From a phage: a stretch of DNA of 64,000 nt. Positions within the stretch are counted from its first letter, which is position 1, and each line of letters starts with the position of its first letter. Positions 1 to 64,000 of this stretch are shown here, one piece after another. The notes under the pieces are model-generated. The model did no database searches and was not told the DNA's origin. It worked only from the letters and a program-made list of their open reading frames with translations. The DNA is taken from the sequence record PX969468.1. The stretch is one strand, 5' to 3'. The position numbers and the translations under genes were made by a program.

Positions 1-44
1 TGACAGTTTACAACCTGTCTGACGATACAGTTAACTATCTGGAT

Positions 45-797
45 ATGCATCAGGCTGATGCCCTTGCAGTTATGTTTGAAGCTGGCTATGATAATGAGAA
101 CCAGTTGATATTCTCCGGAACTGTGGAGTTTGTTGAAGACAGGTGGGAAGGTCCGACCAGAAAAACTAAGTTCATCTTTGGGGATGGTACTGAGAACATC
201 ATTAAGTGCCAAAGCACAAGATCTTATCAGAAAGGCACACCTCTGAACTCTGTGCTTAATGACCTACTGAAGGATATGAACTTGCCAAAAGGTAGGGTTG
301 TGGGTTTTGGAAACCAGACCCTGCAATACTCTATGGCTTTCTCTGGAAACACTGCAGAGAACCTCCGCAGGTTTGCAAGACTGACCAATTCAACATTTAG
401 CGTTCAGGATGGAGCTTTGTATTGGACCAAGGTTGGAAAAAGGTTCAAAGACTCTGTGTTTGAAATAAGTGCAGAGTCTGGGATGCACGGATCGCCTACC
501 CCTAAAAACCCAGAACCTGCTAAAAAACGAAAAGCTAAAGCTGCTGCCAAAGGTGGTTCGACATCTAAAAAGAAAAAGAAAAACCCGAGAGAGGATGTTG
601 GTCTTACTGTAACCACATGCCTTAACGGAGCTATCCTCCCAGAGTCCACTATTTATCTTAAAAGCAAGCAATATACAGGCTTCTATAAGGTGATCACGGT
701 GCATCATAAGGGCACCATAGAAGGCGGTGATTACACTACAGAGCTTGGCCTTGGGGAAACAGTGGGTGGAGTTGTTGACAAAACTGAGGAGGTATAA
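45..797 (+). CDS. phage structural protein (baseplate region) with Lys-rich linker; frame is open to the window start so the gene may begin upstream
   Basis: 250-aa ORF directly upstream of and abutting the spike-like gene; KKRKAKAAAKGGSTSKKKKK low-complexity linker; no stop codon between position 3 and the ATG at 45. Confidence 0.4.
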   Translation: MHQADALAVMFEAGYDNENQLIFSGTVEFVEDRWEGPTRKTKFIFGDGTENIIKCQSTRSYQKGTPLNSVLNDLLKDMNLPKGRVVGFGNQTLQYSMAFSGNTAENLRRFARLTNSTFSVQDGALYWTKVGKRFKDSVFEISAESGMHGSPTPKNPEPAKKRKAKAAAKGGSTSKKKKKNPREDVGLTVTTCLNGAILPESTIYLKSKQYTGFYKVITVHHKGTIEGGDYTTELGLGETVGGVVDKTEEV

Positions 798-1474
798 TGG
801 CAATAAATAGGAAAGATGCTGCTGTAAGATCCTTTATAGAAAAAATAATGAGGGACTACCACACCAGCATCAGGGCCAGAGTTGTCAGTGTTGACTACAG
901 TATTCCTTCTGCAGCCGTGCAGCCAATAGCTGAAACCACGTTTGATGACGGAGATGTGGAGAGATACCCTCTTATCTATGACGTTCCAATTCAGGTGATG
1001 TCTGCAAACAGCGGAAAGGCAAGGTTAACACTTCCTATTAAGGCTGGAGATGTTGTAGGATTGCAGTTTTCAGAGAGAAATGAAAACAATAACGACGATC
1101 AACAAACTCACGGCCTGTTTCCAGGGTGGGCAATCACCTCTGTTCATTCAGACTCAAACGCCTTACAGATCGATCCTGATAATGTAGAGTTATGGAATGA
1201 TAGGGTTTATTTTAAACTGACACCTTCTGGCGATTTTGAGCTTCAAACACCTGGTGGGACATTACGGTGCGACAGCAGCGGGGAGTTTTCTTTCACTAAC
1301 GGGGCTGCCAATTTGCGAGCTGCTGTGGATGGGAATATCAGAATGAATGGTGCTACAATAGACCCATCTGGTAGAATTATAACTGCTGCTGGCGTGGATT
1401 TGGATTCATTCTATGCAGAATATAAAGGTCATACCCACTCTTGCCCTGATGGCGAGACAAGTGGACCGCACTAA
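797..1474 (+). CDS. baseplate central spike protein (gpV/gp5 OB-fold-like)
   Basis: ATGA overlap with upstream gene; OB-fold-like motif IKAGDVVGLQFSERN; His/Cys-rich C-terminal tip GHTHSCPDGETSGPH resembling metal-binding spike apex. Confidence 0.45.
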   Translation: MAINRKDAAVRSFIEKIMRDYHTSIRARVVSVDYSIPSAAVQPIAETTFDDGDVERYPLIYDVPIQVMSANSGKARLTLPIKAGDVVGLQFSERNENNNDDQQTHGLFPGWAITSVHSDSNALQIDPDNVELWNDRVYFKLTPSGDFELQTPGGTLRCDSSGEFSFTNGAANLRAAVDGNIRMNGATIDPSGRIITAAGVDLDSFYAEYKGHTHSCPDGETSGPH

Positions 1475-1486
1475 TAGAGGGCTTTC

Positions 1487-2203
1487 ATGGCTACGCTTTA
1501 TAGTGATATATTGATGGACCCACAGACAGGCGATTTGGCGATAGACAAAGGTCTTGAGTTGATAGATTCAAACCAGGTAAGTCTGCGCCAGCGCTTGTGG
1601 ATGAGGTTTAATACGTGGAAGGGGAGCTGGTACTTTGACGAACTGTTTGGCTTCCCTTATATGGACTTTCTCAGTAAGAAGGTCATGAAGACTGTTCTTG
1701 ATAACAAGATTATGGAAGTGGCAAGACAAGAGCCGGATGTGCTAAACATCATAAACTTCCAGTCTACCATGGACCGAAGATCGAGAACATACCAAGCGTT
1801 CTTTGAGGTTGTTACCAAAGAGAACGAGATTGTAAGGCTGGCTTTCGTAGGTCTTGATCAGTTCACCTACCCACAACCTGATTCTGGGACAACCTCTCTC
1901 TGTGATGATGAGGGTTGGATTAAGTGGGCTAATAAACTGTACTACCTGATCAACTTCAGATTACCTAGAACCGGAGATGCTACATGGTGGAACCAGTATG
2001 CTGGTCCTGAGATGGAAAACCCGATCCCTGTAGGCTCTCTGTTGACTCAGGATAAAGATCTGCTGATGACTGAGGCAGAACAAACCATTAACCGCAATAC
2101 CTGGACACTTGCTCCAGATGAGCGCGAATACTCTGGTGTTATTGCTACCTCCAATGATGAGGCTATTGCCAACCAGTCTGGTCGTGCTATTGATGTTAAC
2201 TAA
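1487..2203 (+). CDS. putative baseplate wedge protein (gpW/gp25/Mu gp46-like)
   Basis: position after spike gene; N-terminal GDL...KG.WYFDELFGFPY pattern typical of small baseplate wedge proteins; assignment tentative. Confidence 0.3.
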   Translation: MATLYSDILMDPQTGDLAIDKGLELIDSNQVSLRQRLWMRFNTWKGSWYFDELFGFPYMDFLSKKVMKTVLDNKIMEVARQEPDVLNIINFQSTMDRRSRTYQAFFEVVTKENEIVRLAFVGLDQFTYPQPDSGTTSLCDDEGWIKWANKLYYLINFRLPRTGDATWWNQYAGPEMENPIPVGSLLTQDKDLLMTEAEQTINRNTWTLAPDEREYSGVIATSNDEAIANQSGRAIDVN

Positions 2204-2212
2204 GGAGAAATC

Positions 2213-2881
2213 ATGGCTGTAGCTTATCCTACAATACCAATTCCAGATCTTGAAGATGCAGAAACAGTCCTGAGTGATGACTTCTTGGTTGTCAACCAGA
2301 CTGATGGGACAAGAAAGGCTAAGATTGACGATGTTGTCAACGATCTTAGCATTACTAAGATAGTCTATTTCACAGATGGTGGCTATCTTAAGAGCAAGAA
2401 GGACTTTGCTTATGACCCAGAGACTAAGCGCTACTACACGTGGAACGGGGATTATCCTAAAATAATCCTCCCAGACTCCACTGTAGAGGGTGCTGGGGGT
2501 GTGTCTGCAAATGCATGGTCTGTTTTTGGTGAGCTTGCTGCAACTTCTTATGGCAGAATAGTTGATTACGGATCTATCGGCGGTCAGCTTGATATGGATC
2601 TTGAAGTTGCGGATACCTTTAAGGTTCGACTAACTTCAAATACCACAATCTCTTTTGAAAATCAAACAGAAGGTCTTGAAGGTGTGGCGAGAACTATAAC
2701 CGTATGCATTACTCAGACCTCTGGCGGCAACAAAGTCTACTGGCCTGATAATGTTAAATGGGCCTACGGAAGAGATCCTATCCTAACATTTACAGCTGGT
2801 GCAACAGATATTTTCAAGTTGGAAACCTACGACAACGGGTTAACTTGGTACGGGGCACTGATCATCGCAGGAGCTATCTAA
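2213..2881 (+). CDS. fiber-related protein sharing N-terminal anchor domain with the 5516..9316 fiber
   Basis: N-terminal ~110 aa align with N-terminus of 5516..9316 (DDFLVVNQTDGTRKAKIDDVV vs DDYLVVQQPDLTRRVKIGDVV; DFAYDPE vs DFAYFEE). Confidence 0.45.
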   Translation: MAVAYPTIPIPDLEDAETVLSDDFLVVNQTDGTRKAKIDDVVNDLSITKIVYFTDGGYLKSKKDFAYDPETKRYYTWNGDYPKIILPDSTVEGAGGVSANAWSVFGELAATSYGRIVDYGSIGGQLDMDLEVADTFKVRLTSNTTISFENQTEGLEGVARTITVCITQTSGGNKVYWPDNVKWAYGRDPILTFTAGATDIFKLETYDNGLTWYGALIIAGAI

Positions 2882-2882
2882 G

Positions 2883-5480
2883 ATGCGTATTCAACACAAC
2901 ATTGATAACGTATTTCAGATGATTGAGGGGCACAGGAAGTGCCTCGATAACAACACAGGTATTACCAACACCTCTACACAAAATAGGCTAGTAAACCCTG
3001 ATGGTCTTATAGCTGCAGGGTGGGCAGGTAATAAGATAAATAATGATTGGGCAATGCATGAGTCCCAAGCTGTGTTGATTCTGGGATACATTGAAGCATA
3101 CAGGGCATCGAAAAGCGATTTCTATCTGGATAGGGCAAAAGATGCTTGGGAAGCTTACAATAGTCATCTTCTGGGTGCATATGCTGTAGAAAGTAAAATG
3201 CAAAGATTGTCCCACTACCCTCTATCCACAGACGGGGTTCCATCACATGGTGGGTTTAAAGATGTGGTGGTGTCTTTTACCAATGGTAGAGGAAAAATCC
3301 CAACTGGATCTCCGACATGGGGGGAATACCTGGACAAGGCATTCCAAGCGTATAACGGTGTGTTAGGAAGAAACACTGTAGACTCTGATGTTTACGGTGG
3401 CACAGATGCTAACCCAGATTGGACAACATCCGGATTAAGTTGGTGGGTTGAGTGGTACATAGCATGGGATGGTAACCGCTATTGGGCTAACGGTAGCATA
3501 GCCGACAGTGGTCATACGTCTGTAGAGTTCGGCACAATCCAATTACAAGATAAGGGTGTTACAGGCAGCCACAAGGTGACCTATTGTGTAAGATTACCTC
3601 AAGAGCAGGGTGGATCGGTGATACCTGCAGGATCCCCTGTAATTGTAAATCCTATAAACGTGGTTGCAGATAATCAGGCCCCAGAGCTGGACGGGGAAGA
3701 AATGTGGTGTGACGCTTGTTATCAACTCTACACCTTGACAGGTGAGGAAAAGTATTACACCGCGTTTAAACAGTCTTACAACAAGTTGCTTAATTTCAGT
3801 GATATAAACGCCTACGACAAGCTGTTTAGAAAGACCACGTTGATTAAGGCACCGTTCACGGATGGTACTTGTCTTGTTGCAGGAACAGTTCCTGTCATGA
3901 GCAGGGACAGTGACGGGTATATCAATTTTAGAATGAACGCACGCCAGCCTTGCGAAATAATTCAAAAAGGGACTACATACAAAATAGGCAGAGATGCTGA
4001 AATTGTTATGAATTTCGGAGGAGAAGGGGTTCTGTTCCAGCCGCATTTCATCCTTAACGATGGCAACAATAACAAAAAACAGTACAGGATAGGGGTTCCT
4101 TTTGGAGGGGCAGAGGTAACAGAAGTAGTTGCCAAGGTCACTGATTTCGTAGAGGTAGTTGGTAAAGACGGTAATCCGTATCTCTTACCTAAAGAGGAAA
4201 ACATTGCCGTAAGCGGTGGTGCTAGTGTCAGTATGCAGTATGATACCGACATTTACAACCACTCTGACAACTTCACCCGTTGTAATATAGCAAGAGGCAA
4301 AGTAACTTTCAATTTTGGAAGAGAGATTTCTTTAAACTCAGTAACTTATCGATCAGATGATGAGATGGTAAGGGTCAAATTTCTTGACAAAGACAGGTGG
4401 TTATGGTATGCTGATCTATATGCCACTAATGGACAATGGATAACAGAAACTCTTACTCTAGGAGATTTCAAACTAGATCCGACACAACCTCATCACACCG
4501 AAGAAGAGATTAAACCTTTCTTTGCTAATCCTAAGGGGCTCACCTCTGTAGATTTCAGCCTAAGCGACAGACAGATAGGTAATGGCTTGTTTGATCTGTA
4601 TTGCGTCAACACACTGCCGCAATTTTATATTGCAGATAGAGATGCTTATCTAATCTGGTTTAGCGTATGGATGGCAAGCAAGACAGAATCAACCGCTAAG
4701 GTTGGCGATTGCTATGTCAGAAACTACAAGCAAGGTGCATACAGGCACACACCGGGTGTGTTCCCTGCCGGAAAGGTGATAGATAAGGAAAACTATCTCT
4801 TAGAGGAAAGGCCAAATTGGCCCTACCCTGGCATGCAATACCCAGCAGTCTACTGCATGGGTGCAGAAAACATAGATCGCCATAGATTGTCAAATACAAT
4901 AGGCTTTCTGTATGACGCTCAAGTCTGGTATAATAATACATTTAAGACAGAGGGTCCAGTTGCCTCACGTTATGTATGGCAAAGAGGTAATGAAGGGTTG
5001 ACTGGTTGGTGGGAGATGGTAGATAACTCTAAGCTCCAGTCAAGATCTTTTGTTGCTGCGTGCCGCACAATATATGAGCTCAAGAAACATAAAGAACCTG
5101 TTGATGAAAGACTATTCCTGTTCTGCCAGAAATGGGCATGGTTCCTCAACAGATTCCAGTCATCTCATTCAGGAAATCTGCCTACAGACTTTAACACCTC
5201 TGGGGGATATTCTTATCAGGACAGAGGAGACAGGATGTGGGTGGTAGGTGAATGGCTTGCAGGTTGCTGCTGGCTAGGTCTGTGCGGGTATTCAGAGACA
5301 ATACCTCAAATAGATATTGTTGTGGAAGCCTGTGTGAAGCTACTGCAAAAGCACCACTTCATTAATGGGGATAATATTTTAAACGGCTGCTGGGCAGTTT
5401 CTGACCCGGTTGGCTATCACTCTGGCGAAATCCTTCGCGGTCTAGGTCTTTATGCTCAATACCGTGGATTGTACCTTTAA
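2883..5480 (+). CDS. large tail-associated protein, possibly alpha/alpha-toroid glycosidase-like (candidate depolymerase)
   Basis: 865-aa ORF, Trp/Tyr-rich helical segments (ESQAVLILGYIEAYRASKSDFYLDRAKDAWEAY; DPVGYHSGEILRGLGLYAQY) reminiscent of six-hairpin glycosidases; hairpin plus T-run downstream at 5485-5503. Confidence 0.3.
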   Translation: MRIQHNIDNVFQMIEGHRKCLDNNTGITNTSTQNRLVNPDGLIAAGWAGNKINNDWAMHESQAVLILGYIEAYRASKSDFYLDRAKDAWEAYNSHLLGAYAVESKMQRLSHYPLSTDGVPSHGGFKDVVVSFTNGRGKIPTGSPTWGEYLDKAFQAYNGVLGRNTVDSDVYGGTDANPDWTTSGLSWWVEWYIAWDGNRYWANGSIADSGHTSVEFGTIQLQDKGVTGSHKVTYCVRLPQEQGGSVIPAGSPVIVNPINVVADNQAPELDGEEMWCDACYQLYTLTGEEKYYTAFKQSYNKLLNFSDINAYDKLFRKTTLIKAPFTDGTCLVAGTVPVMSRDSDGYINFRMNARQPCEIIQKGTTYKIGRDAEIVMNFGGEGVLFQPHFILNDGNNNKKQYRIGVPFGGAEVTEVVAKVTDFVEVVGKDGNPYLLPKEENIAVSGGASVSMQYDTDIYNHSDNFTRCNIARGKVTFNFGREISLNSVTYRSDDEMVRVKFLDKDRWLWYADLYATNGQWITETLTLGDFKLDPTQPHHTEEEIKPFFANPKGLTSVDFSLSDRQIGNGLFDLYCVNTLPQFYIADRDAYLIWFSVWMASKTESTAKVGDCYVRNYKQGAYRHTPGVFPAGKVIDKENYLLEERPNWPYPGMQYPAVYCMGAENIDRHRLSNTIGFLYDAQVWYNNTFKTEGPVASRYVWQRGNEGLTGWWEMVDNSKLQSRSFVAACRTIYELKKHKEPVDERLFLFCQKWAWFLNRFQSSHSGNLPTDFNTSGGYSYQDRGDRMWVVGEWLAGCCWLGLCGYSETIPQIDIVVEACVKLLQKHHFINGDNILNGCWAVSDPVGYHSGEILRGLGLYAQYRGLYL

Positions 5481-5515
5481 CATAGGGGGCTGTTTGCCCC
5501 CTTTCAGGAGAAAGA

Positions 5516-8500
5516 ATGGCTGATATTAAAGTTGTCAGAATTGAATCTCTTCCTGCCACTACCGCAGTGACAGAGGATGATTACCTGGTTGTTCAACAAC
5601 CAGACCTGACTCGTCGTGTAAAAATTGGCGATGTTGTCCATGTTGATGGGACTGTTTCTCATGTAATCTCCTTTAAGGAAGGTGGTAAGTTAAACGGCCC
5701 AATGGATTTTGCCTACTTCGAAGAGGAAGACCTCTACCTGCGTTGGAAAGGCGAATTTCCACACACTGTTCCTGCACTGTCTTCACCGTACTCCGATGGT
5801 GGGATTACTGACGCTGCATGGATGGTATATACAGATCCGTCCTTAAGGGAGGAGCTGGAATCTACCATTGGCGCATCTATGATCATGACAGCCGAAGGGC
5901 AGTCTGTCCAGGATGTAATGGATGTTACTGTTCAGACAGCTAACGATGCTAAAGCCCTTGCACAGCGTGTAGATTTTGGTACAGTGCACACTGTAGGCGA
6001 TGTTATTCACCTTGATAACTTTGTTGGCCCTGCAGTTATTGAAGAGGGAAGAACTACCAACTACCCTTCTGTAGCAGCTGGTGAAAAATTTCTGAATGGT
6101 GTGGTATCTCGTCGTGATACTACAACTGTTGATGGTATTTTCCGTGGCGCTACTTCAGGAGCCATGTATACCATTGCAGTAACCAACGGTGTGGCAACAA
6201 CAAAAAGAATAGCACTTCGTGATGAATTTAAACGCCTAGAGGCAAATACCCCAACAAGAACAGTTATCCGTGCTGGAGATGACTTAAACACGGCAGGGTA
6301 CTTGCAGCTTGACGCAACAGGCCGTTGGGGCATGTGGAACCAACAAACAGCCTCGTGGCAACCTCTTGCTATAGAGCAAGGCGGTACAGGTGCCAGGGAT
6401 GCCGCAGGTGCACGCATTAACTTGGGGGCTTTCTATAAGCAACGTGCAGCCCTTGAGCCAAATTTCAATATCAATAACTTGACTGGTAATCAGGATGGTG
6501 TATACTACCAACCGATGACTGCTTATGCAACCGAGGCAAATGGTTACCCTGCAGGTTCTGGTGCTGGTCACTTGATTGTTTGGCAGAACAATGCTAACGG
6601 CGGTACAGGTTGTCGTCAGGAATACTATCCATTCTCTAACGTAGATGTTTGGTATTTGAGAACCTATCAGGCCAACACAAACCAGTGGACTGCATGGCAG
6701 CCGATGGTCAGACCTCGTAACGATGATACCTTTAGATCGCACATCGGTCTTGGGCCTAGAAATACCCCTACCTTCGGGCACCTTTACCTGTCTCAAAGTT
6801 CTGCTGATGTTAAGTCGGCATCAGGTATTGTTAACGGGGACAAATACAGTGCTGACGGTGTCCTTGAGCACGGGTATAGGATCTACTCTGAAGTAAGAAA
6901 CGACAATAAGGCTTGGTTGACAATCCACCTACACAAAGGTGCAAAAGGATCTGAAACTCATAGATATTTGGGTTTCCGCGAAGACGGTGTATTAGACTGC
7001 CCTAAATACATGCAGGTTGGGGATCTTACTGGTCAGCTGACAAACTGGGGACTTGGAGAGTGGATCCGTAGTTCAGGGGCAGAAAGAGGCTTCTGGGGGT
7101 CTAAGAAAGCCGCCAAGATGGTTGTCTGGGATGGTGGGATGGACGAATCCGGTAACGGCACTCTGGAATGGGGTGTTTATAACAACCGGAAGGCCAAGTG
7201 GGAACCTTTACCTCAAGCCGCAGGCGGCACTGGGGCTACAACTTTAGCAGATGCTCAGAATCTGTTCAAAGTTCCTATAGCAGCAGGTGTAAAAGACTTC
7301 TTGACACTGCCAAGAACCGCAGGGATGGAAGATGGGAAATACTACCCAATTATCGTTAGAACAGATCCGTATTACGCCCCTTCGACAGGTACAGATATTA
7401 CCATAGTCACCAGGTCTTCATCTGGAAATGACCCTATGAACTGTGCCACCCTGCAGTGTCACTATAGAACTGGTGGCTGGACGGACAGGGGAGACTCTTT
7501 CTACGGGGTAGTAAATTTCTACCAGAATGAAAAAGCACTTCTTGGGATGGTTGCTCCAACAAGGGGTAAACAAGAGTATGTTGCTTTCTATGTAGAGGCT
7601 CGTGCTTTCCCTGTCAGCATATACGCAAGTAGAAATGTTGTCGAAGTGTTTACCAGAGAGCAAGATTACCAGGTCGGGGCTGTAACAGACAATCAGGATG
7701 GGGTTAAGTTCGTTGCACCTCTTCAGTCAGCAGATTTGAATCTTGCTATTCTTGGAGATAACAACACCAATACCAGACCTATTGTTGACTTCAAAGGTAC
7801 TTCAGGGTTCTACACTGGTGGCGGCACACAGTGGCACTATATAGGCACTGCTGAGCGCTATGCTGTGATGAGCAAAATGAATATGCCAAAAGTCGAGCTA
7901 TGGGCAGACGGCCTTGACTATTTGTGCTACGGCAGTCCTAGAAAGGCGTTATTCTCTAATGCAGGATTCCAGTGTGCATCCGATGGGACAGAGGATCTGA
8001 CTAACGGTACGTTTACCTCTAAATGCGGTAATGGTGCTGGTCTCAAAGGTCAGGCAGAGTTCAGATCTACTCCAGAGGCTGGTCAAGTTATTGTTCGTGA
8101 TGTTGTAGGTTCTGCTCACAGATTCTACAACTTCAACAAAGATGGCACTTTCTCAGCTCCTGGTGGTTTTGTATGCCACACAGGTGCAGACTGGAACAAC
8201 CAGTTCGGGAATAACAACCCTTCTAAAATAATGGCTGGTAACGTCAACGGACCTGAAGGTTCCATGGTTGTAGCAGGGTTGTCGGTTGGTTTTTCTGGAA
8301 ACTACGCTTTCCAGATGGCAGGTCGTTTAGACCAGCTGTACACTCGTTCCATAGAGCAGGGAAACCACAGAGCGTGGAACAAAGTTATTCAGCACCGTGG
8401 TCAAGGGTTGGGAACTAATGACCTTAACGACTACAAAGGAGATAGAGAGGGTTTTTATCATCAGGAGGCCAATGCTCAAGCCGCACTTGATAGAAACTAC

Positions 8501-9316
8501 CCATGCTCTCAGGCAGGTACTCTCCTTGTCTATAGAAACTATGTCAACGTTCCAGAGAGTTGCGTACAGGAATATACAACATATCTTGGAGAAAAATTCC
8601 TGCGTTATGGAACAACGATAGGTGGTGTTTTCACATGGGGCCATTGGCAGCAGCTTGGCGGTAAGGGTATCACTTTAAAAACTCAAGGGTCCAATCTTGA
8701 ACCTGAGTTCACAATACACACAGGTGGTGGTACTGATGTTACCAACACTTCGAACATGCCTTCTAATACAGGCAGGTTGTACTATTGGGGTGATGGCGCT
8801 GATAGGAAGAATGTGTTTGAGTTTCAGATAAGTGATAACTCAACAGCCGCCAGCTGGGTATTCCACTGCGGAGCTAAGGCAGATGAGGCTAAATCAAGAT
8901 ATTTTGCTGTCAACGGCACGGTAGAATGTACCACTGTTAGCCAAAGTTCCGATAGAGACCTGAAGGATAATATAGAGGTCATACCTAACGCTCTGGAAGC
9001 AATTAGAAAGATGAAAGGCTATACCTACACCTTGAAAGAGAATGGTATGCCTTATGCAGGCGTGATTGCTCAAGAGGTTATGGAAGCATTGCCAGAGGCA
9101 GTAGGATCTTTCGTGAAAAGGAAGGAAATAGAAGGTCCTACTCAAGACGGTATTCCTCTGATGACCGAGGAAAGGTTCTATAACGTTGACTACGCAGCTG
9201 TAACAGGCTTGCTTGTCCAGGTTTGCAGGGAACAGGACGATAAAATAACCGCCCTTGAGGAGCAGGTTAAAAAATTGACAGAGGTTGTTACTGGATTGCA
9301 AGAGAAACTGAAGTAA
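5516..9316 (+). CDS. tail fiber/tailspike with C-terminal S74 intramolecular-chaperone autoproteolytic domain
   Basis: 1266 aa; C-terminal SDRDLKDNIEVIPNALEAIRKMKGYTYTLKENG...GVIAQEV hallmark of peptidase S74 chaperone domain followed by coiled coil; strong RBS; terminator downstream. Confidence 0.75.
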   Translation: MADIKVVRIESLPATTAVTEDDYLVVQQPDLTRRVKIGDVVHVDGTVSHVISFKEGGKLNGPMDFAYFEEEDLYLRWKGEFPHTVPALSSPYSDGGITDAAWMVYTDPSLREELESTIGASMIMTAEGQSVQDVMDVTVQTANDAKALAQRVDFGTVHTVGDVIHLDNFVGPAVIEEGRTTNYPSVAAGEKFLNGVVSRRDTTTVDGIFRGATSGAMYTIAVTNGVATTKRIALRDEFKRLEANTPTRTVIRAGDDLNTAGYLQLDATGRWGMWNQQTASWQPLAIEQGGTGARDAAGARINLGAFYKQRAALEPNFNINNLTGNQDGVYYQPMTAYATEANGYPAGSGAGHLIVWQNNANGGTGCRQEYYPFSNVDVWYLRTYQANTNQWTAWQPMVRPRNDDTFRSHIGLGPRNTPTFGHLYLSQSSADVKSASGIVNGDKYSADGVLEHGYRIYSEVRNDNKAWLTIHLHKGAKGSETHRYLGFREDGVLDCPKYMQVGDLTGQLTNWGLGEWIRSSGAERGFWGSKKAAKMVVWDGGMDESGNGTLEWGVYNNRKAKWEPLPQAAGGTGATTLADAQNLFKVPIAAGVKDFLTLPRTAGMEDGKYYPIIVRTDPYYAPSTGTDITIVTRSSSGNDPMNCATLQCHYRTGGWTDRGDSFYGVVNFYQNEKALLGMVAPTRGKQEYVAFYVEARAFPVSIYASRNVVEVFTREQDYQVGAVTDNQDGVKFVAPLQSADLNLAILGDNNTNTRPIVDFKGTSGFYTGGGTQWHYIGTAERYAVMSKMNMPKVELWADGLDYLCYGSPRKALFSNAGFQCASDGTEDLTNGTFTSKCGNGAGLKGQAEFRSTPEAGQVIVRDVVGSAHRFYNFNKDGTFSAPGGFVCHTGADWNNQFGNNNPSKIMAGNVNGPEGSMVVAGLSVGFSGNYAFQMAGRLDQLYTRSIEQGNHRAWNKVIQHRGQGLGTNDLNDYKGDREGFYHQEANAQAALDRNYPCSQAGTLLVYRNYVNVPESCVQEYTTYLGEKFLRYGTTIGGVFTWGHWQQLGGKGITLKTQGSNLEPEFTIHTGGGTDVTNTSNMPSNTGRLYYWGDGADRKNVFEFQISDNSTAASWVFHCGAKADEAKSRYFAVNGTVECTTVSQSSDRDLKDNIEVIPNALEAIRKMKGYTYTLKENGMPYAGVIAQEVMEALPEAVGSFVKRKEIEGPTQDGIPLMTEERFYNVDYAAVTGLLVQVCREQDDKITALEEQVKKLTEVVTGLQEKLK

Positions 9317-9323
9317 CTGTTCT

Positions 9324-9349
9324 GCCCTCGCTTCGGCGGGGGCTTTTTG
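9324..9349 (+). terminator. rho-independent terminator (UUCG tetraloop hairpin plus T-run)
   Basis: gccctcgc-ttcg-gcgggggc followed by tttttg directly after stop codon at 9314-9316. Confidence 0.7.
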
Positions 9350-9355
9350 TTTGTA

Positions 9356-9384
9356 TTGCGTATTAACTCAAAATCTGGTAAAAT
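9356..9384 (+). promoter_or_regulatory. sigma70-like promoter with extended -10 (TTGCGT-N17-TAAAAT, TG at -15/-14)
   Basis: motif caaaatYTGGTAAAATA shared with 14866-14894 and 21197-21225. Confidence 0.45.
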
Positions 9385-9415
9385 AGCTATCATGATTGTT
9401 TAACCTGGAGGCACA

Positions 9416-10006
9416 ATGTTTTTATGGGAAAGGCCTAGATACCTTCCAGATATTAGATTGGAGCTGCTGGCAGATATTGTTACGTTTAAAAGTCCGTTTA
9501 CAGGTAAAACGCAAAAAGTGACCTATGCCACACCTAACTGGAAAGGCACTTTGACGGTTTCCAATATCAGCGAGTCACAGCTGCTAGAGCTTAAGAGCTT
9601 TGTTGATCAGGTGTATAAAGATGGGAACATTTTTCTTATTAAAACGTACGGTCACTCAGTAACAGCTAATGAGCCAATCGCCCTTGGGCCTACTGGTAAC
9701 GACGATTTTTTGAAGACGGTCGGATGGGAGCCAAACAGAGACATAGCCAGAGCTGGGGATAAAATATCTGTCAATGATGAATTGAAAGTGGTAACAGCTC
9801 CAGTGCGCAGCGATGGTGTTGGGTCTGCTGTCATAAGCATATCCCCAAGACTTAGAAAACCTATTGCCGCAGGGGACACTATGAAGATAATAACTCAATC
9901 CCCAAAGGGTAGGTTTCATATCAGAGATATTTATAAAATTAAGCAAAAAGTCGATGCTATGCAAAAAGGTGATAATATAGTTATCAACTTCTTTGAGGAT
10001 TTCTAA
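9416..10006 (+). CDS. hypothetical tail/baseplate protein
   Basis: 196-aa ORF with RBS (ggagg) in structural operon; weak resemblance of KGTLTVSNISES to lambda gpL-type motif, not relied upon. Confidence 0.35.
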   Translation: MFLWERPRYLPDIRLELLADIVTFKSPFTGKTQKVTYATPNWKGTLTVSNISESQLLELKSFVDQVYKDGNIFLIKTYGHSVTANEPIALGPTGNDDFLKTVGWEPNRDIARAGDKISVNDELKVVTAPVRSDGVGSAVISISPRLRKPIAAGDTMKIITQSPKGRFHIRDIYKIKQKVDAMQKGDNIVINFFEDF

Positions 10007-10007
10007 G

Positions 10008-10559
10008 ATGATTAGAGCGCCATTAGATAATTTATTTCTTGAAAAGCTGGAGCTTGATAGTGTTGAGATCTTAATTGCTGCAAAGCTAGAGCTACCAACA
10101 GGTACTGTCAGGGTGTGCTCAGGAACTGGTGTTGTGGTGATTGAGGGGCAACATTTTATAGGGATAGGTGGATCAGCAACATTGACCGCTGTGTCTGAGA
10201 AAGATGCCACCAACTTCGGGTCTGTGGTAGCAACATTGAACGGGTTTGATCCAAAGTATGTAGGTGATCTGCTGAAGACGGAGTATTCGGGTTGTCGTGC
10301 CACGTTGTATATCACAGCTATGGAGAATGGTTTACCTGTTACAACCAATGGCTTGTTTGACGGCCTTATAACAGACATGGCTATTCAGACAGGGGAGAAT
10401 AGTGCTTTGTCCATATCCATATCTTCCATCTTCAACAGCTGGTTAAGAGGTTTTCCTTATCGGTACACAGAGGAGAGCCATAGCTCAAGAAACGATAATG
10501 ACAGATTTTTTAAATATGTGGATCAGGTGGCAAGCCGCCCGATCATTTGGGAGGTTTAA
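10008..10559 (+). CDS. hypothetical tail/baseplate protein
   Basis: ORF track starts at TTG 9993; ATG at 10008 with GAGGA RBS chosen; in structural operon. Confidence 0.35.
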   Translation: MIRAPLDNLFLEKLELDSVEILIAAKLELPTGTVRVCSGTGVVVIEGQHFIGIGGSATLTAVSEKDATNFGSVVATLNGFDPKYVGDLLKTEYSGCRATLYITAMENGLPVTTNGLFDGLITDMAIQTGENSALSISISSIFNSWLRGFPYRYTEESHSSRNDNDRFFKYVDQVASRPIIWEV

Positions 10560-10984
10560 TGAGCACACACCCTCGTTTAGTGGACTGGCAAGAAAGATTG
10601 TGGAAAGTGTTTGACGAAGAAGCCACCGTCCCGTTTGAATGGGGATTCCACGATTGCTGCACTTTTGCGGCTAAGTGTGTTGATGCCCAATACGGAACAG
10701 ATTTTCTTTCTAACTTTGAAGGAACGTATAAAACAGAGTTGGAAAGCAAGAGATGGTGCATGCTTCGTTTCAAAACCACACATCTGCCTACTATTTTTGA
10801 TCTCTTTTTGACTCGATTGGATACTCCTAAACAGGTTCAGCGTGGTGATATTGTTATTTTCGAAGGTCTGAACGGGCTCACCGCTGGTGTGTTCTGGAAC
10901 AACCAGATTTGGGCGAAAGGTGATAAAGGGATCTTTATGTTCGACATGAAAGATTCTATCGTTGTTGATGTCTGGAGGTATTAA
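10559..10984 (+). CDS. hypothetical tail-associated protein (possible papain-like Cys motif FEWGFHDCC)
   Basis: TAATG-coupled start at 10559; ORF track start 10547 is TTG; motif FHDCCTF and GDIVIF weakly NlpC/P60-like. Confidence 0.3.
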   Translation: MSTHPRLVDWQERLWKVFDEEATVPFEWGFHDCCTFAAKCVDAQYGTDFLSNFEGTYKTELESKRWCMLRFKTTHLPTIFDLFLTRLDTPKQVQRGDIVIFEGLNGLTAGVFWNNQIWAKGDKGIFMFDMKDSIVVDVWRY

Positions 10985-13900
10985 TGCCAATTGCAATGAT
11001 TGATAACATCGTTGCTTCTGCAAGATCTTCGAGCTATGACTGGAACGCATCCAAGGCAGCTCTGGCTGACAGCCTGAACACTGTTACCACCAGAACCCTT
11101 GATAAGATTTTCGAAGGCAACAAATCTTACAGAAGTCAACAAGATAGACAAAAACTTCTCAGATCTTCTGCTGCACCTTGCTCTGTAGTATATGGGAAGA
11201 CACGTACATCTGGATTGCTTGCGTTTTTAGAGCAGGACAGGGACAGAACCCTTCATTGTGCTATTGTTCTTGCCAATCATCCCTTGGAAGGTATAGAAGA
11301 TATACTTATCGACGGTAATCCTATTTCCTCGTATGGGGATTTGGTATCGTGGGAGTTGCATAACGACAGGAAAACCTCTGATCCTTTCATGGGCACACAC
11401 TGCCCTTCGTGGTCACCAGACATGATAGGTAGAGGGATCAGTTGGCTACGTGCCAGCTTTAAGTTTGACCCTAACAAGTTTCCTTTTGGGTTGCCAAACG
11501 TTACACTTGTCAAGGTTGGTAAAAAATGTTATGATCCTCGTATCAGTAAAGAGGTGTATACCAACAACGCTGCCTTGGTGATTCTGGACTATCTAAGAAC
11601 GTACCTTAAATGTCCTGACGAAACCATCAACTGGGAGTCCTTCAAGGAAGCTGCCAACATATGCGACGAGGCTGTAAAAAACGCGGACGGAACCAGTGAG
11701 CGCCGTTACACCATTAATGGTGAGTTCGACATGGACGAAGCACCAGCAAGTATTATGGCAGAAATGCTGAAGGCTTGTGGTGCAGATCTTAGCTATGTAG
11801 CTGGCAAATACGGTCTGCTGGTAGGTGCATACTATGGCCCGGCAACAATGACACTGAGTGAGGACTGTGTTTGCGGTGAGGTTAAGATCTATCCTGAAGC
11901 CTCCTTCGACAAAAGATCAAACACAATAACTGGGAGATTCACCAGTCCAACCAAAGGGTATTCTGAAACAGACTTCCCATCGGTGTTCGTACCTGAATGG
12001 GTAGAGAAGGACGGAGAAAGAAAGATAATTGATATAGATTATCGTTTTGTTACCAGTCCTTATCAGGCTCAGCGTGTTTCCGCAATATTCTTAAGACGTG
12101 CCAGAGCTGGCAGGATTATTGAAGTAACCTGCAATATGCGGGGTTTTAAATTTAAGCCTGGGCGTTACGTTACGATGGACCTCCCAAGTATTGGTATAGT
12201 GGGCCAAGAAATGAGGGTTCTTGAATGGGAGTTCACCAAAAAGGGCGGTGTCAAGGTAAAACTCCGTCAAGATGCTAAAGAGTGGAATGATGCCACAGGG
12301 CAACTTCCGGATTCTGGAGATGTGGATATTCCGATATCCCCGTCCGGTGTAGCTCAACCGCAAAACTTCAGATACTCTGTTCTTCAAGCTGGGGAAGTAA
12401 CTCATGGTGTTTTGGCTTGGGACAACGTTGGAACTTATGCTCAAAATATTGTGCAGGTAAGAAAGAACGGAGAGATTATTTGGACAGCGCAAACAGTCGA
12501 GCAGTTTGTCCGCGTAGAAGGATTGACCAAAGGGTCATATACAGCAACCGTGGTTGCAACATCTTATAAGGGTGGTGTATCTCCAGAAGCCTACTGCGAG
12601 TTCAACATTCAAGCACCTGAAGCTCCTGTTTCTGTAGAAGTTAAGCAGGGATACTTTGCTATCACCTTGATTCCGCACAGCAGGGACTTAGCAAGTGTAA
12701 GCACCCAGTATGATTTTTGGACATCTGGTATGACAAGGTTGCCTGACACAAGTGATGCAACCGTTACTTCAAAAGCCACCCGTATGGGTGTTGGTTCAAC
12801 TTGGACATCTGAAGGTCTGCAGAACGATAAGATTTATTATTGGTATATTCGAACCACAAACGCTTTTGGTAGTTCTCAGTTTGTAGAATGCGCTGCACGC
12901 TGCTACACCTCTATTGAAGATTTGATGCCTCAGATAGATGCTGAATTTAAAAAGACAGAAACTTATAAAGAGTTGATGAGCACTTTAGATTCCTCTATCG
13001 AGGAGGTTGAAAATCGTGTCATAGAGCTTAACAAGTACATGGACGGAAGGGTAGATGAGGCATTCCAACAACTTGGAGATAGGATAGGTGCGGTAGTTAC
13101 AGAGACAACTCAGAAGTTTGAGGATGTCAATGGAAATATCACAGCTCTGGATAGGAAACTTGTTGCTGCACAGAACAAGTTCACCAACGATCTGAACACT
13201 GAAAGTGGAAGACTGGCATCCCTGATCGAGACAACCAATAAAGCAACCACTGATCTTCTGAACAAAAAGACAGAGGCTTTAGACGAGAAATTGGTTGCAG
13301 CCAAAGGGGAGTTGGTAGAACAAATAAGTGGTGTGGAGAGCGGATACCTTGCCGGAGATAAAACTCTAGATGGCAAGATCAATACCCAGAGAACGGAACT
13401 TGATGCAAGCATCTTAAGCACCAACCAGGCGACAGTGGATCTTCTCAACAGGACATCTGAAACTCTGGATCAAAAGATCAGTCAGACAAACGCGACGGTA
13501 TCTAAGAACTATACCACCCTTGATGGTAAGATAACTACCGCAAAAACTGATCTCAATACCTTGATTGCCAATACCAACAAGGCCACCACAGATTTGTTGA
13601 ATCAGAAAACCTCTGCACTGTCGGAGCAGATAACTTCTGCACGTGGGGAAATTTCTACCAACAAACAGGCGATTAAGGATTTAGATGGGAAGCTGACCTC
13701 CACAAAAACAGCACTGGACGCTACAATCTCCGATACCAACAAAGCAACCGTGGATCTTATTAACGGCACAGCGTCAGCTATTCGTCAAGAACTTGCTGTT
13801 GCTAAGCAGGAGATCATTGATGATGTCGGTGATGTGTCAGAGCTTAGAGCTGCAGTAGCTACAACATCTAAGGCTGTGACAGACTTAGAGGGCAAAGTAA

Positions 13901-14823
13901 ATGCTCAATGGGGCACAAAAATACAGGTAGACTCCGCAGGGAATAAGTATGTGGCAGGTATCCAGTTAGGCATGGAAGGCTCTGGAGGCCAAGTTCAGTC
14001 ATATTTCATGGTTAGCGCAAACAACTTTGCGGTATACAACCCAGGCAATGGAACAGCAACCCTTGCTTTCGCAATCAAGAACAACCAAGCGTTCTTGAAA
14101 GACGCTTTTATAGAGAACGGCACGATCTCTTCTGCCAAGATCGCGCAAGAAATTTCGTCAAACAACTACGATGGCAATGGGTACCACAAATACGGTTGGT
14201 ATATTAACAAGAACGGGCACGCCCAGTTTATGGATGTGTGGGTGAAAGGTAACATCAACGCTAGTGCAGGTAACTTCACAGGGGCAGTTAACGCTACCAG
14301 TGGCACCTTCCGTGGAGATGTTTATGCCAACAATGGTAGCTTTAGAGGAACCATAGATGCAACAGGAGGTACATTCCGTGGACGTGTAGAAGCTTCCGTT
14401 ATCCGTGCTAACCAGTTCGAAGGTGCGATTGTTGCACACAGGACTTACGGAGATTGTGCTCCAGTATACAACTCCCAGCAAAGGGTTTGCCGTTGGAGGT
14501 GGAGATATGTAGATAACGTTTCAGGTCAGGGTAAGAACGTAACATTCTTCTTTAAACTGAATGGTACTCTTGCCAGCTCCCAGCTTAACGTTTGGATAGC
14601 CGGACATCAAATCCTTGCAGGCAAGAAGTACGGAAACGACAACAACGGCATGTGTGCGGTAGGGATAACAGGTCTTGGTGAACAAACTATAGACATTATC
14701 GTCGAGATTTACACACCATGGTCAACGTCAAGTGTGACAGGGGTTACAATATCTTGTCCAACCGTAATAGTTAGTCGTTCAAACTCTAGCCTCCAGGGAC
14801 CTTGGAACGAGTCTCATGACTAA
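10984..14823 (+). CDS. long tail fiber-like protein with internal coiled-coil repeat array and GxFxG-repeat tip
   Basis: 1279 aa; about five ~40-aa repeats (LDGKITT.KT.L...I..TNKATTDLLN.KT.AL) then repeated G(N/T/S)F(T/R)G motifs; TAATG coupling to upstream gene; terminator downstream. Confidence 0.5.
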   Translation: MPIAMIDNIVASARSSSYDWNASKAALADSLNTVTTRTLDKIFEGNKSYRSQQDRQKLLRSSAAPCSVVYGKTRTSGLLAFLEQDRDRTLHCAIVLANHPLEGIEDILIDGNPISSYGDLVSWELHNDRKTSDPFMGTHCPSWSPDMIGRGISWLRASFKFDPNKFPFGLPNVTLVKVGKKCYDPRISKEVYTNNAALVILDYLRTYLKCPDETINWESFKEAANICDEAVKNADGTSERRYTINGEFDMDEAPASIMAEMLKACGADLSYVAGKYGLLVGAYYGPATMTLSEDCVCGEVKIYPEASFDKRSNTITGRFTSPTKGYSETDFPSVFVPEWVEKDGERKIIDIDYRFVTSPYQAQRVSAIFLRRARAGRIIEVTCNMRGFKFKPGRYVTMDLPSIGIVGQEMRVLEWEFTKKGGVKVKLRQDAKEWNDATGQLPDSGDVDIPISPSGVAQPQNFRYSVLQAGEVTHGVLAWDNVGTYAQNIVQVRKNGEIIWTAQTVEQFVRVEGLTKGSYTATVVATSYKGGVSPEAYCEFNIQAPEAPVSVEVKQGYFAITLIPHSRDLASVSTQYDFWTSGMTRLPDTSDATVTSKATRMGVGSTWTSEGLQNDKIYYWYIRTTNAFGSSQFVECAARCYTSIEDLMPQIDAEFKKTETYKELMSTLDSSIEEVENRVIELNKYMDGRVDEAFQQLGDRIGAVVTETTQKFEDVNGNITALDRKLVAAQNKFTNDLNTESGRLASLIETTNKATTDLLNKKTEALDEKLVAAKGELVEQISGVESGYLAGDKTLDGKINTQRTELDASILSTNQATVDLLNRTSETLDQKISQTNATVSKNYTTLDGKITTAKTDLNTLIANTNKATTDLLNQKTSALSEQITSARGEISTNKQAIKDLDGKLTSTKTALDATISDTNKATVDLINGTASAIRQELAVAKQEIIDDVGDVSELRAAVATTSKAVTDLEGKVNAQWGTKIQVDSAGNKYVAGIQLGMEGSGGQVQSYFMVSANNFAVYNPGNGTATLAFAIKNNQAFLKDAFIENGTISSAKIAQEISSNNYDGNGYHKYGWYINKNGHAQFMDVWVKGNINASAGNFTGAVNATSGTFRGDVYANNGSFRGTIDATGGTFRGRVEASVIRANQFEGAIVAHRTYGDCAPVYNSQQRVCRWRWRYVDNVSGQGKNVTFFFKLNGTLASSQLNVWIAGHQILAGKKYGNDNNGMCAVGITGLGEQTIDIIVEIYTPWSTSSVTGVTISCPTVIVSRSNSSLQGPWNESHD
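13080..13810 (+). repeat. in-frame tandem repeat array (coiled-coil repeats) inside fiber gene; boundaries approximate
   Basis: repeated peptide NKATTDLLN/NKATVDLLN/NQATVDLLN at regular ~40-aa spacing. Confidence 0.5.
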
Positions 14824-14829
14824 CAGTAA

Positions 14830-14858
14830 AGCCCCGCTTCGGCGGGGTTTATTTTTAT
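14830..14858 (+). terminator. rho-independent terminator (UUCG tetraloop)
   Basis: agccccgc-ttcg-gcggggtt then tttatttttat after stop at 14821-14823. Confidence 0.7.
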
Positions 14859-14865
14859 GCTCGGA

Positions 14866-14894
14866 TTGACTATTGTTACAAAATTTGGTAAAAT
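14866..14894 (+). promoter_or_regulatory. sigma70-like promoter TTGACT-N17-TAAAAT with TG extension
   Basis: ttgact at 14866-14871, taaaat at 14889-14894, preceded by tg. Confidence 0.5.
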
Positions 14895-14927
14895 ACCTTG
14901 TAGAGATTTTCATACCGGAGGAGTGAC

Positions 14928-16418
14928 GTGGCTAAGTATGGATTGACAGAGGCTGGTTTCGTTATACCAACCCTAAATGACCTAATCGTTGAAACTAAGC
15001 AAAGCCTGATCCGTGCTTTTGGCGAAAACTTCAACGTACAGAGTAACTCCGTTGCAGATAAGCTGACCACTATCTTCAACGAGCGAGAGTATCAACTTAT
15101 TCTTATGGCAGCATCTGTATACGCATCGCAGACGCTGTATGGGGCAGAAGGTATTTACCTGGATGAGCTTCTTGGAAGACAGGGTATTTACCGAAGAGGC
15201 CGTTCTAAATCATCAGGTACCTGCCAGTTGACAATCAACACAACTGTGCCGTACAATATGATTTATGATTCCAAAACTTATACGCTGGACAGTGGCAACT
15301 TTGTTCTTAGCAACGATGTGCAGGTGGCGGGAAATCTTATTGCTCACAGAATAAACGCTCCAGACCTAAGAATTGGGAAATACAACTTTCAAATTACCAA
15401 CCAGACAGACGGAAGTATCAAAACAAAAAGTTTGGTTTTAACAGATAAGGCTCTGGACTCTTCTGATTTGCCAAGCTTTTACGGCGAGATTAAGCAATTC
15501 ATTGTCGATAATACAACCCTGCTGAATGATGATTTAATTCAGATAGATATGTTGACAGGGACGTTGTGGATAGGGTACAATTCGAATCTTGATCAGGTTG
15601 GACTTAATAGCAGGGTAGATTTCAGAGTATCCCCGATTGTAGGGGAAAGAACTATCACCCTAGATGTTATCGCTAACGAGGCTGGTGAGCTGTCAAGAGA
15701 GGCAGAAACCGTGACAACAATGTCACCTACTCCCAGCGGATTTATCAAGCTTACCAACCGAGAAAGATTCAATGAGGGTAGGGATGTTGAGAAAGACTCT
15801 GAGTATCGCTTAAGAGCTTCCAGCACTAAACAGCTGACATCTAAAGCTACCCGTCCTGCAATCCTTAGCGCTGTAAGCGAGGTGAAAGGTGTTGAAAAAG
15901 TAAGAGTGTTCTCTAACAACACCGATAAAACGGATGTGAAAGGTATACCACCTTATAAGTTTCAAGTGGTGGTGTTTGGTGGTGCAACAGAGGATATCTG
16001 TCAGGCGCTGTATCAAACCATAGCTTGCACAAACAGAACTTATGGGAATATCTTCTACGATATTACCACATCAGACGGTCAGACTGAAAGGATTTATTAC
16101 TCCAAGGCAAATACCTACCGCCTAGATGTAAGAATTACCTACTCAGGTGCTGCGCTTTCCACAACCGAAAAAGATGCCATTGTAGAGGCTCTTTTGCAGG
16201 TTGTTAACGGACTGGATGTTGCAGATACGTTGTACAATATCCAATTGGTTGGTGCTGCATCGGCTGCTGTGTCAATAGGCAGATTTAACAGACTTGTAAT
16301 TCAAGTCAAACCTGTGGGGGCCTCTGATGAAGCTTACACTACAAACGATATTGTTGCAAACATGACTGAGGTGTTTGACCTAGACGAAAGTAATATAACT
16401 TTCCAACAAACTATTTAA
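14928..16418 (+). CDS. baseplate J-like protein (P2 gpJ / T4 gp6 family)
   Basis: GTG start with GGAGG RBS; N-terminal pattern (FG...SNSVADKL...ASVYASQTLYGAEGIYLDELLGRQGIYRR) typical of Baseplate_J family. Confidence 0.55.
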   Translation: MAKYGLTEAGFVIPTLNDLIVETKQSLIRAFGENFNVQSNSVADKLTTIFNEREYQLILMAASVYASQTLYGAEGIYLDELLGRQGIYRRGRSKSSGTCQLTINTTVPYNMIYDSKTYTLDSGNFVLSNDVQVAGNLIAHRINAPDLRIGKYNFQITNQTDGSIKTKSLVLTDKALDSSDLPSFYGEIKQFIVDNTTLLNDDLIQIDMLTGTLWIGYNSNLDQVGLNSRVDFRVSPIVGERTITLDVIANEAGELSREAETVTTMSPTPSGFIKLTNRERFNEGRDVEKDSEYRLRASSTKQLTSKATRPAILSAVSEVKGVEKVRVFSNNTDKTDVKGIPPYKFQVVVFGGATEDICQALYQTIACTNRTYGNIFYDITTSDGQTERIYYSKANTYRLDVRITYSGAALSTTEKDAIVEALLQVVNGLDVADTLYNIQLVGAASAAVSIGRFNRLVIQVKPVGASDEAYTTNDIVANMTEVFDLDESNITFQQTI

Positions 16419-16429
16419 GGCGGTGAGAT

Positions 16430-17116
16430 ATGGCAGAGATTAAGTCGGATGTCAACCACATCCACACTCTGCCAGATTTTGTTCAGGGAGGTCTTGATTA
16501 CCTGCCTGGGGATTTTCTGGCTGAGAAGGTTAATTTAGTCACATTCTTAACCGTGTACCTTAAAAGGTTGGAGAATGTTGATAAAATACTGGTAGGCTTG
16601 GCTGAAGGAAGATTGCTTAACAATGCCAGCGGGAGATACCTTGACGAAGTTGGTAATCAACTTGGTATCCTTAGGAATGGTCTTTCAGACGCGGATTTTC
16701 GTGCTACGCTGATTATTCAGCAGGCAGCATCATCAAGAGGTGGTACTCGCGAAGATGTCATCTCCACCTTACGACAGTTGTTCGGAAGAGATAATTTCGA
16801 TACGTGGAAAGGTGACAATTTCAGGTTTGACATAAACATTAGAAAAACTTGCTTTGACATATTGCAGTCTATCGACCAGATCTTAGATATGCTGCCATTG
16901 CCTTGTCATTTGCGTCTTACGGAATCGCAAGGGCAAGCTTTTGGTTTTGAAGGGGACTCTGCAGCTCTCGGCTTCGGATCAGTGTGGGAAGAAAACCAGT
17001 TCGGGGTTGGTGGGTTGGCTACTTTGTTATATGTTCCTGACGTAAGACCTGATTGGGACACCACAACTATTTATTGTGAAAGTATTACAGTAAACGCAAC
17101 TAGACAGGAGGGTTAA
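16430..17116 (+). CDS. baseplate wedge component (DUF2612/gpI-like)
   Basis: follows baseplate J gene; motif GRYLDEVGNQLGILRNGLSDADFRATL resembling DUF2612 baseplate proteins. Confidence 0.4.
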   Translation: MAEIKSDVNHIHTLPDFVQGGLDYLPGDFLAEKVNLVTFLTVYLKRLENVDKILVGLAEGRLLNNASGRYLDEVGNQLGILRNGLSDADFRATLIIQQAASSRGGTREDVISTLRQLFGRDNFDTWKGDNFRFDINIRKTCFDILQSIDQILDMLPLPCHLRLTESQGQAFGFEGDSAALGFGSVWEENQFGVGGLATLLYVPDVRPDWDTTTIYCESITVNATRQEG

Positions 17117-19188
17117 TGGCAATAGCTGTTTTTAAACCTTACCGTGATTACTCTACAATGGCTGCACGGTTTCATTACCGCACAGTTCAAGATACTGCAG
17201 TTCCAGGTAGGGATTATGATCATGTTGAGGGTGATATAACTATTCCGGTTGGGGCAACCAGTATTGAGATTCCTGTAGAAATTGTTGACAAATTGCCAAA
17301 CAGGTTGCCAAGAAGCTTCTTTATGGAGTTTTCATCAAACTCCCAAGGGGTTATGATTGGAACACAAAGAGCGAAATGTACAATAGTTTCAGATGAGAAT
17401 CTTGACAGAATATCTTGGGATACCGTTGAGGAGAGAATGTTTCACCCAAGATACTGGGTTACAACCACACAGCAGACTGAAAGCACCTGTATTGTTGCGG
17501 ATAATAACTGCTGTATTAACCGTTTAGTGTCAAGAACATATGGAGGCATGGCTGGGTGCATTTGGGAAACAGTTGACAAGTATGACCATTTCGGTATTGG
17601 ATTTGATGATCACTACGAGATGAGAAACACCAAGCTTTGGTTCAGAATGTCAATAACCAATGCCAGCAACTTTTCCACCCCTGAAAAGATGATTATGACT
17701 GTAGACCTTGTTGATGGTACAATCATCTATGTTCCTTTAGCTCAATATGCTGTCAGCATCTCAGAGGATAAGAATGTTGCAGAAATTCATATTGATTTCG
17801 AGGACTGCGTCGGGATGGACCAGAACAACAACATGATGGGTGTTGATCCTCGGCAGGTGAGAAGGATTCTAATACCACTTATGCCTAAAGATTGGGTAGG
17901 TAATAGCACAGACCCGAGAACGGAAAATGTAGAGTGTGAGCTGCGTCTAGATCTGCTTCAGCCGGACACAGGCTGGAAAATGATGCAACTTAACAATATC
18001 CAGGTGAAAGAGCACGACGTCGGGATCTGCACAGCATATGACGATATGTGGAACGTATCCCCTTTAAGGGTGTTGAGCAATATCAAGCGCCTTGGCTATA
18101 CCGGAACCATAAATCATTATGTTGGTATGAGTCATTATTATGACTACACATGGTCAGGAACCCAATGGTCTATAAACAAAACAGGGGCTCTAAACGCTGC
18201 AGCTTATAAATGGCATGATGATTTTATGTACAATGCCAAACGACATGACTTCGACGTTATGCAGTCTGTAAGCTTTGAGCTTTATAGCGATGCCTGCCCG
18301 TTGGAATGGACCCAGAGAGACTGGAACGATAACTATGCTAAAACAGGCTATACGCCTTGTAGTTACCTCCTGTCTCCAACCATTGAAGAGGGTATGAATT
18401 TCCTTACTGCGGTATTTAAGAATTTTGCATCAGCCGCTATGAGAAACAACCTGCCAGTGATTATGCAGATTGGTGAACCGTGGTGGTGGTTCAATACCGA
18501 TACTCGTAAGCCTTGTATTTATGACTACCCTACAAAGCAGGCGTTTTATGATGAGACTGGTGAATATGCACTAGACATTGGGACTATTGACGATCCTAAA
18601 ACTGGCGGTGTTTATGACAAGTATGTAGCATTTTGTCGTGGTAAGCTTGGCGCTCGTATTGCAGCCATTTCAAAGGCAATAAAAGCACACGCTGCATCGG
18701 CTCAGATGACAGCTTTACTGTTTTTCCCCACTATTATGGAAACCGAGCTTACGCAAAAACTGAACCTTGCTGACCAATATAAAAAGGAAGCAGGTGCTCT
18801 TGATTTCTTCTGCACTGAGTGCTACGATTGGGTGATGCAGGGAGGTATTGAAAAGGCAAAAGAGTCTGTAAACATACCTATCGTTAAGTTAGGTTGGAAA
18901 CCGTCTGAAATACAATACCTTGCAGGGTTCGTTCCTAGCAAAGAGCTTGCTCCGGTATATGGCTACGACCCAACCAGGAATTACCAAGAATTTTTATGGA
19001 GATGTATTTGCGGAAACATGGCAACCATAGAGTATAGATACCCTGAGGTAAAACAGTATGTGTGGGCATACCCGCAAGTAATGTCTGACAGCATCACTGT
19101 TACCGCTAGAGATTCTACCGTGCTTCATATGGGGCAGGTTGCTCTGAAAGGGTATGTAGAAGATGTTGTCCCGCCAGACTTCTCATAA
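17116..19188 (+). CDS. structural protein with N-terminal Calx-beta-like domain; possible TIM-barrel glycosidase (candidate depolymerase)
   Basis: Calx-beta-like DTAVPGRDYDHVEGDITIPVGATSIEIPVEIVD; later QIGEPWWWFN and FFCTECYDW resemble glycoside hydrolase acid/nucleophile motifs; tentative. Confidence 0.3.
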   Translation: MAIAVFKPYRDYSTMAARFHYRTVQDTAVPGRDYDHVEGDITIPVGATSIEIPVEIVDKLPNRLPRSFFMEFSSNSQGVMIGTQRAKCTIVSDENLDRISWDTVEERMFHPRYWVTTTQQTESTCIVADNNCCINRLVSRTYGGMAGCIWETVDKYDHFGIGFDDHYEMRNTKLWFRMSITNASNFSTPEKMIMTVDLVDGTIIYVPLAQYAVSISEDKNVAEIHIDFEDCVGMDQNNNMMGVDPRQVRRILIPLMPKDWVGNSTDPRTENVECELRLDLLQPDTGWKMMQLNNIQVKEHDVGICTAYDDMWNVSPLRVLSNIKRLGYTGTINHYVGMSHYYDYTWSGTQWSINKTGALNAAAYKWHDDFMYNAKRHDFDVMQSVSFELYSDACPLEWTQRDWNDNYAKTGYTPCSYLLSPTIEEGMNFLTAVFKNFASAAMRNNLPVIMQIGEPWWWFNTDTRKPCIYDYPTKQAFYDETGEYALDIGTIDDPKTGGVYDKYVAFCRGKLGARIAAISKAIKAHAASAQMTALLFFPTIMETELTQKLNLADQYKKEAGALDFFCTECYDWVMQGGIEKAKESVNIPIVKLGWKPSEIQYLAGFVPSKELAPVYGYDPTRNYQEFLWRCICGNMATIEYRYPEVKQYVWAYPQVMSDSITVTARDSTVLHMGQVALKGYVEDVVPPDFS

Positions 19189-19200
19189 TCAGGAGATAAA

Positions 19201-20241
19201 ATGTCAAAACCTAGTTTTCCATTAGAGATTTGGGCAGAGGAGGATCAGGTTCTGCCTAACACCCACAGACAGAACAGGCTACGCCCGATTGATGATTTGT
19301 GGAGAAAAGGTTGGGATCTTGGTCAAAAGCCCTCATGTGAAGAACTTAACTATATTTTCAATATGCTCGGAACTTGGGCAAAATACATTGCTGACGAGCA
19401 GATCCCCGCTCAAGAAGGCCGTTATCTGGTACGCGATAATAACTTGAGTGATCTTTTGAACATCCCTGTTGCCCGTAGAAACCTTGGGATTATTACTAAG
19501 GAAGAGGCAGACGCCAGGTATGTAAAAGTTACAGGTGATACAATGACAGGCCCATTGGGTTTGCAACGTATCAACTTTAAAGCTGCCGAGACAGACAGGG
19601 CTTGGATAGAGACAACTATTGGCCCAGATAAGACAACTCTCGACTTTGGGTTAAGTGATAATATTGGGTCGTTTGATGATGGTGGTACATCTACAGTAGA
19701 TGCGTTTCGTTGGAGATTTCAGCCAACTCAGCCGGATATCAATCCGGAGTTCACTTTGATGTACCTTAACGCGATCACGGCTAACCGTGCGCTGTTGAAA
19801 GTGGTAGGCAATGTTGAAGTTGTCGATAACATGAGGTGCAATAACCTTACTATTAGCAATACAGCAACATTCACCAACTGTAATGTGGCTAGTCAGTTGA
19901 CGGCTGGGTCAGTGTATGTTAATGGTGGTACAAGTTGTGACAGTATGGTTGTAAGAAGTCAGCACTGTGTTGTCGGTAACAGAAATGTGGTGCGCTCTGT
20001 AAATGGAGTGACGGCTAACGGTAACGGTGATGTAACAATCACTATCCCGCAGACAGGTGTGCAAGACATCAGAATCGGTGCAAGACTTGTTGACGGCGTT
20101 TCCGAATCTCCAATTCGCAACGGCTACGTTGTCACAGGCTGGCATTTCGGTGACAAAAAAGAGATGCGTGGTTCAACCTACTGGGCAGGACCTTTACAAA
20201 AACTTGTAAATGGTCAATGGATCACTGTTAATTATGCATAG
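19201..20241 (+). CDS. tail fiber protein (short fiber, copy 1)
   Basis: classic tail-fiber motif ARRNLGIITKEEADARYVKVTGDTMTGPL; followed by Tfa chaperone gene; paralogue of 21253..22299. Confidence 0.7.
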   Translation: MSKPSFPLEIWAEEDQVLPNTHRQNRLRPIDDLWRKGWDLGQKPSCEELNYIFNMLGTWAKYIADEQIPAQEGRYLVRDNNLSDLLNIPVARRNLGIITKEEADARYVKVTGDTMTGPLGLQRINFKAAETDRAWIETTIGPDKTTLDFGLSDNIGSFDDGGTSTVDAFRWRFQPTQPDINPEFTLMYLNAITANRALLKVVGNVEVVDNMRCNNLTISNTATFTNCNVASQLTAGSVYVNGGTSCDSMVVRSQHCVVGNRNVVRSVNGVTANGNGDVTITIPQTGVQDIRIGARLVDGVSESPIRNGYVVTGWHFGDKKEMRGSTYWAGPLQKLVNGQWITVNYA

Positions 20242-20255
20242 ATCGGAGGACTAGC

Positions 20256-20840
20256 ATGAAAATACTTCAAGAGTTTAAACTTTACCAACCGGGATCTGGC
20301 GAATACCACGCCAACAAGGAAACCAAAGAGCTGACCCCTCAAGAGGTTGAGGATTACACCGCATACACTGGGTATTTTTTACGTAATGATGATGGCGATT
20401 GGTATGTGCAGTCACGAACATTACGACAAGAAAATCCGGGTTGTATCTTCCTACTTGTTGACGAGAAGGGAATTCTTAAGACATCTACAGAAGAGCCTGA
20501 TGCCTTATGGCCTGCTCCAGGTCTTCGTGTGGTTATCGCCAAAAAAGAAGAGGTACCAGAAAACATTATGCTTCACCACGACGCTTTGCGTTTAGTTGGT
20601 GATGAATTTGTCACAGATAATGAATTCTTTGTTCAACAGGCAGAGGGTGTCATAGAGACAGAACTTGCTTGGGCTACTGCTAGAATTGGTGCCTATCAAG
20701 ACATGATTGACCTTGAATATGATCTTACTGATGACCAGAAACGTAACATCAGAGATTTGAAAATGTACAGGGTAAAACTTCTTGAAATAGATACATCTAA
20801 AGCCCCTGACATTTTCTTCCCGGAGCGACCTACCCTCTAA
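20256..20840 (+). CDS. tail fiber assembly chaperone (Tfa family)
   Basis: C-terminal YRVKLLEIDTSKAPDIFFPERP matches conserved Tfa/Caudo_TAP C-terminus; immediately downstream of fiber gene. Confidence 0.7.
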   Translation: MKILQEFKLYQPGSGEYHANKETKELTPQEVEDYTAYTGYFLRNDDGDWYVQSRTLRQENPGCIFLLVDEKGILKTSTEEPDALWPAPGLRVVIAKKEEVPENIMLHHDALRLVGDEFVTDNEFFVQQAEGVIETELAWATARIGAYQDMIDLEYDLTDDQKRNIRDLKMYRVKLLEIDTSKAPDIFFPERPTL

Positions 20841-20851
20841 GAGGAGGTGTT

Positions 20852-21166
20852 GTGGAGTTGGATTTGGCGGCATTGTACGGTATCTGCATGGGTACCGTTG
20901 TCCCGATCTGTGTATGGGCTTTCAACCAGTGGCACACCAAATGGAAAGGCATTTCCAAGAGGTTGGATGAACTGGAGAAAGACCTCATCTTAGTGAAAAA
21001 CAGTATGGTTACAAAAGATAAACTTGATTCCGTTATCGAGACCCGGTTAAGCAAGCTAGAGGCCGATATTAACGACCTTAAGCAGGATGTCAGGACAGAT
21101 GTCTCCGGCATCCGAGCTGATGTACAAAAGATTTTGCACATGCTTGTAGAGCATAGTAAAAGGTAA
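20852..21166 (+). CDS. small membrane-anchored coiled-coil protein
   Basis: GTG start after AGGAGG; N-terminal hydrophobic helix (LYGICMGTVVPICVWAF) then coiled coil. Confidence 0.3.
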   Translation: MELDLAALYGICMGTVVPICVWAFNQWHTKWKGISKRLDELEKDLILVKNSMVTKDKLDSVIETRLSKLEADINDLKQDVRTDVSGIRADVQKILHMLVEHSKR

Positions 21167-21196
21167 ACAAAGGTCAGGACGGAAAGGACTCCGTTC

Positions 21197-21225
21197 TTGC
21201 ATTTTGTTTCCTAAAGTGTTAAAAT
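21197..21225 (+). promoter_or_regulatory. sigma70-like promoter TTGCAT-N17-TAAAAT with TG extension, upstream of second fiber paralogue
   Basis: ttgcat 21197-21202, taaaat 21220-21225; preceded by weak hairpin plus T-run at about 21177-21196. Confidence 0.45.
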
Positions 21226-21252
21226 AGTCCTAAGGAATTTTCTCAGGAGAAC

Positions 21253-22299
21253 GTGATGACTAAACCAGTTATCCCTCTTGATATTTGGGCCAATCAGGAT
21301 GTTGTGCTTGAAAATACGGGAGAATTGAATAAGTCTCAACCAAAAAAAGAAGAGAGATTGAAAGGTTGGGATATGACACAAAGAGTGGCATGTGAAGTTG
21401 TTAACTTTGAACTTCACATGCTTTCTGCGTGGTTAAAGCATTTAACAGAAGATGTTGTCCCAGGATGGGATAATAGATTCTTAAGGGTCACTAATAATCT
21501 AGCAGACGTTCCAGACAAAGCTGCTGCACGTCAAGTTCTCAATGTATACTCGCCTGAAGAAATGGACGATCTGTATGTTGACAAGTCTGGAGACATAATG
21601 ACTCAGACTCAAACTTTAGGCCTTCAAAGAATCGAGTTTGCATCTGCGTCAACAGACAATGCGGCAATATATACCACCATAACCTCAGACAAGACGATGA
21701 TGGATTTCTGGATTATGGACAACATCGGTGGTGCTGACGGCACAGATCTTGATGATCCTTCTCACCAAATAGACGGGTTCCGTTGGAGATTTCAGCCTTC
21801 TGGTGGGCAGCCTGTGTTTTCGGCTATGAAGCTCAATGCTATAACTGCCAACCGTGCAAGACTGGCTATTCAAGGAAATCTTGAATGCAACGATGCAAAA
21901 AGTTCCTCTGCAAATGCCAATGCAGTTACTATACCAAGAGCCACTGTTAATGGTCAACAATCCTGTGGAAGCGCTCAAATAGGTGGAAGAGTTGATTGTA
22001 ACGATGAAACCGTCAGGGGCCAATATGCAACAGTTGGTGGAAGAAACGTGGTCCGTAGGGTAAATGGTAACAGCGCAGACGGTAGTGGTAACCTTACTAT
22101 TCCTATGCCTAGTAGGGGTGTTGAAGATGTAAGGATAGCAAACCGTTTCAGAACCACCTACAGAGAATCAAGAGTATACCCTGGGCATGTAATGTGCTCC
22201 GGCAATTACGCCTATAAACACCCGTATCAGGGCGACTATTGGACTGGAGCCATTCAAAAATTTGTAAATGGTCAATGGATCACTATATCTTATGCTTAA
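21253..22299 (+). CDS. tail fiber protein (short fiber, copy 2; paralogue of 19201..20241)
   Basis: alignable end to end with 19201..20241 (PLEIWAEEDQVL vs PLDIWANQDVVL; FRWRFQP; LNAITANRA; C-terminal KLVNGQWITVNYA vs KFVNGQWITISYA); central region diverged. Confidence 0.7.
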   Translation: MMTKPVIPLDIWANQDVVLENTGELNKSQPKKEERLKGWDMTQRVACEVVNFELHMLSAWLKHLTEDVVPGWDNRFLRVTNNLADVPDKAAARQVLNVYSPEEMDDLYVDKSGDIMTQTQTLGLQRIEFASASTDNAAIYTTITSDKTMMDFWIMDNIGGADGTDLDDPSHQIDGFRWRFQPSGGQPVFSAMKLNAITANRARLAIQGNLECNDAKSSSANANAVTIPRATVNGQQSCGSAQIGGRVDCNDETVRGQYATVGGRNVVRRVNGNSADGSGNLTIPMPSRGVEDVRIANRFRTTYRESRVYPGHVMCSGNYAYKHPYQGDYWTGAIQKFVNGQWITISYA

Positions 22300-22310
22300 A
22301 AAGAGGGTAA

Positions 22311-22577
22311 ATGAAATTAACTCAGTTTTTATGGGGGTTGGTTGCAGCATCTGATGACCCTACGAAAGTGTCCCAATCTAAGCTATGGTCAAACATAGGC
22401 ATGGCAGTGATGACTGGGGTGTTTATTCATATGGGGTACAATGATACGCTTCCTGAATGGTATGCGTGGATATATGCACCTTCAGTAGCCTGCCCCCAGC
22501 TTATTAGCAAATTCATCTCGCTCCGGTGGGGTTGCCAGCACCCTGACCACGTTAAAAACGAAGAGCAAAAAGCTTAA
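22311..22577 (+). CDS. hypothetical small protein with hydrophobic segment
   Basis: 88-aa ORF with RBS (agagggtaa) between fiber genes. Confidence 0.3.
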   Translation: MKLTQFLWGLVAASDDPTKVSQSKLWSNIGMAVMTGVFIHMGYNDTLPEWYAWIYAPSVACPQLISKFISLRWGCQHPDHVKNEEQKA

Positions 22578-22586
22578 GGAGAAATC

Positions 22587-24332
22587 ATGGCGCAAGACAT
22601 GACAAGCTTCGAGCAGGCGGTAGATCAAGTAATTGTTGATTCTGAACGTTTGCACTTGATTGTCAACGGTAACGCTGTGGATGAAGTTGTCGTAGAGGAT
22701 GGGACCACCATCCCTACGGTACGAAAAGCCATGCTTGACACCCTTTATTTTAAAACGCCACCAATCCCTTGGGCGTATGGTGCATCCACAACAGTTTTTA
22801 ACCAGTTGTATGAGTTTAAAGGGGATACAGGCACTCAGTGGTGGTATGCCCCAGCAGCATCAAAATCTAACCCGGTTAGGATGCCAGCAGATCCTTCACA
22901 ATCTCCGAACTGGAGATTATATACCGATTCTGCAGTAATGGCAAAATACTACGCAAAACTTAACAGTCCAAGGTTCGAAGGTGACCCGAGAGCACCTACA
23001 CCTCCAATGGACGATAAGTCCGAGTCTATAGCAAACACAGAGTTTGTTGTTGACTATGTGGATAGTATATTCAAAGCCATGGAGGGGATGAAAGTAACTG
23101 TAGGGTCTTTGGTAGTAAAAGGTCTTACAGAACTGGCTAACACCATAGTTGGTGGCACCCTTACCATACACGGGCCTGTTAATGGAGCGGATTCTACTGC
23201 ACGCTTCAGGAACCTAATCCTTACTGCAAATACTTCTACACTAACTTTTGCGTGGAGCGATCCTAAGCATGCCGACTGGAGAAGCACAGAGCTGCAACCT
23301 CATGAAGTATCCACCCACAGAGTTATAGCCGACACTATAACCTCTGGGAAACCAGTGGCTAATAACAACGATGTGCATTTTGACGGTCTAGGTAATAACT
23401 TTTTTGACTACGTGTACATTCGTGGTAATGCCATGAAGGCAGCAACCGAACCGACATTGCAGGTCGATGGGACCACTAGGGTTAAGAACCTTGAGGTGAC
23501 AGGTACCGTTACAGGGATAACCTACTCTGTCGATGGCACCATGATCTACCCTAGCTATATTGAAAGCACGGGTGACGCATTAATAAATGGTGATTTGGAG
23601 GTTGGCGGGTCTGTAGTTATTCGAGGTACGGCCTCTATCCAAAACATAGCTCTGAATACTCTCAGAGTCAATGAGCGTGCAACTTTTGAAGGAGAAGGGC
23701 TTACAGCCAACAAAGGTGTAATTACCGAGCTGACAACCACCACTTTAACTGCAACAACTGCAAACTCTGAAAACTGCAACGTTACCAGAAACTTGCAGGT
23801 AAATGGGGATGTTAGTTTAAACGCAGCAGGTACGGGCACCACCTACCTTCACAACCTTGAAATATCCGGCACAGTGACTGGTTGGCTGCCAGACTTCTCT
23901 AATGTCAACTTTGTCTGTAATGGTATTAACTCTAGTGGTAAGATAACCACCTCTCAAGAAATTGAGGCTGGTAAAACCATCACTGCCCCTACTTTCCACG
24001 CAGGGAAGGTAGATTTCGATTTAGAGGAGGTTGACGCGTCCAGTGGGACATGGACACCTAACGGGCAGGCCAGTATGTATGTTGTCCACGCTAAAGGGGA
24101 TTTTACAATAGGCCAATGGCCTGGAACATCGGCTGAAGATAAACCTTACCCGTTTACTGCAATCATCTATGTCATTCAAGATGCCGTAGGCCACAACGTG
24201 ACTTTGCACGATAAATATGCCATACTGTCGGCTACCCCTGTTATTAACAACAAAGCCAACAGCGTCACCTTGCTACAATTGACATATTGTGGTGTTGGTG
24301 ATATCGTAGATGTGGTTATTGCACAACGTTAA
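22587..24332 (+). CDS. tail fiber/tailspike-like protein
   Basis: 581 aa, Thr/Gly/Asn-rich beta-rich repeats (VTGTVTGITYSVDG; LTATTANSENCNVTRNLQVNGDVSLN); RBS; terminator downstream. Confidence 0.4.
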   Translation: MAQDMTSFEQAVDQVIVDSERLHLIVNGNAVDEVVVEDGTTIPTVRKAMLDTLYFKTPPIPWAYGASTTVFNQLYEFKGDTGTQWWYAPAASKSNPVRMPADPSQSPNWRLYTDSAVMAKYYAKLNSPRFEGDPRAPTPPMDDKSESIANTEFVVDYVDSIFKAMEGMKVTVGSLVVKGLTELANTIVGGTLTIHGPVNGADSTARFRNLILTANTSTLTFAWSDPKHADWRSTELQPHEVSTHRVIADTITSGKPVANNNDVHFDGLGNNFFDYVYIRGNAMKAATEPTLQVDGTTRVKNLEVTGTVTGITYSVDGTMIYPSYIESTGDALINGDLEVGGSVVIRGTASIQNIALNTLRVNERATFEGEGLTANKGVITELTTTTLTATTANSENCNVTRNLQVNGDVSLNAAGTGTTYLHNLEISGTVTGWLPDFSNVNFVCNGINSSGKITTSQEIEAGKTITAPTFHAGKVDFDLEEVDASSGTWTPNGQASMYVVHAKGDFTIGQWPGTSAEDKPYPFTAIIYVIQDAVGHNVTLHDKYAILSATPVINNKANSVTLLQLTYCGVGDIVDVVIAQR

Positions 24333-24341
24333 TATATCTGA

Positions 24342-24366
24342 CCGCTCCTGACGGGGCGGTTTTCTT
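24342..24366 (+). terminator. rho-independent terminator
   Basis: ccgctcc-tgac-ggggcgg followed by ttttctt. Confidence 0.6.
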
Positions 24367-24380
24367 ATCTGGAGAACACA

Positions 24381-27300
24381 ATGCTTCCAATCCCTTTGCT
24401 AAAACTTGGTCGTCATTTCCTCGATAAGAGGGGTGGAGTTAAGGAACTTGCTGTTCTGTCATACCCAATAGACAACAGTGACGGTACAAGCACTACAGTG
24501 CCATATGTAAATAGCTTAGCCATACTTTTTGACGACGGTCAACTCAATATTACAGGTTACAACAGGTTCGGGGAGTGCAGGACTGGAGATCTTGACACGA
24601 TAAACTACCCAAATGAGGCTGCCTGGAACGTTGATCATGTGTGGAGAGCAGACCGTGCGTTTGTGATCCGAACTTTTGATAATCAGTTTTTCTACATCGG
24701 CTGCACTGCAGGGCTTATTGGATCTGATGCTGCAGGTGGTAATGATGTTTGTGTAAGGGAGTGGACACCTCTTCCTGAACAGATTGTTAAAGGGTTGCAC
24801 CTTGACACCCACCCGGAGCGCCTTGTTGAGGTGATGGGTGGTATTAACAACACTGTCTGGGTTATTGCAGAGGCAGAAGGCACAGGCATACTGAATCTGT
24901 ATGGGTCTGGTAACAACACCTACGGATCTTTGCATGTAGATAAAAATCAGCATGCAACCCCTGTAAAGATCGGTGAGACATCGGAAAATCCTGAAACAGG
25001 CCCTTGGAAAAACCCAAGCATTAACTGCGAGGTGCATGACAACTCTGTTATTTTCGGTGGTCCTAGAGGTTTCTGGATTGCTGGATACGACTTTCTGAGA
25101 AATAACAGTAGAAACGACCTTGTTTGGCCTCCTGTGCAGATTACTCGTAACGATTTGAGAGGCATTCCTGCAGATGAGGAGTGGAAAGGGTTTATGTGTG
25201 GTCCTAACGGGGCAATAATTGCCACACAGAGGATGCACAAACCTAATGACCAGCAGCTTGTTAACGTATTCTACGGGCAAGACGTCTGGGGAGATGACAC
25301 ATGGCGTTCCTTAAATATCACCTACACCCATGAGGTGATAATGGCTCGTGGATACGGCACAAGTGGCATTTTCTTCAATAATGGCACTAAGCAGTATCGT
25401 GGGTTCTCTCGCAACTTGTGTAATGATATTGGTGCACAATCTGCAAACAATAGCCCTAGGGCCAATTTTATCCACTATCAAGCTCTTGCTACAGCTAAAT
25501 ATGTTGAGCAACGCCTGCCAGTTAGCTGGACAGAGAGTGTTTATTTCCAAGGCATCCACAGAGAAGGTTTCTTAGGGACCTTTACTGTTGTTAATGGTAA
25601 ACTTTGGTGGTCAGGCATCCCGAGGGGAAGTTTTGCAGGATCTAACAACCTGTTTGGCGGCAGACTTAATAGTCAGGGGTTCACAGAGGTTCCTGAGAAT
25701 TGGTATAAAAATGTCCCAGTAGACAGTTGGGGTGTTGATGATATTTTCGATGTTAACGGTGTTAGCAGCGTTAGCAATATCTACATTGGTGACACGGTCA
25801 AGATGAAACTGAAGCCTCAGCCAGAGGGGGCTACGTTCATTATTGACAAAATTGAACTGGTAAATGCTGCAGGCACGGTTGTTACAGATGCAAATTACCA
25901 ATTCTCCACCAACTGGAACCACGGTGGGGCCAACGAAGTTGTTGTTACCCAATATAACAGAAATGTTAACAGACGTGGACTGTACTCTGTAAAAATAACC
26001 TATCATGACAAACATGGCACAGGCAGAACCCACACAACAAGGACTTTGAACTGGAACACTATCGTCCCAGCGTACCCGTCTGATGGTAAATGGCATACTG
26101 TCGGTAGAAACAAACAGTTCCATGTCAACGATACTGTATACTTTGGGTTGAATGCCGCCCAGCCTGCAGTAGAAGGGGATACATCGTATATGGTCAGACT
26201 CCATAGAATGGATGCTGGATCAGTAACTTATGATGTTACTCAAGAGATTTATAATCAGCGACGAAATACCTATGATAACTTGGTGCAGACACAGGCCTTA
26301 TGGGAGTTCAACCCAAACGGCAGAGGTGGTAAAATGTTGCAGGTCAATGAACAAAACTGGACATCGTTGACTGTTCACGAACACCAAAACCCTTGGCCTG
26401 ATCCTGGAAAACCTAACTCTGGTGCTCGTACACTGAAAATTGTCAGCCATGATGTAGGGTATTTCGGAATACGCTGGGAAGCTACAGTAAGATATGCTGA
26501 TGGGACAACAAACAACATAGGGATCACTCTTGGTGGCACTAGTGAGGATAACTCACTGAAAATTGCCTACACCCCTAGAGGCATCTCTATTGACAATATG
26601 GATGTTGTTCGCAACGGTTACGGCGATGTGAATGTCAAAGTTACTCTTGGCGAACATCTTGGTGGGGAAAGGATCATCATGTATGCCTTTGATCATGACC
26701 CTCGCACCAATGGAACCTATGCAGACCAAGCATGGAGTTACCTGATAAGCGCACCTGAGCCAAATACTAAAGAATTCTACTATGGTATGAAGCGAGATGT
26801 GTGCAAGAAAACAGGAACACATGACTGGATTGCTATCTGCGTTAAAGATGAGCGCACAGCTTGGGATGAGCCTGTTAACAGATGGTTCATAGGTATTCCT
26901 ACCAGAAGTGATAAGTATGTCGCAGAGTATATTGTATGCATGGGCGGTACCAACCTGAACATGTGTTGGAACGAAGATGTAAACAAATACTCTGATTATG
27001 ACTATATGAGGGATTACTCTTGCAATCTGTGGTTTAACCAAACTACAGGTTACCCTCCGCGTCAGGCAAGGGTAAATCCTGCAATCTTTACAGATACTCA
27101 GGTTTTCTTGACAAAACAGGCCAACGAGGTTCAGACCTTCAAGAATAAATACGATCCTAACAAGTGGTTCTACAACTGTTACGGCGCATTTTTCTGGGGC
27201 CCTGGTGAGTTACCTGGTGGAGGATCTTGCTTGAATGAGGCAACTTACGCCAGTGACTACATCATGGGGCAGGTCAAGAAGTATAAGATAATTCCCGGTC

Positions 27301-30008
27301 CTGAAACTCTGGGTAATGCCGTTGACCCTTATATCATCATGACTGCACTGAGATCCAACATGGACGGGACATCCATGTCTATGCAAATTCCGGTAACAAA
27401 CGGGTACAAACGTGTTGTGATGATCATTAAGTGCGACTTAATAGGTAAACAAGTTCTTGCAGAAAACGGGACATCCACACATCCTTTTGAGGTTGCTCTG
27501 CACTATCAGTTTGCTGACTCACCTTTTGCAGGCGATAAGAGAATATCTGATACAGATGCACAGCGTTGTAAGAAAGTATTGTTGGGTGCAGGTTGGTGGT
27601 GGTATGAGTTTGATTTAACAGACAAATTCACCGACACGTCTAAAGTTGTAACAGGACTTCGTCTAGACCTTGGTGAGAACATGCACAAAGCTGTTTGTGA
27701 TGGCACCTATGGTGACCCTACAATATACCTAAAATATATTTCTTTTGAGCATCCGGAAGATGTTGTCTACGGTCCAAAACTGAGATTGTTTGGCAGTTGG
27801 ATTGCAAAAGATAGGGTAGGGATGGGTAAGAAGGTGAGAGGGTTCTTGGTTGATGCAGGAACAGAAGACATGCTGGTTAATGCAGTATGGCCTGAATTAC
27901 CCGGGACTCAGTGGAACAACTCAGCCAAATCTATAAACTGGTTTAACATTCATAGAGCCATGTGGACCACCAACTGCTACTTGTGGAGAGAGCTTAACGA
28001 TCAGGCCTTTGGCTTCAGCGATGGTAGAAGGATGGCGATCATTTGCTGGACAACACTGCAAAGATGTTATGACCATGACTACGAGATTGGGGGCAGGGCA
28101 TGGAAAAATATCAGGGACAGAATCATAACCAATTTTGCAGACGACAACGGTGGTGGAGCACATAACTTTGGCACAAGCCGACTCATCCATTTGAACGGAT
28201 CCTCAGCCTACAAGAAAGAAGGTTACTCTGGGTCTATGATCGAGTGGGGTCTGGTGAAAGATGCTCGCGTATTGATGGGCCAGCAACTTGCTGCCGCAAT
28301 AGGTCCCAGCGCAGTGCAGTCGGTTAAACCAGCGTGGTTCGATATTCCAATATGGTCATCTGGAACACCAGGAACTGCTGCAATCAATCCTACTACCGGG
28401 GATCTGGAAATCTCTTGGGAGGACTTGAAGCAGGTTGGGGGCTGGGATAAGACAGGGTACCAGGTGCAATGGTGGAGGTCTGACGGATCGTTAGCTGCTG
28501 ATGAGTTTGTTAAGGACAACTTCTACACCATGCCCTCTGCAAAAGCACAACAACTGTTCGGTCAGTCTACCCCGTCAACGATCACCATGTCCATGTGCTG
28601 TAAAGACAACAGGACTGGAGCTTTGGGCCCAAGGGTTGCTAAAGTTTTCTCAGGTATCAAATGGAATCTTCCTGTTCAAAGTGTTGCATGGAAGCAAATA
28701 GGCGATAACAAGCTGCTAGTTACCCCAGCTTGTCAGTTCAACGCAACTCTTAACGTTGATCCTGCTGTTGCGGCAAACTCAGCTAAAGCTTCTGACTTCT
28801 CTGTGTCTAACACTGCCATGGCAGATGTGAGGAAGATTGACACGCTGAACGCCAGAATTACCTGTAAAAACACTTATGGCACATTTCAGATCATCAACAA
28901 CTTCACAGACGCGGATTCTAAGGTAGTGAGGACAGCAAGCCAGACTCTGAGTTTAGGAACTCTGGCCTATGCGGCCCTGATCACTGAACAGTCAGCAACA
29001 CTCCAAGGGGGTGGTGTAGGCAAGTCCATTACAACACCTGTGTGGAAGCCAAATGAGTGGGTTGTGTTTGATTTGACCGTGGACTTCTCCAGCGATAATA
29101 ACTGGACATGGGTAAGGAATTGCTTGTCACAACTGATGGGTGGTCCAAGCTCCGTTAGTGATAGCCACTACTCCACTGACCCGAGTGTGTTTCAGGTGGG
29201 TAAAACTCACCCGGAGACTGGAGCAACGTTGCCTGACAGGAAGTATGCTTTGGTTTGCATCTCTTACGGGAAGGCAGATGTCACCTTCTCAGGGACACAC
29301 ACTTATAACGGAACCTACAACTTCTCAAGGAAGTATAGTCTCAAAGCAGGGAACATTATAGACGAGGTTGGTGTGCTGTATAATCCTGGCAACGGCATAG
29401 GGATTGTGGGCGGTAAACTGCAGATGCAGGAACCTTCTATTACCCCTTCCAACGTATCCGGGATTAGAAAGACTTGGGAAAGTAGTAATACCAACATTGC
29501 AACAGTGGATGCCACCACAGGGCTGGTAACATTTAAAGCTACTGGGAATGTCACCATAAAGTTTGTAGTTACAGATGATGCAGGCCGCAAAACGTCTTCA
29601 ACATCGTTTACTGTCAGACAGATGGCACCTCAGTGGTTTATTTGGGAAGGAAATCCTCTTGACGGGGCTTACCCTAGACCTGCAGGAACGTCCAATATGA
29701 GGGTCTTTACCGGTCCGGTCATGAACAATCCGACCACAACCACCAACCCTACATTTTTTGGTGCTTACATACCTGAAATTATTGGCCTACCAAGGAACCA
29801 GATACAACTGCTTTTCGGAGCAGGTGTTGATGGTCTAGCCACTTTTGGGTACAGTGACAACATTGATGCAGCCAGAAGCTCGGGTTGGATTGGATTTAAG
29901 TTTCAGTGGAACCCTGGTGGTAGAACATTAGGTGTTGCAAGCATAGGTGTTATGCTACCTGGTGACCAGCAATACCATCTCGAAGCTTATACAAACTTCC
30001 CTAGTTAA
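24381..30008 (+). CDS. giant (1875 aa) virion-associated protein with N-terminal RCC1/beta-propeller-like repeats and C-terminal Big_2 Ig-like domain
   Basis: GSGNNTYGSLHV-type RCC1-like repeats near N-terminus; Big_2-like segment SNVSGIRKTWESSNTNIATVDATTGLVTFKATGNVTIKFVVTDDAGRKTSSTSFTV near C-terminus; last gene of rightward structural block. Confidence 0.5.
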   Translation: MLPIPLLKLGRHFLDKRGGVKELAVLSYPIDNSDGTSTTVPYVNSLAILFDDGQLNITGYNRFGECRTGDLDTINYPNEAAWNVDHVWRADRAFVIRTFDNQFFYIGCTAGLIGSDAAGGNDVCVREWTPLPEQIVKGLHLDTHPERLVEVMGGINNTVWVIAEAEGTGILNLYGSGNNTYGSLHVDKNQHATPVKIGETSENPETGPWKNPSINCEVHDNSVIFGGPRGFWIAGYDFLRNNSRNDLVWPPVQITRNDLRGIPADEEWKGFMCGPNGAIIATQRMHKPNDQQLVNVFYGQDVWGDDTWRSLNITYTHEVIMARGYGTSGIFFNNGTKQYRGFSRNLCNDIGAQSANNSPRANFIHYQALATAKYVEQRLPVSWTESVYFQGIHREGFLGTFTVVNGKLWWSGIPRGSFAGSNNLFGGRLNSQGFTEVPENWYKNVPVDSWGVDDIFDVNGVSSVSNIYIGDTVKMKLKPQPEGATFIIDKIELVNAAGTVVTDANYQFSTNWNHGGANEVVVTQYNRNVNRRGLYSVKITYHDKHGTGRTHTTRTLNWNTIVPAYPSDGKWHTVGRNKQFHVNDTVYFGLNAAQPAVEGDTSYMVRLHRMDAGSVTYDVTQEIYNQRRNTYDNLVQTQALWEFNPNGRGGKMLQVNEQNWTSLTVHEHQNPWPDPGKPNSGARTLKIVSHDVGYFGIRWEATVRYADGTTNNIGITLGGTSEDNSLKIAYTPRGISIDNMDVVRNGYGDVNVKVTLGEHLGGERIIMYAFDHDPRTNGTYADQAWSYLISAPEPNTKEFYYGMKRDVCKKTGTHDWIAICVKDERTAWDEPVNRWFIGIPTRSDKYVAEYIVCMGGTNLNMCWNEDVNKYSDYDYMRDYSCNLWFNQTTGYPPRQARVNPAIFTDTQVFLTKQANEVQTFKNKYDPNKWFYNCYGAFFWGPGELPGGGSCLNEATYASDYIMGQVKKYKIIPGPETLGNAVDPYIIMTALRSNMDGTSMSMQIPVTNGYKRVVMIIKCDLIGKQVLAENGTSTHPFEVALHYQFADSPFAGDKRISDTDAQRCKKVLLGAGWWWYEFDLTDKFTDTSKVVTGLRLDLGENMHKAVCDGTYGDPTIYLKYISFEHPEDVVYGPKLRLFGSWIAKDRVGMGKKVRGFLVDAGTEDMLVNAVWPELPGTQWNNSAKSINWFNIHRAMWTTNCYLWRELNDQAFGFSDGRRMAIICWTTLQRCYDHDYEIGGRAWKNIRDRIITNFADDNGGGAHNFGTSRLIHLNGSSAYKKEGYSGSMIEWGLVKDARVLMGQQLAAAIGPSAVQSVKPAWFDIPIWSSGTPGTAAINPTTGDLEISWEDLKQVGGWDKTGYQVQWWRSDGSLAADEFVKDNFYTMPSAKAQQLFGQSTPSTITMSMCCKDNRTGALGPRVAKVFSGIKWNLPVQSVAWKQIGDNKLLVTPACQFNATLNVDPAVAANSAKASDFSVSNTAMADVRKIDTLNARITCKNTYGTFQIINNFTDADSKVVRTASQTLSLGTLAYAALITEQSATLQGGGVGKSITTPVWKPNEWVVFDLTVDFSSDNNWTWVRNCLSQLMGGPSSVSDSHYSTDPSVFQVGKTHPETGATLPDRKYALVCISYGKADVTFSGTHTYNGTYNFSRKYSLKAGNIIDEVGVLYNPGNGIGIVGGKLQMQEPSITPSNVSGIRKTWESSNTNIATVDATTGLVTFKATGNVTIKFVVTDDAGRKTSSTSFTVRQMAPQWFIWEGNPLDGAYPRPAGTSNMRVFTGPVMNNPTTTTNPTFFGAYIPEIIGLPRNQIQLLFGAGVDGLATFGYSDNIDAARSSGWIGFKFQWNPGGRTLGVASIGVMLPGDQQYHLEAYTNFPS

Positions 30009-30020
30009 CAGGAGGCAAAT

Positions 30021-30050
30021 AAAAAGGGGGCCAGACGGCCCCTTTCTTTT
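30021..30050. terminator. bidirectional rho-independent terminator between convergent gene blocks
   Basis: aaaaaggggcc-agac-ggcccctttcttttt: GC stem flanked by A-run and T-run. Confidence 0.65.
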
Positions 30051-30055
30051 TATAA

Positions 30056-30256
30056 TTAGTAATATTCCCAACACGACCCATCTTCAGACGGCTGGACACG
30101 CTTACCTTCATGATCGACATAGGTGTAACCACAGCCTTCACAGATAACAGGGGCCGCATAACCTTCCTTCCACTGGTCCTCTGTGATCAGTCCTTTCAGA
30201 TCTCCGCAGTCACGACCAAACAACTCTTCAGAACAATCTTTGCAAAAATCAGCCAT
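30056..30256 (-). CDS. small zinc-ribbon protein
   Basis: 66 aa with CKDC...C..C...CEGCG cysteine pairs. Confidence 0.4.
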   Translation of the reverse strand: MADFCKDCSEELFGRDCGDLKGLITEDQWKEGYAAPVICEGCGYTYVDHEGKRVQPSEDGSCWEYY

Positions 30257-30259
30257 TTC

Positions 30260-30667
30260 TCAGTCCTCGCATTTAACAAATTTTTCTACAGATCCACCAA
30301 GCACAGCTTGTTGTTTAATGGCACTTTCTTCATCATAGTGGGTAGATTTATGTTCCGTACCTCCAAACTTACCTGTGTGGAAGGTGTGCACCCAAATCTC
30401 TTTAGGAAGGGATTTATTCTCTTCCTCCACCAACTCCCACATACCCCACAAGTGATCTGTGATATCTCTGATGAAATATCCCTCACCGAGGTTTGTATTC
30501 ACACTATAAGCTGATTCGTGATCTCCGCAAATATAACGGAAGGCAGTGTACTCTTTACCTGGTGTGAAGTGAGTGTCCATTAGTATAGCTGTTAAAGAAT
30601 AAGGGTCTCGAAAGCCTAAGAACTTTAGTTTAACAATTTCGACATTTACATCCGCAAGATTATCCAT
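30260..30667 (-). CDS. hypothetical protein
   Basis: ORF track start 30706 lacks RBS; internal ATG at 30667 is preceded by GAGGAG. Confidence 0.4.
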   Translation of the reverse strand: MDNLADVNVEIVKLKFLGFRDPYSLTAILMDTHFTPGKEYTAFRYICGDHESAYSVNTNLGEGYFIRDITDHLWGMWELVEEENKSLPKEIWVHTFHTGKFGGTEHKSTHYDEESAIKQQAVLGGSVEKFVKCED

Positions 30668-30831
30668 GACGATCTCCTCTGTTCGGTTGGTGAGATAATC
30701 ATACATAGATCTGGTGTTGGTGTCAAGTTTAATTTTAAGCGATTCTGGGGAGGTATTTTGTTCAGGAGGGTAATCACACAGGGTAGGGCAATTTATGAAG
30801 GCACAGGCCTCGTTTGAGGCCTTAAAATAGG

Positions 30832-31212
30832 TTATGACGCTTTGACGTAGCGCTCTGACAAAGCTGGGAAGCCAAAAGCAGTACCTATACTACCGTATGC
30901 TACCCACCAGTGAAGTTCATCGTGACACCATTTTCCGATCAGGAAGGTGCTGGGGTAGCGGGTCAGTATTTTGGCATAAGCTTTAGGGTCTGCATCCTCT
31001 GGGATAATGATACTTGGAACATCTTTGTTATGACCACAGCAGCAGTTTAGAGTTTTCAATCCTGCCGCCCATAGACTCATGATAGGCTTAGCCATGCACT
31101 TATCAAGGCACACACGTTTTTTGCCGTCACGGAGCTTTTTAGGCACATCAACGATAACATTTTGATGCTTGGCACCTTTCACTTTCCAATTATAGGATTT
31201 ACACTTGCACAT
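30832..31212 (-). CDS. hypothetical Cys/His/Trp-rich protein
   Basis: 126-aa ORF (CKCKSYNW...NCCCGHN...WCHDELHWW). Confidence 0.4.
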   Translation of the reverse strand: MCKCKSYNWKVKGAKHQNVIVDVPKKLRDGKKRVCLDKCMAKPIMSLWAAGLKTLNCCCGHNKDVPSIIIPEDADPKAYAKILTRYPSTFLIGKWCHDELHWWVAYGSIGTAFGFPALSERYVKAS

Positions 31213-31409
31213 TTAATCAGTCTCCATCTAGAAAGCAATACTTTACTTAAAATCTTTGTCACCTATTACGATTGCACGAATCCACTCATTGTGATGTTCA
31301 ATGGCGGTAAGATGTAACATAATGCAGTGATTGTCATTACCAAACACGGTGCGGTAAGCTTTAGCAGCACCATGATATAACTTCCACATCAGGTAATGAT
31401 ATCTTCGCC

Positions 31410-31883
31410 TCATGGCTCTTTCTCCGGTTCAGGATCTGGGTAATCTTCAATAATAAAGGGCCATCCGTTCCGCTTAGCCTCAGACTTGTACTCAATCTCC
31501 TTCATTGCAAACTCTAACTGATTTTTAGCCGGAATACATGCCGGAGAATCATCCACCCAGATGTCAGGGTAGATATCGAACTGCGCCAGGTAGGCTGCCT
31601 TCTGCACACCGCCTGTATAGAACACACCTACGTCCAACTCTTTGCGCCAATACTCAATGTCCACGTTGTCTTGAGTGATGAATCGGAAAGTCACAAGGTA
31701 TACTGTCCACCCTTCCTTTTTCAAGTCCCTAATCAGACGGGAGAAGATGAAAGGACTCGCATTAAATGTTCCATCAAAGTCAATGGCAATGATGTGTGTG
31801 CCGTGGCGAGTCTCGTATGGATTGCTTGTGGTAAGATTACTGTAGTTAAAAGGAACTTCTTCCCCGCAGTAGCTGTAGTCCAT
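31410..31883 (-). CDS. HAD-superfamily phosphatase-like protein (candidate nucleotidase)
   Basis: HAD motif I IAIDFDGT, motif II-like LVTF, C-terminal WVDDSP; ATG at 31883 preferred over GTG at 31889. Confidence 0.5.
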   Translation of the reverse strand: MDYSYCGEEVPFNYSNLTTSNPYETRHGTHIIAIDFDGTFNASPFIFSRLIRDLKKEGWTVYLVTFRFITQDNVDIEYWRKELDVGVFYTGGVQKAAYLAQFDIYPDIWVDDSPACIPAKNQLEFAMKEIEYKSEAKRNGWPFIIEDYPDPEPEKEP

Positions 31884-31885
31884 AT

Positions 31886-32161
31886 TCACACCTTCTCGTT
31901 GATAAATTTACGGGCGGTTTGGTGAGTTGTTTCTGCTGTCTTCAGAATGATATTAATTTTATTGTCAAGATCATTCATCTCTGCAGTTAATTCAGGAATC
32001 TCTCCAGCATGCATAGTGAAATCATACATAGACATGCCCAGAATCTCATTGATGCGACGGTTGCATTCTGCAGCACGCTGGTTCATTTTCCAAGCTAATA
32101 CCAAAGCCTCCTGCGTAGCCTCTAGTGCAAAGTCTAATACGTCGGCCTCTTCTTTCGTCAT
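31886..32161 (-). CDS. hypothetical protein
   Basis: 91-aa ORF, helical/charged. Confidence 0.35.
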   Translation of the reverse strand: MTKEEADVLDFALEATQEALVLAWKMNQRAAECNRRINEILGMSMYDFTMHAGEIPELTAEMNDLDNKINIILKTAETTHQTARKFINEKV

Positions 32162-32216
32162 CTCAGTCTCTCCTGTTGTATTGTTGGTAGGTGCATGAAC
32201 ACCTTATATCTCACTT

Positions 32217-32783
32217 TTATTCAAACTGCAATAGCAAGTCCACCACCGCACTAGGCCTGTCAACAAATTCCCCAGGTCCACATGCCCATAGAGGGTATCC
32301 ATCAACATACCGCCATATCCAACCTGCAGTGTGAAGCTCAAGCAGGGCAGTGCCGTCCTTACTGTCAACCACCCTTTCCCACAGTGTTGGGCAGCGAAGC
32401 TTGAGAATCGGATCACCCCCCTTATACCCGTCCATGTAGATGCCCATTGCAAAGTTCAGCATCATCTTTTTGTGCACTGATCTCTTACTGAGAGTGCTCA
32501 TCACTTCCTCTTTGTGAATGTTTGTAAGCTTCTCTTTGGCTACCCGCAGATCGTTGCAACCATTGTTCAGCAGATCTTCCAGACACTTGATCCGAAGGTC
32601 GTGAATGTCTTTGTCGTGTACCGTTGGCACAGGGTCGTAGCGGTATAGCACTGTTGATACAAGGTTGCTCGGGTGTGGGTCTGACAGCAACCCATAACCC
32701 CAATACTCTTCTGTATCTGAAAGGACAATACACCCAATGTCTCTGTCAAGCTTTCCTGTGTTGTAAGCCACATTGACCGCCAT
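32217..32783 (-). CDS. hypothetical protein
   Basis: 188-aa ORF in leftward early block. Confidence 0.4.
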   Translation of the reverse strand: MAVNVAYNTGKLDRDIGCIVLSDTEEYWGYGLLSDPHPSNLVSTVLYRYDPVPTVHDKDIHDLRIKCLEDLLNNGCNDLRVAKEKLTNIHKEEVMSTLSKRSVHKKMMLNFAMGIYMDGYKGGDPILKLRCPTLWERVVDSKDGTALLELHTAGWIWRYVDGYPLWACGPGEFVDRPSAVVDLLLQFE

Positions 32784-32785
32784 GA

Positions 32786-33031
32786 CTATAGCTCCACTAA
32801 CAAAGTGCTTTCAAAGTGCCGTTCATGCAGACCGTTGTAAGGGACCACTTCTACAACGCCATCACGGACATATGGGGCCATCATAGTAGTATAATCTCCA
32901 AACGGGTTGGTATTGTCACTAACCACAACCACCTTCTGCCCTTCCTTGGCAGAGTGCCAGATAGACCTGCACTTCATCAGGTGTTCGAGAGTTCCTGGTA
33001 AAATTTTGTTACGTTCTTTACGGGTCTTCAT
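32786..33031 (-). CDS. hypothetical protein
   Basis: 81-aa ORF tightly packed with neighbours. Confidence 0.35.
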   Translation of the reverse strand: MKTRKERNKILPGTLEHLMKCRSIWHSAKEGQKVVVVSDNTNPFGDYTTMMAPYVRDGVVEVVPYNGLHERHFESTLLVEL

Positions 33032-33477
33032 AACAGGTATAGCTCCTTATGAAAGTAGTCTTTTAATTTCTCACTGAGAAACTTCTTGATACCTTCCTCT
33101 AAAGTGTTTTCGATGTAGTCCAGCTTAACTGCTTCGATGGACATATCATAGATCGCCAGCTCTAAGCTGTCAAGTCCCATCATAGCATGAACCATAAGAT
33201 TTTCATCTTCAGATACATTCAGGGGACTTCCTATAACATCTGTAGGGAGGATAGTTTCCCAATTATTCTGGGGGGTAGTTCTCCCGCCATCCACTTTACG
33301 GCGCAGTTCGAAGGTGTTCTTAGTGTAGAACACTTCATAAGAAACGATACGACTATCGCTCTCATAATAAACGAAGTTCAGGTAGGAGCCTAGCCGCAGT
33401 CGGCAAACTTCTACCCCAAACCATTGTTTCTTATAAGAATTCAGGCTAATGCTGTCGCATTCACGTTTGCTCAACAC
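33028..33477 (-). CDS. hypothetical protein
   Basis: 149-aa ORF, 4-nt overlap with downstream gene. Confidence 0.35.
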   Translation of the reverse strand: MLSKRECDSISLNSYKKQWFGVEVCRLRLGSYLNFVYYESDSRIVSYEVFYTKNTFELRRKVDGGRTTPQNNWETILPTDVIGSPLNVSEDENLMVHAMMGLDSLELAIYDMSIEAVKLDYIENTLEEGIKKFLSEKLKDYFHKELYLL

Positions 33478-33492
33478 GGCTCTCTCCTTTTG

Positions 33493-33726
33493 TTAATCTT
33501 CGTAAATCAGGATTTCTGCTTTAGGTTTTCGTGCTTTCAGGTCCAGCTCTATCCAGTGCACCATAGCTGTTTCAAGAAAAACAGCTTGGATGCATCCGTC
33601 CTCAGCGTGCCCCACCAACATAACAAGATCTTCACCTTCGTCATCTGCATCACGAACATACAGAATCTCTCCAGATTCAAAGTCTTTCACAACCTGATTG
33701 CTGGATAATTTACGAATTTTTGCCAT
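33493..33726 (-). CDS. hypothetical protein
   Basis: 77-aa ORF. Confidence 0.35.
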   Translation of the reverse strand: MAKIRKLSSNQVVKDFESGEILYVRDADDEGEDLVMLVGHAEDGCIQAVFLETAMVHWIELDLKARKPKAEILIYED

Positions 33727-33727
33727 A

Positions 33728-33991
33728 TCAGAAACCCTCTAAAAAGCTCTTGTAGAAAATAATTTCAGTGTCCACACCTGTCACGATCTTATCGTTTCGG
33801 ATCTCATCTGTGAGGTAGGTGTCAAAACGCAGAACCTGTGTGGTGTTGTCACACATCCACTCAGCTGTGACCATTGCGAAAATCTTAGCATCTTCATTAT
33901 CTGGTGTGAATGTTACCACCTCACCGCACTTAAACTTTTCGATAGGTTGAGTGTTGGCTTTCGGTTCTGCGATAGTGATTTTTGTGGTCAT
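33728..33991 (-). CDS. hypothetical protein
   Basis: 87-aa ORF. Confidence 0.35.
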   Translation of the reverse strand: MTTKITIAEPKANTQPIEKFKCGEVVTFTPDNEDAKIFAMVTAEWMCDNTTQVLRFDTYLTDEIRNDKIVTGVDTEIIFYKSFLEGF

Positions 33992-34257
33992 TACTCTTCC
34001 TCCATAGTTTCACCAAATACTTCGATACGAGCATCGAGCTCGGTTGCTTTCAGCTCCCCAACAAAATCTTTTAGTTCTTTCTCGTCCAGATCGTAAGCCC
34101 ACACACAAGAAGAACATGCAGATTTCACAATCAGCAGCGTAGATATACGGCCTGACTCCGTGATCATGCTCACAATGGTTCCTACAGGGAACGTGTTGAT
34201 AGCTTTTTTAACTGGGCGTTCAGCTTTGATTACTACCTCTGTTGCCATAAATAACAT
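33991..34257 (-). CDS. hypothetical protein
   Basis: 88-aa ORF. Confidence 0.35.
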   Translation of the reverse strand: MLFMATEVVIKAERPVKKAINTFPVGTIVSMITESGRISTLLIVKSACSSCVWAYDLDEKELKDFVGELKATELDARIEVFGETMEEE

Positions 34258-34263
34258 CCTCTC

Positions 34264-35757
34264 TTACTTAGCGTACTCGATTAATTCCACAGTTTTCCCA
34301 AAGCTCGGAATATAATTTTTATTATACCCTTCGGTGAGAACCCATAGAGTATCGTACTTTTTCCACTTGTTGTCAACAGCCTTTTGTTCAAAGTTATGCT
34401 CAAAGTATAGGTCGGTCAGGACGATGACATCTTTTGCATTCGGTATGTTAGCATCCAGATACTCGAACACGCAAGCAGCTGTTGTGCCCCATGTTGAGTG
34501 GACCTCATAGTTGATCATCTCGTCTATGTTGCCGCGAGTGTATACTTTAACCTCTCCAACCTCAGTTGACCAACAGAACATTGTAACCTTAAACTCTTTA
34601 TACAGATTGCACAATCCTGTGATTTCATTGAACATTTTCTTTAAAGTTCTTTGAGAGATCGAGCCAGAAACGTCCAAAGCCACCACAATATCTATAGTGT
34701 TTTCCGGATTACGACCAGGAACAATAACGTGTTGGTTCTTGTTTATAGCTCCGACTTTTCGCATTGTGCTGGTCAAAGACCCAGATCGGCGACCAGGTTT
34801 TCTGTAGGTCAGTTCGGCCTTTCTTTTAGACAACATACGCTGCTTGATGATGTCTATATAATTGATTACAGGCTTACCTCTATTCTTGACAAACTCACGA
34901 ACCGCCTCAGGGCAACGACCTCCGGAAGCTTGCATTGCTGCCTCAAGCATGTCACCAGAGTCCTGCATGGCCTGATCTTTATCAGATTGGCTGATTACAG
35001 GTTGTGGCTGATCATACCCCATCGCCTTTCCAAGATCATCACTAGTGCCACCGTTACCACTCATGTGATCGTCGGTTTGTCGTTTATCTCCTTGAGAGTT
35101 CTCGCCTTTACCGTTCTTACTTTTACCGCTATTCTGATCTCTTTGCTTATCAAGAACCGCATAGACGTTCTCAGCAATCCATCCATGGAACCTCATGTCA
35201 CAGTAGCAACTAGCTAAGAAGCCAAAAGACTTACCTTTTACAAACGTAGTGCTTTTCCCCTTCGGGAAGAAAACACAAGGGGGCTTGCTAAAGTCAACCA
35301 CAAGACCTGTGTTGATAACATGATCACAGGCAATATTGAACAGCTCCGGCTCAAAACTTTTGCCACGGACCAGATGATCACAGATAATATGCCCCACCTC
35401 ATGCGATAGAAGAAATGCCACCTCTTTCACAGATTTTGGGGAATAGAAAACCTCAGCCATCTCAAACTGCTTGTCAGTCAAAGATGCTTTAAGAATGGTT
35501 TTGCGCTCATCCGCCAATCCCATAATGAACTCAGGGCTGTAATAAATGCGTTTATGGTCTGTTGCCATGGTGGAGCACCATGTGTGGTTTTCTACGAACT
35601 GCAACCCTGACAACAGTGTGCCATAAAACGGCAGTTTTTCAAGAAGATACATACGTGCTGCCTGCAGCATTCGCAAGGCGTCATCTTTTTGTGCGGCAAT
35701 GATTTCTGAACTTCTGCTATCCATTAAAACTCCAGAAGGGGCCTTGGCCCCTGTCAT
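34264..35757 (-). CDS. VWA-domain protein with N-terminal putative zinc-metallopeptidase domain (DUF2201-like; MoxR-partner type)
   Basis: HExxH motif (LSHEVGHIICDH); VWA MIDAS motif (IVVALDVSGSIS) and later VIVLTD; TAATG coupling to upstream gene. Confidence 0.65.
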   Translation of the reverse strand: MTGAKAPSGVLMDSRSSEIIAAQKDDALRMLQAARMYLLEKLPFYGTLLSGLQFVENHTWCSTMATDHKRIYYSPEFIMGLADERKTILKASLTDKQFEMAEVFYSPKSVKEVAFLLSHEVGHIICDHLVRGKSFEPELFNIACDHVINTGLVVDFSKPPCVFFPKGKSTTFVKGKSFGFLASCYCDMRFHGWIAENVYAVLDKQRDQNSGKSKNGKGENSQGDKRQTDDHMSGNGGTSDDLGKAMGYDQPQPVISQSDKDQAMQDSGDMLEAAMQASGGRCPEAVREFVKNRGKPVINYIDIIKQRMLSKRKAELTYRKPGRRSGSLTSTMRKVGAINKNQHVIVPGRNPENTIDIVVALDVSGSISQRTLKKMFNEITGLCNLYKEFKVTMFCWSTEVGEVKVYTRGNIDEMINYEVHSTWGTTAACVFEYLDANIPNAKDVIVLTDLYFEHNFEQKAVDNKWKKYDTLWVLTEGYNKNYIPSFGKTVELIEYAK

Positions 35758-36809
35758 TATTTAACGTGCTTGAAAATACCAGCCAACTCGGTCATTGTCA
35801 TGCGGGTGGTCTTCATAAGGTCTGTCATAGCCTTCTCCATAATTGGAGATACTACCATAAAGTTACCTTTGGTGAAACCTTTATTCCAATCGGTCACTAA
35901 TAGTGGTTTAAGTCCGGTCCCGAGACGCTCACCAGTTAAAGCACAACATTTTCGAATATACGTGCTCTTAAACTGACTGAATGACAGATCAACTTTCATA
36001 CCTGCATCGTAGAACGTCTGGCAATAGAAAGTGTAAGCTTTGGCAATCTCAACATCGTCAGGCAGTGCAGGAACCTCTTCTGTAAGCTCTTCTTCGGCCT
36101 CTTGAGGCTCTTTTTCCTCTTCGTGATCCTGTTGCATCATTTCTTCAATCTCTTCTGTTACAGGCTCATTTACGATGTCAGAAATGTGCTTGTTGGCTCC
36201 ACGATTAGCCATGAAGTTTTTAAAATCCTGCATTGGTGACATATCTTCCTCCCATTCTTCGTCAAAGAGTGCTAGTTTATCCTCTTCCGTTCCATATTGC
36301 AAGATGAAATCTTCAAAAGTGTAATCACCTTTCAATTTCTCCATACGCTCTTCGCTCAGGTGGAGCATCATCTGCTGGACAATTTTTCGATCAGTTTTGT
36401 CTTTAATCAAGACTGCGGTCTTTTTATCTACCAGACAGTCCTTTAGAGAGTTGCATCTCAATCCCACCACACAACAATTATCAACAGCATAAGGACCTTC
36501 ATCATCTATCCGCTCTAGGGAGGGGTAGAAAGGATTTCCCAGTCCGTTTTCATCTGTGTGCATGTCGAAAGGTATAAGGGTATAGTCGCACACCCCCTCT
36601 CCTAAAAGTTTTTTACCAAATAGGAGGTATTCTTCCCATGACAGGTTGAACTCTATATCTCGTTTCCGTGCATTATTTTGTTTGCGTCTGTATTTTTTGA
36701 GCAAGCGCTCTAACTCTTCTGGTGTATAATATTTTTCAAGATTCATGAGTTGTCTCTCGTGCTCTGTAAGTGAAGAAATCTTATCAATTGTCTCAACAGA
36801 TGTCAACAT
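35757..36809 (-). CDS. acidic hypothetical protein with two copies of an HNH_3-like motif (Arg in place of first His)
   Basis: PSLERIDDEGPYAVDNCCVVGLRCNSLK and PLLVTDWNKGFTKGNFMVV; long Glu-rich linker; first gene of leftward block. Confidence 0.4.
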   Translation of the reverse strand: MLTSVETIDKISSLTEHERQLMNLEKYYTPEELERLLKKYRRKQNNARKRDIEFNLSWEEYLLFGKKLLGEGVCDYTLIPFDMHTDENGLGNPFYPSLERIDDEGPYAVDNCCVVGLRCNSLKDCLVDKKTAVLIKDKTDRKIVQQMMLHLSEERMEKLKGDYTFEDFILQYGTEEDKLALFDEEWEEDMSPMQDFKNFMANRGANKHISDIVNEPVTEEIEEMMQQDHEEEKEPQEAEEELTEEVPALPDDVEIAKAYTFYCQTFYDAGMKVDLSFSQFKSTYIRKCCALTGERLGTGLKPLLVTDWNKGFTKGNFMVVSPIMEKAMTDLMKTTRMTMTELAGIFKHVK

Positions 36810-36819
36810 CAAAAACGTG

Positions 36820-36848
36820 TTGACTTTACTCTAAATCTCCGATATAGT
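36820..36848 (+). promoter_or_regulatory. sigma70-like promoter TTGACT-N17-TATAGT driving rightward early block
   Basis: ttgact 36820-36825, tatagt 36843-36848, in divergent intergenic region. Confidence 0.5.
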
Positions 36849-36888
36849 GCACCCATTCGAAAGAAAACTAACATAGGAGCACTCACTC

Positions 36889-37788
36889 ATGGCAAATCTT
36901 AACAGTTTTAGTACGCGGTGGAAACAGGACATAACAACCAATCTTTCAGCTGGGGACATCCTTTCTGCAATTTACGAGGCTTTAGATGATAAAGCTACTT
37001 CAAAAGCGGTTTGTACCAACCCACTAATTCCTATAGTGATGAAGGTGATTGAGCGTAGATTGGTATCGGGGTCTGATAAGTGGACATATTTAGATAATGA
37101 AGGACACACCTATTCCAACGGGTATGTCGATATAAAAGTAGAATACGCGGTATCATACCGCCGGAGCGGTTCTGTGACTTTCAACTTTTCTGGAGGTTTT
37201 CGATCTCTGGCAACTTCACCTTTTGTTTCCTCAGAAGAGAAGTTTGAACTTCCGTTCCTTTGGATGATGGCTAACGCGACAGGAAAAACCCCCGTGAGCA
37301 TTCGCGTAAAATACAACTACAACGGGTCCAGTAAGATCTATGCCGAGAGTATCTCAGCAAGTTTTTATTTTGTGATGGGGGATGGAATCCTCAAGCACAT
37401 AAAGATGTGCGATATGCATGATGTTATAAATGAAGTGACTGATAAGAATGTTTTAGTGAAGGACCTCAACAATTTCTATACACCTGGGGACTATTACGTC
37501 AACCGCCCACTGTGCATCTTTAATGCCGCACACCCTTTAGGTGAATACCTGATCGTTAATAGTGACATTGCTAACAACATTTTTGAACTGGCAAGAGTAC
37601 AAAATGAGGTATTGACATCCTGCAAAAGTGGTGATAAATTTACTGATGAAGAGATGGGTGTTTTAGAAATGATGGGGTATAAATGCAGTCTTTGGGTAGA
37701 TGAGGTGTTTAATGACTACATCTACGGACAGGATATTTACCCGTTAAAGAAGTATACTGATACAAGTTTAATTTATGCGGGGATTTGA
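36889..37788 (+). CDS. hypothetical protein
   Basis: 299-aa ORF, first gene of rightward block. Confidence 0.45.
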   Translation: MANLNSFSTRWKQDITTNLSAGDILSAIYEALDDKATSKAVCTNPLIPIVMKVIERRLVSGSDKWTYLDNEGHTYSNGYVDIKVEYAVSYRRSGSVTFNFSGGFRSLATSPFVSSEEKFELPFLWMMANATGKTPVSIRVKYNYNGSSKIYAESISASFYFVMGDGILKHIKMCDMHDVINEVTDKNVLVKDLNNFYTPGDYYVNRPLCIFNAAHPLGEYLIVNSDIANNIFELARVQNEVLTSCKSGDKFTDEEMGVLEMMGYKCSLWVDEVFNDYIYGQDIYPLKKYTDTSLIYAGI

Positions 37789-38063
37789 CTATGATGAAGG
37801 CATGTGGTAATGTATATTACGTCGGTGAGCATGTTCAGGCAGACAGTGTGTGGAAATCTATTAAGTCCACCACTGACGATGCCTTTCTGAGTGGACTATG
37901 TTTCCCCAATCCGGGAGACATCCTCCCTCACCCTGGAGATTTTGTTATCAACAAGATGGACGGTTATACCGTGTGCCTGATGGTTGAGAAAATCTTTTTA
38001 GACACTAGGCACAATCACCGTCTTGTGTTAAAATTTCAAGAATGTAAAATGACAATTGCCTAA
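37785..38063 (+). CDS. hypothetical protein
   Basis: 92-aa ORF, ATGA overlap. Confidence 0.35.
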   Translation: MTMMKACGNVYYVGEHVQADSVWKSIKSTTDDAFLSGLCFPNPGDILPHPGDFVINKMDGYTVCLMVEKIFLDTRHNHRLVLKFQECKMTIA

Positions 38064-38076
38064 GGAGGCCTTACCT

Positions 38077-38433
38077 ATGTCTAAAGTTACTTATCGTGCA
38101 GCTATTTACTGCAATGAACACCCAATCAATAATGATGGTCACTGCCTTTTTAAAGAAAATCAGTTGGGCTGTATTGTCCTACCTGATGAAGGGGAAGGTT
38201 ATCTGATTGCATTGACAGGGTTTGAGCCTGAAGCTCTGGAAGCCAATCTGGACTACCTGGTAGAAGAGGGTGCTGCAGACCTGGTTGCTAATGGCCTCTC
38301 CGTAAGCCTTGACGAAGTGGAGCGCTTCATGGGCAATTACCGTGTAGTGCGGGAGTTTACTATCGATGTGGAAACTCCAGAGTGGGGTAGCACTGAAACT
38401 AATGCCGAAGAAAAAGAAGAGGAGGTAGAATAA
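38077..38433 (+). CDS. hypothetical acidic protein
   Basis: ATG at 38077 follows AAGGAGG; ORF track start 38056. Confidence 0.35.
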   Translation: MSKVTYRAAIYCNEHPINNDGHCLFKENQLGCIVLPDEGEGYLIALTGFEPEALEANLDYLVEEGAADLVANGLSVSLDEVERFMGNYRVVREFTIDVETPEWGSTETNAEEKEEEVE

Positions 38434-38690
38434 TGAAAGTACAGATCTTGACTAATGCCGAGAAGATGTTTATTGAAGATACACCTTTTGAAGCTGGTGA
38501 GCTACAGTTTGTTTATTTTGTTGACTTAGATAAGGTGTTTCCTGCACTGAATCTGGGTCTGGATGAAGTTCCTCATAAGGTTTTGTGCCAAGTTGTTCGT
38601 GCCTTAGCGGCAGAGGGGGAGTTCCGCACCCTTCAAGATGTCCAGACCTACGGGTATCTTGAACTACAACGAGAAGAAGAGGTGGACTGA
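38433..38690 (+). CDS. hypothetical acidic protein
   Basis: 85-aa ORF, ATGA overlap. Confidence 0.35.
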   Translation: MKVQILTNAEKMFIEDTPFEAGELQFVYFVDLDKVFPALNLGLDEVPHKVLCQVVRALAAEGEFRTLQDVQTYGYLELQREEEVD

Positions 38691-38692
38691 TA

Positions 38693-39073
38693 ATGGCACG
38701 GTGGAAGACAACAGTTGACCTTCATGATCAGTGGTTAGGACGCATCACTGAAGACGGGAAACTAGTGGAGTGGGACAATAAGCATGTTAGCGAGTTGGCA
38801 AGCATTGTGGCTGGCAAGTTACGCTCCAAGTTCCCTGAACAACTGGATCCTGATAATTCAAAGTTCGATCCTGAGTTGGAGGATGTTGTATACTACTTCG
38901 ATACCGTGGATGACTACGATGCGTGGTTTGCAGCACGAGAGCTTTACCCACAAGGCTCTGCTATGCGCCAGATGGAAGAAGATTATCCTCCGTGCGAGCA
39001 ATTTAATAGCGCAATGACTTGCCTCTACGATTGGGCAGATAAGAACCTTGTCTGGATTCGGACTGCATTCTAG
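38693..39073 (+). CDS. hypothetical protein
   Basis: 126-aa ORF. Confidence 0.4.
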   Translation: MARWKTTVDLHDQWLGRITEDGKLVEWDNKHVSELASIVAGKLRSKFPEQLDPDNSKFDPELEDVVYYFDTVDDYDAWFAARELYPQGSAMRQMEEDYPPCEQFNSAMTCLYDWADKNLVWIRTAF

Positions 39074-39079
39074 CAGGTA

Positions 39080-39382
39080 GTGGCAAGGATGCCACTTAAA
39101 AGAGTAATAAACATGTTATACCAGAAACACGAACTTTGTGCAGAAAAAGAGTTAAATTTTGACAAAGTTATCCACAGATATTGTTATGGAAAAACCGGAA
39201 GACAACTAAGAAGATGCACTCCAGCATTCTTTCACCCCAGCAGGCGGCTAAGTCCTGAAGAGGCGACAGCAGAAAGGGTTGCATACAACTGGGAAGTTGT
39301 GTACGATATTGACAGATCCGATGTGACATCTGTTTTGGAAAACTTTGAAAACACTTACACACAAGTAGAGGATTTTTACTAA
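39080..39382 (+). CDS. hypothetical protein
   Basis: 100-aa ORF. Confidence 0.3.
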   Translation: MARMPLKRVINMLYQKHELCAEKELNFDKVIHRYCYGKTGRQLRRCTPAFFHPSRRLSPEEATAERVAYNWEVVYDIDRSDVTSVLENFENTYTQVEDFY

Positions 39383-40566
39383 TGTCAAGAAACGTATTTG
39401 AAAGTGGTCAAATCACTGTCCGTGAGTTGCCAGCTATCATTCAGTTTGCCCAGCGTCATAACCGATCTGTCCTGATTTTAGGACCAATGGGTGTGGGAAA
39501 GAGTCAGGTGATGAAGCAGATCGCTGATAATATGTTCGGTGAGCGAGATGACAACCTGGTTGACGTGCGGCTGTCAGATAAAGATCCTGCCGACTTATCT
39601 GGGCTACCTATCCCTGTAGAAGCTGATGGAACTACACGTACAGTGTTTGCAATTCCAGAATTTTGGCCTGCAGATCCGAACTGGAGCGGAATTATCTTTC
39701 TGGATGAGCTTACTCATGCAGATAACTATCTGCAAAAGGTTGCAATGCAGATTATGCTCGACCACAAGTGCGGCACCTATGCATTCCCTAAAGGCTCTGT
39801 TTTTGTGGCTGCGGGTAACCGTTCTACAGATGGTGCTGTTCTTTCGGCGCTCGAAGCTCCTCTGGCTAACCGCTTTATCATTGTAGAGGTTACAAGCAAT
39901 GCAGAGGTGTTTATTGAGGACTACGCATTCCTCAACGGGGTTCACTCCTCTGTAATTGGGTATCTGAAAAGAGTTCCATCAGCTATTGATAATTATGAGG
40001 CTATGGCTGAGATTAATTGTCCATCTTTTGCCACACCACGATCTTGGGTTGCTGCATCTGACATCTTGCACGATTTTGACAGCGGTATTATTTCTGACGC
40101 TATGGCCCGTGTTCTTCTGCAAGGTGCTATTGGTCACACTGCAGCGGTAGAGATCTGGACCTACCACACCAAGAAACGCAACTTACCGGAAATCGGTCGG
40201 ATTATGGCAGGGGGTTGCAAAGAATACGTAGGTCCTAAACAGCCAGACATCTTGTGGATTCTTGGATCTGAAGGTTGTATCGCTATTCGTAATATGATGG
40301 AAAATGCAAGTATCTCCGACGAAGATCTTGTTAGCTGTGTGGCAAACTTCCTCGATTTCCTTTGGGAAAACTTCAAGGACGAGAACCGAGATTTTGTATT
40401 CTCAGTCTTTATGGCGATGATGAAACCTAATGCCTTAGGAAATGCCTTGCTTATCGGTAAAGGTCGTGACAAGATTGTTGCTCAGCTGATCAAAGCATAC
40501 CCAAACCTGATGAAGATTGTAAAAGAGTTTGGTGAAGAGTTTAGCGCCATTTTGGCTAAAGCTTAA
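39382..40566 (+). CDS. AAA+ ATPase, MoxR/RavA-like
   Basis: Walker A LILGPMGVGKSQ, Walker B IIFLDELTHA; size and layout of MoxR-class ATPases; VWA partner at 34264..35757. Confidence 0.7.
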   Translation: MSRNVFESGQITVRELPAIIQFAQRHNRSVLILGPMGVGKSQVMKQIADNMFGERDDNLVDVRLSDKDPADLSGLPIPVEADGTTRTVFAIPEFWPADPNWSGIIFLDELTHADNYLQKVAMQIMLDHKCGTYAFPKGSVFVAAGNRSTDGAVLSALEAPLANRFIIVEVTSNAEVFIEDYAFLNGVHSSVIGYLKRVPSAIDNYEAMAEINCPSFATPRSWVAASDILHDFDSGIISDAMARVLLQGAIGHTAAVEIWTYHTKKRNLPEIGRIMAGGCKEYVGPKQPDILWILGSEGCIAIRNMMENASISDEDLVSCVANFLDFLWENFKDENRDFVFSVFMAMMKPNALGNALLIGKGRDKIVAQLIKAYPNLMKIVKEFGEEFSAILAKA

Positions 40567-40575
40567 GGAGGTTGT

Positions 40576-40956
40576 ATGGCTAAAGTAGGTAAGCGGGGAA
40601 ACTACCTGGTGGTATTGACCGAGGAGCCGGAGAAGGAGTACGAATGCAGCTCCACTTGCGTGATCGATATCCGAGAAAAAGATGTAGATGAAATCTGGTT
40701 TAAAATATTGGACGCTTGCGATAGCAGTGATTATTTCTTCATCTATGTCAACGATAAGGCTGGGTTCTTCCATGACGACGGAGAGTTGCCGTATGAAATC
40801 TATGAACTTGTAGAGGCTTGCCATCGTGGAGATGCGGAGTTGTTTGGCCTACGGCTGAAAAGCGGTAAATTCTTCTATCAAGATGAGTGCATGAATCTTC
40901 ATAACTTTGTAGAGGGAACTTGCAACGATGGAGAGATTTTGGCACACTACGATTAA
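40576..40956 (+). CDS. hypothetical protein
   Basis: 126-aa ORF with RBS (aaggagg). Confidence 0.4.
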   Translation: MAKVGKRGNYLVVLTEEPEKEYECSSTCVIDIREKDVDEIWFKILDACDSSDYFFIYVNDKAGFFHDDGELPYEIYELVEACHRGDAELFGLRLKSGKFFYQDECMNLHNFVEGTCNDGEILAHYD

Positions 40957-40968
40957 TTTCTAATACCA

Positions 40969-40994
40969 CCCCGCTTCGGCGGGGATTTTCTATT
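40969..40994 (+). terminator. rho-independent terminator (UUCG tetraloop)
   Basis: ccccgc-ttcg-gcgggg then attttctattt. Confidence 0.65.
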
Positions 40995-41004
40995 TGGAGT
41001 TATT

Positions 41005-41505
41005 GTGAAAATTAAGATCTTTGCTATTATTTTGAGCGCATTTTTATCGCTGCCTGTTGTTGCAGCACCAAAACAAAAAGTATATCATACTTGCAAGCCC
41101 TCAGATACTAAGGAAAACATTTTGGCATGTAATATCTACAGGGAAGCTAGAGGGGATGGCACGATGGGTATGCTGGCATCTGGGTTTGCCACATTAAACA
41201 GGAAATCTCACCCTAAATACCCAGACACTATAAGAAAGATTGTCTACCAACCTAACCAGTTTTCGTGGACAAACCACGGCAAAACTTTTAAGGTGACAGA
41301 AAAAGATTCATGGGATCACGCTAAAAGTCTTGCAAAGATGCTTCTAAAGGTCTATAATAACAACCATGTTGCATACATGGCTATGGACATAACAGGTGGA
41401 GCAACACACTACCATACAACCAAAGTACTACCGAAATGGGCAAAAAAGATGCAGAGGACAGCTCAATTCGGGAGCCATATCTACTACAAGGAGCGCAATA
41501 AATGA
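41005..41505 (+). CDS. secreted cell-wall hydrolase, SleB/Hydrolase_2 family
   Basis: GTG start with RBS; N-terminal Sec-type signal peptide MKIKIFAIILSAFLSLPVVAAP; motifs NIYREARGD...ATLNRKSHPKYPDTIRKIVYQPNQFSW. Confidence 0.7.
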   Translation: MKIKIFAIILSAFLSLPVVAAPKQKVYHTCKPSDTKENILACNIYREARGDGTMGMLASGFATLNRKSHPKYPDTIRKIVYQPNQFSWTNHGKTFKVTEKDSWDHAKSLAKMLLKVYNNNHVAYMAMDITGGATHYHTTKVLPKWAKKMQRTAQFGSHIYYKERNK

Positions 41506-43484
41506 TTGTAAACAGTAATGAAACTAAAGCAGTGCTAACCGGAAATATGGAGGTCACCAGGGGCTCAATTTCTCTTAACAAAGAGACTTTTGGGCTAATC
41601 ATTAAAGGGATTTACGAAGATAAGGTGCTGGCAAGCTGCCGTGAACCAATCTTCAATGCTGTGGACTCTCATGTTGAGTCTGGACGGGGTGATGTGCCGA
41701 TCATTATTCACTCTCCTACAGACCTTGAACCATACTTCTTTGTGCAGGACGTTGGATTGGGCATGTCAGAAGAGATGGTCCGCAACACTTTCATGAACCT
41801 CGGTGAGTCAACCAAGCGCAACAGCAACGCTCTGGTTGGCAATAAAGGTGTTGGTTCAAAGGCTCCGTTCAGCATGGTGGACACTTTCGATGTTATCAGT
41901 GTGCACAATGGTATTGAAAGCACATATCTATTGTTCTTGGATCAGGGTATCCCAAACGTTACCAAGATCCGCGAGCGGAAGACTGAAGAGCACAACGGGG
42001 TAAAAGTTCAGTTCCATGTTAAGAAAGAGCATGTTCTGAAATATCGCACTGCTATTGCGTCATGCCTACGCTATGCAAAGTTTCCGTTTACCGTTACCGA
42101 CCCTATGACCAGTAAGATGCTGGAAGGTGACAAGGTTGAGGCGCAGTATCGCTACGAGAAAGATGGTTGGAAAATGACTATCCTGAAAGGTTATACCAGC
42201 TCTGATGAGAGCCGTGTGGTGATGGGACACCAACCTTACCGCTCTAAGTTTCTGGAAACATTGACAGACTACCCTGCAATCTGTGTAGAGATCCCTATCG
42301 GGGATTGCAATATTAACCCTGGGCGCGAATGGACCATAGAGGGGCACGACGATGGTGGATTCCAGGATCGCCTGGAGGCCTTTGTCAAAGAAGGTATACG
42401 TCTTCGTGGGGCAGAAGTTGTTGCAGAACTGGAGACGGCAAAAACCTCCGCAGAAGCACGTGAAATGATGAAGAATAGTGGGGTGTTCGGACACATCTTC
42501 GGCAAAAACTTTATGTGGAACCGTTGGGAAGAAACAGGACTTGGAGACTTAGGCGATTGTGAAATTTTCGCTGGCGGCTTAAATAAAGGCCGCATAGGCT
42601 ATGCTCGTTATGGAAAGTCAGAGTTCTTACGGGGAGTCTATTTAGTATTTAACGACGGAGACGGCAAATATAACCGAAATAAGTGTAACTACTTAAGCGA
42701 GATCACCGGACGCAACGTTTTCTATTGCCGTAACACGGATCTGGTGGAAGAGTTTAAAGAAGCGGCACACCACCCGTTCTTTGCAGATACAGTCAAATTG
42801 TTATCAGAGCTCCCTCGCCGACCTGTCAAGAAAGGTGAAACAAAAACTCGTTATGAGCCAGGCTATTGGGTTAAAAAACTTGAGAAGGATGGTTACTTCC
42901 GCCGTGAGCGTATTACTAAGGCAGAGTTCCGGAAGATTAAACACTGCATCCCTTATGAGGGTGATATCCAACGTGGAAGTTGTTGGCTGGGGCAGATGAG
43001 TAACATCTACCAGCAAGATTATGACCGTGTACGTGCGGCACTTCAGATTCCTGAAGGTGAAGATCTGTATCTGGTATCTGAATCTCGTCTGCTTTGGACT
43101 GATCCTGATTGCCAGTATGTTACAGAGAAGAATGTGGAGCACCTGTTGAAAGAGGATGCTTGGAAATTCTTACTGACCCGTGCAGCAAATGAGACTTCTT
43201 ATGACAGCCTGTATAGACAATTAGGGAAAATTATTCCCATGCAAGATTTTGGAAATTATCGGCCACATTTCCACAAGTGGGAAGGTAACACCACGTGGAA
43301 GCACAGTGAGCTAAATCATCGTGCCAAAATCTTAATCGCCAACCGAGTTAAATGCGGGAAGGCCTATATTGCAAGATTGGAAAAGAAATACCCACTTTTG
43401 AAGCATGTAGGCTTGAAATATTGGGACACTCCTGCTATGATTGAATACCGTGAACTGATCGATACAAAGAATAACATCAAATAA
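41502..43484 (+). CDS. rIIA: rIIA-like protein (GHKL ATPase N-terminal domain)
   Basis: N-terminus alignable with T4 rIIA as recalled: REPIFNAVDSH, DVGLGMS, GNKGVGSKAPFSMVDTFDVISVHNG; followed by rIIB homologue. Confidence 0.8.
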   Translation: MIVNSNETKAVLTGNMEVTRGSISLNKETFGLIIKGIYEDKVLASCREPIFNAVDSHVESGRGDVPIIIHSPTDLEPYFFVQDVGLGMSEEMVRNTFMNLGESTKRNSNALVGNKGVGSKAPFSMVDTFDVISVHNGIESTYLLFLDQGIPNVTKIRERKTEEHNGVKVQFHVKKEHVLKYRTAIASCLRYAKFPFTVTDPMTSKMLEGDKVEAQYRYEKDGWKMTILKGYTSSDESRVVMGHQPYRSKFLETLTDYPAICVEIPIGDCNINPGREWTIEGHDDGGFQDRLEAFVKEGIRLRGAEVVAELETAKTSAEAREMMKNSGVFGHIFGKNFMWNRWEETGLGDLGDCEIFAGGLNKGRIGYARYGKSEFLRGVYLVFNDGDGKYNRNKCNYLSEITGRNVFYCRNTDLVEEFKEAAHHPFFADTVKLLSELPRRPVKKGETKTRYEPGYWVKKLEKDGYFRRERITKAEFRKIKHCIPYEGDIQRGSCWLGQMSNIYQQDYDRVRAALQIPEGEDLYLVSESRLLWTDPDCQYVTEKNVEHLLKEDAWKFLLTRAANETSYDSLYRQLGKIIPMQDFGNYRPHFHKWEGNTTWKHSELNHRAKILIANRVKCGKAYIARLEKKYPLLKHVGLKYWDTPAMIEYRELIDTKNNIK

Positions 43485-43494
43485 GGAGACCAAG

Positions 43495-44700
43495 ATGATT
43501 TTCATCTACGAACATTTCAAAACTCGTAAAGAAGCACGCGACCGCCGTGCAGAACTTGAGAAGAAAGGTTTCACATGTGCCATTGAGAAAGGTGACACAA
43601 CCTGGACACTGGCAGTGGGTGCCCCAGAATTGTTCGATCCTGACCGTGACAGCGTCTGCTACACCCGTGAGGATTTTGAAACCCGTGAAGAGGCCCGTCT
43701 ATTTCGATATGGGCTGGAAGATAACGGTAAGTACGCCATGATCTTAGACTTAGGCGAAGGTTCCGTTAAACGTTGGGGCGTGATATACCCACTGTGTGTT
43801 GTTCACGGTGTGGGGTTTACTGGGGTAGCAATCAAGTCAGAAGAACCTTTAGTAGAAGTCAAAGATCCGGTGCTGGAAGTGGTGAGCAGTGTGTCTCAGC
43901 AACAGACTCGAAGCATCGAGCCTTTGGTAGTTATTTGCGGGGAACTCCTCCAGATCACCTGCAACGAAGGAATTTTTGAAATTCGCCGCAGCGAAAGTGA
44001 GGAAGTTTACCAGAAAGTCTTCGACCATATCTCTGTTCAGGAATATGATGAGGCAATTGGTGAAATCCTTGTCTGGCTGGAACGCAAGAATGAGTTCACC
44101 ACACTTGCAGACAACCTGATCATGAAAGATGGTAAGCTCTACTACTACGGTGTAGAGATGCGATCCACCATTGCAAAGAAAATTGAGAAAGATTATGCAG
44201 ACGGAACGCTGGATGACCGCTATGTGAAATTCCTCGTTCGCCTGCTACGCAATCCTTCTGCAAAATCTGTAAACATGCTCTACGATTTTATGCAGGCCAA
44301 TGATATTCAGATTGCAGAAGATGGTCGAATCATTTGCTACAAAGGGGTTCAGTTTAACGGCAGCAAGTGGGTGGATTGTCACAGTGGTAAAGTTCCACAA
44401 TACCAGGGTGCTTTTGTATCCATGCCTCGTAACTTTGTAGAGGATGATCCGGAAGCTGCGTGCTCCTATGGCTTACACTGCGCCAGCAAAGAGTATGCAA
44501 AGAGCTACGGCACTGTAATGACTGTTATGGTTGATCCTGCAGATGTGGTTAGTGTGCCATACCAACACAATAGCGCTAAGTGCCGTGCATGCCGCTATGA
44601 GATTGTGGTAGCTCCGGAAGCACGCAAAGATGGAGACCCTATTGAATATGTAGTTGATCGTGACGGTAACACTATCGACATTCTTTACGAGGAGGCGTAA
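43495..44700 (+). CDS. rIIB: rIIB-like protein
   Basis: C-terminal half aligns with T4 rIIB as recalled (LYDFMQANDIQIAEDG; DCHSG; SMPRNFVEDD; GLHCASKEYAKSYG; DVVSVPYQHNSAKCRACRYEIV). Confidence 0.85.
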   Translation: MIFIYEHFKTRKEARDRRAELEKKGFTCAIEKGDTTWTLAVGAPELFDPDRDSVCYTREDFETREEARLFRYGLEDNGKYAMILDLGEGSVKRWGVIYPLCVVHGVGFTGVAIKSEEPLVEVKDPVLEVVSSVSQQQTRSIEPLVVICGELLQITCNEGIFEIRRSESEEVYQKVFDHISVQEYDEAIGEILVWLERKNEFTTLADNLIMKDGKLYYYGVEMRSTIAKKIEKDYADGTLDDRYVKFLVRLLRNPSAKSVNMLYDFMQANDIQIAEDGRIICYKGVQFNGSKWVDCHSGKVPQYQGAFVSMPRNFVEDDPEAACSYGLHCASKEYAKSYGTVMTVMVDPADVVSVPYQHNSAKCRACRYEIVVAPEARKDGDPIEYVVDRDGNTIDILYEEA

Positions 44701-46070
44701 TGGAAAAAGGGCAGTATGATGTAGGCACAGATGCTGCCCTCGTTGCAATCATGAGCGGTGAGAATGTCTTCGTTTCAGGACCCGCAGGTTGTGGGAAGAC
44801 GTACCTCATCAACATGATCCAGTCAATGTATGGAGACTCTTGCATAACGGTTGCCCCGACAGGGGTAGCCGCTTTAAACGTTAATGGAGCAACAGCACAC
44901 CGAACCTTCGATCTTGCAGCAGGTGTGAGCATGGAGTCAGACTGGACCGCAATAAGGGAAAAAACAGCAAAGCCTTTGAAAAGCAAGGCATTTACCATCC
45001 TAATTATCGATGAAATCTCTATGATCCGTGCTGATAAGTTTATAGAGATGGATAGGAAACTCCGCTTCCTTCGAAAAAATGACAAACCTTTCGGGGGCAT
45101 ACAGGTCATATTGTTTGGCGATTTTTACCAGGCACCTCCTGTTGTCTCTTCTATGGAGAAGGAAGCCTACTTCAACTTCTACCATACGGACCTATGTTGC
45201 TATACCGAATCTTGGAAAGAGCTTGACCTCCACAACATAGCCCTAATAGATCAGTTCCGACAGGAGTCTATTCGATTCGCCACAATGCTCAACTGTGTTC
45301 GTGAGGGTCGTCGCATAAAAGAGGTTGTAGCAGAGCTTAATGCTCGCTGTTACAAAGGTGGTGTACCAACAGACGCTCTCACAATTTGCGCCACCAACAA
45401 ACAAGCAGAGGAAGTGAACAGAAGGTTCTATGATGCCATCAACGCCCCAGAGAAGGTATACACTGGTGAAATGAAGGGTAAGTTTCCCTCCACCTTGCCA
45501 GTTGAGCAGGAGATGAAGTTGAAAATTGGCATGAAAGTTATGATAACCGCCAACGATGTTGACCCGACGCACAAAGTACCTTATTATGTTAACGGAACAC
45601 GTGCCACGATTGTTAAATTTAAGAACAAGGCAGTGGTGGTAGAGCTTGAAGATGGAACACAGGTTGACATAGAGCAGAGGTTGTGGGAGAATAACGAGTA
45701 TAAGCCATCTCAAAGATACAACATTGCAGAAAGGAAGATGGAGAAGTTTATAGAGAGGGTAGTGATTGGATCATACAAGCAACTTCCTCTGAAATCTGGG
45801 TATGCCGTAACATCTCATAAAAGTCAAGGACTTACGCTAGATTGTTACAACCTGGACCTTGGAAAGAACGGAGCTTTCTCTCCTGGGATGACGTATGTTG
45901 CTTTGAGTCGAGTTAAGACAATACAAGGAATAAACTTGTTGCGTCCACTAAGAGAAGTTGACATTATTGTTGACCCGCGAGTCGTAGAGTTTTACAATAC
46001 AACATTCCCTGACTTAGACAAAATTGTCAGGAAAGATTTTGAAACCAGAGCAGAAGAGGGGGACGTATGA
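44700..46070 (+). CDS. dda: SF1B DNA helicase, Dda/PIF1/RecD-like
   Basis: Walker A GPAGCGKT; IIDEISMI; ILFGDFYQAPPV; C-terminal VTSHKSQGLTLD and TYVALSRVK. Confidence 0.8.
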   Translation: MEKGQYDVGTDAALVAIMSGENVFVSGPAGCGKTYLINMIQSMYGDSCITVAPTGVAALNVNGATAHRTFDLAAGVSMESDWTAIREKTAKPLKSKAFTILIIDEISMIRADKFIEMDRKLRFLRKNDKPFGGIQVILFGDFYQAPPVVSSMEKEAYFNFYHTDLCCYTESWKELDLHNIALIDQFRQESIRFATMLNCVREGRRIKEVVAELNARCYKGGVPTDALTICATNKQAEEVNRRFYDAINAPEKVYTGEMKGKFPSTLPVEQEMKLKIGMKVMITANDVDPTHKVPYYVNGTRATIVKFKNKAVVVELEDGTQVDIEQRLWENNEYKPSQRYNIAERKMEKFIERVVIGSYKQLPLKSGYAVTSHKSQGLTLDCYNLDLGKNGAFSPGMTYVALSRVKTIQGINLLRPLREVDIIVDPRVVEFYNTTFPDLDKIVRKDFETRAEEGDV

Positions 46071-46408
46071 GTTTGTGGAGAAATATAGTTAACTACGTGT
46101 GTGGCAATCCAACTCCTGAAGAGAAGGATGTTGTGATTCACGATTTTACTAAAAGATCTCGTGAAAAAGACCTACTGCTAACAAAGGTGACTGATAAAGA
46201 TCCTGCAGTAGGGGACTGGGCAGGTTTTGCGTTTACATCGGACAAATACACCTTTAACAAAGGTGACTATCTTGTTGTAGATTTTAACGAAGACATTGAT
46301 GGTGCTGAACCCTACTATCAGACCCTTATTATTGCAGGGTGCGTTGATCTCTCTGCAGGCATGCACAGTTTGATTCTTTTTGAGCTTGACTCTGAAGACC
46401 TTCAGTAG
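46067..46408 (+). CDS. hypothetical protein
   Basis: 113-aa ORF, ATGA overlap. Confidence 0.35.
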   Translation: MSLWRNIVNYVCGNPTPEEKDVVIHDFTKRSREKDLLLTKVTDKDPAVGDWAGFAFTSDKYTFNKGDYLVVDFNEDIDGAEPYYQTLIIAGCVDLSAGMHSLILFELDSEDLQ

Positions 46409-46468
46409 TAAGATGTTAGTCTAAAGGGGAGGCACTCCTCCCCACAAAAACTAAGGAAGCACTAAACG

Positions 46469-46771
46469 ATGAAACGTTATAAACCATACACTTTTGAAAT
46501 CGATTTCGAACTTGACGATATGTTTACTGTGGAAGCTCAAGCAGTTGTCCAGTTGCCAGACTCGGAGTGCCGTGACTCTGATGTTGACTATTACGGATTT
46601 AGACAAATTACCGATGTGCGTGTTTACCACAACGGTGAAGAGGTGGACTTCCACCAACTGCCAAACGATATGCGCTACTCAATTTACAAACGTGCAGCCC
46701 GTGAACTAGAGTCCTATCTGGATGCAGCGACGACAGCAGCTGCATTTGCTGAAGAAGTTGGAGGTTTCTGA
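46469..46771 (+). CDS. hypothetical protein
   Basis: 100-aa ORF. Confidence 0.35.
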   Translation: MKRYKPYTFEIDFELDDMFTVEAQAVVQLPDSECRDSDVDYYGFRQITDVRVYHNGEEVDFHQLPNDMRYSIYKRAARELESYLDAATTAAAFAEEVGGF

Positions 46772-47166
46772 TGATTACAGGTGTGAAGATTATCCAATAC
46801 CACTTAACCAAATTGGAAGATGCTGAAAAAGAGCTTGCAGAAGTTCTGAATAGTGGATATACTTTGCTATCATGCGCCTGCTCAGATACCTACGCTGTGT
46901 GGACACTTACCCGGAAGGAAGAGCCTGCATGGGTCTTGGTGCCAAACCCTAAGATTATTAGTGAGGTGGATGACTACCCTCAGGACGGCCTGCCAGAAGA
47001 CTGGGAAGTATGGGAAGGTGGTGAAAACCCTGCACCAGGTAAGTGGGTAAAATATAAACTACGTAGTGGTGCACAGTACGCTGACTACTCTGATAACCTA
47101 GACTGGAGTCATTCTTCACTAGGATCGTCTGCAAGTTCATATGATATCGTTGCTTTTCAGGAATAA
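46771..47166 (+). CDS. hypothetical protein
   Basis: 131-aa ORF. Confidence 0.35.
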   Translation: MITGVKIIQYHLTKLEDAEKELAEVLNSGYTLLSCACSDTYAVWTLTRKEEPAWVLVPNPKIISEVDDYPQDGLPEDWEVWEGGENPAPGKWVKYKLRSGAQYADYSDNLDWSHSSLGSSASSYDIVAFQE

Positions 47167-47178
47167 GGAGAAGGTAGT

Positions 47179-47661
47179 ATGTCAGATTTTATGTGGAAAG
47201 TAGGTTATGCCTCTCCTGAAATGTGCGAGGCTTGCTTTGTAAAAATAGGCCGCGAGGATATTGACAAAGTGATCTTTAAGTTTCGTGATGTATCTGTGAT
47301 CGGCAACCGAGTGCTTAAGCACTTAAAGAATCTGAAGCTCACCAAAAAGAAGTTCTTCGGACTTTTCGAAGAGAAAGTTGATGCTTGGACCCATTGCATT
47401 CAGGAAGCTAAATCTCACTACAGTGCTATCGTTACCCCAGAACGGGTAGCCAAGATGGAAGGATTCATCAACAGCACAGAGTTTGAGTGCCTAAAGGCTG
47501 CCCTTAATAGTTATCCAAAGTGCCTCAAACACCTTGACAAGTATGTAGAAAAGGATGGGGAAATGTATCTCACCCTGGATGCATACTATGAGATGCAAGA
47601 AATTTTAAATTTAGATTTGACATTGGTATCCACCGAGTATACAATAGGTATCCGGGTTTAA
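47179..47661 (+). CDS. hypothetical protein
   Basis: 160-aa ORF with RBS (aaggagaagg). Confidence 0.4.
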   Translation: MSDFMWKVGYASPEMCEACFVKIGREDIDKVIFKFRDVSVIGNRVLKHLKNLKLTKKKFFGLFEEKVDAWTHCIQEAKSHYSAIVTPERVAKMEGFINSTEFECLKAALNSYPKCLKHLDKYVEKDGEMYLTLDAYYEMQEILNLDLTLVSTEYTIGIRV

Positions 47662-47667
47662 CACTAG

Positions 47668-47695
47668 GCCCTGCCCGAAAGGGTGGGGCTTTTTG
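47668..47695 (+). terminator. rho-independent terminator (GAAA-loop hairpin), duplicated at 58665
   Basis: gccctgccc-gaaa-gggtggggc then tttttg. Confidence 0.6.
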
Positions 47696-47712
47696 CATTA
47701 GGAGACAGCAAA

Positions 47713-48477
47713 TTGAAATTTATCTATAAAGAACACTACCACAAAGGTGTTGTGTGGAGTCTATTTGACGGATCTGGCGGTGCAGTCATTGACTGGGCAA
47801 AAGCTGGATATCTGTGCCTGTGCTTTAACGCAGAAGGTGCTGACCACGGCAGTTATGCAGAGGTGATCACCGATCATCCAAATATTCACTATGTAGATTA
47901 TTGGATTGATCCATGGTTCCCTCAGGAAACTTTCTGCATGTACCCAGCTCCGGACTTTGTTCTTGCATTTCCTCCGTGCACGCATTTAGCGGTATCAGGT
48001 GCTGCACATTTTAAGAAAAAGCTGGCTAAGGATCCTTTGATCCAAATTAATGCTGTAAAGGATGCTCGGGTTGCGGAAGAGCTGGGAGAGATTTACGATT
48101 GCCCGTGGCATGTAGAGAATCCTGTTGGTGTTATGTCCACACTGTGGCGCAAACCTGATTACCGTTTTCATCCTTCTGACTATGGCGGGTATTTACCGGA
48201 GGATGATGTAAACCCCTGGTTTCCTGAATTTATAGCTCCACGTGATGCCTATCCAAAAATAACTTGCGGCTGGATAGGTAATGGATTTATAATCCCGGCC
48301 ACAAAACCTGTCCCGCAAATAGTTGACGCGGTTAGCGGGTATTCCATGCAACACGCCAAGCTGGGTGGAAAGAGTGCAAGAACGAAGATGATCCGAAGCC
48401 TCACACCACGTGGCTGGGCAAAAGCCGTATTCTTAGCAAACGAGCCTGTAGTAAGGAGCAGAATTAATGGGAAGTAA
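47713..48477 (+). CDS. DNA (cytosine-5)-methyltransferase-like protein
   Basis: motif I-like SLFDGSGG, motif IV-like FPPCTHLAVSG, motif VI-like HVENPVG; ORF track start 47683 lies inside the terminator hairpin, so TTG at 47713 after AGGAG is used (uncertain). Confidence 0.4.
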   Translation: MKFIYKEHYHKGVVWSLFDGSGGAVIDWAKAGYLCLCFNAEGADHGSYAEVITDHPNIHYVDYWIDPWFPQETFCMYPAPDFVLAFPPCTHLAVSGAAHFKKKLAKDPLIQINAVKDARVAEELGEIYDCPWHVENPVGVMSTLWRKPDYRFHPSDYGGYLPEDDVNPWFPEFIAPRDAYPKITCGWIGNGFIIPATKPVPQIVDAVSGYSMQHAKLGGKSARTKMIRSLTPRGWAKAVFLANEPVVRSRINGK

Positions 48478-50545
48478 ATTTATGGCATCTGCATACAACC
48501 GTTTCGGTGAGCCAAACCCGAAAGCAACTAAGTATAAAAGTGGGGGAAGTGTGAAACGAGACTATCGTGATGAAAAAGAAGTTGAAACTGTAGAGACTGT
48601 TTTAGAAAATACTAAAATTGTCCCTGTCCCACAACAAAATATCGGTCTGATGGCTGCACAATATTTTGGTGTGCGATCAGCATTGTCCCAAGAAGACGGT
48701 GTGACAGTCACTGCAACATATTTCCCATATTACGACCGCTACGGAAATCTGTCCGGTTTCAAAAAGCGTGACTGGACGATTCCTAAAGAGCAAAGGGGCC
48801 ATTTCTCCGTTGTTGGCATCGTAAAGGCCAACTCCCAGATGTTTGGTCAAAAGCTGTGTGCATCTTCCAACAACCGTAAGCAGATTAACGTTTGTGAGGG
48901 AGAAGGTGATGTTATTGCAGCATGGCAGGCTGCATATCAGATACAAGTAAAAGGGATTCTCACCAACGCTAAAGCCCCGGCAAAGGTGAAGCAGTGGGCT
49001 AAAGAGGTCCAGGACGGGATCGACGCAGTTATCAACGGTGGTGATCTGGCAGGAAAACCCTGCCTGCCTTTTGTTGGAATTAACTGTGGATGTGCAAACG
49101 CAGTAGATACTTTTGCAAACAATGAGAAGTTTATCCGTAGCTATGGAACAGTTGTGCTGGCAATGGATAACGATGCAGCTAACGAGGTAGAGAAGCAAAA
49201 ACACGTCATTAAAGGTGTTGAGGCCACGCACAATATCGCAGCATTTTTGATGGCTGATAACGTTTACCACGTAGAATACCCTGGTGAAGTAAATGACCCT
49301 GACGGTGTAAAAGATATCCGAGACATGCTGAAGGCTAAAAAGCTGGAAGATATTGTCAACATGTTCCGGCACCCTGTTAAATATGTGCCTGATGCTGTGT
49401 CGGATTTAGAAGACTTCTCTATCGAATCTTTGCGGAAAAAGACTTCCAACGGGGTAGATATCAGCGCAGAGTTCCCAAAACTGCAAAAAATGCTAAAAGG
49501 CTTGCACAAAGGGACACTTGTAATGCTTACAGGTCCATCAGGAGGCGGTAAAACAACTGTAGCTAAAAAACTGGAACACTGTATTGCAAGATACCTAATG
49601 GACCCGACATGCCAGAAGGCTGATGACTACGAAGAGGATGATCGTCTATGTATGATCCATCTTGAGGAGGACCCAGAGGAAGCAATTAACTCCTTGTATG
49701 CAAACCAGTTAGGGTTCGATGTTAAAGAGTTTGTTGAAGATCCTAGCCAGTTTTTAACTGATCAAGAACACGCAGAGATTCACCAATCATGGGCAAAAGC
49801 TGGAAAAATCAAAGTGTTCAAACATTTCGGGTCTATTCCGGTGGACGAGTTGATTACCAAGCTTAAGCAAATGGTTTGCCTGTACCATTGTCGTTATATT
49901 GTACTGGATCACCTGTCCATGGTAATTTCAGGGCTTAATGTTAAGGATGAGCGAAAAGAACTGGACATAGCTATGACCCAACTGGCTGCGTTTTGTAAGC
50001 AGTTTAATGTGTTTATCTTGGTGATCGCTCACCTCAAACGTACAGAGATTGTGCCTCCTAAAGACAAGGATGGTAACCCGTTACCTTTCTGGTATCCTGT
50101 GCGAAAAGAGAATTTGCGAGGATCGGCTGGGCTTGAACAGTTGAGTTGGGTAGTTATAGGTGTCGAGGCCGAAGAAATGGTGGATCGTTCTCGTGGACGT
50201 GTCCGTCTGGTAGGTCTTAAAAACCGTCCAGCAAAAACTTTAGGTATTGCTGACACTTTGGTTATGGACCCGCATACAGGTAAGTTCCATGATGCCAGTA
50301 ATTGGTACTGGGACAAAGAAATGCAAATGTTTACAGATGGAGAAGGTGGGGAGGTTGTTTGGAGACCTCAGGCTATGTTTGAGGATCAGGAGCATGCAGT
50401 TGTAGAAACACCTATGGGCAAGGTTGTGGCTGATAAGGTTGTAACTCCTACTGTTAAGCCTGTTGACACGCAGGAAGACCTCCAGTACGATGATCCGTCC
50501 TCTGACCCTGTTCCTGGTTTTGAAGACGATGAAACACCTTTTTAA
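48467..50545 (+). CDS. DNA primase-helicase (T7 gp4-like; Toprim plus DnaB-family helicase)
   Basis: Toprim-like CEGEGDVIAAWQ and VLAMDNDAANE; helicase Walker A LTGPSGGGKTT, Walker B YIVLDHLS, AHLKR. Confidence 0.75.
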   Translation: MGSKFMASAYNRFGEPNPKATKYKSGGSVKRDYRDEKEVETVETVLENTKIVPVPQQNIGLMAAQYFGVRSALSQEDGVTVTATYFPYYDRYGNLSGFKKRDWTIPKEQRGHFSVVGIVKANSQMFGQKLCASSNNRKQINVCEGEGDVIAAWQAAYQIQVKGILTNAKAPAKVKQWAKEVQDGIDAVINGGDLAGKPCLPFVGINCGCANAVDTFANNEKFIRSYGTVVLAMDNDAANEVEKQKHVIKGVEATHNIAAFLMADNVYHVEYPGEVNDPDGVKDIRDMLKAKKLEDIVNMFRHPVKYVPDAVSDLEDFSIESLRKKTSNGVDISAEFPKLQKMLKGLHKGTLVMLTGPSGGGKTTVAKKLEHCIARYLMDPTCQKADDYEEDDRLCMIHLEEDPEEAINSLYANQLGFDVKEFVEDPSQFLTDQEHAEIHQSWAKAGKIKVFKHFGSIPVDELITKLKQMVCLYHCRYIVLDHLSMVISGLNVKDERKELDIAMTQLAAFCKQFNVFILVIAHLKRTEIVPPKDKDGNPLPFWYPVRKENLRGSAGLEQLSWVVIGVEAEEMVDRSRGRVRLVGLKNRPAKTLGIADTLVMDPHTGKFHDASNWYWDKEMQMFTDGEGGEVVWRPQAMFEDQEHAVVETPMGKVVADKVVTPTVKPVDTQEDLQYDDPSSDPVPGFEDDETPF

Positions 50546-50603
50546 TGTTTAACCAAGAGTGGGAGGGGTAGTACAACCGCCTCCCCTTTAAGGAGAACAC
50601 TTT

Positions 50604-53027
50604 ATGAGTATGTATAGCTTCGATTTTGAGGCCTCTGGGCTTTTGGAAGATCCAGACCTTTATTATCACTGCGGCCTGTTTAAAGCGTTGAATAAGAACC
50701 GTTTTATGCTGTTCCTTCCTCTAAATGACCGCACACACTACTCCGAGGAGGATATAGAAAAGGCTAAGAACTTCATTCTGGCAAAGAAAACTCTTTATAA
50801 AGATTTTGAAGTTCGCATAGCAGATTTTTCAGAGTTGGAAGGTTGGCTTACAGGAAATTCTGACTGGTCACCAACAGCTTTGAACTGCCATAACTGCTAC
50901 AGTTATGACTTTATGCTGATGGAAAGATTATCTGGTATTCATTTTGATATGTTCCGTGATCCTAAATGTATGGGGACTATCAACGATCACCAGGTTAACC
51001 TGTTTGATACGTTGGCGATGAGCCGAATCTTGTGGCCTGATCGCCCTTTACCAAAAGGTTGTCCGGACTCTGTATTCAACCCGGTTACTAAGAAAATGCA
51101 GCCTGTTGGTCCTCACGGCCTTATGGCATGGGGCTACGCCCTTGGTAACCAGAAAGTTCAAATTGATGACTGGCGCGATCTTCCGTTATGGAAGTATGTG
51201 GATCGTGTATTTGAGGACGTTATCATCCAGGAGCTGCTCTGGAAAGAGCTGGTAGCGGAATCAAAAGGTGTATTCTACGGCAAATCTGACATGCAGAACT
51301 TTATGTACGATCCTGCCAAAGAGAAGCCGAAAGGGTTCAAGAAGATCACCTGGAAGAACGCATTACGTCGAGGCATGTTGCAGCACTTCCTGATGGAGCT
51401 GCAGGCCCGTCAGGGTGTATACTTCGACATAGATGGAGCTATTGCTTTACGTGACCGTTGCGATGCGTGGATGAAAGAAATCGCTGATCGTGTTGAACCA
51501 CAACTGCCTTTAAAAGAGCTGTCAATGTCTCAGCGGCCCAAGTTCCCTGAAAAGCCGTTTAACCAAGATGGGACAATCTCTAATAATGGTTGGAAATGGT
51601 TAAAAGATAAGCTTGGCTATCCTGTGGACATGAGTGCTTTAGAGTTCAAAGCCCCACCTAAGCGAGCATTTACCTCTACAGGAGATGTCAGTAAGATGGG
51701 GATAAAATGGTGTGAAGAGATGGGCTGCAAAGACCACGATAAGATGGCTGATTTCTTGAGAGGCTATATTAAGGGCACCTCCACACCACAACCTTTACCT
51801 AAAGAGCTAATGGATCAGGCAATAAGTGATCTACAGCAGAAGCGAATGCCGGACTGCAAGATACCTATGAAAATCAGCAATCAGGACGACATTAAGCGAT
51901 ACCTGATCAGTGCTGGTTGGCTTCCGACAATGTGGAGAACTAAGGATGTAACTAAAGACAGCAAGAAGAAAGCTTTACCTGATGCAGATGTTGATGCACG
52001 AGTATATGCATATATGGACGAGCTTTTGGAGTCAGAGTATTGTGACCTAATTATCAACTTCTGGAACAAAACTGATGCTAAGTTCCAGACAACCGTGCAC
52101 AAGTTCCGAAGCTTTCCTAACTCCGAAAGGATTAAAAAGGAAGTATTCGGGAAAATACGTAGAAAAGCTAGGGCACTTATTACTTCTCCGCAACTGAAAG
52201 ATACGTTTGGACACCTGTGTCCGAATCTTGAAAAATTGAACGGAGAGATGGCTAAAGATATCGTCTTATGGTTATCATTGCGAAACCGCAGATCGGTACT
52301 TGATCCAATCAAGGAGGATAAGGTTGACACTGGTCTTCTTAATCACCCACGTTTGAAGATTGACCATAAGCTTCCTGCTAAAAGCTCTGGATTAACAAAC
52401 ACTTCCAGACAGAAACACAGTATTTGTGCAAACATGCCTAAACCCTCTCCTAAAGTGGTTATGGGTAAAGAGATGCGTAGCTTGTGGGGTGTTCCTCCAG
52501 GATACTTTGAGATCGGTATCGACGGGTCCAACTTAGAGCAGCTTATCGGGGCTTGGGGTGCCTTTGAGTTCGACAACGGCCTGTATTACGATGTTGTAAG
52601 TAACGGAGACGCACACCAAAACAATGCTGAGGCATATACAAAAGTAGCAGGCAGAGAGGTGTCCCGTAACGACGGTAAACCTATCACGTATGGGGTTATG
52701 TACGGGGCACAAAAAGATAAAGTTGCAGATATGCTGGACATCTCTCCAGAGTTGGGACAAAGGGTAATCGATGCGCTTTGGGATGCCAACCCTGGTCTTA
52801 AGGGCCGTAAAGAGGATCTGGAGAAATTCTGGGAAGCAACGGGTAAGAAGTTTATCTACTCTTTTGATGGTCATGCCATCTGGACCCGATCTAAACACTC
52901 TTTACTTAATGCATACCAACAGAATGGTGGTGCATCGCTGTGTGACTTAGTTGGGATACTCATGCACCACCAAATGGTGAAGCGTGGGTGGTACGATGAA
53001 GGTGTTCGTCGTATTATTTATTACCAT
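50604..53027 (+). CDS. DNA polymerase, family A (T7 gp5-like), exon 1
   Basis: exo motif FDFEASGL...HCG; FDTLAMSRIL; GPHGLMAWGY; motif B RNDGKPITYGVMYGAQ; exon ends after His codon of motif C (IIYYH), then in-frame stop inside the intron. Confidence 0.85.
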
Positions 53028-53303
53028 AAATAACATTGTGGCTTCATAGAGTAATCTATGTCGAATAACCTCTTTAACTGCGGGAAGCCTAAACCTTATG
53101 GCAAGGTAATCCGCAACGAAGCGCTCAAAAGAGCGAACGCTCAGAGGCCATTCCGAAAGGAAGTAGACCAGCAAGTGCGGTCGAAATGGGAGGATTCCTG
53201 TGGTTGCTTATCATAGGAATATGAGATGGTCCGATCCTACGTGAAAACGTATGGCTATGCACGTAATGGTGCGGGGTAGCTTAACGACCTACCTGAACTA
53301 TTG
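53028..53303 (+). mobile_element. group I self-splicing intron (ORF-less, 276 nt) in the DNA polymerase gene
   Basis: 5' exon ends in U (ccaT) pairing with IGS gtgg at 53038-53041; intron ends with G at 53303; P/Q/R/S-like core elements in order (ctgcgggaag at about 53078; aatccgcaac at about 53108; ctcagaggcca at about 53140; gagatggtccg at about 53222); splicing restores HDE. Confidence 0.75.
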
Positions 53304-53657
53304 GATGAGTACCAACTTCAAGTGCCTGACACACCGAAGTATAAGACTGTGTACACCTTCGACACAATTGAAGAACTGGAAGCATTTAAGGCAGAACAGG
53401 AGGCCAAACTTCATGTGTTCGACGGTCATAAGTACAAAAAGGCACGCAAAGATGAGGACGGAAACGAAGTAGTTGACAGGGACGGAAACACGGTGTACGA
53501 TCCTATCCTGAACGATGACGGAAAGCTTGAACTTATCTGGAGCCCTGTGGGCGAAATGGTGGTGCATTGCTTCTGGCAAGCTTCTAAAATGATGGGCGTT
53601 CCGTTCCAGATCACAGGTGAATACTTGTGTGGTCGTAACTGGGGCGATTGTCACTAA
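53304..53657 (+). CDS. DNA polymerase, family A, exon 2
   Basis: begins DEYQLQV completing motif C as YYH-DE; C-terminus ...GRNWGDCH ends in His as T7 DNAP does; ORF track lists it as 53301..53657. Confidence 0.75.
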   Translation, partial: DEYQLQVPDTPKYKTVYTFDTIEELEAFKAEQEAKLHVFDGHKYKKARKDEDGNEVVDRDGNTVYDPILNDDGKLELIWSPVGEMVVHCFWQASKMMGVPFQITGEYLCGRNWGDCH

Positions 53658-53706
53658 TGTAAACTATCAACACACGGAAGTGTTGTTAGATAGAGAGGAG
53701 ACTTTT

Positions 53707-53991
53707 ATGGTAGTAGAACCGACAAAAACATTTACCTCCATGACTATTCCTGTTATTATGCAGGTAGAGTGCGTTCAGGTGTCTCAAGTGTGGCCAGGTA
53801 CTAAAATTCCAACAGGGCCTGATTTCTTTCAGGTCGGCAAAGTGTATAATGTCTGGAAGGCACCGGATTGTTACCCTTTCATTAAAGATGACCGTGGAAT
53901 GTTATGGTATCTGGGAAATGATTTGACACTGCATCTTGGAAATGCTATTATTGCAGTGTTCCGGCTCAACAAGAAGGAGGCAGATCAATGA
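53707..53991 (+). CDS. small protein, paralogue family A member 1
   Basis: ATG at 53707 after GAGAGGAG; core FFQVGKVYNVW...IKDDRGMLWYL shared with next two genes. Confidence 0.4.
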   Translation: MVVEPTKTFTSMTIPVIMQVECVQVSQVWPGTKIPTGPDFFQVGKVYNVWKAPDCYPFIKDDRGMLWYLGNDLTLHLGNAIIAVFRLNKKEADQ

Positions 53992-54215
53992 CAACTTTGG
54001 TTAAAGCGACGTTTGTAGAAGAAAAGATGACAGACCTGTCATTCTTTGAAGAAGGTAAGGTCTACAAGGTTTACTACGATAAGGATCGCAGGAACAATAT
54101 GATCGAAGACGAGGAAGGTGTTGCCTGGTTTATCTCCCATCTGGCAAATGGTGAGTATCATATCTATGGAACCACCCTACTTGCCAAGTTTGTAGCTGTT
54201 GAAGAGGATCTATGA
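53988..54215 (+). CDS. small protein, paralogue family A member 2
   Basis: FFEEGKVYKVYY...IEDEEGVAWFISH; ATGA coupling. Confidence 0.4.
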   Translation: MTTLVKATFVEEKMTDLSFFEEGKVYKVYYDKDRRNNMIEDEEGVAWFISHLANGEYHIYGTTLLAKFVAVEEDL

Positions 54216-54406
54216 AAGTAAAGTATCTGGCTGAAGGTATGAGTAGGTATTTTACCCTCGGAGAGGAGTATTGGCCCTTTACGGAAAATGGAGATGTATA
54301 CGTGAAGGATGACCAAGGTGTGCCGTGGTTTCTGCACCATAATGGGTTGGGGTATTCCATCTACTGCGGTGCAGTGAACAACACAACCCTTGCAGAGTTT
54401 GTCTAG
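54212..54406 (+). CDS. small protein, paralogue family A member 3
   Basis: YFTLGEEYWPF...VKDDQGVPWFLHH; ATGA coupling. Confidence 0.4.
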   Translation: MKVKYLAEGMSRYFTLGEEYWPFTENGDVYVKDDQGVPWFLHHNGLGYSIYCGAVNNTTLAEFV

Positions 54407-54416
54407 AGGAGGCAGA

Positions 54417-54788
54417 ATGTTAGTAAAAGGTACCCACACAGTCAAGCAACGTATTGAAGTTGAGATCGATGATTGTGAGCTGAAGCATATTTTGCGGTCA
54501 TGCTCCAACGTTTTGCTCCTTAGTATTCTCCAGGAGCGAGCGGAGAACGAGTTCTTAAATGCACTGGCAGGTCGCCCCGGTGACTTCTGTGTGCGTAAGC
54601 GTGGTGACAACAAGTCATGGTTGTGGGAAATCGATGCCGACTGGGATTACCACAAAAATGAGGGTATAGATGAGCCTATTCGTGAATTGACAGACAAAGA
54701 GATTCAGATGTACAATGAAGTTTGTCATTGGGCAACACGCCAACAAATTTACCTCGACCCTGTGTGGCTGATTGAAAATAGCCATTGA
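54417..54788 (+). CDS. hypothetical protein
   Basis: ATG at 54417 after AGAGGAGG; ORF track start 54390. Confidence 0.4.
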   Translation: MLVKGTHTVKQRIEVEIDDCELKHILRSCSNVLLLSILQERAENEFLNALAGRPGDFCVRKRGDNKSWLWEIDADWDYHKNEGIDEPIRELTDKEIQMYNEVCHWATRQQIYLDPVWLIENSH

Positions 54789-54864
54789 CAAGAAGTAAGA
54801 TTAGATATAAGATGCTTCACACAAACAGAGCGTTGATTTTTAAATAACCAAGGAGACTGCCAAG

Positions 54865-55119
54865 ATGAAAATCACTTTGAAGCCAGAAGAAGTTGCAAAT
54901 GACCGAGCTTTTAAGGATTGCACAGTCGGTGCAATTTATGAAGCAGAGTTTTGTGAGAACCCTCTGGTAAAAGCCCTTCTGGAAGAAGGGGCCCCTTTAT
55001 CACAAGAAGAGATTGATGAGCTGGAAAACTCAGCACAGTGCCTTACCTTTAAAGACGATGAAGGAGACTCTGTCTTGTGCACTGTTAACGAAGTAGTTTT
55101 TGTAAAACCTGAACATTAA
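54865..55119 (+). CDS. small acidic protein, paralogue family B member 1
   Basis: KPEEVANDRAFKDCTVGAIY...FKDDEGDSVLCTVNEV, similar to 55183..55443 and 56142..56387. Confidence 0.4.
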   Translation: MKITLKPEEVANDRAFKDCTVGAIYEAEFCENPLVKALLEEGAPLSQEEIDELENSAQCLTFKDDEGDSVLCTVNEVVFVKPEH

Positions 55120-55122
55120 TAC

Positions 55123-55151
55123 TTGACAACAGTGATAGGGCCTAATATAAT
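55123..55151 (+). promoter_or_regulatory. consensus sigma70 promoter TTGACA-N17-TATAAT with -10 inside a palindrome
   Basis: ttgaca 55123-55128, tataat 55146-55151; palindrome atagggcc-taatataa-tggccctat spans the -10. Confidence 0.55.
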
Positions 55152-55182
55152 GGCCCTATCAAAACGAAAGGGGACCACAGCA

Positions 55183-55443
55183 ATGACTAAACAATATCAA
55201 CGAATTAAAGCCAAGGTTAAGCCAGACTATCTGGAGAAGGACTCTGCTTTTCGGGACTGCACAGCGGACAAAGTTTACACAGGGGCCGTCCTGTTGAACG
55301 ATGAACTTGAAGTAGATGTTCTGGGTAAAGAGGCCGTTATCGAGGATGACAACGGTGACTGTGTTTTCTGCACCACACGGGAGCTAGAAGTTTTAGAATA
55401 CTTCGGTGAAATCTTCAACTCCTTAGACGAAGAGGAAGCGTGA
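55183..55443 (+). CDS. small acidic protein, paralogue family B member 2
   Basis: ATG at 55183 after aaagggga; ORF track start 55123 (TTG) would overlap the promoter; KPDYLEKDSAFRDCTADKVY...IEDDNGDCVFCTTREL. Confidence 0.4.
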   Translation: MTKQYQRIKAKVKPDYLEKDSAFRDCTADKVYTGAVLLNDELEVDVLGKEAVIEDDNGDCVFCTTRELEVLEYFGEIFNSLDEEEA

Positions 55444-55832
55444 TGAAAAATATTTGGGATATTGATATCTTTGAAGCCTCTAAGCTTGACGGTGCTGATG
55501 GAGTGATTATGGTGTCTGATGGCAAGGCAACACTAACTTCCGGAGATACCATCTATGCCTTGGACGAGCTGGCGCTTCTGAAATCTACCGGTAACACTTT
55601 AGAGGAGCGTCTTCAAGGCTTCGCCTTCAAAGAAGGCACAAATACCGCCATGATGGGTACCACACGGACAGTCCAGGTTGGTAACGGTGTCTATATGATC
55701 ATTGCTGTGTGTCCTAAATTCAGCAACGTCAACAAAGATGATGCTGACGCTGTCAACGATGTGGTTGTTCTCTTCGTGGGTGACGCTATGGCAGACCTGA
55801 TGAATGCAGGAGAAGCGGCAAATGAAGACTGA
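55440..55832 (+). CDS. hypothetical protein
   Basis: 130-aa ORF, ATGA overlap. Confidence 0.35.
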   Translation: MMKNIWDIDIFEASKLDGADGVIMVSDGKATLTSGDTIYALDELALLKSTGNTLEERLQGFAFKEGTNTAMMGTTRTVQVGNGVYMIIAVCPKFSNVNKDDADAVNDVVVLFVGDAMADLMNAGEAANED

Positions 55833-56124
55833 AAACATTACCCCAGCAGGGTTCTTAAAAGTATACCGTGAACTGCTATATACTACAGAGGACAGTGTTC
55901 TAGAGTATCCAGAATATCTTTTGCTGTATAAGTATCTACAGGAAGCTGGTGAAAATCTGCCAGTTAGTGCAGAAGGTGGTCCGAACTGGATATACAGCGC
56001 ATGGAGAAAGGTTGACATTCTCCCAGATCCAGGTAAAGATATGGTAGTTTGGCAGCTTATCAACAACATCGGGATTCCAATCTTCGATGAAGCTGTTAAA
56101 ATCTATTTTGAACTTGACGATTAA
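55804..56124 (+). CDS. hypothetical protein (start uncertain; ATG at 55822 possible)
   Basis: 106-aa ORF overlapping upstream gene end. Confidence 0.3.
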   Translation: MQEKRQMKTENITPAGFLKVYRELLYTTEDSVLEYPEYLLLYKYLQEAGENLPVSAEGGPNWIYSAWRKVDILPDPGKDMVVWQLINNIGIPIFDEAVKIYFELDD

Positions 56125-56141
56125 TATCAGGAGACCTTAAG

Positions 56142-56387
56142 ATGGCTGAAGCAGTTGCTCGCGCGGGACAGAAAGTACGTTGTGTTGAAGTAGGTTTTGG
56201 TGGTAAAGGGTGTCAAAACTTGACTCAAGGTAAGGAATACGCTGTTATTTCTGGTGGTGGCGACGAAAGTATTGTGTTCGAGGGCCACATCCTGGATGCT
56301 GAAAACTTTGAAATCTTTGACGACGATGGGGATCCGATCACCTGCCTGCTGGACGGGAATTGGGGAACTTTCGAAGTGATTGGCTAA
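56142..56387 (+). CDS. small acidic protein, paralogue family B member 3
   Basis: KVRCVEVGFGG...FEIFDDDGDPITCLLDGNW shares the DD-GD-C core. Confidence 0.35.
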   Translation: MAEAVARAGQKVRCVEVGFGGKGCQNLTQGKEYAVISGGGDESIVFEGHILDAENFEIFDDDGDPITCLLDGNWGTFEVIG

Positions 56388-56397
56388 CAAATACCTA

Positions 56398-56426
56398 TTG
56401 TAATTTACAGAAGGGGATGCTAAAAT
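56398..56426 (+). promoter_or_regulatory. sigma70-like promoter TTGTAA-N17-TAAAAT with TG extension
   Basis: ttgtaa 56398-56403, tgctaaaat 56418-56426. Confidence 0.45.
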
Positions 56427-56470
56427 AGTGTCTCCTTCTATGTTGTTCAAATAAAATCGGAGATTCCATA

Positions 56471-56836
56471 ATGGAACAAATGAACGATCAAGCGTCGGTT
56501 GCGATGAACGAGCAAGAACAACCTCAAGAATTTTTCTTAGGGTTAAGTAAAGATCAAGTGTCTCTTCTGCTAGTGCTTTCTTCTTTCATGGGAAGACTTC
56601 AGGAGCTCACACAACAACCGGAGGCTGAACAATTATTTCAGGCTCTGCGTGAAGAAGAAAAATATCGTCGTTTGGACTATGCCTTAGGTTGGGTAGCTCA
56701 ACAACGAGATATGCTGATGGCCCTCTCTGGGACCACAAGTTTTGCAATGGGCCTGTTGGCTCAAGTTCAGGACAAATTAATTCAAGCAGGGTTTGCACAC
56801 ACGGCAAACACTAACGAAGAACAAGGAGACAAATAA
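56471..56836 (+). CDS. hypothetical protein
   Basis: 121-aa ORF with RBS (ggagattcc). Confidence 0.4.
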   Translation: MEQMNDQASVAMNEQEQPQEFFLGLSKDQVSLLLVLSSFMGRLQELTQQPEAEQLFQALREEEKYRRLDYALGWVAQQRDMLMALSGTTSFAMGLLAQVQDKLIQAGFAHTANTNEEQGDK

Positions 56837-58062
56837 TGAGCGTTATTCAACAATTCGCTAACCCGATGAATCCGCGTGAAACTGTTTTACTGGCTCACGG
56901 CATGATCAAGCGTGTTAGCATCAAGCCTATCAAAGGTGCTGATCCTACAACAGGTATTAAAACCACTGTGTGGCAAGGTAAGAAAATTGAGTCCAGCCAC
57001 ACCATCTCTTTACTGATTTCTGAACTGGATTCCTCTGATAACCTACTTCAAGGTGGTGAAGAAGTTTGGATCAGTATGGGCGATAAGCTGCTTAAACCGG
57101 GTCATCAAGACTCTGTCTCTGTTAAAATTGATGACAAGTGGGAAACCGTAACGCCAGGATGGATCGTAAATATCCCTTTGAAGGCAAACGAGCATAACGG
57201 TAAGACCTACTACAAAGGCTCACTGGCTAAGATGGTTAAGCTGGGTGCAGGAGAGGCTCCAGCAGCGACTCAGCAGCAAAAACCGCAACAAGGTGCACAA
57301 TCACAAGGCCAGAAGCAGAAACATCAGCAGAATGCCAATCAGGACGTTTTACGCATCTATGGTGATGTGACTCAGATTGTTGGCAACGTGGTTACTGTTA
57401 ATGACCACAAGATTGGCGAAGGTGCTATGGTTGTAACTGATGAGCAGCTTAAAGACCTGGTGGTAGGTGGTCGTGTTGCAGCCATTGTTGACAAAGACAC
57501 CGGAAACATTATCAGTGGTTTCAAGGCCTATCCTCCTAAGGCAGAGAACGGCACTCAAGGCTCTGGTGGCAAGCGTAAATCCTCTTACGACCCTATCGGT
57601 GTGGAAACGGGGCATAGCATCAATGCGTTGCAAATCATCCTGGATCGCGGGTTTAAGGTAGACGACCCACTAGGAGTGGCTAAAACACTACACGTAGTCA
57701 CTATTGAGCTTAAGAAAGAGTATGCTCAAGCCACCAACCGAACTGAAGATGAAGTAGGTGCCAGTGTCGGTAATGCGGTGTTGAACGCTTGTCGCCGTAT
57801 TGACAAGAAAACGAAAGTTGATGATTTTGCAGCGGCAATTACTGCAGAAGCAAAAGATGTCTTGACTAATCTGGCTGAGCCGTTGTACGATTGGATCAAG
57901 AACGGTGCTGGGTCAACTGACCATCAAGAACCTCAGGCTGCCAAACAGGAAGCAGCTCCACAGCAAAACACTGTAGACGCTCCTCCTGTAAATGATGAGG
58001 AAGATGACCCAATGGATCAGAATCCAGCACAGTATGAGTTCGATGACTCGATCCCCTTCTGA
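56836..58062 (+). CDS. single-stranded DNA-binding protein-like (SSB-type acidic C-terminal tip)
   Basis: Gln/Gly-rich linker then acidic tail ending DEEDDPMDQNPAQYEFDDSIPF, resembling canonical SSB DDDIPF tip; sits in replication module. Confidence 0.5.
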   Translation: MSVIQQFANPMNPRETVLLAHGMIKRVSIKPIKGADPTTGIKTTVWQGKKIESSHTISLLISELDSSDNLLQGGEEVWISMGDKLLKPGHQDSVSVKIDDKWETVTPGWIVNIPLKANEHNGKTYYKGSLAKMVKLGAGEAPAATQQQKPQQGAQSQGQKQKHQQNANQDVLRIYGDVTQIVGNVVTVNDHKIGEGAMVVTDEQLKDLVVGGRVAAIVDKDTGNIISGFKAYPPKAENGTQGSGGKRKSSYDPIGVETGHSINALQIILDRGFKVDDPLGVAKTLHVVTIELKKEYAQATNRTEDEVGASVGNAVLNACRRIDKKTKVDDFAAAITAEAKDVLTNLAEPLYDWIKNGAGSTDHQEPQAAKQEAAPQQNTVDAPPVNDEEDDPMDQNPAQYEFDDSIPF

Positions 58063-58070
58063 GTCCAGTT

Positions 58071-58649
58071 ATGAAATGCAAACGTTGTGGGGAGGACAAG
58101 GAGGCCTCCGACTTCTATACCAGCAACAAATCAACGTGCAAAGAGTGTTGCAAGAAGGCCAGTAGAGAGTCTGACCAATTTGCTAGAGACTCTTCAGAAA
58201 AAGGTGTAATACGCGTGTTGTACAAGGCTCAAAAGTGCAACAGCAAGCAAAGAGGTCACCCTCCTCCGACTTACACCAAGAAAGAGTTTAAGGATTGGCT
58301 ATACCTAAACGGTTACAAAGAGTTGTATGACCAATGGGTAGCCAGCGGATACGACAAAAGGAAAAAGCCTTCTTGTGACAGGATAGATGATTTCAAAGGA
58401 TACTCTTTTGATAATATCCGTTTAACGACTTGGGGAGAAAATAAAGACAAGCAGACAGAGGATATTCTATTGCATAGAAGCACCAGCGGTAGACGGTGTA
58501 AAAACGTAAGAAGGCTGGACAGGAATGGCAACATTCTCAAAGAGTGGGTATCTCACAACTCTTGTAGGAGAGAAACCGGAATATGTGTTGATTACTACAT
58601 TCATGAAAAAATTCCAGCCCCCGATGGGTACTTCTATGAATACTTTTAA
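58071..58649 (+). CDS. HNH_3-like endonuclease-family protein (zinc ribbon plus HNH-like motif with Arg at first His position)
   Basis: CKRCG...CKECC zinc ribbon; PSCDRIDDFKGYSFDNIRLTTWGENKDK resembles the HNH_3 core. Confidence 0.4.
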   Translation: MKCKRCGEDKEASDFYTSNKSTCKECCKKASRESDQFARDSSEKGVIRVLYKAQKCNSKQRGHPPPTYTKKEFKDWLYLNGYKELYDQWVASGYDKRKKPSCDRIDDFKGYSFDNIRLTTWGENKDKQTEDILLHRSTSGRRCKNVRRLDRNGNILKEWVSHNSCRRETGICVDYYIHEKIPAPDGYFYEYF

Positions 58650-58664
58650 CACCTAGTTAACATA

Positions 58665-58693
58665 GCCCTGCCCGAAAGGGTGGGGCATTTTTG
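58665..58693 (+). terminator. rho-independent terminator, second copy of the 47668 hairpin
   Basis: gccctgccc-gaaa-gggtggggc then atttttg; same flanking context (aacac..tag upstream, aggaga RBS downstream). Confidence 0.6.
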
Positions 58694-58711
58694 TATAAGG
58701 AGATCTGAAAA

Positions 58712-59128
58712 ATGACATTAGAAGATATCATTGTTAAACCTGAGAACTATAACCAATACAATCTATCAACCCAATCTGTGGACCTTGGATGCGCCACTGT
58801 CAGTGCGTGGCTGGTTAACGGAAAAGAGTTGGATAAATGCTTAGAAGCTCACATGACTGTGAACAAGTTCCTTGATGAAAATACTCACTGGCTGGAAGGT
58901 GCAGGTGTATACGCTTCGTGGCTAGAGAGTATGGGATTTGACTACCAATCTGAAGAGGGGTGGTGGAGCTATCTGGCTATCTGTCCAGAGACATTGCAAT
59001 GCTTCATGAAATATTCTGAAGATTTGGAGTACCGGGCGGTGGTTGACAGTGCTATTGCTCGTTATAGCCGTAAACCTTTTTCCCACGACATTAAAACTGT
59101 GGAAGAATTTGTTGAAGTTTTCTGTTGA
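58712..59128 (+). CDS. hypothetical protein
   Basis: 138-aa ORF after RBS (taaggagatc). Confidence 0.4.
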   Translation: MTLEDIIVKPENYNQYNLSTQSVDLGCATVSAWLVNGKELDKCLEAHMTVNKFLDENTHWLEGAGVYASWLESMGFDYQSEEGWWSYLAICPETLQCFMKYSEDLEYRAVVDSAIARYSRKPFSHDIKTVEEFVEVFC

Positions 59129-59224
59129 CACAGGTTGTAAGGTGTGCAATTATAACCTTGTAGAGCTGGAGGATGTGATGAACGAAGAAAACTGGGATGT
59201 GTAACTAACAGGAGGCCACTGCCC

Positions 59225-59422
59225 ATGATTTATCGAATCCGTGTGAGAGAAGATGCACCAGGTTGTTACTTTGACTGGCGTGGGTGGTGGTTTCTCCACC
59301 CAATGGATGGACTCACAGATAGAATGCTGGATGCTGCCCTTTACACAGATACCGACATAGAGTATAATCTTTACTTGAAAGATGGTATCGATAACGGCCT
59401 GTTTGAAGCAATTCCTGCGTAA
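59225..59422 (+). CDS. hypothetical small protein
   Basis: 65-aa ORF with RBS (caggagg). Confidence 0.3.
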   Translation: MIYRIRVREDAPGCYFDWRGWWFLHPMDGLTDRMLDAALYTDTDIEYNLYLKDGIDNGLFEAIPA

Positions 59423-59487
59423 GAGAATGTGATCGCCATGTTTTATGATCTTCCTGTAGCACCACCTATTGATCCTGGAGAACTACG

Positions 59488-59907
59488 ATGATTTATGAAA
59501 TGCCAAAATTGATCCGTGACGATGCCCAAAACCACACCATTATTATGGGTAAACGCATGAATATCCTTTGCCGTAACGATTTCTGTGGTGTAGAATACGT
59601 TGCAGACTACTTCGGTGAGAATGGTAAACACCCTGTTCAGTTCTTCCTTGACCATGAGGATAACATTATCTGGGAGTTTGAAACTGAAGATATCCGCAAC
59701 CTCTTCATCTTCCTCGGTGTCAAGGTTAAGGCCAATTTCGCGGAAGGTGAGTGCGACGATTGTGGATTTTATGAGGTGACAGACTTCTATCTCCCGAGTG
59801 GCAAGAACCTTTACTATGAGAGTCACTTCGGAAACACCAACATGCCTCAAAGCTGGGAAGAATTTTTCAGTATCGTAGAAGAGGAGCTGGCATACCGTGA
59901 TTATTGA
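59488..59907 (+). CDS. hypothetical protein
   Basis: 139-aa ORF. Confidence 0.4.
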   Translation: MIYEMPKLIRDDAQNHTIIMGKRMNILCRNDFCGVEYVADYFGENGKHPVQFFLDHEDNIIWEFETEDIRNLFIFLGVKVKANFAEGECDDCGFYEVTDFYLPSGKNLYYESHFGNTNMPQSWEEFFSIVEEELAYRDY

Positions 59908-60355
59908 TACTGTAAAGGGAGATTTAATCTCCCTTTTTAAGAGCGGTGCTGGTCACCTAATCCACGGTTGTAACTGCTTCCACACAATGGGTAAGGGCAT
60001 AGCAAAACAGATTGCCCGTGAGTTTCCTCAAGCATTGTCAGCCGACAAAGAGACCAGACACGGTTGCCTAAGTAAACTGGGTGCGTTCTCCCGATGGGAG
60101 CACTTATCTCCGAGAGGTATTGTCTACGGAATCAATCTGTATACTCAGTTCTACCCAGGGCCTAATGCTGAATATTTCTCAATCCTGAAAGGCTTTGAGC
60201 TAGTCAATGAGGTATTCGAGGGATCGACTTTACCATTCTACATCCCTAAGATCGGATGCGGTATAGGCGGTTTGAAGTGGGAGCACGTAGAGGACGTTAT
60301 TAACCTCGCCACTTTTGATATAGATATTATCGTGGTGGAGTACAAAGAGTGTTGA
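59897..60355 (+). CDS. macro-domain protein (ADP-ribose-binding/processing fold)
   Basis: GHLIHGCNCFHTMGKGIAKQI matches macro-domain Gly-rich loop 1; LPFYIPKIGCGIGGLKWE matches second loop; GTG start after GAGGAG. Confidence 0.55.
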   Translation: MIIDTVKGDLISLFKSGAGHLIHGCNCFHTMGKGIAKQIAREFPQALSADKETRHGCLSKLGAFSRWEHLSPRGIVYGINLYTQFYPGPNAEYFSILKGFELVNEVFEGSTLPFYIPKIGCGIGGLKWEHVEDVINLATFDIDIIVVEYKEC

Positions 60356-60380
60356 CAGCTGACTTTTGAGATGGTATAGT
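60352..60380 (+). promoter_or_regulatory. sigma70-like promoter TTGACA-N17-TATAGT
   Basis: ttgaca 60352-60357, tatagt 60375-60380. Confidence 0.5.
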
Positions 60381-60411
60381 CACCACAACGATTGAGAGAG
60401 GGAGCACCACT

Positions 60412-60612
60412 ATGGAGACTAAAATCTTAATTCTGGCTGTGATAGATACGACCGAAGGGGCCGTGTTCGAATCTGCAGGAGGGTATTTCTACCTGCCCTA
60501 CGGAAAAATAACTTCCGAACCGAGTAAAGATTCAATCCTTAAAGTGTTCCCTTGTGCTTTCTGGCTGGAGATTCTGGTAGAAGATTGCAGAGGATTGGGG
60601 AGAGAATTATGA
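60412..60612 (+). CDS. hypothetical small protein
   Basis: 66-aa ORF after RBS (agagggag). Confidence 0.3.
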   Translation: METKILILAVIDTTEGAVFESAGGYFYLPYGKITSEPSKDSILKVFPCAFWLEILVEDCRGLGREL

Positions 60613-60803
60613 GAAACAAGAAAGAGCTTTACTCTGGCGAGTGGATCAACGATCAACAGGTCGGAGAGGTAACCTGCTTCCGGTGTTTTACTCGGTACAA
60701 TCTTAAAACTGCACCAAAAAGTGTTCCAAAGACTGACGGTTATTACATAAAAGAACCTCATTGCCCAAAATGTAAATGCCGATTGTACTGGAGCAATCTA
60801 TAA
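60609..60803 (+). CDS. small zinc-ribbon protein
   Basis: ATG at 60609 after ggggagag; CFRCF...CPKCKC; ORF track start 60552. Confidence 0.35.
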   Translation: MRNKKELYSGEWINDQQVGEVTCFRCFTRYNLKTAPKSVPKTDGYYIKEPHCPKCKCRLYWSNL

Positions 60804-60807
60804 GAGG

Positions 60808-60835
60808 TTGACATCTGAAAACTGCAGTGTATAGT
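60808..60835 (+). promoter_or_regulatory. sigma70-like promoter TTGACA-N16-TATAGT
   Basis: ttgaca 60808-60813, tatagt 60830-60835. Confidence 0.5.
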
Positions 60836-60866
60836 ATACACATAAACTAACAGAGAGCGATGTATT

Positions 60867-61058
60867 ATGGTAATTTTTAACCGGGATGGTATCATAGTTA
60901 GACAGCACCCGTTCCTTGAATACTATCAAATTGAGCAATGGTGCTACGGGGATTGCAGTCACTCTTATGGGCAAAGTTGGGGATATCGCACAGTTTTTGA
61001 ATCAACAGACCTTGACAAAGTAAGACAGAAAGTTTTAGAACTTATTAACAACAAGTGA
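60867..61058 (+). CDS. hypothetical small protein
   Basis: 63-aa ORF. Confidence 0.3.
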   Translation: MVIFNRDGIIVRQHPFLEYYQIEQWCYGDCSHSYGQSWGYRTVFESTDLDKVRQKVLELINNK

Positions 61059-61068
61059 GTATCGTGCC

Positions 61069-61401
61069 ATGGTAACATTGGAAAGACGTAAAGCTATCGC
61101 CGCCACACTGGCAGACATCTTTTGGGATTGCAACTTAAAAGATACTCGAAATTGTGGCGCATCTGTAGATGTATTATTCCCACGGCCCACCATTGTTGCA
61201 ATGGGAAACCTGCTCGATGTGGTATATGGAGCATGGGACAAGGAAGGTGGATTCTATATCTGGCAACCTGACTACGGGACTTGGAAAGAGGTTAGTGGTT
61301 CTTCGGACTTCACTCCTGCAGTGGCTAAAATGGATAGCTGGAAAATCTATGTCGGTAACGACATGGAACTGAAAGGCGAAATTGTTTACTGGTTACCTTA
61401 A
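61069..61401 (+). CDS. hypothetical protein
   Basis: 110-aa ORF. Confidence 0.35.
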   Translation: MVTLERRKAIAATLADIFWDCNLKDTRNCGASVDVLFPRPTIVAMGNLLDVVYGAWDKEGGFYIWQPDYGTWKEVSGSSDFTPAVAKMDSWKIYVGNDMELKGEIVYWLP

Positions 61402-61422
61402 GAAAGTCCAGGAGATAAAGTT

Positions 61423-61668
61423 ATGAACAAAGGGTGGACATTTGTAGACGGCGTTAAAAACATGCCTCTAGGAAAGTATATTGTAGCCATGGCAGATGAG
61501 AATGGCAATGTGGATTTCGGAGCTTGCGAGGTTGTTCTTGCAGGATCTGGTAACTATGTGGACAAAACCGGGATAATTAACGGTCAGTTCTACTTTGATC
61601 ACAACCCTGTTGTAGCGTATATGGCTATGCCAGAGTTCAAGTTCCCAAAGGAGGGTGCAGATGTTTAA
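61423..61668 (+). CDS. hypothetical protein
   Basis: 81-aa ORF with RBS (caggagataaag). Confidence 0.35.
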   Translation: MNKGWTFVDGVKNMPLGKYIVAMADENGNVDFGACEVVLAGSGNYVDKTGIINGQFYFDHNPVVAYMAMPEFKFPKEGADV

Positions 61669-61858
61669 GCTTAAATCTGCATGGAACATCGCTGTGGGGG
61701 ACGAGATCCGTATCCCAGGTGGAAAGACCATTATGAAGATATCTCGTATCGAGTACGAAGGTGATCGTGTATTTCATATCTTTGCAGAGGATGGTCGAGA
61801 AATTTATATACAGGCAGGCTCTCACATCTATATTCGTAAGAAAGGGGACGACAAATGA
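61655..61858 (+). CDS. hypothetical protein
   Basis: 67-aa ORF overlapping neighbours by a few nt. Confidence 0.35.
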   Translation: MQMFKLKSAWNIAVGDEIRIPGGKTIMKISRIEYEGDRVFHIFAEDGREIYIQAGSHIYIRKKGDDK

Positions 61859-62181
61859 CAGAGATCATCGTTTCAACTGCAGGGTATGTATTCCTGACAA
61901 TCATTGCGCTGGCTATTCTGGTGGCGGTGTATGGATTTGTTATCCTGCCCATTCTTGAGACATTTAGTTTGTGTCGGTGTTGGAGAAAAGCTTACGGTCC
62001 ACAACCATGGAAGGACTGGCCCCACCTGGTGCGCTTAGCGTTCTCTTATGCTTACGATCACTCCAGCAGTGCATGCATAACCGGATACCACGCCCACAAC
62101 TGGAGCTGGGAAGGGTTGAGGAAATGGAATGTTACAAAGACCATACCTCTGCGCATGTACAAAGGAAAAAGGAGGGATTGA
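61855..62181 (+). CDS. small membrane protein
   Basis: N-terminal hydrophobic segment GYVFLTIIALAILVAVYGFVILPIL. Confidence 0.35.
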   Translation: MTEIIVSTAGYVFLTIIALAILVAVYGFVILPILETFSLCRCWRKAYGPQPWKDWPHLVRLAFSYAYDHSSSACITGYHAHNWSWEGLRKWNVTKTIPLRMYKGKRRD

Positions 62182-62825
62182 TGGGGATACCTGTTAAAGA
62201 CAGAAAAATATGTGGTCGTGGAGTAAACGATTTAAAAGACAAAGTCCCAATGTACCAATCTGTTAATGGTAAGAGAGTACCAGAACCTCACTATGCTACA
62301 TGGAAAGCATTATTCCAGAGGTGCTACGGCGATAACTCAAAGTACCATACAGGTTGTGAAGTTGTAGAAGATTGGTGGTTGTTCTCAGAATTCTGGAAAT
62401 GGATGGATACACAAGAGTGGAAAAGAGACGCTAAGAAGTTCACTCTTGACAAAGACCTGAAAATCCCCGGAAACAGAATATACTCCCCAGAAACATGTAT
62501 GTTTGTTCCACCACAAATAAACACCTTATTTGGCATAAGACAGGCAGCACGAGGGGATTTACCTTTGGGTGTGACACTTAGAAAAGATGTAAACAAGTAT
62601 CTCGTGCATTGTCATCAAGATGGAAAAATTGTTCATGGTGGTCATTTCGATGATCCGCAGATAGCACACAAGGTGTGGCAAGAAATGAAACTTGAGGAGA
62701 TGAAGCTTCAAGCTATTAAAAACAAAGATGAGATTTGGCTGTTCGCCATTAAACGTGCAATAACTATCCTTGAGAATGATTTGAAAAATAATAAGGAGAC
62801 TATAACATTGGTGAAATTTATTTAA
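62181..62825 (+). CDS. AP2-domain protein, homing-endonuclease-like architecture
   Basis: ATG at 62181 after AAAGGAGGGA (ATGA overlap); C-terminal AP2-like segment GVTLRKDVNKYLVHCHQDGKIVHGGHFDDPQIAHKVWQE; upstream part of the 61971 ORF judged non-coding. Confidence 0.45.
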   Translation: MGIPVKDRKICGRGVNDLKDKVPMYQSVNGKRVPEPHYATWKALFQRCYGDNSKYHTGCEVVEDWWLFSEFWKWMDTQEWKRDAKKFTLDKDLKIPGNRIYSPETCMFVPPQINTLFGIRQAARGDLPLGVTLRKDVNKYLVHCHQDGKIVHGGHFDDPQIAHKVWQEMKLEEMKLQAIKNKDEIWLFAIKRAITILENDLKNNKETITLVKFI

Positions 62826-62889
62826 GATATTTATGGTGGTATTTATTTTAAAATTATAAAAATTTTAGGTGATGAGGGAAAATATGTAA

Positions 62890-63340
62890 TGGATTTTCCC
62901 TTATTTATCAGATATTTGCAGATATTTGGAAATCCTTAGAAAATCAGAAAATGGATCGAAAACTAAAATGGATTTTTCAGAGTAGGCGCGACAAGCTGAA
63001 TAACTCATCCTATCGTTTGCACCATATTCCAGGCCACCATTATAGATTTCCCACACATGCTAACCTCCCTCTACTAGAACTTCCTCCACTTACCCTTGAC
63101 CTTCTATGGTAACAATCTAACCACTATCTTGAAGTTGCGGTGCAGCTTTCCAGGTACTCGATCTACTTTTCATTTCAGGGCTTGGATTTTCTGAAAATTT
63201 TTCTCGATAAATTTCTCAGTACTCGATCTGTTTTTCGTTTTCTGAATCGGATTTTCTGGAAATCGTTCCGGATCTAGGCCTGAAATTTTTAGGGACGAAA
63301 TCGATTTTTCGTTTTCAGAAATGGATTTTTAAAATTTCTA
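62890..63340. repeat. AT-rich array of direct repeats and ATTTTC/GAAAAT palindromes (iteron-like)
   Basis: tandem cagatatttg x2 (62908-62927); ~66-bp units at about 63150 and 63216 each containing agtactcgatct...ggattttctgRaaat; palindrome attttc-tg-gaaaat at 63185-63197. Confidence 0.6.
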
Positions 63341-63442
63341 TATGGGAATATTTTAGTGGATACTATTTTATAGGAAATTGTTACGGAGGGTAATTAGCGT
63401 GCTAATTAAATTTATTAAATGCGAGGAGTTCTCATTTAGAAT

Positions 63443-63461
63443 TTTGAATGATAATCATTCT
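63443..63461. promoter_or_regulatory. Fur-box-like palindrome, copy 1 (15/19 to GATAATGATAATCATTATC)
   Basis: ttgAATGATAATCATTcTC. Confidence 0.3.
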
Positions 63462-63578
63462 CGTTTGCAGAATAACGGGCAGGCCCGGTGATTGTCTCCC
63501 GGCCCCTACTGCCCCGGCTTGTTATTATAGTAACACACAGGACAAAGAAAGCAAGAAGTTTTTGCATAAATTTTTAGA

Positions 63579-63597
63579 CGATAATGATAATCGTTCT
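63579..63597. promoter_or_regulatory. Fur-box-like palindrome, copy 2 (17/19 to GATAATGATAATCATTATC)
   Basis: GATAATGATAATCgTTcTC; both copies followed by ...tgcag and a GC-rich segment ccggtgRttgtctccc. Confidence 0.35.
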
Positions 63598-63675
63598 CAT
63601 TTCATGCAGCGCCCATCCCCGGTGGTTGTCTCCCCCGTCACCGGTGCCTGCCGTCCTTTCGATATGTATATTGTG

Positions 63676-63998
63676 CCACCTGGCGGGGCCGCTGTCAACA
63701 CTTTTCAAAAAATTTTTTCTAACCTGATGCGCTAACCGCTGCAACCTGGCGGGGCCAGCCTGGCAGGACCTAACTGACCAGGTAGGGGAGAATGAAGGCT
63801 TGCAAACCTGGTGGGCCTATGCTATAGGATAGGTAACAATTGAAGAGGAGGTACAAAAAATGAAAGGTAATATATGATCCCCCTGGAAAATGTAGCTATT
63901 AATGACACTGAGGCTATCGCCCTGGTTGAAAAGGCTATGGCGGGAGCGTTGGAACATAAAGAAGAGTACGAAAAAATGATGGTTAACCTGGCAGGGGC
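63676..63998. repeat. GC-rich iterons AACCTGG(C/T)(G/A)GGG(C)C, four copies
   Basis: ccacctggcggggcc (about 63676), caacctggcggggcc (about 63741), aaacctggtgggcc (about 63802), aacctggcagggg (about 63984). Confidence 0.5.
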
Positions 63999-64000
63999 GG
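63873..64000 (+). CDS. hypothetical protein, 5' partial (runs off window end), preceded by 5-codon micro-ORF
   Basis: ATG at 63873 opens MIPLENVAINDTEAIALVEKAMAGALEHKEEYEKMMVNLAGA...; GAGGAGG RBS serves an upstream MKGNI micro-ORF (63859-63876) overlapping the start. Confidence 0.3.

Follow-up and report, generated by a model that had tools for sequence, protein, structure and literature searches.

Placement in Vequintavirus of a 64-kb phage sequence with T7-, T4- and P2/Mu-like genes

Does a phage that combines T7-like replication enzymes, T4-like rII and Dda genes and a P2/Mu-like baseplate represent a lineage poorly covered by the model phages? The question arises from a 64,000-nt stretch of phage DNA (record PX969468.1; hereafter the window), for which a first-pass annotation proposed such a mosaic, naming as contrary evidence a genome that sits cleanly in a well-studied genus sharing its genes. 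Gene families were assigned here via Pfam, PHROGs, NCBIfam and PDB searches, and all comparisons cover 64 kb of an expected 131–140 kb genome.

Identity and layout of the window

Megablast searches with the three thirds of the window matched 129–157 phage records each, of which 78–109 per search spanned 80% or more of the query, with 93–96% identity. More than 100 GenBank phage genomes match all 64 kb at ~93–96% nucleotide identity over ~100% of the query, including Escherichia phages rV5, FV3, slur16 and magaca and BASEL phages. The matched records are 131–143 kb long and are classified as Caudoviricetes; Vequintavirinae; Vequintavirus. The closest deposited genomes are ~95–96% identical to the window, and none is identical to it. 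The window is collinear with the type genome rV5 (Vequintavirus V5; NC_011041/DQ832317), at 91–98% nucleotide identity and interrupted by just three indels. Apart from an inserted HNH endonuclease gene, each of the 83 coding-strand ORFs has its equivalent at the syntenic position in rV5, and protein identity to these counterparts is mostly 92–100%. Measured on the window alone, the ICTV genus threshold (~70% nucleotide similarity over the genome) is exceeded. Genome identity, gene order and gene families are thus direct observations for the window, and we consider it nearly certain that the stretch comes from a strictly lytic rV5-like E. coli myovirus of the genus Vequintavirus, subfamily Vequintavirinae, and makes up nearly half (~47%) of its genome. 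More than 100 phages of this group, for which there is an ICTV subfamily, have been sequenced.

Differences from rV5 are few. An alignment gap at 62163–62920 marks the insertion of the HNH endonuclease gene (62181–62825, +; PHROG 953, E 2e-64), which is absent from rV5 and WalterGehring, has no counterpart among rV5 genes in the ORF-by-ORF comparison, and is found in 241Ecol014PP, a phage covering 100% of 39–64 kb. Conversely, the rV5 N6-adenine methyltransferase gene gp230 is missing from the window, between 46408 and 46469. Two fibre genes are diverged alleles of those of rV5 (5516–9316 at 87% and 24381–30008 at 92% amino acid identity). A further free-standing endonuclease, endonuclease VII/HNH-like, lies at 58071–58649 (+; PHROG 1035, E 8e-33; 'putative homing endonuclease' in BASEL).

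The window falls into three parts: the distal section of the late operon (1–30008, +), a short leftward operon (30056–36812, −) and a rightward operon from 36889 (+). The late part encodes a simple baseplate (hub, gp138-like spike and Baseplate_J wedge) with multivalent 'Swiss-army-knife' lateral and short tail fibres. On the rightward early/middle operon lie rIIA/rIIB and the genes for a Pif1-like helicase, a DNA methyltransferase and a T7-type replisome (gp4-like primase-helicase with family A polymerase), along with numerous small early genes. The leftward operon of small genes (30056–36812, −; PHROG 3118, 4592 and 1400; counterparts rV5 gp11–26) includes a DUF2201 metallopeptidase/VWA protein (34264–35757, −; Pfam DUF2201_N and DUF2201) and a Srd-like anti-sigma/HNH-like protein (35757–36812, −).

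Baseplate, tail-tip and fibre genes

The late part opens with a baseplate hub gene (1–797, +; PHROG 196, E 4e-65), the 5′ end of which is cut by the window edge; it is the counterpart of rV5 gp046 (99.6% amino acid identity), and the BASEL CDS begins upstream of the window. It is followed by a phi92 gp138-like central spike (797–1474, +; Pfam PF18352, E 1.4e-9) that matches the phiTE spike (9cuy_Y, E 5e-62) and phi92 gp138 (3pqi, E 2.5e-18) in the PDB. The Baseplate J family named in the first-pass annotation is indeed present as a wedge protein (14928–16418, +; Pfam Baseplate_J, E 9.5e-10), with PDB matches to phiTE wedge 2 (9cuy_T, E 3e-158) and phi92 gp145 (E 1e-55). Baseplate_J is general to contractile tails. 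The reported DUF2612 could not be recovered. The ORF probably meant (16430–17116, +) follows Baseplate_J; its sole match is to PHROG 4056, 'baseplate protein' (E 2e-102), and no Pfam family matches it at E ≤ 0.1. In the remaining baseplate ORFs searched, DUF2612 did not appear at E ≤ 0.01. A siphovirus-like tail-tip module lies inside the myovirus fibre cluster (9416–14823, +; PHROG 1302 and 2048; Pfam DUF6950, Phage_Tail_Tip and Ig_J) and contains a distal tail protein, a tail protein, a DUF6950 protein and a lambda-J-like fibre; the rV5 annotation notes its likeness to Yersinia phage PY54.

Fibre genes fill much of the remaining late part. Three tail-fibre/tailspike genes (2213–2881, 2883–5480 and 5516–9316, +) were assigned by Pfam Tail_spike_N and Peptidase_S74 and BASEL annotation; the third, which has an endosialidase-chaperone domain, varies between alleles, with 87% amino acid identity to rV5 gp41 where neighbouring genes reach 98–100%. 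A lateral fibre with N4 gp65-like domains (17116–19188, +; Pfam PF23845, E 7e-80, and PF23844) belongs to a family that Pfam names 'non-contractile tail sheath'. The N4 gp65-like fibre domain has been implicated in recognising the enterobacterial common antigen (PMC8594841). Beyond it lie two short tail-fibre paralogues (19201–20241 and 21253–22299, +; BASEL annotation), a tail-fibre assembly protein that bears out the Tfa claim of the earlier annotation (20256–20840, +; Pfam Caudo_TAP, E 8e-12), and two further lateral fibres (22587–24332 and 24381–30008, +, the latter with a Big_2 domain; Pfam Big_2 and BASEL annotation). The block 19201–30008 is 92–99% identical in amino acids to rV5 gp27–33. 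Among all fibre ORFs of more than 400 aa in the window, two were assigned solely through relatives' annotation. A large locus with three lateral tail fibre sets and two short-fibre paralogues is a Vequintavirus trait (PMC8594841), and the fibre genes at 2213–30008, which match the BASEL-annotated ones one-to-one, display it.

The rightward operon and a split polymerase gene

The rightward operon includes a MoxR-like AAA ATPase (39382–40566, +; PHROG 1297, E 9e-111; 'MoxR ATPase' in BASEL), followed by rIIA (41502–43484, +; PHROG 612, E 4e-124) and rIIB (43495–44700, +; PHROG 609, E 7e-62). Both rII genes are therefore present as claimed, at 98–99.5% amino acid identity to rV5 gp001 and gp233. 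As a mark of T4 descent they are too unspecific: an rIIA homologue is present in 2643 phage records from many families, and T4-like rIIA is ~26–31% identical over the N-terminal ATPase part only (~28% over a quarter of the protein). The gene called Dda encodes an SF1B helicase (44700–46070, +; Pfam PIF1, E 7e-33; PHROG 325, 'Dda-like helicase'), so the superfamily stands, but the protein is Pif1-like and far nearer bacterial Pif1 (PDB 8bns, E 1.6e-64); T4 Dda gave no phmmer match to it at E ≤ 0.01 in the PDB search. A DNA methyltransferase gene lies at 47683–48477 (+; PHROG 757, E 7e-87; 'Dcm-like C5 cytosine methyltransferase' in BASEL).

The two T7-like replication enzymes are confirmed as families. 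The T7 gp4-type primase-helicase (48467–50545, +; PHROG 239, E 9e-160; Pfam DnaB_C) has the T7 gp4 helicase domain as its top PDB match (E 5e-16). By eye, two TOPRIM-like motifs (CEGEGD and MDNDAAN) can be recognised in it; neither N-terminal CxxC pairs nor a zinc finger were seen in its primase part. The family A DNA polymerase gene (50604–53657, +; PHROG 17, E 1e-89) scores 27.9 bits against Pfam DNA_pol_A, under the gathering score of 34.3, and its only PDB matches are to T7 gp5 (E 1e-14 to 1e-16), which aligns across ~180 residues only (E 1e-16) in an alignment that crosses an exon junction. Outside the subfamily, the nearest polymerases are those of Vibrio phage ICP1 (40%) and Pseudomonas PAK_P1-like phages (~30%), which are large myoviruses and not T7-like podoviruses.

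The polymerase gene is split by an ORF-less group I intron of 276 nt (53028–53303, +; Rfam RF00028). The full-length Rfam model matches window positions 53018–53253 and, at 64.7 bits, exceeds its gathering score of 50. The junction after exon 1 (50604–53027, +; 808 codons, ending ...YYH) was placed by alignment to an allele that lacks the intron, and exon 2 (53304–53657, +; DEYQLQV...GDCH) has 117 codons. Exon 1 ends in ...CAT, the intron in ...TTG, and exon 2 opens with GATGAG; a U precedes the 5′ splice site and G is the last intron base. The intronless EduardKellenberger allele lacks precisely this segment, reading ...CATGATGAG..., and the predicted spliced polymerase has the same length, 925 aa, and keeps the HDE motif whole. 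To judge from these alignments, the polymerase mRNA must be spliced, with the intron inside catalytic motif C, where it separates His from Asp-Glu. The H of this motif is His881 in Klenow numbering. The introns of the T7-like phages PhiI and W31 lie at 'site 881' in E. coli numbering (PMC3428280), which equals the intron site of the window. Within the genus, the rV5 polymerase intron has 276 nt and is 100% identical to that of the window, whereas some relatives, such as WalterGehring, have the intron with a homing endonuclease and others, such as EduardKellenberger, have none. RT-PCR has shown splicing only for the polymerase introns of CB7, a related phage of the subfamily (PMC7344957). The polymerase is not a single ORF, the intron having been missed in the first-pass annotation.

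Transcription signals and the origin of the gene mix

The first-pass annotation found only host-type promoters and no phage RNA polymerase, and both points hold. Between 53 and 64 kb, 35 promoter-like sites were observed against 20.1 ± 3.6 expected, and the motif TGGTAAAATA has 17 matches against 5.6 ± 2.6 expected. The late module contains three clean promoters with a −35 element, a 17-nt spacer and an extended −10, each after a terminator: the one read directly from the sequence at 9356–9384 (+; TTGCGT, 17 nt, TGG-TAAAAT), just after a terminator hairpin, and similar ones at 14866–14894 and 21197–21225. A bidirectional intrinsic terminator separates the late and leftward operons at 30024–30045, where rV5 has one annotated (PMC3606486), and a divergent sigma70-type pair (36778–36848; minus 36806–36778, plus 36820–36848) between the leftward and rightward operons coincides with the rV5-annotated promoter P11. 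No window ORF has the family or size of an RNA polymerase. All ORFs of more than 400 aa have a family or domain except the two fibre ORFs and a 408-aa ORF (56836–58062; PHROG 4477, function unknown; no Pfam or NCBIfam match), and since this is the longest unassigned ORF, none is big enough for a single-subunit phage RNA polymerase. For rV5, 33 sigma70-type promoters were reported genome-wide, together with a Srd-like gp11 (PMC3606486), and the subfamily member CB7 has sigma70-like promoters and no RNA polymerase gene (PMC7344957). From the literature on the genus, host RNA polymerase would transcribe the window, starting at sigma70-type promoters, late genes may use the extended −10 variants, and Srd-like and other phage factors probably modulate the host enzyme.

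Most of the gene families listed in the first-pass annotation are thus real, apart from the undetected DUF2612, the Pif1-like 'Dda' and the intron-split polymerase. The reading built on them was right in that the phage is not of T4, T7, P2 or Mu type and probably relies on host RNA polymerase, but not in proposing a poorly represented mosaic lineage. That a new or poorly characterised lineage mixes T7, T4 and P2/Mu modules could draw on the co-occurrence of these families, on a phage outside every classical T-phage or P2/Mu group, and on the lack of any rV5 relative among the seven T phages, probably through resistance of E. coli B (PMC8594841). It is nonetheless very improbable: over 100 collinear and almost identical genomes belong to one ICTV genus, and the type species of that genus is 91–98% identical to the window. 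With its rV5 counterparts syntenic and collinear, the window falls cleanly within a well-studied genus that has these same genes, the outcome that had been named as contrary evidence. The group has published genomics and proteomics (PMC3606486), and its members were phenotyped systematically for the BASEL collection, which describes rV5 relatives as highly abundant and one of five major E. coli phage isolate groups (PMC8594841). For relatives, the PDB holds cryo-EM structures of virion or baseplate (phiTE, 9CUY/9MJN, PMC11972413; phi92, 21vq).

Still less credible is a recent recombinant or assembly chimera of unrelated phage pieces, which has nothing in its favour but a superficial mixture of family names: GC content is uniform across the window (0.42–0.46), as it is, together with GC skew, inside each transcription block, and the module junctions recur in rV5 as well as in other genomes, sequenced independently and stemming from several countries. 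The apparent mosaic is instead the normal conserved gene complement of Vequintavirus, and rV5-like phages form an already known group, common and well described, in which such a gene mix is always present. The rV5 annotation and paper already record likeness to T7 polymerase, SIO1 primase/helicase, KVP40 rIIA, RB69 rIIB, a Mu-like tape measure, Felix O1 and PY54, as well as sigma70 promoters (PMC3606486). Because rIIA is widespread, the helicase Pif1-like, Baseplate_J general and the polymerase nearest to those of other myoviruses, the similarities point to ancient family-level homologies of shared phage proteins and not to recent mosaicism.

The comparison with known systems follows the same lines. 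T7 is a 40-kb podovirus, whereas the phage here would be a 137-kb myovirus; gp5 and the window polymerase share motif C (HDE) and the C-terminal ...CH, and T7 likeness is remote and confined to the polymerase palm/fingers region and the helicase core. T7-like phages (Autographiviridae) have a single-subunit RNA polymerase, which is present neither in the window nor in reports on the genus and subfamily (PMC3606486, PMC7344957), and phage-specific promoters, whereas those of the window are sigma70-type. T4 has an adjacent rIIA/rIIB pair in the same order and, in Dda, a helicase of the same SF1B superfamily, but Tevenvirinae are marked by a family B polymerase (gp43) with gp33, gp45 and gp55, where the window has a family A enzyme and rV5 lacks gp33, gp45 and gp55 homologues (PMC3606486). 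Among the ORFs scanned, which included part of the small ones, only Baseplate_J, the gp138-type spike and a Tfa protein are shared with P2/Mu-like phages (33–37 kb, temperate), and no temperate genes (integrase/transposase, repressor) were seen; Vequintavirus is lytic and ~137 kb. The baseplate wedge and central spike are homologous to those of the Pectobacterium phage phiTE (Certrevirus) and of phi92, which belong to other genera and hosts and have fibre sets unlike that of the window. In the polymerase segment, identity to these relatives is ~60%, and dependence on host RNA polymerase, sigma70-like promoters and polymerase-gene introns are common to the subfamily. In rV5 and other Vequintavirus phages (FV3, slur16, magaca, rV5_ev147 and those of the BASEL Bas48-59 type), gene set and order are the same over all 64 kb, and the terminator and promoter positions of rV5 match those of the window.

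Placement of the window in Vequintavirus

The window was cut into three thirds and searched with megablast against 50,697 GenBank phage records. The searches matched 129, 131 and 157 records, and in 78–109 records per third the query cover was at least 80%, with identities of 93–96%. The top matches, classified as Caudoviricetes; Vequintavirinae; Vequintavirus, included Escherichia phages rV5_ev147, magaca, slur16 and FV3 and the phages WalterGehring, JohannBauhin and AlexBoehm of the BASEL collection. By blastn, the window is collinear with the type phage rV5 (NC_011041; 137,947 bp) in reverse orientation at 91–98% identity, window 1–43484 corresponding to rV5 43532–1 and window 43485–64000 to rV5 137947 down to ~116500. 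When the 83 non-nested ORFs of the coding strand (45 aa or longer) were each run against rV5 by tblastn, a syntenic match was found for 83 of 83, an inserted HNH gene apart, mostly at 92–100% amino acid identity. The lowest values belong to the tail-fibre genes at 5516–9316 (87%), which contains a patch diverged between the window and rV5, and at 24381–30008 (92%). Such values are in line with the allelic variation known for distal fibre genes among rV5 relatives (PMC8594841). GC content is uniform (0.42–0.46), GC skew is accounted for by the direction of transcription, and no tRNA genes lie within the 64-kb window.

The first-pass annotation had read the co-occurrence of T7-like replication enzymes, T4-like rII and Dda genes and a P2/Mu-like baseplate as the mark of a new or under-represented mosaic lineage. 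BLAST instead places the window cleanly in a genus that is well characterised and carries this gene set, an outcome that the first-pass annotation itself had named as refuting its proposal. The mosaic-lineage reading is not tenable, and the window is ordinary Vequintavirus DNA.

Structural differences from rV5 are few. The N6-adenine DNA methyltransferase gene retained by rV5 (gp230) and WalterGehring is cleanly missing at 46408–46469, where ~60 nt separate the flanking genes. An insertion of ~750 bp carrying an HNH homing-endonuclease gene at 62181–62825 (PHROG 953, E 2e-64) is present in the window and in neither rV5 nor WalterGehring. We regard it as possible, rather than probable, that the phage is an undeposited Vequintavirus species or strain with its own alleles of the two receptor-binding fibres and its own mobile-element states, namely an ORF-less polymerase intron, the extra HNH gene and the lack of the methyltransferase; identity to the nearest deposited records, ~95–96%, falls on the 95% species threshold. 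Among the matching records, 16–18 unannotated "Campylobacter phage" entries (within MG065639–MG065690) are ~95% identical over the whole window; their host is given as Campylobacter jejuni, a label that looks doubtful.

The stretch at 62826–63840 has few ORFs and contains direct repeats: a ~47-nt repeat occurs three times at 63144–63329, with copies 65–74 nt apart, and a repeated pair lies ~135 nt apart at 63447–63500 and 63583–63634. Rfam gave no credible match for this region (best E 0.4, far under the gathering score). It could be regulatory or origin-like; the replication origin of rV5 could not be located (PMC3606486).

A group I intron in the polymerase gene

T7-like replication enzymes had been proposed for the window. 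The polymerase and primase-helicase families were confirmed, and the polymerase gene proved to be split by an intron, a feature missed in the first-pass annotation. Rfam detected a full-length group I intron match at 53018–53253 (64.7 bits against a gathering score of 50). Alignment of the window with the intronless allele of EduardKellenberger and the intron-bearing allele of MaxTheCat, which is annotated as a joined CDS, fixed the ends of this ORF-less intron at 53028–53303 (276 nt) and the polymerase exons at 50604–53027 and 53304–53657. Exon 1 ends in TAC CAT, so that the base 5' of the splice site is U; the last intron base is G, and exon 2 begins GAT GAG. The predicted spliced polymerase has 925 aa, equal in length to the product of the intronless gene. 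The intron sits between His and Asp of the catalytic motif C (HDE), and the junction YYH|DEYQLQV of the spliced protein aligns with WVHDEIQV of the same motif in T7 gp5. The polymerase introns of the T7-like phages PhiI and W31 lie at "site 881" in E. coli numbering (PMC3428280). In the Klenow fragment, His881-Asp882-Glu883 is the HDE motif, so that these introns share the insertion site of the window intron.

The intron of rV5 is 100% identical to that of the window, yet the rV5 reference record still shows the polymerase as separate ORFs, with two "DNA polymerase" CDS and spurious small hypothetical ORFs over the intron. At an identity of at least 99%, the ORF-less intron occurs in 23 records, and three allele states coexist in Vequintavirus: the ORF-less intron, a diverged homing-endonuclease intron (e.g., WalterGehring) and the intronless gene. 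Related polymerase-gene introns were found in phiTE, CR9, SSE121 and one Vibrio phage, and splicing of the polymerase introns of CB7, a member of the same subfamily, has been shown by RT-PCR (PMC7344957). The BASEL records already carry joined polymerase exons. The intron is thus known biology, and the sole practical by-product of our analysis is the corrected gene model with two exons joined across it.

Homologies of the replication, tail and regulatory genes

Most of the gene list in the first-pass annotation was real, with three corrections: the split polymerase gene, Dda and DUF2612. The polymerase gene (50604 onward) matches PHROG 17 (E 1e-89), while its Pfam DNA_pol_A match (27.9 bits) falls under the gathering score of 34.3. 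Among solved structures, phmmer returned only T7 gp5 entries (E 1e-14; 7e-16 with the spliced protein). For the C-terminal 240 aa, the closest relative outside Vequintavirinae among the matches listed (40 of 673 records, E ≤ 1e-5) is Vibrio ICP1 (40%), followed by Pseudomonas PAK_P1-like myoviruses (~30%), and no T7-like phage is among these 40. The primase-helicase (48467–50545) matches PHROG 239 (E 9e-160) and DnaB_C; its best solved relative is T7 gp4 (E 5e-16), but over the helicase core only. Inspection by eye of its N-terminal half found the motifs CEGEGD and MDNDAAN, which resemble TOPRIM, and no zinc-finger pairs of the CxxC type. The helicase at 44700–46070 is an SF1B enzyme that is Pif1-like rather than Dda: Pfam assigns it to PIF1 (E 7e-33), the PDB search is led by Pif1-family helicases of bacteria (E 1.6e-64 and below), and no Dda appears at E ≤ 0.01, which rules out T4 Dda as the closest relative. 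The rV5 paper likewise names this helicase PIF1-like (PMC3606486). NCBIfam added nothing save weak Pol I, DnaB and RecD-type matches.

Both rIIA and rIIB were borne out by PHROGs. Homologues of rIIA occur in 2643 phage records, including Felix O1-like, N4-like, jumbo and Streptomyces phages, and the likeness to T4-like rIIA (~26–31% identity) is confined to the N-terminal 190–330 residues. In the baseplate, Baseplate_J and Caudo_TAP were recovered, but DUF2612 had no Pfam match in any baseplate-region ORF at cut-offs of E ≤ 0.01 and E ≤ 0.1. Baseplate_J is common to contractile tails generally. A siphovirus-type tail-tip module at 9416–14823, comprising a distal-tail-protein-like gene, DUF6950 and a lambda-J-like protein with Phage_Tail_Tip and Ig_J, lies within the myovirus fibre cluster; it is kept in rV5, whose notes cite Yersinia phage PY54. 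An N4 gp65-like fibre domain lies at 17116–19188; like the tail-tip module, it was absent from the earlier gene list.

Three further observations concern other genes. A DUF2201 metallopeptidase/VWA-like protein (34264–35757, minus strand) and a MoxR-like AAA ATPase (39382–40566, plus strand) are encoded ~4 kb apart on opposite strands; MoxR-VWA systems typically pair two such proteins. For a conserved early protein of 408 aa (56836–58062; 98.8% identity to rV5 gp209), Pfam and NCBIfam gave no match, and the one PHROG assignment was 4477 (unknown function). In related phages, the protein at 35757–36812 (minus strand) bears the annotation of an Srd-like anti-sigma factor, a label that is uncertain because the "HNH endonuclease" PHROG 3118 (E 3e-112) scores far better than the Srd/sigma70-decoy PHROGs (E 1e-10 to 3e-14).

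The proposal of host sigma70-type promoters held. Such sites are clearly enriched at 53–64 kb (35 found; 20.1 ± 3.6 expected), within the early region, the rightward operon from 36889, and only weakly at 28–48 kb (44; 34.6 ± 6.3 expected). Clean sites occur in the late module, the rightward baseplate/fibre operon at 1–30008, where three intergenic regions each have a GC-rich terminator hairpin and, 3' of it, a −35 box, a 17-nt spacer and TGnTAAAAT. The "T4-late-like" motif TggTAaAAtA of the rV5 paper is enriched in the window. Because its intergenic copies lie 17 nt 3' of good −35 boxes, we read them, from sequence, as putative TGn-TAAAAT extended −10 sigma70 promoters; in our view they do not argue for a promoter class of their own outside sigma70. 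In line with the first-pass annotation, which saw no phage RNA polymerase, none of the ORFs in the window fits such an enzyme by size or by family. For rV5, 33 sigma70-type promoters over the genome, an Srd-like gp11 and no homologues of T4 gp33, gp45 or gp55 have been reported (PMC3606486); CB7 has sigma70-like promoters and no RNA polymerase gene (PMC7344957).

Comparison with known phages

The finding is already known, and its significance is small, chiefly that of a negative result. The GenBank notes of rV5 liken the polymerase to T7 DNA polymerase and the primase/helicase to that of roseophage SIO1, link rIIA to KVP40, rIIB to RB69, the tape measure to a Mu-like prophage and several structural proteins to Felix O1, and annotate "Sigma70-type" promoters. 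The "lineage" labels are family-level homologies, and names such as rII, Dda and Baseplate J are of no use as lineage markers. The foreign-looking pieces are conserved in the genus, belong to its stable architecture and do not point to recent mosaicism. Cryo-EM structures exist for the relatives phiTE (9CUY/9MJN; PMC11972413) and phi92 (21vq), and the wedge and spike proteins of the window match both strongly. The BASEL study counts the rV5 relatives among the five major groups of isolated E. coli phages and suggests resistance of E. coli B as the only reason why the T-phage set lacks them (PMC8594841). What seems a T7/T4/P2 "mosaic" to an eye schooled in the classical model phages is the standard gene complement of a group that ranks among the most often isolated E. 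coli phages.

Follow-up and report, generated by a model that had tools for sequence, protein, structure and literature searches.

A probable host-recognition locus in an rV5-like Vequintavirus phage: a published type of receptor-binding arsenal that includes a Seuratvirus-like tail-tip cassette

Positions 2213..30008 of the 64,000-nucleotide stretch analysed here (the window) very probably constitute the host-recognition locus, that is, the baseplate periphery and tail fibres, of an rV5-like Vequintavirus myophage, running from the equivalent of rV5 gp43 down to that of gp27. The window DNA is ~96% identical to that of rV5-like Escherichia phages of the genus Vequintavirus, with full synteny and 96% nucleotide identity to rV5_ev147, slur12/16 and WalterGehring, and protein identities to these phages of 93-100% gene by gene. 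All open reading frames named in an earlier sequence-only reading of this DNA are present where it placed them, on the + strand. Its claim of at least six fibre-like genes was conservative, as we count nine fibre or receptor-binding candidates and one chaperone, and its idea of a multi-component receptor-binding arsenal assembled from shuffled modules is supported by domain and homology matches. The arsenal is indeed unusually large compared with phages in general, but within the genus such a set is the norm, the same locus being carried by ~110-130 database genomes. The cluster of receptor-binding proteins is confirmed as real but is already published, and the framing as an unusual discovery was wrong: such an arsenal, glycan-active domains included, is a hallmark of the Vequintavirinae and related phages, in which orthologous loci are described (PMC8594841, PMC7229145), an extensive tail fibre set has been described for phage LL12 (PMC7229145), and the three lateral fibre sets of this 'nanosized Swiss army knife', with their conserved and variable genes, have been reported together with the receptors ECA/NGR and LPS core (PMC8594841, PMC11990801). 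Overall, the earlier interpretation of the locus is partly supported. What has been under-described is that four of the genes together make up an entire tail-tip module, acquired from an unrelated phage with a long tail.

Possible absence of these proteins from virions, which the sequence-only reading had raised as a matter for proteomics, has already been addressed in rV5, where the orthologues are mostly present: mass spectrometry detected gp27, 30, 32, 33, 34, 36, 37, 41, 42 and 43 (PMC3606486; Table S5). Three points come from the literature: that the proteins are in virions, that NGR/ECA and the LPS core are the receptors, and that phi92 co-displays three fibre types. In the published model, co-displayed fibres would bind or process surface glycans, short fibres would then engage the outer-core glucose of LPS, and contraction would follow.

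In the organization that we propose, the locus would be built around a conserved contractile-tail baseplate core:

1487..2203, + strand: sheath initiator (238 aa), rV5 gp44 equivalent, just upstream of the locus; PDB matches in phiTE and phi92
14928..16418, + strand: baseplate wedge protein 2, rV5 gp36 / phi92 gp145; Pfam Baseplate_J
16430..17116, + strand: baseplate wedge protein 1 equivalent, rV5 gp35 / phi92 gp146; phrog_4056 'baseplate protein'

The sheath initiator matches that of phiTE (9mjn_d6) over aa 1-171 (E=5e-61) and phi92 gp139 (E=5.5e-15), but its C-terminus is ~60 aa longer than in phiTE. There, the sheath initiator contributes its C-terminal helix to the bundle formed by the long-tail-fibre N-termini (PMC11972413). 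The wedge 1 equivalent is 50% identical to a baseplate protein of PBES02 and 30% identical to phi92 gp146. Because we found no baseplate structure for Vequintavirus sensu stricto, fibre positions in this phage are extrapolated from phiTE (wedge 2 match to PDB 9cuy_T, E=3.4e-158, 51% identity) and phi92 (gp145, E=1.2e-55, 32% identity); even for phi92, the 2026 cryo-EM paper left fibre II unassigned and did not resolve gp141 or gp142.

This core would carry a fibre set that is common to phiTE and Mydovirus, comprising two short fibres of the Mu-S/phiTE type, a chaperone and a fibre of the phiTE long-tail-fibre (LTF) type:

19201..20241, + strand: short tail fibre paralogue 1, rV5 gp33; phiTE short-fibre N-terminus, Mu fibre S-like C-terminus
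20256..20840, + strand: tail fibre assembly chaperone, rV5 gp32 / phi92 gp148; Pfam Caudo_TAP (E=8.4e-12)
21253..22299, + strand: short tail fibre paralogue 2, rV5 gp30; phrog_4465, the same PHROG as 19201..20241
22587..24332, + strand: fibre (581 aa), rV5 gp28; phiTE long-tail-fibre anchor N-terminus, phi92 gp151-like C-terminus

The short fibres proposed at 19201 and 21253 are borne out as paralogues (43% identity) served by the single chaperone at 20256. Both have N-termini of the phiTE short-fibre type (PDB 9cuy_c; E=1.5e-19 for aa 1-108 of the first) and, judging from the homologous phiTE baseplate, whose structure has been solved and shows where these N-termini bind (PMC11972413), would be docked on wedge 1. 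Mu fibre S (5yvq) matches aa 286-343 of the first paralogue, phi92 gp147 matches its two termini, and phi92 gp148 is 31% identical to the chaperone. Similarly, the protein at 22587 is a fibre, although the label 'tailspike-like' needs correction: its N-terminus is the baseplate anchor of the phiTE long tail fibre (PDB 9cuy_g; E=5.9e-77, aa 8-325). Over aa 6-112 it shares 44% identity with the N-terminus of phi92 gp150 and over aa 486-581 it shares 49% with the C-terminus of gp151; a Mydovirus fibre is 40% identical to it over the full length.

Two genomic slots would have taken up accessory receptor-binding and glycan-active proteins, which were added to this core and which combine modules of unrelated phage lineages into chimeras. 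The mosaicism of domains, like the gene identities, homologies and synteny, is directly observed: matches across the locus run to phi92 gp140, 141, 142, 147, 148, 150 and 151, a T5-like fibre, N4-like podoviruses and the Seuratvirus tip cassette. Certrevirus has nothing in the slot that separates the sheath initiator gene from the wedge genes; Mydovirus has tailspikes there, phi92 has gp140-144, and the present phage has seven genes. Two of the accessory proteins, at 2213 and 5516, would be anchored through Tail_spike_N:

2213..2881, + strand: small fibre/adaptor protein, rV5 gp43; N-terminal Tail_spike_N, then phi92 gp140-like C-terminal domain
5516..9316, + strand: lateral tail fibre (1266 aa), rV5 gp41 allele; Tail_spike_N, T5 L-shaped-fibre-like shaft, S74 intramolecular chaperone

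The N-terminal module that these proteins were said to share is indeed common to both (37% identity over 99 aa, E=1e-17), and Tail_spike_N scores 40.6 bits in the first (Pfam E=2.8e-10) and 41.2 bits in the second, against a curated Pfam cutoff of 25 bits. The module is a Tail_spike_N domain of the CBA120 TSP1 / G7C gp66 type; in those systems, tailspikes are attached through this N-terminal region in branched complexes. In sister genera, other receptor-binding proteins encoded in this slot, namely phi92 gp151 and gp140 and the Mydovirus tailspikes, begin with the module or with its first ~50 aa. The smaller protein also matches phrog_7760 'tail fiber protein', is 41% identical to phi92 gp140 over aa 109-222, and has its orthologue, gp43, in rV5 virions (PMC3606486). 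The S74-chaperone fibre proposed at 5516 was correctly recognized (Peptidase_S74 at aa 1145-1196, E=6.8e-15); over aa 237-1261 it is 35% identical to a tail fibre of the T5-like phage slur09, and eight peptides of gp41 were found in rV5 virions (PMC3606486, Table S5). It is one of three allelically variable fibre genes, with alleles across Vequintavirus at 80-99% identity.

The suggestion that the two module-sharing proteins are interchangeable alternatives does not hold, as they are encoded together and both orthologues are found in rV5 virions; the common baseplate adaptor proposed as their docking partner is hypothetical. More broadly, it is highly improbable that the short-fibre paralogues or the Tail_spike_N pair are carried by different particles, through phase or population heterogeneity, rather than co-displayed. 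The two paralogues flank a single chaperone gene, and the same anchor in both Tail_spike_N proteins could compete for one site. However, all genes lie on one strand, and a search around the short-fibre paralogues found no invertase, no invertible-segment repeats and no convincing inverted repeats; the last 63 nt of 21253..22299 are 79% identical to those of the other paralogue. Furthermore, gp30 and gp33, as well as gp41 and gp43, occurred in the same rV5 virion preparation (PMC3606486), and phi92 particles show three fibre types together (PMC8594841; phi92 2026 cryo-EM paper).

Two further accessory proteins are candidates for action on glycans, a glycoside-hydrolase-like one at 2883 and an N4 gp65-type TIM-barrel protein at 17116; the target of the latter, according to published genetics, would be the conserved NGR glycan:

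2883..5480, + strand: tail-associated protein (865 aa), rV5 gp42 / phi92 gp141; predicted split (alpha/alpha)6 glycoside-hydrolase-like barrel
17116..19188, + strand: N4 gp65-type receptor-binding protein, rV5 gp34 / phi92 gp142; Calx-beta-like N-terminus, NCTSP_N, TIM barrel

For 2883..5480, the glycosidase-like call holds at the level of the predicted fold, in a structure model of moderate confidence (pLDDT 64) with a central beta-sandwich insert at ~aa 330-615. For 17116..19188, which had been described as glycosidase-like with Calx-beta, the Calx-beta match (24.8 bits) does not reach the cutoff (27 bits), and strong matches are instead found to TIM-barrel_NCTSP (E=6.7e-80), NCTSP_N (8.8e-13) and the N4 gp65 type (PDB 9lc0_M, E=1.4e-24). 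This protein is 42% identical to phi92 gp142, is conserved at 95-99.7% in all Vequintavirus records, and is represented in rV5 virions by four peptides of gp34 (PMC3606486, Table S5). The N4 gp65-type protein has been linked to binding of the N4 glycan receptor (NGR) (bioRxiv 10.64898/2026.04.02.716166, PMC11990801). The authors of the LL12 study recognized no enzymatic domains in its tail proteins (PMC7229145); as this conflicts with the BASEL annotations, enzymatic activity is a candidate function, and unproven.

The largest accessory protein would be a giant RCC1-like/Ig protein:

24381..30008, + strand: 1875-aa protein, rV5 gp27; putative divergent RCC1-like N-terminal domain, Big_2/intimin-like Ig

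Of its proposed RCC1-like and Big_2 features, the second is directly found (Pfam Big_2 at aa 1682-1733, E=4e-8, in a Big_2/intimin-like Ig domain spanning 1682-1747), whereas no RCC1 Pfam match appeared even at E<=10. A putative RCC1-like domain over ~aa 1-200 or more nevertheless holds through transitive homology only, aa 1-197 being ~40% identical to Phapecoctavirus proteins that match WD40_RLD, RCC1 and Big_2. For ~1,400 aa of the protein, relatives were detectable within the genus only, and when 1.84 billion representatives were searched exhaustively with HMMER, only nine clusters were found, one of them full-length. Three peptides of gp27 were found in rV5 virions (PMC3606486, Table S5).

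It is possible, if doubtful, that several large proteins of the locus should not be counted as receptor-binding fibres. The one at 2883 could serve the baseplate as a structural or enzymatic accessory, and the one at 24381 could be a decoration or adhesin of Ig/RCC1 type that sits elsewhere, on the tail, neck or capsid side, and helps the phage adhere to surfaces or mucus in general instead of recognizing a specific host. The predicted fold of 2883 is globular and enzyme-like, and the rV5 authors listed it as 'tail associated' (PMC3606486, Table S5); 24381 has no fibre-type domain, its Big_2 domain is of a kind seen in Hoc-like decoration proteins, and much of its length is without detectable relatives. 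In phiTE, a third putative fibre, which the authors of that structure locate towards the capsid side, is contacted by the long fibre (PMC11972413), and in PBES02, of the same genus, an RCC1-like gene directly follows the long-fibre gene. The phi92 2026 cryo-EM paper did not count gp141 or gp142 among its fibre-shaped candidates. Conversely, both 2883 and 24381 lie inside the fibre locus, both count as components of the lateral tail fibres in the BASEL annotation, and the gp27 gene is one of three allelically variable genes (PMC8594841), with identities spread over 90-99%, which suggests host-driven selection.

Finally, the accessory set would include a complete Seuratvirus-like tail-tip cassette (9416..14823), with a J-like protein last:

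9416..10006, + strand: Dit / lambda gpM-like protein, rV5 gp40
10008..10559, + strand: tail-tip protein, rV5 gp39; phrog_2048 'tail protein' (E=9.5e-68); start codon taken from relatives' annotation
10559..10984, + strand: DUF6950 protein, rV5 gp38; Pfam DUF6950 (E=5.5e-34)
10984..14823, + strand: lambda-J-like tail-tip/host-specificity protein (1279 aa), rV5 gp37; Pfam Ig_J, Ig_J_second (1.4e-30), Phage_Tail_Tip (2.4e-38)

The last of these had been taken for a coiled-coil long fibre, and is instead a lambda-J-like tail-tip protein (PDB 8iyk_J, E=4.6e-28) with a coiled-coil insert. It starts with a hub-like N-terminal part (aa ~48-490) and J Ig-like domains (493-652); after the insert (~650-950), which is allelically variable, come the central-fibre domain of J (955-1115) and a C-terminus that is specific to the genus. 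Identity to the J protein of Seuratvirus SLUR63 is 56% over aa 48-721 and 59% over 931-1124. The SLUR63 genes directly after the tape-measure gene are collinear with the cassette, similar in size and, in order, 33/40/45/56% identical; the counterpart of the third carries DUF6950 (2e-39) and a faint NlpC/P60 hint (E=0.1). The cassette is intact in ~130 Vequintavirus records and absent from four sister genera.

This raises the question of whether a whole organelle was co-opted, and not J alone: a self-contained siphovirus-type tip complex, consisting of a Dit/gpM-like ring, a J trimer and the second tip protein, with the DUF6950 protein as its assembly factor, might sit on the contractile baseplate periphery and serve as a lateral 'fibre'. 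We consider this unlikely. Collinearity with SLUR63, conservation of the cassette and its position between the two top-ranked terminator-like hairpins of positions 1-20000 all speak for it, as does the homology of the hub-like part (aa 48-532) to the SLUR63 and K21lambda1 J proteins; gp37 is present in rV5 virions, and the rV5 authors reported HHpred matches to Mu-gp44-type hubs (PMC3606486). However, the phage already possesses a hub, a spike and a tube initiator of its own, which leaves a second hub-like complex without an obvious seat; gp38 and gp40 were not found by number searches of the rV5 mass spectrometry table (Table S5, PMC3606486), so that these small proteins may act solely as chaperones; confidence in the Dit-like model is low (pLDDT 50); and phi92, the sole relative with visualized fibres, lacks the cassette and offers no density attributable to it. 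We prefer to regard the cassette as one accessory among several on the conserved core, in which the J-like protein would contribute to host recognition. Its flanking elements are as follows:

9324..9343, + strand: terminator-like hairpin directly upstream, GCCCTCGC-TTCG-GCGGGGGC, then T-run
14829..14850, + strand: terminator-like hairpin directly downstream, AAGCCCCGC-TTCG-GCGGGGTTT, then T-run
14866-14894: promoter-like site after the second hairpin, TTGACT-17-TAAAAT, extended TG

Among terminator-like elements in positions 1-20000 of the window, the upstream hairpin ranked first and the downstream one second.

The locus is rV5-like. In a megablast search with positions 2213-22000, 127 GenBank phage records were matched, 110 of them with at least 80% query coverage at 90-99% identity, and the best (rV5_ev147/ev156, slur12/16 and WalterGehring) showed about 96% identity over 100% of the query. 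Positions 22000-34000 gave a similar picture among GenBank phages (93-97% identity), and all matches of both nucleotide searches were to Vequintavirus (subfamily Vequintavirinae). The locus shows full synteny and high nucleotide identity with rV5-like genomes, and its proteins, compared gene by gene with those of WalterGehring and rV5_ev147, are 93-100% identical. As the lengths and order of the window genes agree with Table S3 of rV5, the interval can be read as rV5 gp43 (2213) to gp27 (24381). The open reading frames named in the sequence-only reading are all present on the + strand at their coordinates, and are listed here with their neighbours (start alone where one number is given).

1487..2203, +, sheath initiator
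2213..2881, +, short Tail_spike_N protein (rV5 gp43)
2883..5480, +, glycosidase-like candidate (gp42)
5516..9316, +, large fibre (gp41)
9416, +, Dit/gpM-like protein, first gene of the J cassette 9416..14823 (gp40)
10008, +, second cassette gene (gp39)
10559, +, third cassette gene (gp38)
10984..14823, +, J-like protein, fourth cassette gene (gp37)
14928..16418, +, wedge 2
16430..17116, +, wedge 1
17116..19188, +, N4 gp65-like protein (gp34)
19201, +, short fibre (gp33)
20256, +, chaperone (gp32)
21253, +, short fibre (gp30)
22587, +, fibre with a phiTE long-fibre N-terminus (gp28)
24381..30008, +, giant protein (gp27)

Gene order, protein lengths, protein identity (93-100%) and Pfam content (S74, Calx-beta, Big_2 and the J-type tail protein) are those of rV5 and other Vequintavirus, in which the orthologues are virion components by mass spectrometry. 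The differences from rV5 are allelic only: gp41 has 1266 aa here and 1272 aa in rV5, and gp27 has 1875 aa and 1878 aa, respectively. Among Vequintavirus records, three large fibre genes are allelically variable, namely 5516 (80-99% identity), 10984 (about 83-99%; the window allele belongs to the 95-99% class and not to the class near 83%) and 24381 (80-99%, mostly 90-99%), whereas 17116 keeps 95-99.7% identity. The hub gene is interrupted by the start of the window, in which no tRNA genes were found.

Several of these features have been described before. The authors of the rV5 study picked gp30, 33, 37, 41 and 43 as fibre-like, with HHpred results near those obtained here, and detected gp30, 32, 33, 36, 37, 41, 42, 43 and 45 in virions, with peptides in their Table S5 also for gp27, gp34 and gp41 (PMC3606486). 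The BASEL study found allelic variation confined to the three largest genes and regarded two short fibres plus a chaperone as typical of Vequintavirinae sensu stricto (PMC8594841); the primary receptor was assigned as the enterobacterial common antigen ECA (later as the N4 glycan receptor, NGR), and the terminal one as the outer-core glucose of LPS (PMC8594841, PMC11990801). Absence of these proteins from virions, which would have spoken against the sequence-only reading, had thus already been looked for by mass spectrometry in rV5, and the proteins passed. The observation of a large fibre arsenal is therefore confirmed, with three gene descriptions corrected. As the rV5 paper, BASEL and a 2026 preprint already describe the locus, its virion proteins and its receptors, the multi-fibre locus is a re-discovery of a textbook property of rV5-like phages, and as first put forward it adds nothing new.

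The N-terminal module said to be common to 2213 and 5516 is indeed shared (37% identity over 99 aa, E=1e-17), and corresponds to Tail_spike_N, which scores 40.6 and 41.2 bits in the two proteins against a Pfam cutoff of 25. In 2213 this anchor is joined to a phi92 gp140-like domain. In 5516 the proposed S74 chaperone is present (Peptidase_S74 at aa 1145-1196, 55.6 bits against a Pfam cutoff of 22), and the shaft resembles the tail fibre of a T5-like phage (35% identity over aa 237-1261); the rV5 authors had earlier seen the likeness of gp41 to an L-shaped fibre (PMC3606486). Tail_spike_N also heads proteins of the branched tailspike complexes of CBA120 (TSP1-4) and G7C (gp66-gp63.1), and the PDB sequence matches include TSP1 (4oj5) and TSP4 (5w6h) of CBA120, as well as 4qnl. 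Unlike those complexes, neither 2213 nor 5516 contains a tailspike body domain in Pfam, and XD-type docking domains and beta-helix bodies were not identified: one bearer of the anchor has only 222 aa, and the other has the T5-like shaft. For 2883, described as glycosidase-like, structure prediction agrees at the level of the fold, giving an (alpha/alpha)6 barrel as in GH105, GH88, GH76 and GH8-like hydrolases, with only 7-13% sequence identity to the structural matches. No family HMM matched this protein (Pfam at E<=10; NCBIfam), a direct sequence search of the PDB returned nothing, and a profile search gave marginal matches to cellobiose 2-epimerase only.

The protein that had been called a coiled-coil long fibre, 10984, was mis-described. 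It consists of lambda-J Ig-like and tail-tip-fibre domains with a coiled coil inserted between them (Pfam Ig_J; Ig_J_second, E=1.4e-30; Phage_Tail_Tip, E=2.4e-38), and it matches lambda J in the PDB (8iyk, E=4.6e-28). Annotation pipelines name this protein J; NCBIfam lambda_TipJ is matched over aa 497-723 only and not at full length, scoring 148.5 bits where the cutoff is 1950. Outside Vequintavirus, its closest relatives are siphovirus J proteins: identity to the J of Seuratvirus SLUR63 reaches 56% over aa 48-721 and 59% over aa 931-1124, and to that of a Klebsiella lambda-like phage 43% over aa 49-532. The homology therefore includes the hub-like N-terminal part. Furthermore, collinear counterparts of the three genes upstream of 10984 (196, 183 and 141 aa) lie between the tape-measure gene and J in SLUR63 (194, 194 and 144 aa), with identities of 33%, 40% and 45%, and the third carries DUF6950 in both phages. 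The four genes are thus collinear with those of the Seuratvirus (Queuovirinae) or lambda-type tip, and share its J hub-like part and its Ig-like and central-fibre domains. However, that tip directly follows the tape-measure gene on a non-contractile tail, whereas the window cassette is set among fibre genes in a phage with a contractile tail. In relatives of this phage the tape-measure gene lies several genes upstream of the locus, before the phage's own tube initiator, hub and spike.

The J-like protein itself differs from SLUR63 J in three respects. Its N-terminal ~45 aa are polar, where those of SLUR63 J are strongly hydrophobic; it has a coiled-coil insert of ~250 aa, to which all differences among Vequintavirus alleles are confined; and its C-terminal ~150 aa are different, and conserved within the genus. 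Compared with the allele class of 'phage C12', the window J is 83% identical overall, with all divergence in the coiled-coil insert (aa 650-950), and the presumed receptor-binding C-terminus (aa 1000-1279) is 94-100% identical between the two classes. The complete cassette occurs in about 130 Vequintavirus records, and nothing equivalent exists in the loci of phi92, Phapecoctavirus, Certrevirus and Mydovirus. On either side of it stand the two terminator-like hairpins that rank highest in the first 20 kb (9324-9343 and 14829-14850), which have TTCG loops and similar stems. We consider it possible, if rather unlikely, that a whole Seuratvirus-like cassette was captured, kept as a terminator-bracketed unit and assembled at the periphery of a contractile-tail baseplate as a tip-like organelle for receptor binding, with J remodelled by a polar N-terminus, a variable coiled coil and a new C-terminal domain. 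Alternatively, J alone may serve as a fibre, rather than all four proteins forming a tip-like complex at the baseplate periphery. The rV5 authors reported gp37 in virions and labelled it only 'host-specificity'; gp38 and gp40 were not found by number searches of the mass spectrometry table (PMC3606486). Among open-access papers, we found none that treats the J cassette of rV5-like phages as a tip module of siphovirus type or takes up the relationship of the whole cassette.

For 17116, the Calx-beta domain named in the sequence-only reading stayed below the cutoff (24.8 against 27 bits), and the strong Pfam matches were instead to NCTSP_N (E=8.8e-13) and TIM-barrel_NCTSP (E=6.7e-80), both above cutoff. 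The protein also matches an N4 chain in the PDB (9lc0_M, E=1.4e-24) and is the orthologue of phi92 gp142 (42%). It thus shares its two domains and the structural match with N4 gp65, a non-contractile tail sheath and NGR-binding protein, but gp65 sheathes a podovirus tail, whereas 17116 belongs to a myovirus baseplate locus and has an additional Calx-beta-like N-terminus. The 2026 preprint links NGR recognition to the domain resembling N4 gp65 in the gp142/gp34 family (bioRxiv 10.64898/2026.04.02.716166), and published genetics together with sequence comparison point to a putative role of 17116 in NGR glycan binding or deacetylation.

The two short fibres, 19201 and 21253, are paralogues (43% identical), each with a phiTE short-fibre N-terminus; 19201 has a Mu-S-like C-terminus, and between the two lies the Caudo_TAP chaperone 20256, of the Mu-U or lambda-Tfa type. 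An invertible switch between the paralogues, like the G segment of Mu, was considered and rejected, as a search for inverted repeats brought up nothing meaningful and every gene is on the same strand. The N-terminal 320 aa of 22587 are those of the long tail fibre of phiTE (PDB 9cuy_g, E=5.9e-77); compared with phi92, the protein has an N-terminus like that of gp150 and a C-terminus like that of gp151. In Pfam at E<=10, its C-terminal half gave only noise. The giant protein 24381 had been called RCC1-like with Big_2. Big_2 is matched, but RCC1 likeness is seen only through homologues: RCC1, RCC1_2 and WD40_RLD of Pfam were unmatched in 24381..30008 even at E<=10, whereas an exhaustive HMMER search related aa 1-197 (36-46% identity) to six clusters of 391-891-aa proteins, all six of which match WD40_RLD (E=1e-9 to 1e-12) and RCC1, and five of which carry Big_2. 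Two motifs of the RCC1-like form G-x-N-x-x-G are seen, at aa 59 and 177. When aa 1-1200 were searched with HMMER against 1.84 billion representatives, the sole relative of aa ~200-1200 was one 56%-identical cluster. For about 1,400 aa of this virion-associated 1875-aa protein (aa ~200-1680), no family match and, apart from that cluster, no homologue was detected. NCBIfam contributed only J and intimin fragments across the proteins searched.

Baseplate structures have been solved for two relatives. For the core of the window baseplate, the closest solved structure is that of phiTE, a Certrevirus (PDB 9cuy, 9mjn), whose chains match wedge 2 (3.4e-158), the sheath initiator (5e-61) and the N-termini of the short fibres (1.5e-19) and the long fibre (5.9e-77). 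In phiTE, wedge 1 is the binding site of the short fibre (PMC11972413). By homology to phiTE, 19201/21253 and 22587 would be the core fibres, coupling receptor binding to sheath triggering. With 238 aa, the sheath initiator here is longer than the phiTE chains (163-177 aa), to which its match stops at aa ~171; because the C-terminal helix in phiTE binds the long fibre, the extra ~65 aa could offer an additional docking surface for extra fibres.

Unlike the window, Certrevirus (as checked in PBES02, of the same genus as phiTE) has nothing separating the sheath initiator gene from the wedge genes and lacks an N4 gp65-like gene; its long fibre (793-1074 aa) is longer than 22587, and the RCC1-like gene of PBES02 encodes only 398 aa. 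Phi92 (Justusliebigvirus) shares with the window the wedge, the sheath initiator, the short fibre and chaperone (gp147/148), gp141 (the (alpha/alpha)6 protein) and gp142 (N4 gp65-like); the N- and C-terminal modules of its gp140, gp150 and gp151 are also found in the window, combined differently. Phi92 also has an endosialidase (gp143) and a colanidase (gp150), both absent from the window, and lacks the J cassette, a second short-fibre paralogue and a giant gp27-type protein. Across the five genera compared, the contents of the slot between sheath initiator and wedge differ: Certrevirus has none, Mydovirus has tailspikes, phi92 and Phapecoctavirus have gp140-144, and the window has seven genes. 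The N4 gp65-like gene of the window occupies a second slot, located between wedge 1 and the short fibre; in phi92 and Phapecoctavirus the equivalent gene, gp142, is in the first slot. Furthermore, Mydovirus tailspikes carry the N-terminal ~50 aa seen in 2213 and 5516. Leaving the anchor's putative partner aside, these sequence comparisons support a modular accretion that would have proceeded on shared anchors. The original interpretation is thus supported in part: modularity and shared anchors stand, but the interchangeability of receptor-binding domains and the "common adaptor" are hypothetical.

The results bear on a problem that has outlasted two cryo-EM studies of relatives, namely the assignment of genes to the lateral fibres of Vequintavirinae and the roles of most glycan-active domains (PMC8594841; PMC13450770). 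What remains of value here are the phiTE-based docking inferences, the two-slot picture of accretion and the embedded siphovirus tail-tip cassette. The comparative map yields testable assignments, comprising the core fibre set shared with phiTE, the two slots and a siphovirus tip cassette inside a myovirus, which could guide host-range engineering in a phage group widely used for biocontrol of E. coli O157 and for therapy.

Promoter-like sites were at chance level (35 found, 34 expected) and were therefore not used, except for one site beside the cassette terminator. Further strong terminator-like hairpins lie directly after 20852 (21176-21197), 22587 (24340-24361) and 24381 (30024-30045, bidirectional and at the strand switch); the locus thus appears to consist of several transcription units, with a large fibre gene at the end of each. 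Elsewhere in the window, a group I intron was found at 53018-53253 on the + strand (Rfam RF00028, 64.7 bits, E=4e-14), and the DNA polymerase CDS of WalterGehring is annotated as two joined pieces with a homing-endonuclease ORF inside. Some 17-25 'UNVERIFIED: Campylobacter phage' GenBank records (MG0656xx, e.g. L009 = MG065635.1), with C. jejuni as host and classified as Vequintavirus, are roughly 95% identical to the E. coli rV5-like locus of the window; probably their host labels are wrong or the cultures were mixed. Finally, fragments identical or nearly identical to two window proteins (P0008 and P0013) have been deposited as 'hypothetical protein, partial' of Eggerthella lenta and Escherichia coli, which suggests that phage sequence was carried over into bacterial assemblies.

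Follow-up and report, generated by a model that had tools for sequence, protein, structure and literature searches.

The 64-kb stretch of phage DNA analyzed here (the window) carries two full-length short tail fiber genes, STF1 and STF2, which, judged from synteny and tree comparisons with relatives, descend from a single ancestral gene through a duplication at the base of the Vequintavirus-like clade, older than its three lineages. By homology, the ancestral fiber was a Mu GpS-type protein and the counterpart of phi92 fiber III gp147 and the phiTE short tail fiber. We consider it rather probable that both fibers are made late, dock on the baseplate wedge and share one chaperone (Tfa), with STF1 binding the first outer-core glucose (GlcI) of LPS and STF2 a second determinant.

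Identity of the Locus

Alignments placed the window in the genus Vequintavirus and identified the short tail fiber locus of an rV5-like E. coli phage. Over 3.6 kb, the nucleotide identity was 97.4–98.0% to rV5, JES2013 and further Vequintavirus records among the matches listed, and 115 of the 117 matching records were 95–99% identical with an unchanged gene order. That order (wedge genes, gp34, STF1, Tfa, gp31, STF2, gp29, gp28) and the gene sizes were the same as in rV5, EmilHeitz and Gotham. By homology, the locus corresponds to rV5 gp33-gp32-gp31-gp30-gp29-gp28, with STF1 as gp33, Tfa as gp32 and STF2 as gp30; the BASEL annotation of Vequintavirus gives two genes for a "short tail fiber protein" and one for a "tail fiber chaperone" (Maffei et al. 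2021, PMC8594841). Nothing of substance differs from rV5, which has the same locus, gene sizes and promoter sequence, although a G-U pair in the hairpin described below is A-U in rV5 and the window has a GTG directly before the ATG start of STF2.

Upstream of the fibers, the single-copy gene of a small baseplate wedge subunit (rV5 gp35; 16430..17116, + strand) matched the "Wedge 1 protein" of 9mjn (E 4.7e-67) and Phi92_gp146 (E 3e-23) in a phmmer search of the PDB, and 14928–16418 matched phiTE Wedge 2 (E 3.4e-158). By homology, this small subunit is orthologous to phiTE "Wedge 1", on which the short tail fiber of phiTE docks.

Two Diverged and Intact Fiber Paralogs

STF1 (19201..20241, + strand; 346 aa; ortholog of rV5 gp33) and STF2 (21256..22299, + strand; 347 aa; ortholog of rV5 gp30) are full-length but diverged paralogs, as an earlier note on this DNA had proposed, with 43% identity over 356 columns (E 2e-94). 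Each matched the full profile (1–342 of 342) of PHROG 4465, "tail fiber protein" (STF1 1–346, E 2.1e-171; STF2 1–347, E 1.7e-165), and, outside its own orthologs, STF2 was closest to STF1 (272 bits, compared with at most 236 for others). The GTG at 21253, previously taken as the STF2 start, lies only 3 nt past the upstream AGGAG (21245–21249) and is not conserved, as rV5 and Gotham have GCG at that site; the annotations of rV5, EmilHeitz and Gotham place the start at the ATG at 21256, which yields 347 aa.

Are the two proteins alike at their termini and different in the center, as first described? In 30-residue windows along STF1, the identity to STF2 was 50% at residues 1–30, 27–30% at 46–90, 53–63% at 106–148 (the best-conserved part), 23% at 201–245, 53–57% at 246–290 and 27–30% at 291–335. 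Together with the C-terminal alignment, this profile indicates a mosaic divergence, in which the proteins resemble each other only at their extreme ends. AlphaFold2 monomer models of the fibers were unusable (pLDDT 31).

Neither copy is disabled. Among Vequintavirus records, STF1 was 98–99% identical and STF2 96.5–99% identical (about 117 records for the latter), the dN/dS ratios of 0.04 and 0.06, respectively, indicate strong purifying selection, and both genes were intact in every genome or contig examined.

A Single Chaperone and the Genes Around STF2

The Tfa gene (20256..20840, + strand; 194 aa; ortholog of rV5 gp32) starts 15 nt past the STF1 stop, and its product matched Pfam PF02413 (Caudo_TAP; residues 121–192, E 8.4e-12) and PHROG 136 (E 2e-36). 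That only the first copy is followed by a chaperone gene was confirmed, since tblastn found no second Tfa-like sequence in the 64-kb window; the gene after STF2 is annotated as coding for a membrane protein, of 88 aa. Between Tfa and STF2 lies an open reading frame overlooked in the earlier note (20852..21166, + strand). It encodes the 104-aa ortholog of rV5 gp31 (PHROG 5345, E 1e-48), with one N-terminal hydrophobic segment (in a window at residues 1–25) and a coiled coil. Syntenic 104-aa genes, 32–33% identical, are present in Av-05, 4MG, Mydo, SSE121, GAP31 and Hena1, and the gene is kept behind Tfa in all Vequintavirinae genera examined.

The 88-aa protein after STF2 is the ortholog of rV5 gp29 (22311..22577, + strand; PHROG 1322 "membrane protein", E 2.7e-32; dN/dS 0.014); it is syntenic in all genera at about 50% identity and, by its position, would be co-transcribed with STF2. 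The final gene of the unit, which begins at promoter P030, encodes a 581-aa tail fiber protein orthologous to rV5 gp28 (22587..24332, + strand; PHROG 4549, E 3e-250), and gp28 orthologs bear Pfam PF26208/PF26209 (Phage_phiTE_241_N/C). The STF2-gp29-gp28 unit is closed by a strong intrinsic terminator (24340..24361, + strand; terminator scan), listed as t028 in Table S4D of the rV5 paper (Kropinski et al. 2013, PMC3606486), which has a 9-bp stem with 6 G-C pairs and a tetraloop followed by TTCTTAT (−15.3 kcal/mol).

Hairpin and Promoter in Front of STF2

The terminator scan also detected a hairpin in front of STF2 (21176..21197, + strand), with an 8-bp stem (AGGACGGA/TCCGTTCT, 4 G-C pairs) and the 6-nt loop AAGGAC. 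Its 56-nt context folds at −22.2 kcal/mol (z −4.9), and compensatory double changes were seen in 3 of 6 pairs, or 4 of 7 once the third lineage was added. The claim that STF2 stands behind its own terminator is overstated: the hairpin is conserved with compensatory changes, but the stem is weak (−10.4 kcal/mol, compared with −15.3 to −16.5 kcal/mol for the clear neighboring terminators), the T-run of its tail (TGCATTTTGTTT) is interrupted, and in one lineage the hairpin reaches merely −4.8 kcal/mol, so that read-through is likely. No Rfam family was found for the hairpin, which is also absent from the stringent rV5 terminator list. Probably it either terminates transcription weakly and leakily, as an intrinsic terminator, or stabilizes the 3′ end of the upstream transcript.

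The hairpin overlaps the −35 element of P030 (21197..21226, + strand). The promoter consists of a −35-like TTGCAT (21197–21202), a 17-nt spacer, an extended −10 TG (21217–21218) and the −10 element TAAAAT (21220–21225), with the rV5 late motif TGnTAAAATA at 21217–21226. TAAAAT agrees with the consensus at 5 of 6 positions and TTGCAT with TTGACA at only 3 of 6, as a result of which the sigma-70 scan did not list P030. Table S4C of the rV5 paper lists P030 as a putative late promoter (Kropinski et al. 2013, PMC3606486), and a promoter at this site was predicted independently in the record of phage Gotham. Lineages L015–L018 and L020 all keep TTGCAT, the 17-nt spacing and TGnTAAAAT unchanged, while their flanking intergenic sequence has diverged. 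The promoter-like element noticed earlier is thus real, being invariant in three diverged lineages.

Could this promoter place STF2 under separate regulation, as had been suggested? The TGnTAAAATA motif is enriched, with 17 matches in the window where 5.6 would be expected, and the same motif precedes other late structural operons of rV5. P030 is therefore a member of a common late-promoter class, and STF2 most probably has its own start site but the same late timing as its neighbors, which speaks against separate regulation. A search of the literature found no Vequintavirus transcript data. Furthermore, STF1 and STF2 lie as direct repeats on the + strand, and the fiber genes have no long flanking inverted repeats; only four short imperfect pairs of 14–18 nt were found, none of them flanking a gene. 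A cassette that switches between alternative fibers, like the Mu G segment or the P1 C segment, is therefore disfavored, and co-expression is likelier.

Origin of the Second Cassette

In six other phages of four genera, the gene order is STF, Tfa, the 104-aa gene, a 157-aa gene, an 88-aa-class gene and a fiber gene, except that, as annotated, the 157-aa gene is 134 aa in Mydo and the 88-aa-class gene is 55 aa in Hena1. The product of the 157-aa gene is a polytopic membrane protein (Pfam PF26221). The gene occurs in 107 phage records, the organism counts of which exclude the ~117 Vequintavirus records, and it was not found in the window. By synteny, STF2 with its hairpin and late promoter fills the slot that this membrane-protein gene has in all other Vequintavirinae genera.

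In a neighbor-joining tree, STF1 and STF2 of the three lineages formed one clade (bootstrap 100%) with an STF1 subclade (100%) and modest clade support for the STF2 orthologs (63%); the STF2 branch was longer than the STF1 branch. The duplicate was kept in all three lineages, with identities to the window copies down to 73% for STF1 and 43% for STF2.

Docking, Tips and Receptors

The N-termini of both fibers matched that of the phiTE short tail fiber (PDB 9cuy; STF1 1–108, E 1.5e-19; STF2 1–83, E 1.9e-8), which attaches to Wedge 1 and was modeled for residues 3–92 (PMC11972413). STF2 retains all the family-invariant residues of the baseplate-docking N-terminus as well as the Mu-type C-terminal end. 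At the tip, STF1 286–343 matched the Mu tail fiber protein S (PDB 5yvq, 440–501; E 5e-6), and the fiber-family profile matched the Mu GpS tip with E 1.3e-11. A PDB sequence search with STF2 alone gave no match to the Mu GpS tip; its last 60 residues align with the family, and both tips end in QK-VNGQWIT--YA.

In the lineage of the window, the STF1 and STF2 tips are 42% identical. The tips of Justusliebigvirus, Av-05 and SSE121 share 56% identity and the motif TGW-FG-KKE-RG with the STF1 tip, whereas the STF2 tip is only 32–42% identical to any other tip and has CSGNYAYKHPYQG in place of the motif. Between the window and a lineage in which the whole proteins are 77–89% identical (STF2 77%), both tips hardly change. 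The STF2 tip therefore looks like a constrained, different binding surface. On the other hand, in lineage L020 the tips of the two paralogs are about 84% identical (73–76% at the nucleotide level) and the shafts about 40%. The L020 tips differ at many synonymous sites, which argues for long-term retention rather than recent gene conversion, and their near-sameness argues that a difference in receptor does not by itself explain why both fibers are kept.

By genetics, GlcI is the terminal receptor of Vequintavirus and Justusliebigvirus, and K-12 genetic screens gave it as the one terminal receptor of Vequintavirus. Maffei et al. (2021, PMC8594841) found no allelic variation in either paralog and favored one shared secondary receptor. 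The suggestion that STF2 is an alternative receptor-binding protein, proposed already in 2013, may still be correct; the similar tips of L020 weaken it.

Several known systems resemble parts of this locus. In phi92 (fiber III) and Justusliebigvirus (JohannJBalmer bas62_0030/0031), a homologous fiber with an STF1-like tip is followed by Tfa and a small open reading frame, and the terminal receptor is also GlcI; however, there is a single fiber copy without a second cassette, and the shaft is largely unalignable (23–24% full-length identity to STF2, and just the 57-aa tip aligning with STF1). The short tail fiber of phiTE (PDB 9CUY/9MJN, PMC11972413) has the homologous docking N-terminus and orthologous wedge proteins, but it is a single-copy protein of 554 aa whose shaft is a coiled coil and whose distal domains are Ig-like, and phiTE uses the flagellum as host receptor and has the 157-aa membrane gene. 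Mu GpS/GpU (PDB 5YVQ) is like STF1 in its homologous tip and in the Caudo_TAP chaperone gene directly downstream, and we counted as a further likeness that the Mu GpS receptor is the LPS core. Unlike in Mu, where inversion of the G segment switches two fiber-chaperone pairs (S/U and S′/U′), there is one chaperone here, and the fibers are direct repeats without long flanking inverted repeats. T4 gp12, which binds the LPS core irreversibly, has the same proposed role and was linked to rV5 gp30 and gp33 by HHpred (PMC3606486); T4 differs in its chaperone, gp57A, and its single fiber gene, and our PDB sequence searches with STF1, STF2 and the family profile recovered no T4 gp12 chain.

Both Fibers in the Virion?

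The text of the rV5 paper states that gp30, gp32 and gp33 were detected, whereas its mass spectrometry table gives 19 loci and none of these three (PMC3606486); in a later paper, only six rV5 virion proteins were confirmed by mass spectrometry. The published proteomics thus do not document either fiber in virions. In phi92 and phiTE, each baseplate has six fiber positions of the STF type, which we counted against a virion with two fibers. Fiber III of phi92, gp147, forms six trimers on the wedge and was proposed to mediate irreversible binding.

According to the explanation that we favor, STF1, Tfa and gp31 would be transcribed late from an upstream late promoter near 14866–14894, and STF2, gp29 and gp28 by read-through of the weak hairpin together with re-initiation at P030, ending at the 24340 terminator. 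Both STF1 and STF2 would form homotrimeric fibers, their conserved N-termini would attach to the wedge of the baseplate, an arrangement solved in phiTE and fitted in phi92, and the single Tfa would help fold both tips. STF1, with its phi92-like type of tip, likely binds GlcI, and STF2, with a tip conserved in its own lineage, probably binds a second determinant related to the LPS core, in which case the virions would carry two terminal-receptor specificities. More tentatively, the paralogs might compete for the same six wedge sites, giving each virion a mixed set of short fibers in a ratio set by the leaky hairpin and P030; in this doubtful extension, hairpin, promoter and gene arrived together once, when the Vequintavirus-like clade arose, and displaced the membrane gene, after which the second tip either remained similar to the first (L020) or acquired a new specificity (the lineage of the window).

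Might both fibers instead bind the same receptor, with STF2 kept for geometry or dosage, that is, for shaft length or flexibility, a second position or supply? The L020 paralogs, with similar tips on dissimilar shafts and long retained, fit this, as do the K-12 screens that give GlcI alone and the single secondary receptor favored by Maffei et al. Nevertheless, we regard it as unlikely, as the tips in the window's lineage are far less alike and the CSGNYAYKHPYQG variant is nearly invariant between lineages with only 77% STF2 identity. It is more improbable that STF2 serves the gp28 fiber, encoded two genes downstream, as an adaptor or branch point rather than being an independent baseplate fiber: a gp28 ortholog is present without STF2 in other genera, indicating that gp28 does not need STF2, and STF2 keeps both the docking invariants and the Mu-type end, even though P030 and the strong terminator at 24340 enclose STF2, gp29 and gp28 as a single unit and the phiTE fibers contact one another in a network with a third fiber unassigned (PMC11972413).

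A regulated alternative, in which STF2 is made at other times or under other conditions than STF1 and the progeny carry one fiber or the other, would account for the conserved promoter and the conserved hairpin overlapping its −35 element. We consider it very improbable, given that P030 does not differ in class from the late promoters elsewhere in the structural region, the genes share a strand without long flanking inverted repeats, and the weak hairpin suggests read-through. Finally, the view that one copy is a decaying, non-functional duplicate found no support; for all the greater length of the STF2 branch, it is effectively refuted by the intact state of both genes, their low dN/dS ratios and their retention in three diverged lineages. 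Late co-expression of two wedge-docked fibers thus remains the reading that we prefer.

Significance

The duplicated fibers are real but ordinary, since the main points had been published for rV5 and its relatives: the paralogs and P030 by Kropinski et al. (2013, PMC3606486), and the paralogs with their homology to Mu GpS/GpU by Maffei et al. (2021, PMC8594841). With the paralogy in the literature since 2013, the finding itself adds nothing new. What the present comparisons add is the placement of STF2 and its promoter in the slot of the 157-aa gene, an age of the duplication greater than that of the three lineages, and the assignment of tip types. The basic experiment on whether virions contain both fibers, and in what proportion, is missing from the published record, and L020, with two fibers bearing the same tip, is awkward for a simple story of two receptors.

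For therapy and biocontrol of pathogenic E. coli, rV5-like phages are frequent candidates. Which strains they can kill, and by what route resistance arises, is decided at the terminal receptor step. If the two fibers differ in the LPS-core structures that they recognize, full resistance would take more than a single core mutation, and the second fiber would be an obvious handle for host-range engineering.

Organization of the Fiber Locus

The 3.6 kb around the fiber locus matched 117 phage records, 115 of them at 95–99% identity, and the listed Vequintavirus genomes (rV5, JES2013, the BASEL phage EmilHeitz, Gotham, and others) were 97.4–98.0% identical over this length. Sixteen GenBank MG0656xx records named "Campylobacter phage" (host C. 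jejuni), which are 97.6–98% identical to positions 19001–22600, look like mis-assigned rV5-like coliphages. The gene order and sizes are those of annotated Vequintavirus records: the first short tail fiber, STF1 (19201–20241; rV5 gp33), the tail fiber assembly chaperone Tfa (20256–20840; gp32), a 104-aa gene (20852–21166; gp31), the second short tail fiber, STF2 (21256–22299; gp30), an 88-aa gene (22311–22577; gp29), and the gp28 equivalent (22587–24332).

An earlier note had described the two fiber genes as paralogues with a Tfa gene behind the first only, and this is what we found. Pairwise alignment of the fibers gave 43% identity and 59% positives (E 2e-94), and both proteins matched PHROG 4465 end to end. 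The copies are not near-identical at this level, nor is either disabled, as both genes are intact across eight Vequintavirus sequences. The 20256–20840 product is a Caudo_TAP chaperone (PF02413, E 8.4e-12; PHROG 136, E 2e-36), of which tblastn found no second copy in the 64 kb; the gene directly after STF2 encodes the 88-aa annotated membrane protein (PHROG 1322), not a chaperone. A PDB sequence search with Tfa gave no meaningful match and did not reach Mu GpU.

Some details of that description need correction, although the observation itself is real. Copy 2 begins at ATG 21256, the start in annotated relatives, and not at the proposed GTG 21253, which lies too near the AGGAG at 21245–21249 and is not conserved, being GCG in rV5 and Gotham. 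The 104-aa gene ahead of copy 2 had been missed. Likewise, the pattern of conserved ends and a diverged center applies only to the first ~30 residues and the very C-terminus, and the rest is a mosaic, with identity best at residues 106–148 (53–63%) and 246–290 (53–57%) and worst at residues 46–90, 201–245, and 291–335 (23–30%).

Origin of the Second Fiber Gene

Where did the second fiber come from? We compared the gene order with that of other Vequintavirinae, namely, Avunavirus (Av-05), Seunavirus (4MG, SSE121, GAP31), Mydovirus (Mydo), Henunavirus (Hena1), and a metagenomic Seunavirus-like contig. In all of them, STF is followed by Tfa, a 104-aa gene, a 157-aa gene (annotated as 134 aa in Mydo), a gp29-like gene of 87–91 aa (annotated as 55 aa in Hena1), and a fiber gene. 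The 157-aa gene encodes a polytopic membrane protein (Pfam PF26221, Phage_phiTE_239), and in all but Mydo its start overlaps the stop of the gene before it. In Vequintavirus, the slot of this gene holds 89 nt of intergenic DNA and STF2, and the flanking genes are orthologous to those of Av-05 (32% identity for the 104-aa and 50% for the 88-aa product). No significant match to the 157-aa gene was found elsewhere in the 64-kb window. By tblastn, it occurs in 107 phage records, from the same four genera plus Certrevirus; only 16 of these are Escherichia phages, and therefore the ~117 Vequintavirus records (~97 named Escherichia) cannot be among them. Vequintavirus has lost this gene, the middle one of three small genes.

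In every other genus examined, the three small genes after the chaperone (104 aa with a single hydrophobic segment plus a coiled coil, 157 aa and polytopic, and ~88 aa and annotated as a membrane protein) sit within the late fiber operon. The set lies at 5638–6701 and 5650–6719 in the related loci L004 and L005, respectively, and the small genes of the window are at 20852–21166 and 22311–22577.

Scanning IMG/VR with STF2 returned four close loci only, and a search of 5.8 billion proteins returned five clusters, two of which led to new lineages outside the phage collection, both with the two-fiber layout. One lineage (L015–L018) is represented by contigs of 67–126 kb from Logan (ERR6997038, SRR27327045, ERR4623478) and ENA (ERZ16268152). 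Its locus proteins are 77–90% identical to those of the window overall (STF1 87–89%, Tfa 78%, STF2 77%), its STF2 allele is in no record of the 50,697-genome phage collection, and it may constitute an undescribed Vequintavirus-like species group. The other, L020 (116–3254 of ENA ERZ15185469 NODE_327), encodes an STF1 with 73% identity to that of the window, a second fiber of 354 aa, and a 204-aa Tfa with 45% identity to the window Tfa.

In a neighbor-joining tree, the six STF1 and STF2 sequences grouped together to the exclusion of the other genera (bootstrap 100%), in a clade divided into an STF1 subclade (100%) and a longer-branched STF2 subclade (63%). The duplication and the gene replacement therefore occurred once, at the base of the clade, and the duplication is old. 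That STF2 was acquired horizontally from a different group of phages was rejected as the main reading: the best non-orthologous match of STF2 is STF1, neither the 50,697 phage records nor the protein search held a closer source, and the clade takes in all paralogues of the three lineages.

Hairpin and Promoter Ahead of the Second Fiber Gene

The hairpin that the earlier note had placed before copy 2 and read as a terminator lies at 21176–21197 (stem AGGACGGA/TCCGTTCT, loop AAGGAC). The hairpin is real: compensatory double changes affect three of six predicted pairs in the first alignment and four of seven hairpin pairs with L020 added, and the fold of its 56-nt context is far more stable than those of shuffled versions (z −4.9). 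As a terminator, however, it is weak. The stem is worth −10.4 kcal/mol in the window and −4.8 in L015, whereas the terminators at 14829, 24340, and 30024 reach −15.3 to −16.5 kcal/mol; its U-tract is interrupted, and the hairpin is absent from the stringent terminator list of rV5. All lineages retain the loop motif AAGGA (21184–21188) even as the stem varies by compensatory substitutions, which suggests that the loop itself may be recognized by something. An Rfam scan of 19000–24500 (E up to 1) gave no match. Another helix, predicted between the −35 and −10 elements, showed no double-sided changes and was dismissed as spurious, and a five-codon mini-ORF past the loop (TTG 21197) seems to be due to chance.

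The promoter proposed for copy 2 (TTGCAT-N17-TAAAAT; 21197–21225) proved conserved. All three lineages preserve TTGCAT, the 17-nt spacing, and TGnTAAAAT unchanged, whereas the remaining spacer and the flanks have changed, so that the predicted promoter is well supported by phylogenetic footprinting. The same sequence was listed in rV5 as putative late promoter P030, TTGTTCTCTAAAGTGTTAAAATAGTCCTAAGGAATTT (Kropinski et al. 2013, PMC3606486, Table S4C). The window contains 17 copies of the rV5 "late motif" TGGTAAAATA, which amounts to an extended −10 element, compared with an expectation of 5.6; the intergenic copies lie at 9376, 14886 (just downstream of a hairpin), and 21217. Given its conservation and its membership of this class, P030 would provide copy 2 with a start site of its own, belonging to the common late type, and we found no evidence for the separate control that had been suggested. 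It is likely that P036 (~14866–14894) reads gp36 through gp31, that P030 reads STF2, gp29, and gp28 as far as the terminator at 24340, and that there is some read-through of the hairpin.

Docking Ends and Tips of the Two Fibers

Both N-termini are homologous to residues 3–92 of the phiTE short tail fiber (E 1.5e-19 for STF1 and 1.9e-8 for STF2), the part that was modeled by cryo-EM and binds the wedge (PMC11972413). Orthologues of phiTE Wedge 2 (14928–16418, E 3e-158) and Wedge 1 (16430–17116, E 5e-67) are encoded just upstream of the fiber locus and show strong conservation. At the other end, the STF1 tip matched the Mu fiber GpS (5YVQ, E 5e-6), and a profile of the short-fiber family matched GpS at E 1.3e-11. 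The phi92 orthologue, gp147, was newly assigned as "fiber III", with six trimers on the wedge and a proposed role in irreversible binding and triggering of contraction (PMC13450770). The text of that paper gives the wedge as one gp145 and two gp146, but PDB 21vq contains the 495-aa gp145 twice and the 209-aa gp146 once, in agreement with phiTE 9cuy (two Wedge 2, one Wedge 1). The names may have been swapped in the text, which bears on the subunit that holds fiber III.

Across the eight Vequintavirus sequences, mean dN/dS was 0.042 for STF1 and 0.062 for STF2, similar to neighboring genes. Between the window and L015, the last ~50 residues of each paralogue are almost invariant, and the shafts have diverged. 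The STF1 tip falls in one class with the tips of Av-05, SSE121, and Justusliebigvirus, to which it is 56% identical and with which it shares the motif GHV-TGW-FG-KKE-RG. The tip of STF2 shows 42% identity to that of STF1 and 32–40% to the other three, with CSGNYAYKHPYQG in place of the motif. This sharing of the STF1 tip class with Justusliebigvirus, together with the distinct STF2 tip, fits STF1 as the binder of GlcI (the first outer-core glucose of LPS, mapped genetically as the terminal receptor for both genera) and STF2 as a binder of something different. AlphaFold2 monomer models of these obligate trimers, built from seven-sequence alignments, held no confident residue (mean pLDDT 30.8 for STF1 and 30.9 for STF2) and were discarded.

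Could distinct receptors alone explain the two fibers? In L020, the paralogue tips (last ~70 residues) share ~84% protein identity but only 73–76% DNA identity, which suggests that one and the same tip has long been maintained on two different shafts. Since L020 keeps two fibers with essentially the same tip, distinct receptor specificity cannot be the sole reason for having two. The earlier interpretation as an alternative receptor-binding cassette is partly supported: a duplicated receptor-binding fiber with one chaperone and its own promoter is present, but there is no evidence of a switch. Inverted repeats marking an invertible segment were searched for at the fiber locus, and none of note were found. 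The two-receptor idea is itself an old proposal and a hypothesis.

A stretch of 23 nt, TTGTAAATGGTCAATGGATCACT, is identical at both paralogue 3' ends (20203–20225 and 22261–22283), including six synonymous positions, and may mark a short conversion tract or serve as an anchor for recombination that exchanges tips. The upstream gp34 orthologue (17116–19188) carries non-contractile tail sheath domains of the N4 gp65 type (PF23844, PF23845, E 7e-80) together with a Calx-beta domain, in line with the published binding of the NGR/ECA-related glycan by this fiber.

Evidence in Virions and Relation to Previous Work

The rV5 paper states that gp30, gp32, and gp33 were "detected by total phage proteomics" (PMC3606486). 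However, the 19 loci of its Table S5 (61, 60, one unnamed, 53, 52, 133, 79, 152, 82, 34, 237, 41, 62, 235, 106, 37, 1, 27, and 228) include none of 30, 32, and 33, no STF1 or STF2 tryptic peptides were found in its MS supplement, and the peptides of the unnamed locus are not encoded in the window. According to the CB7 paper, MS confirmed no more than six of the sixteen virion proteins predicted for rV5. Table S5 and this count leave a gap in the published evidence for both fibers in the particle. Orthologous single fibers are abundant in the virions of relatives (e.g., W70_112, 659 spectra).

The fiber duplication is already published, and nothing at this locus is of a new kind. Kropinski et al. 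(PMC3606486) reported gp30 (347 aa) and gp33 as similar and 42.3% identical. Maffei et al. (PMC8594841) reported no allelic variation in the short-fiber paralogues, a single short fiber in phi92-like phages and Phapecoctavirus, and homology of the locus to Mu GpS/GpU. GenBank records carry two "short tail fiber protein" annotations and a "tail fiber chaperone". To this, our analysis adds the gap in the proteomic proof, the covarying hairpin, the tip-class assignment, the age of the duplication, and the gene replacement by which the second fiber took the place of a membrane protein gene.
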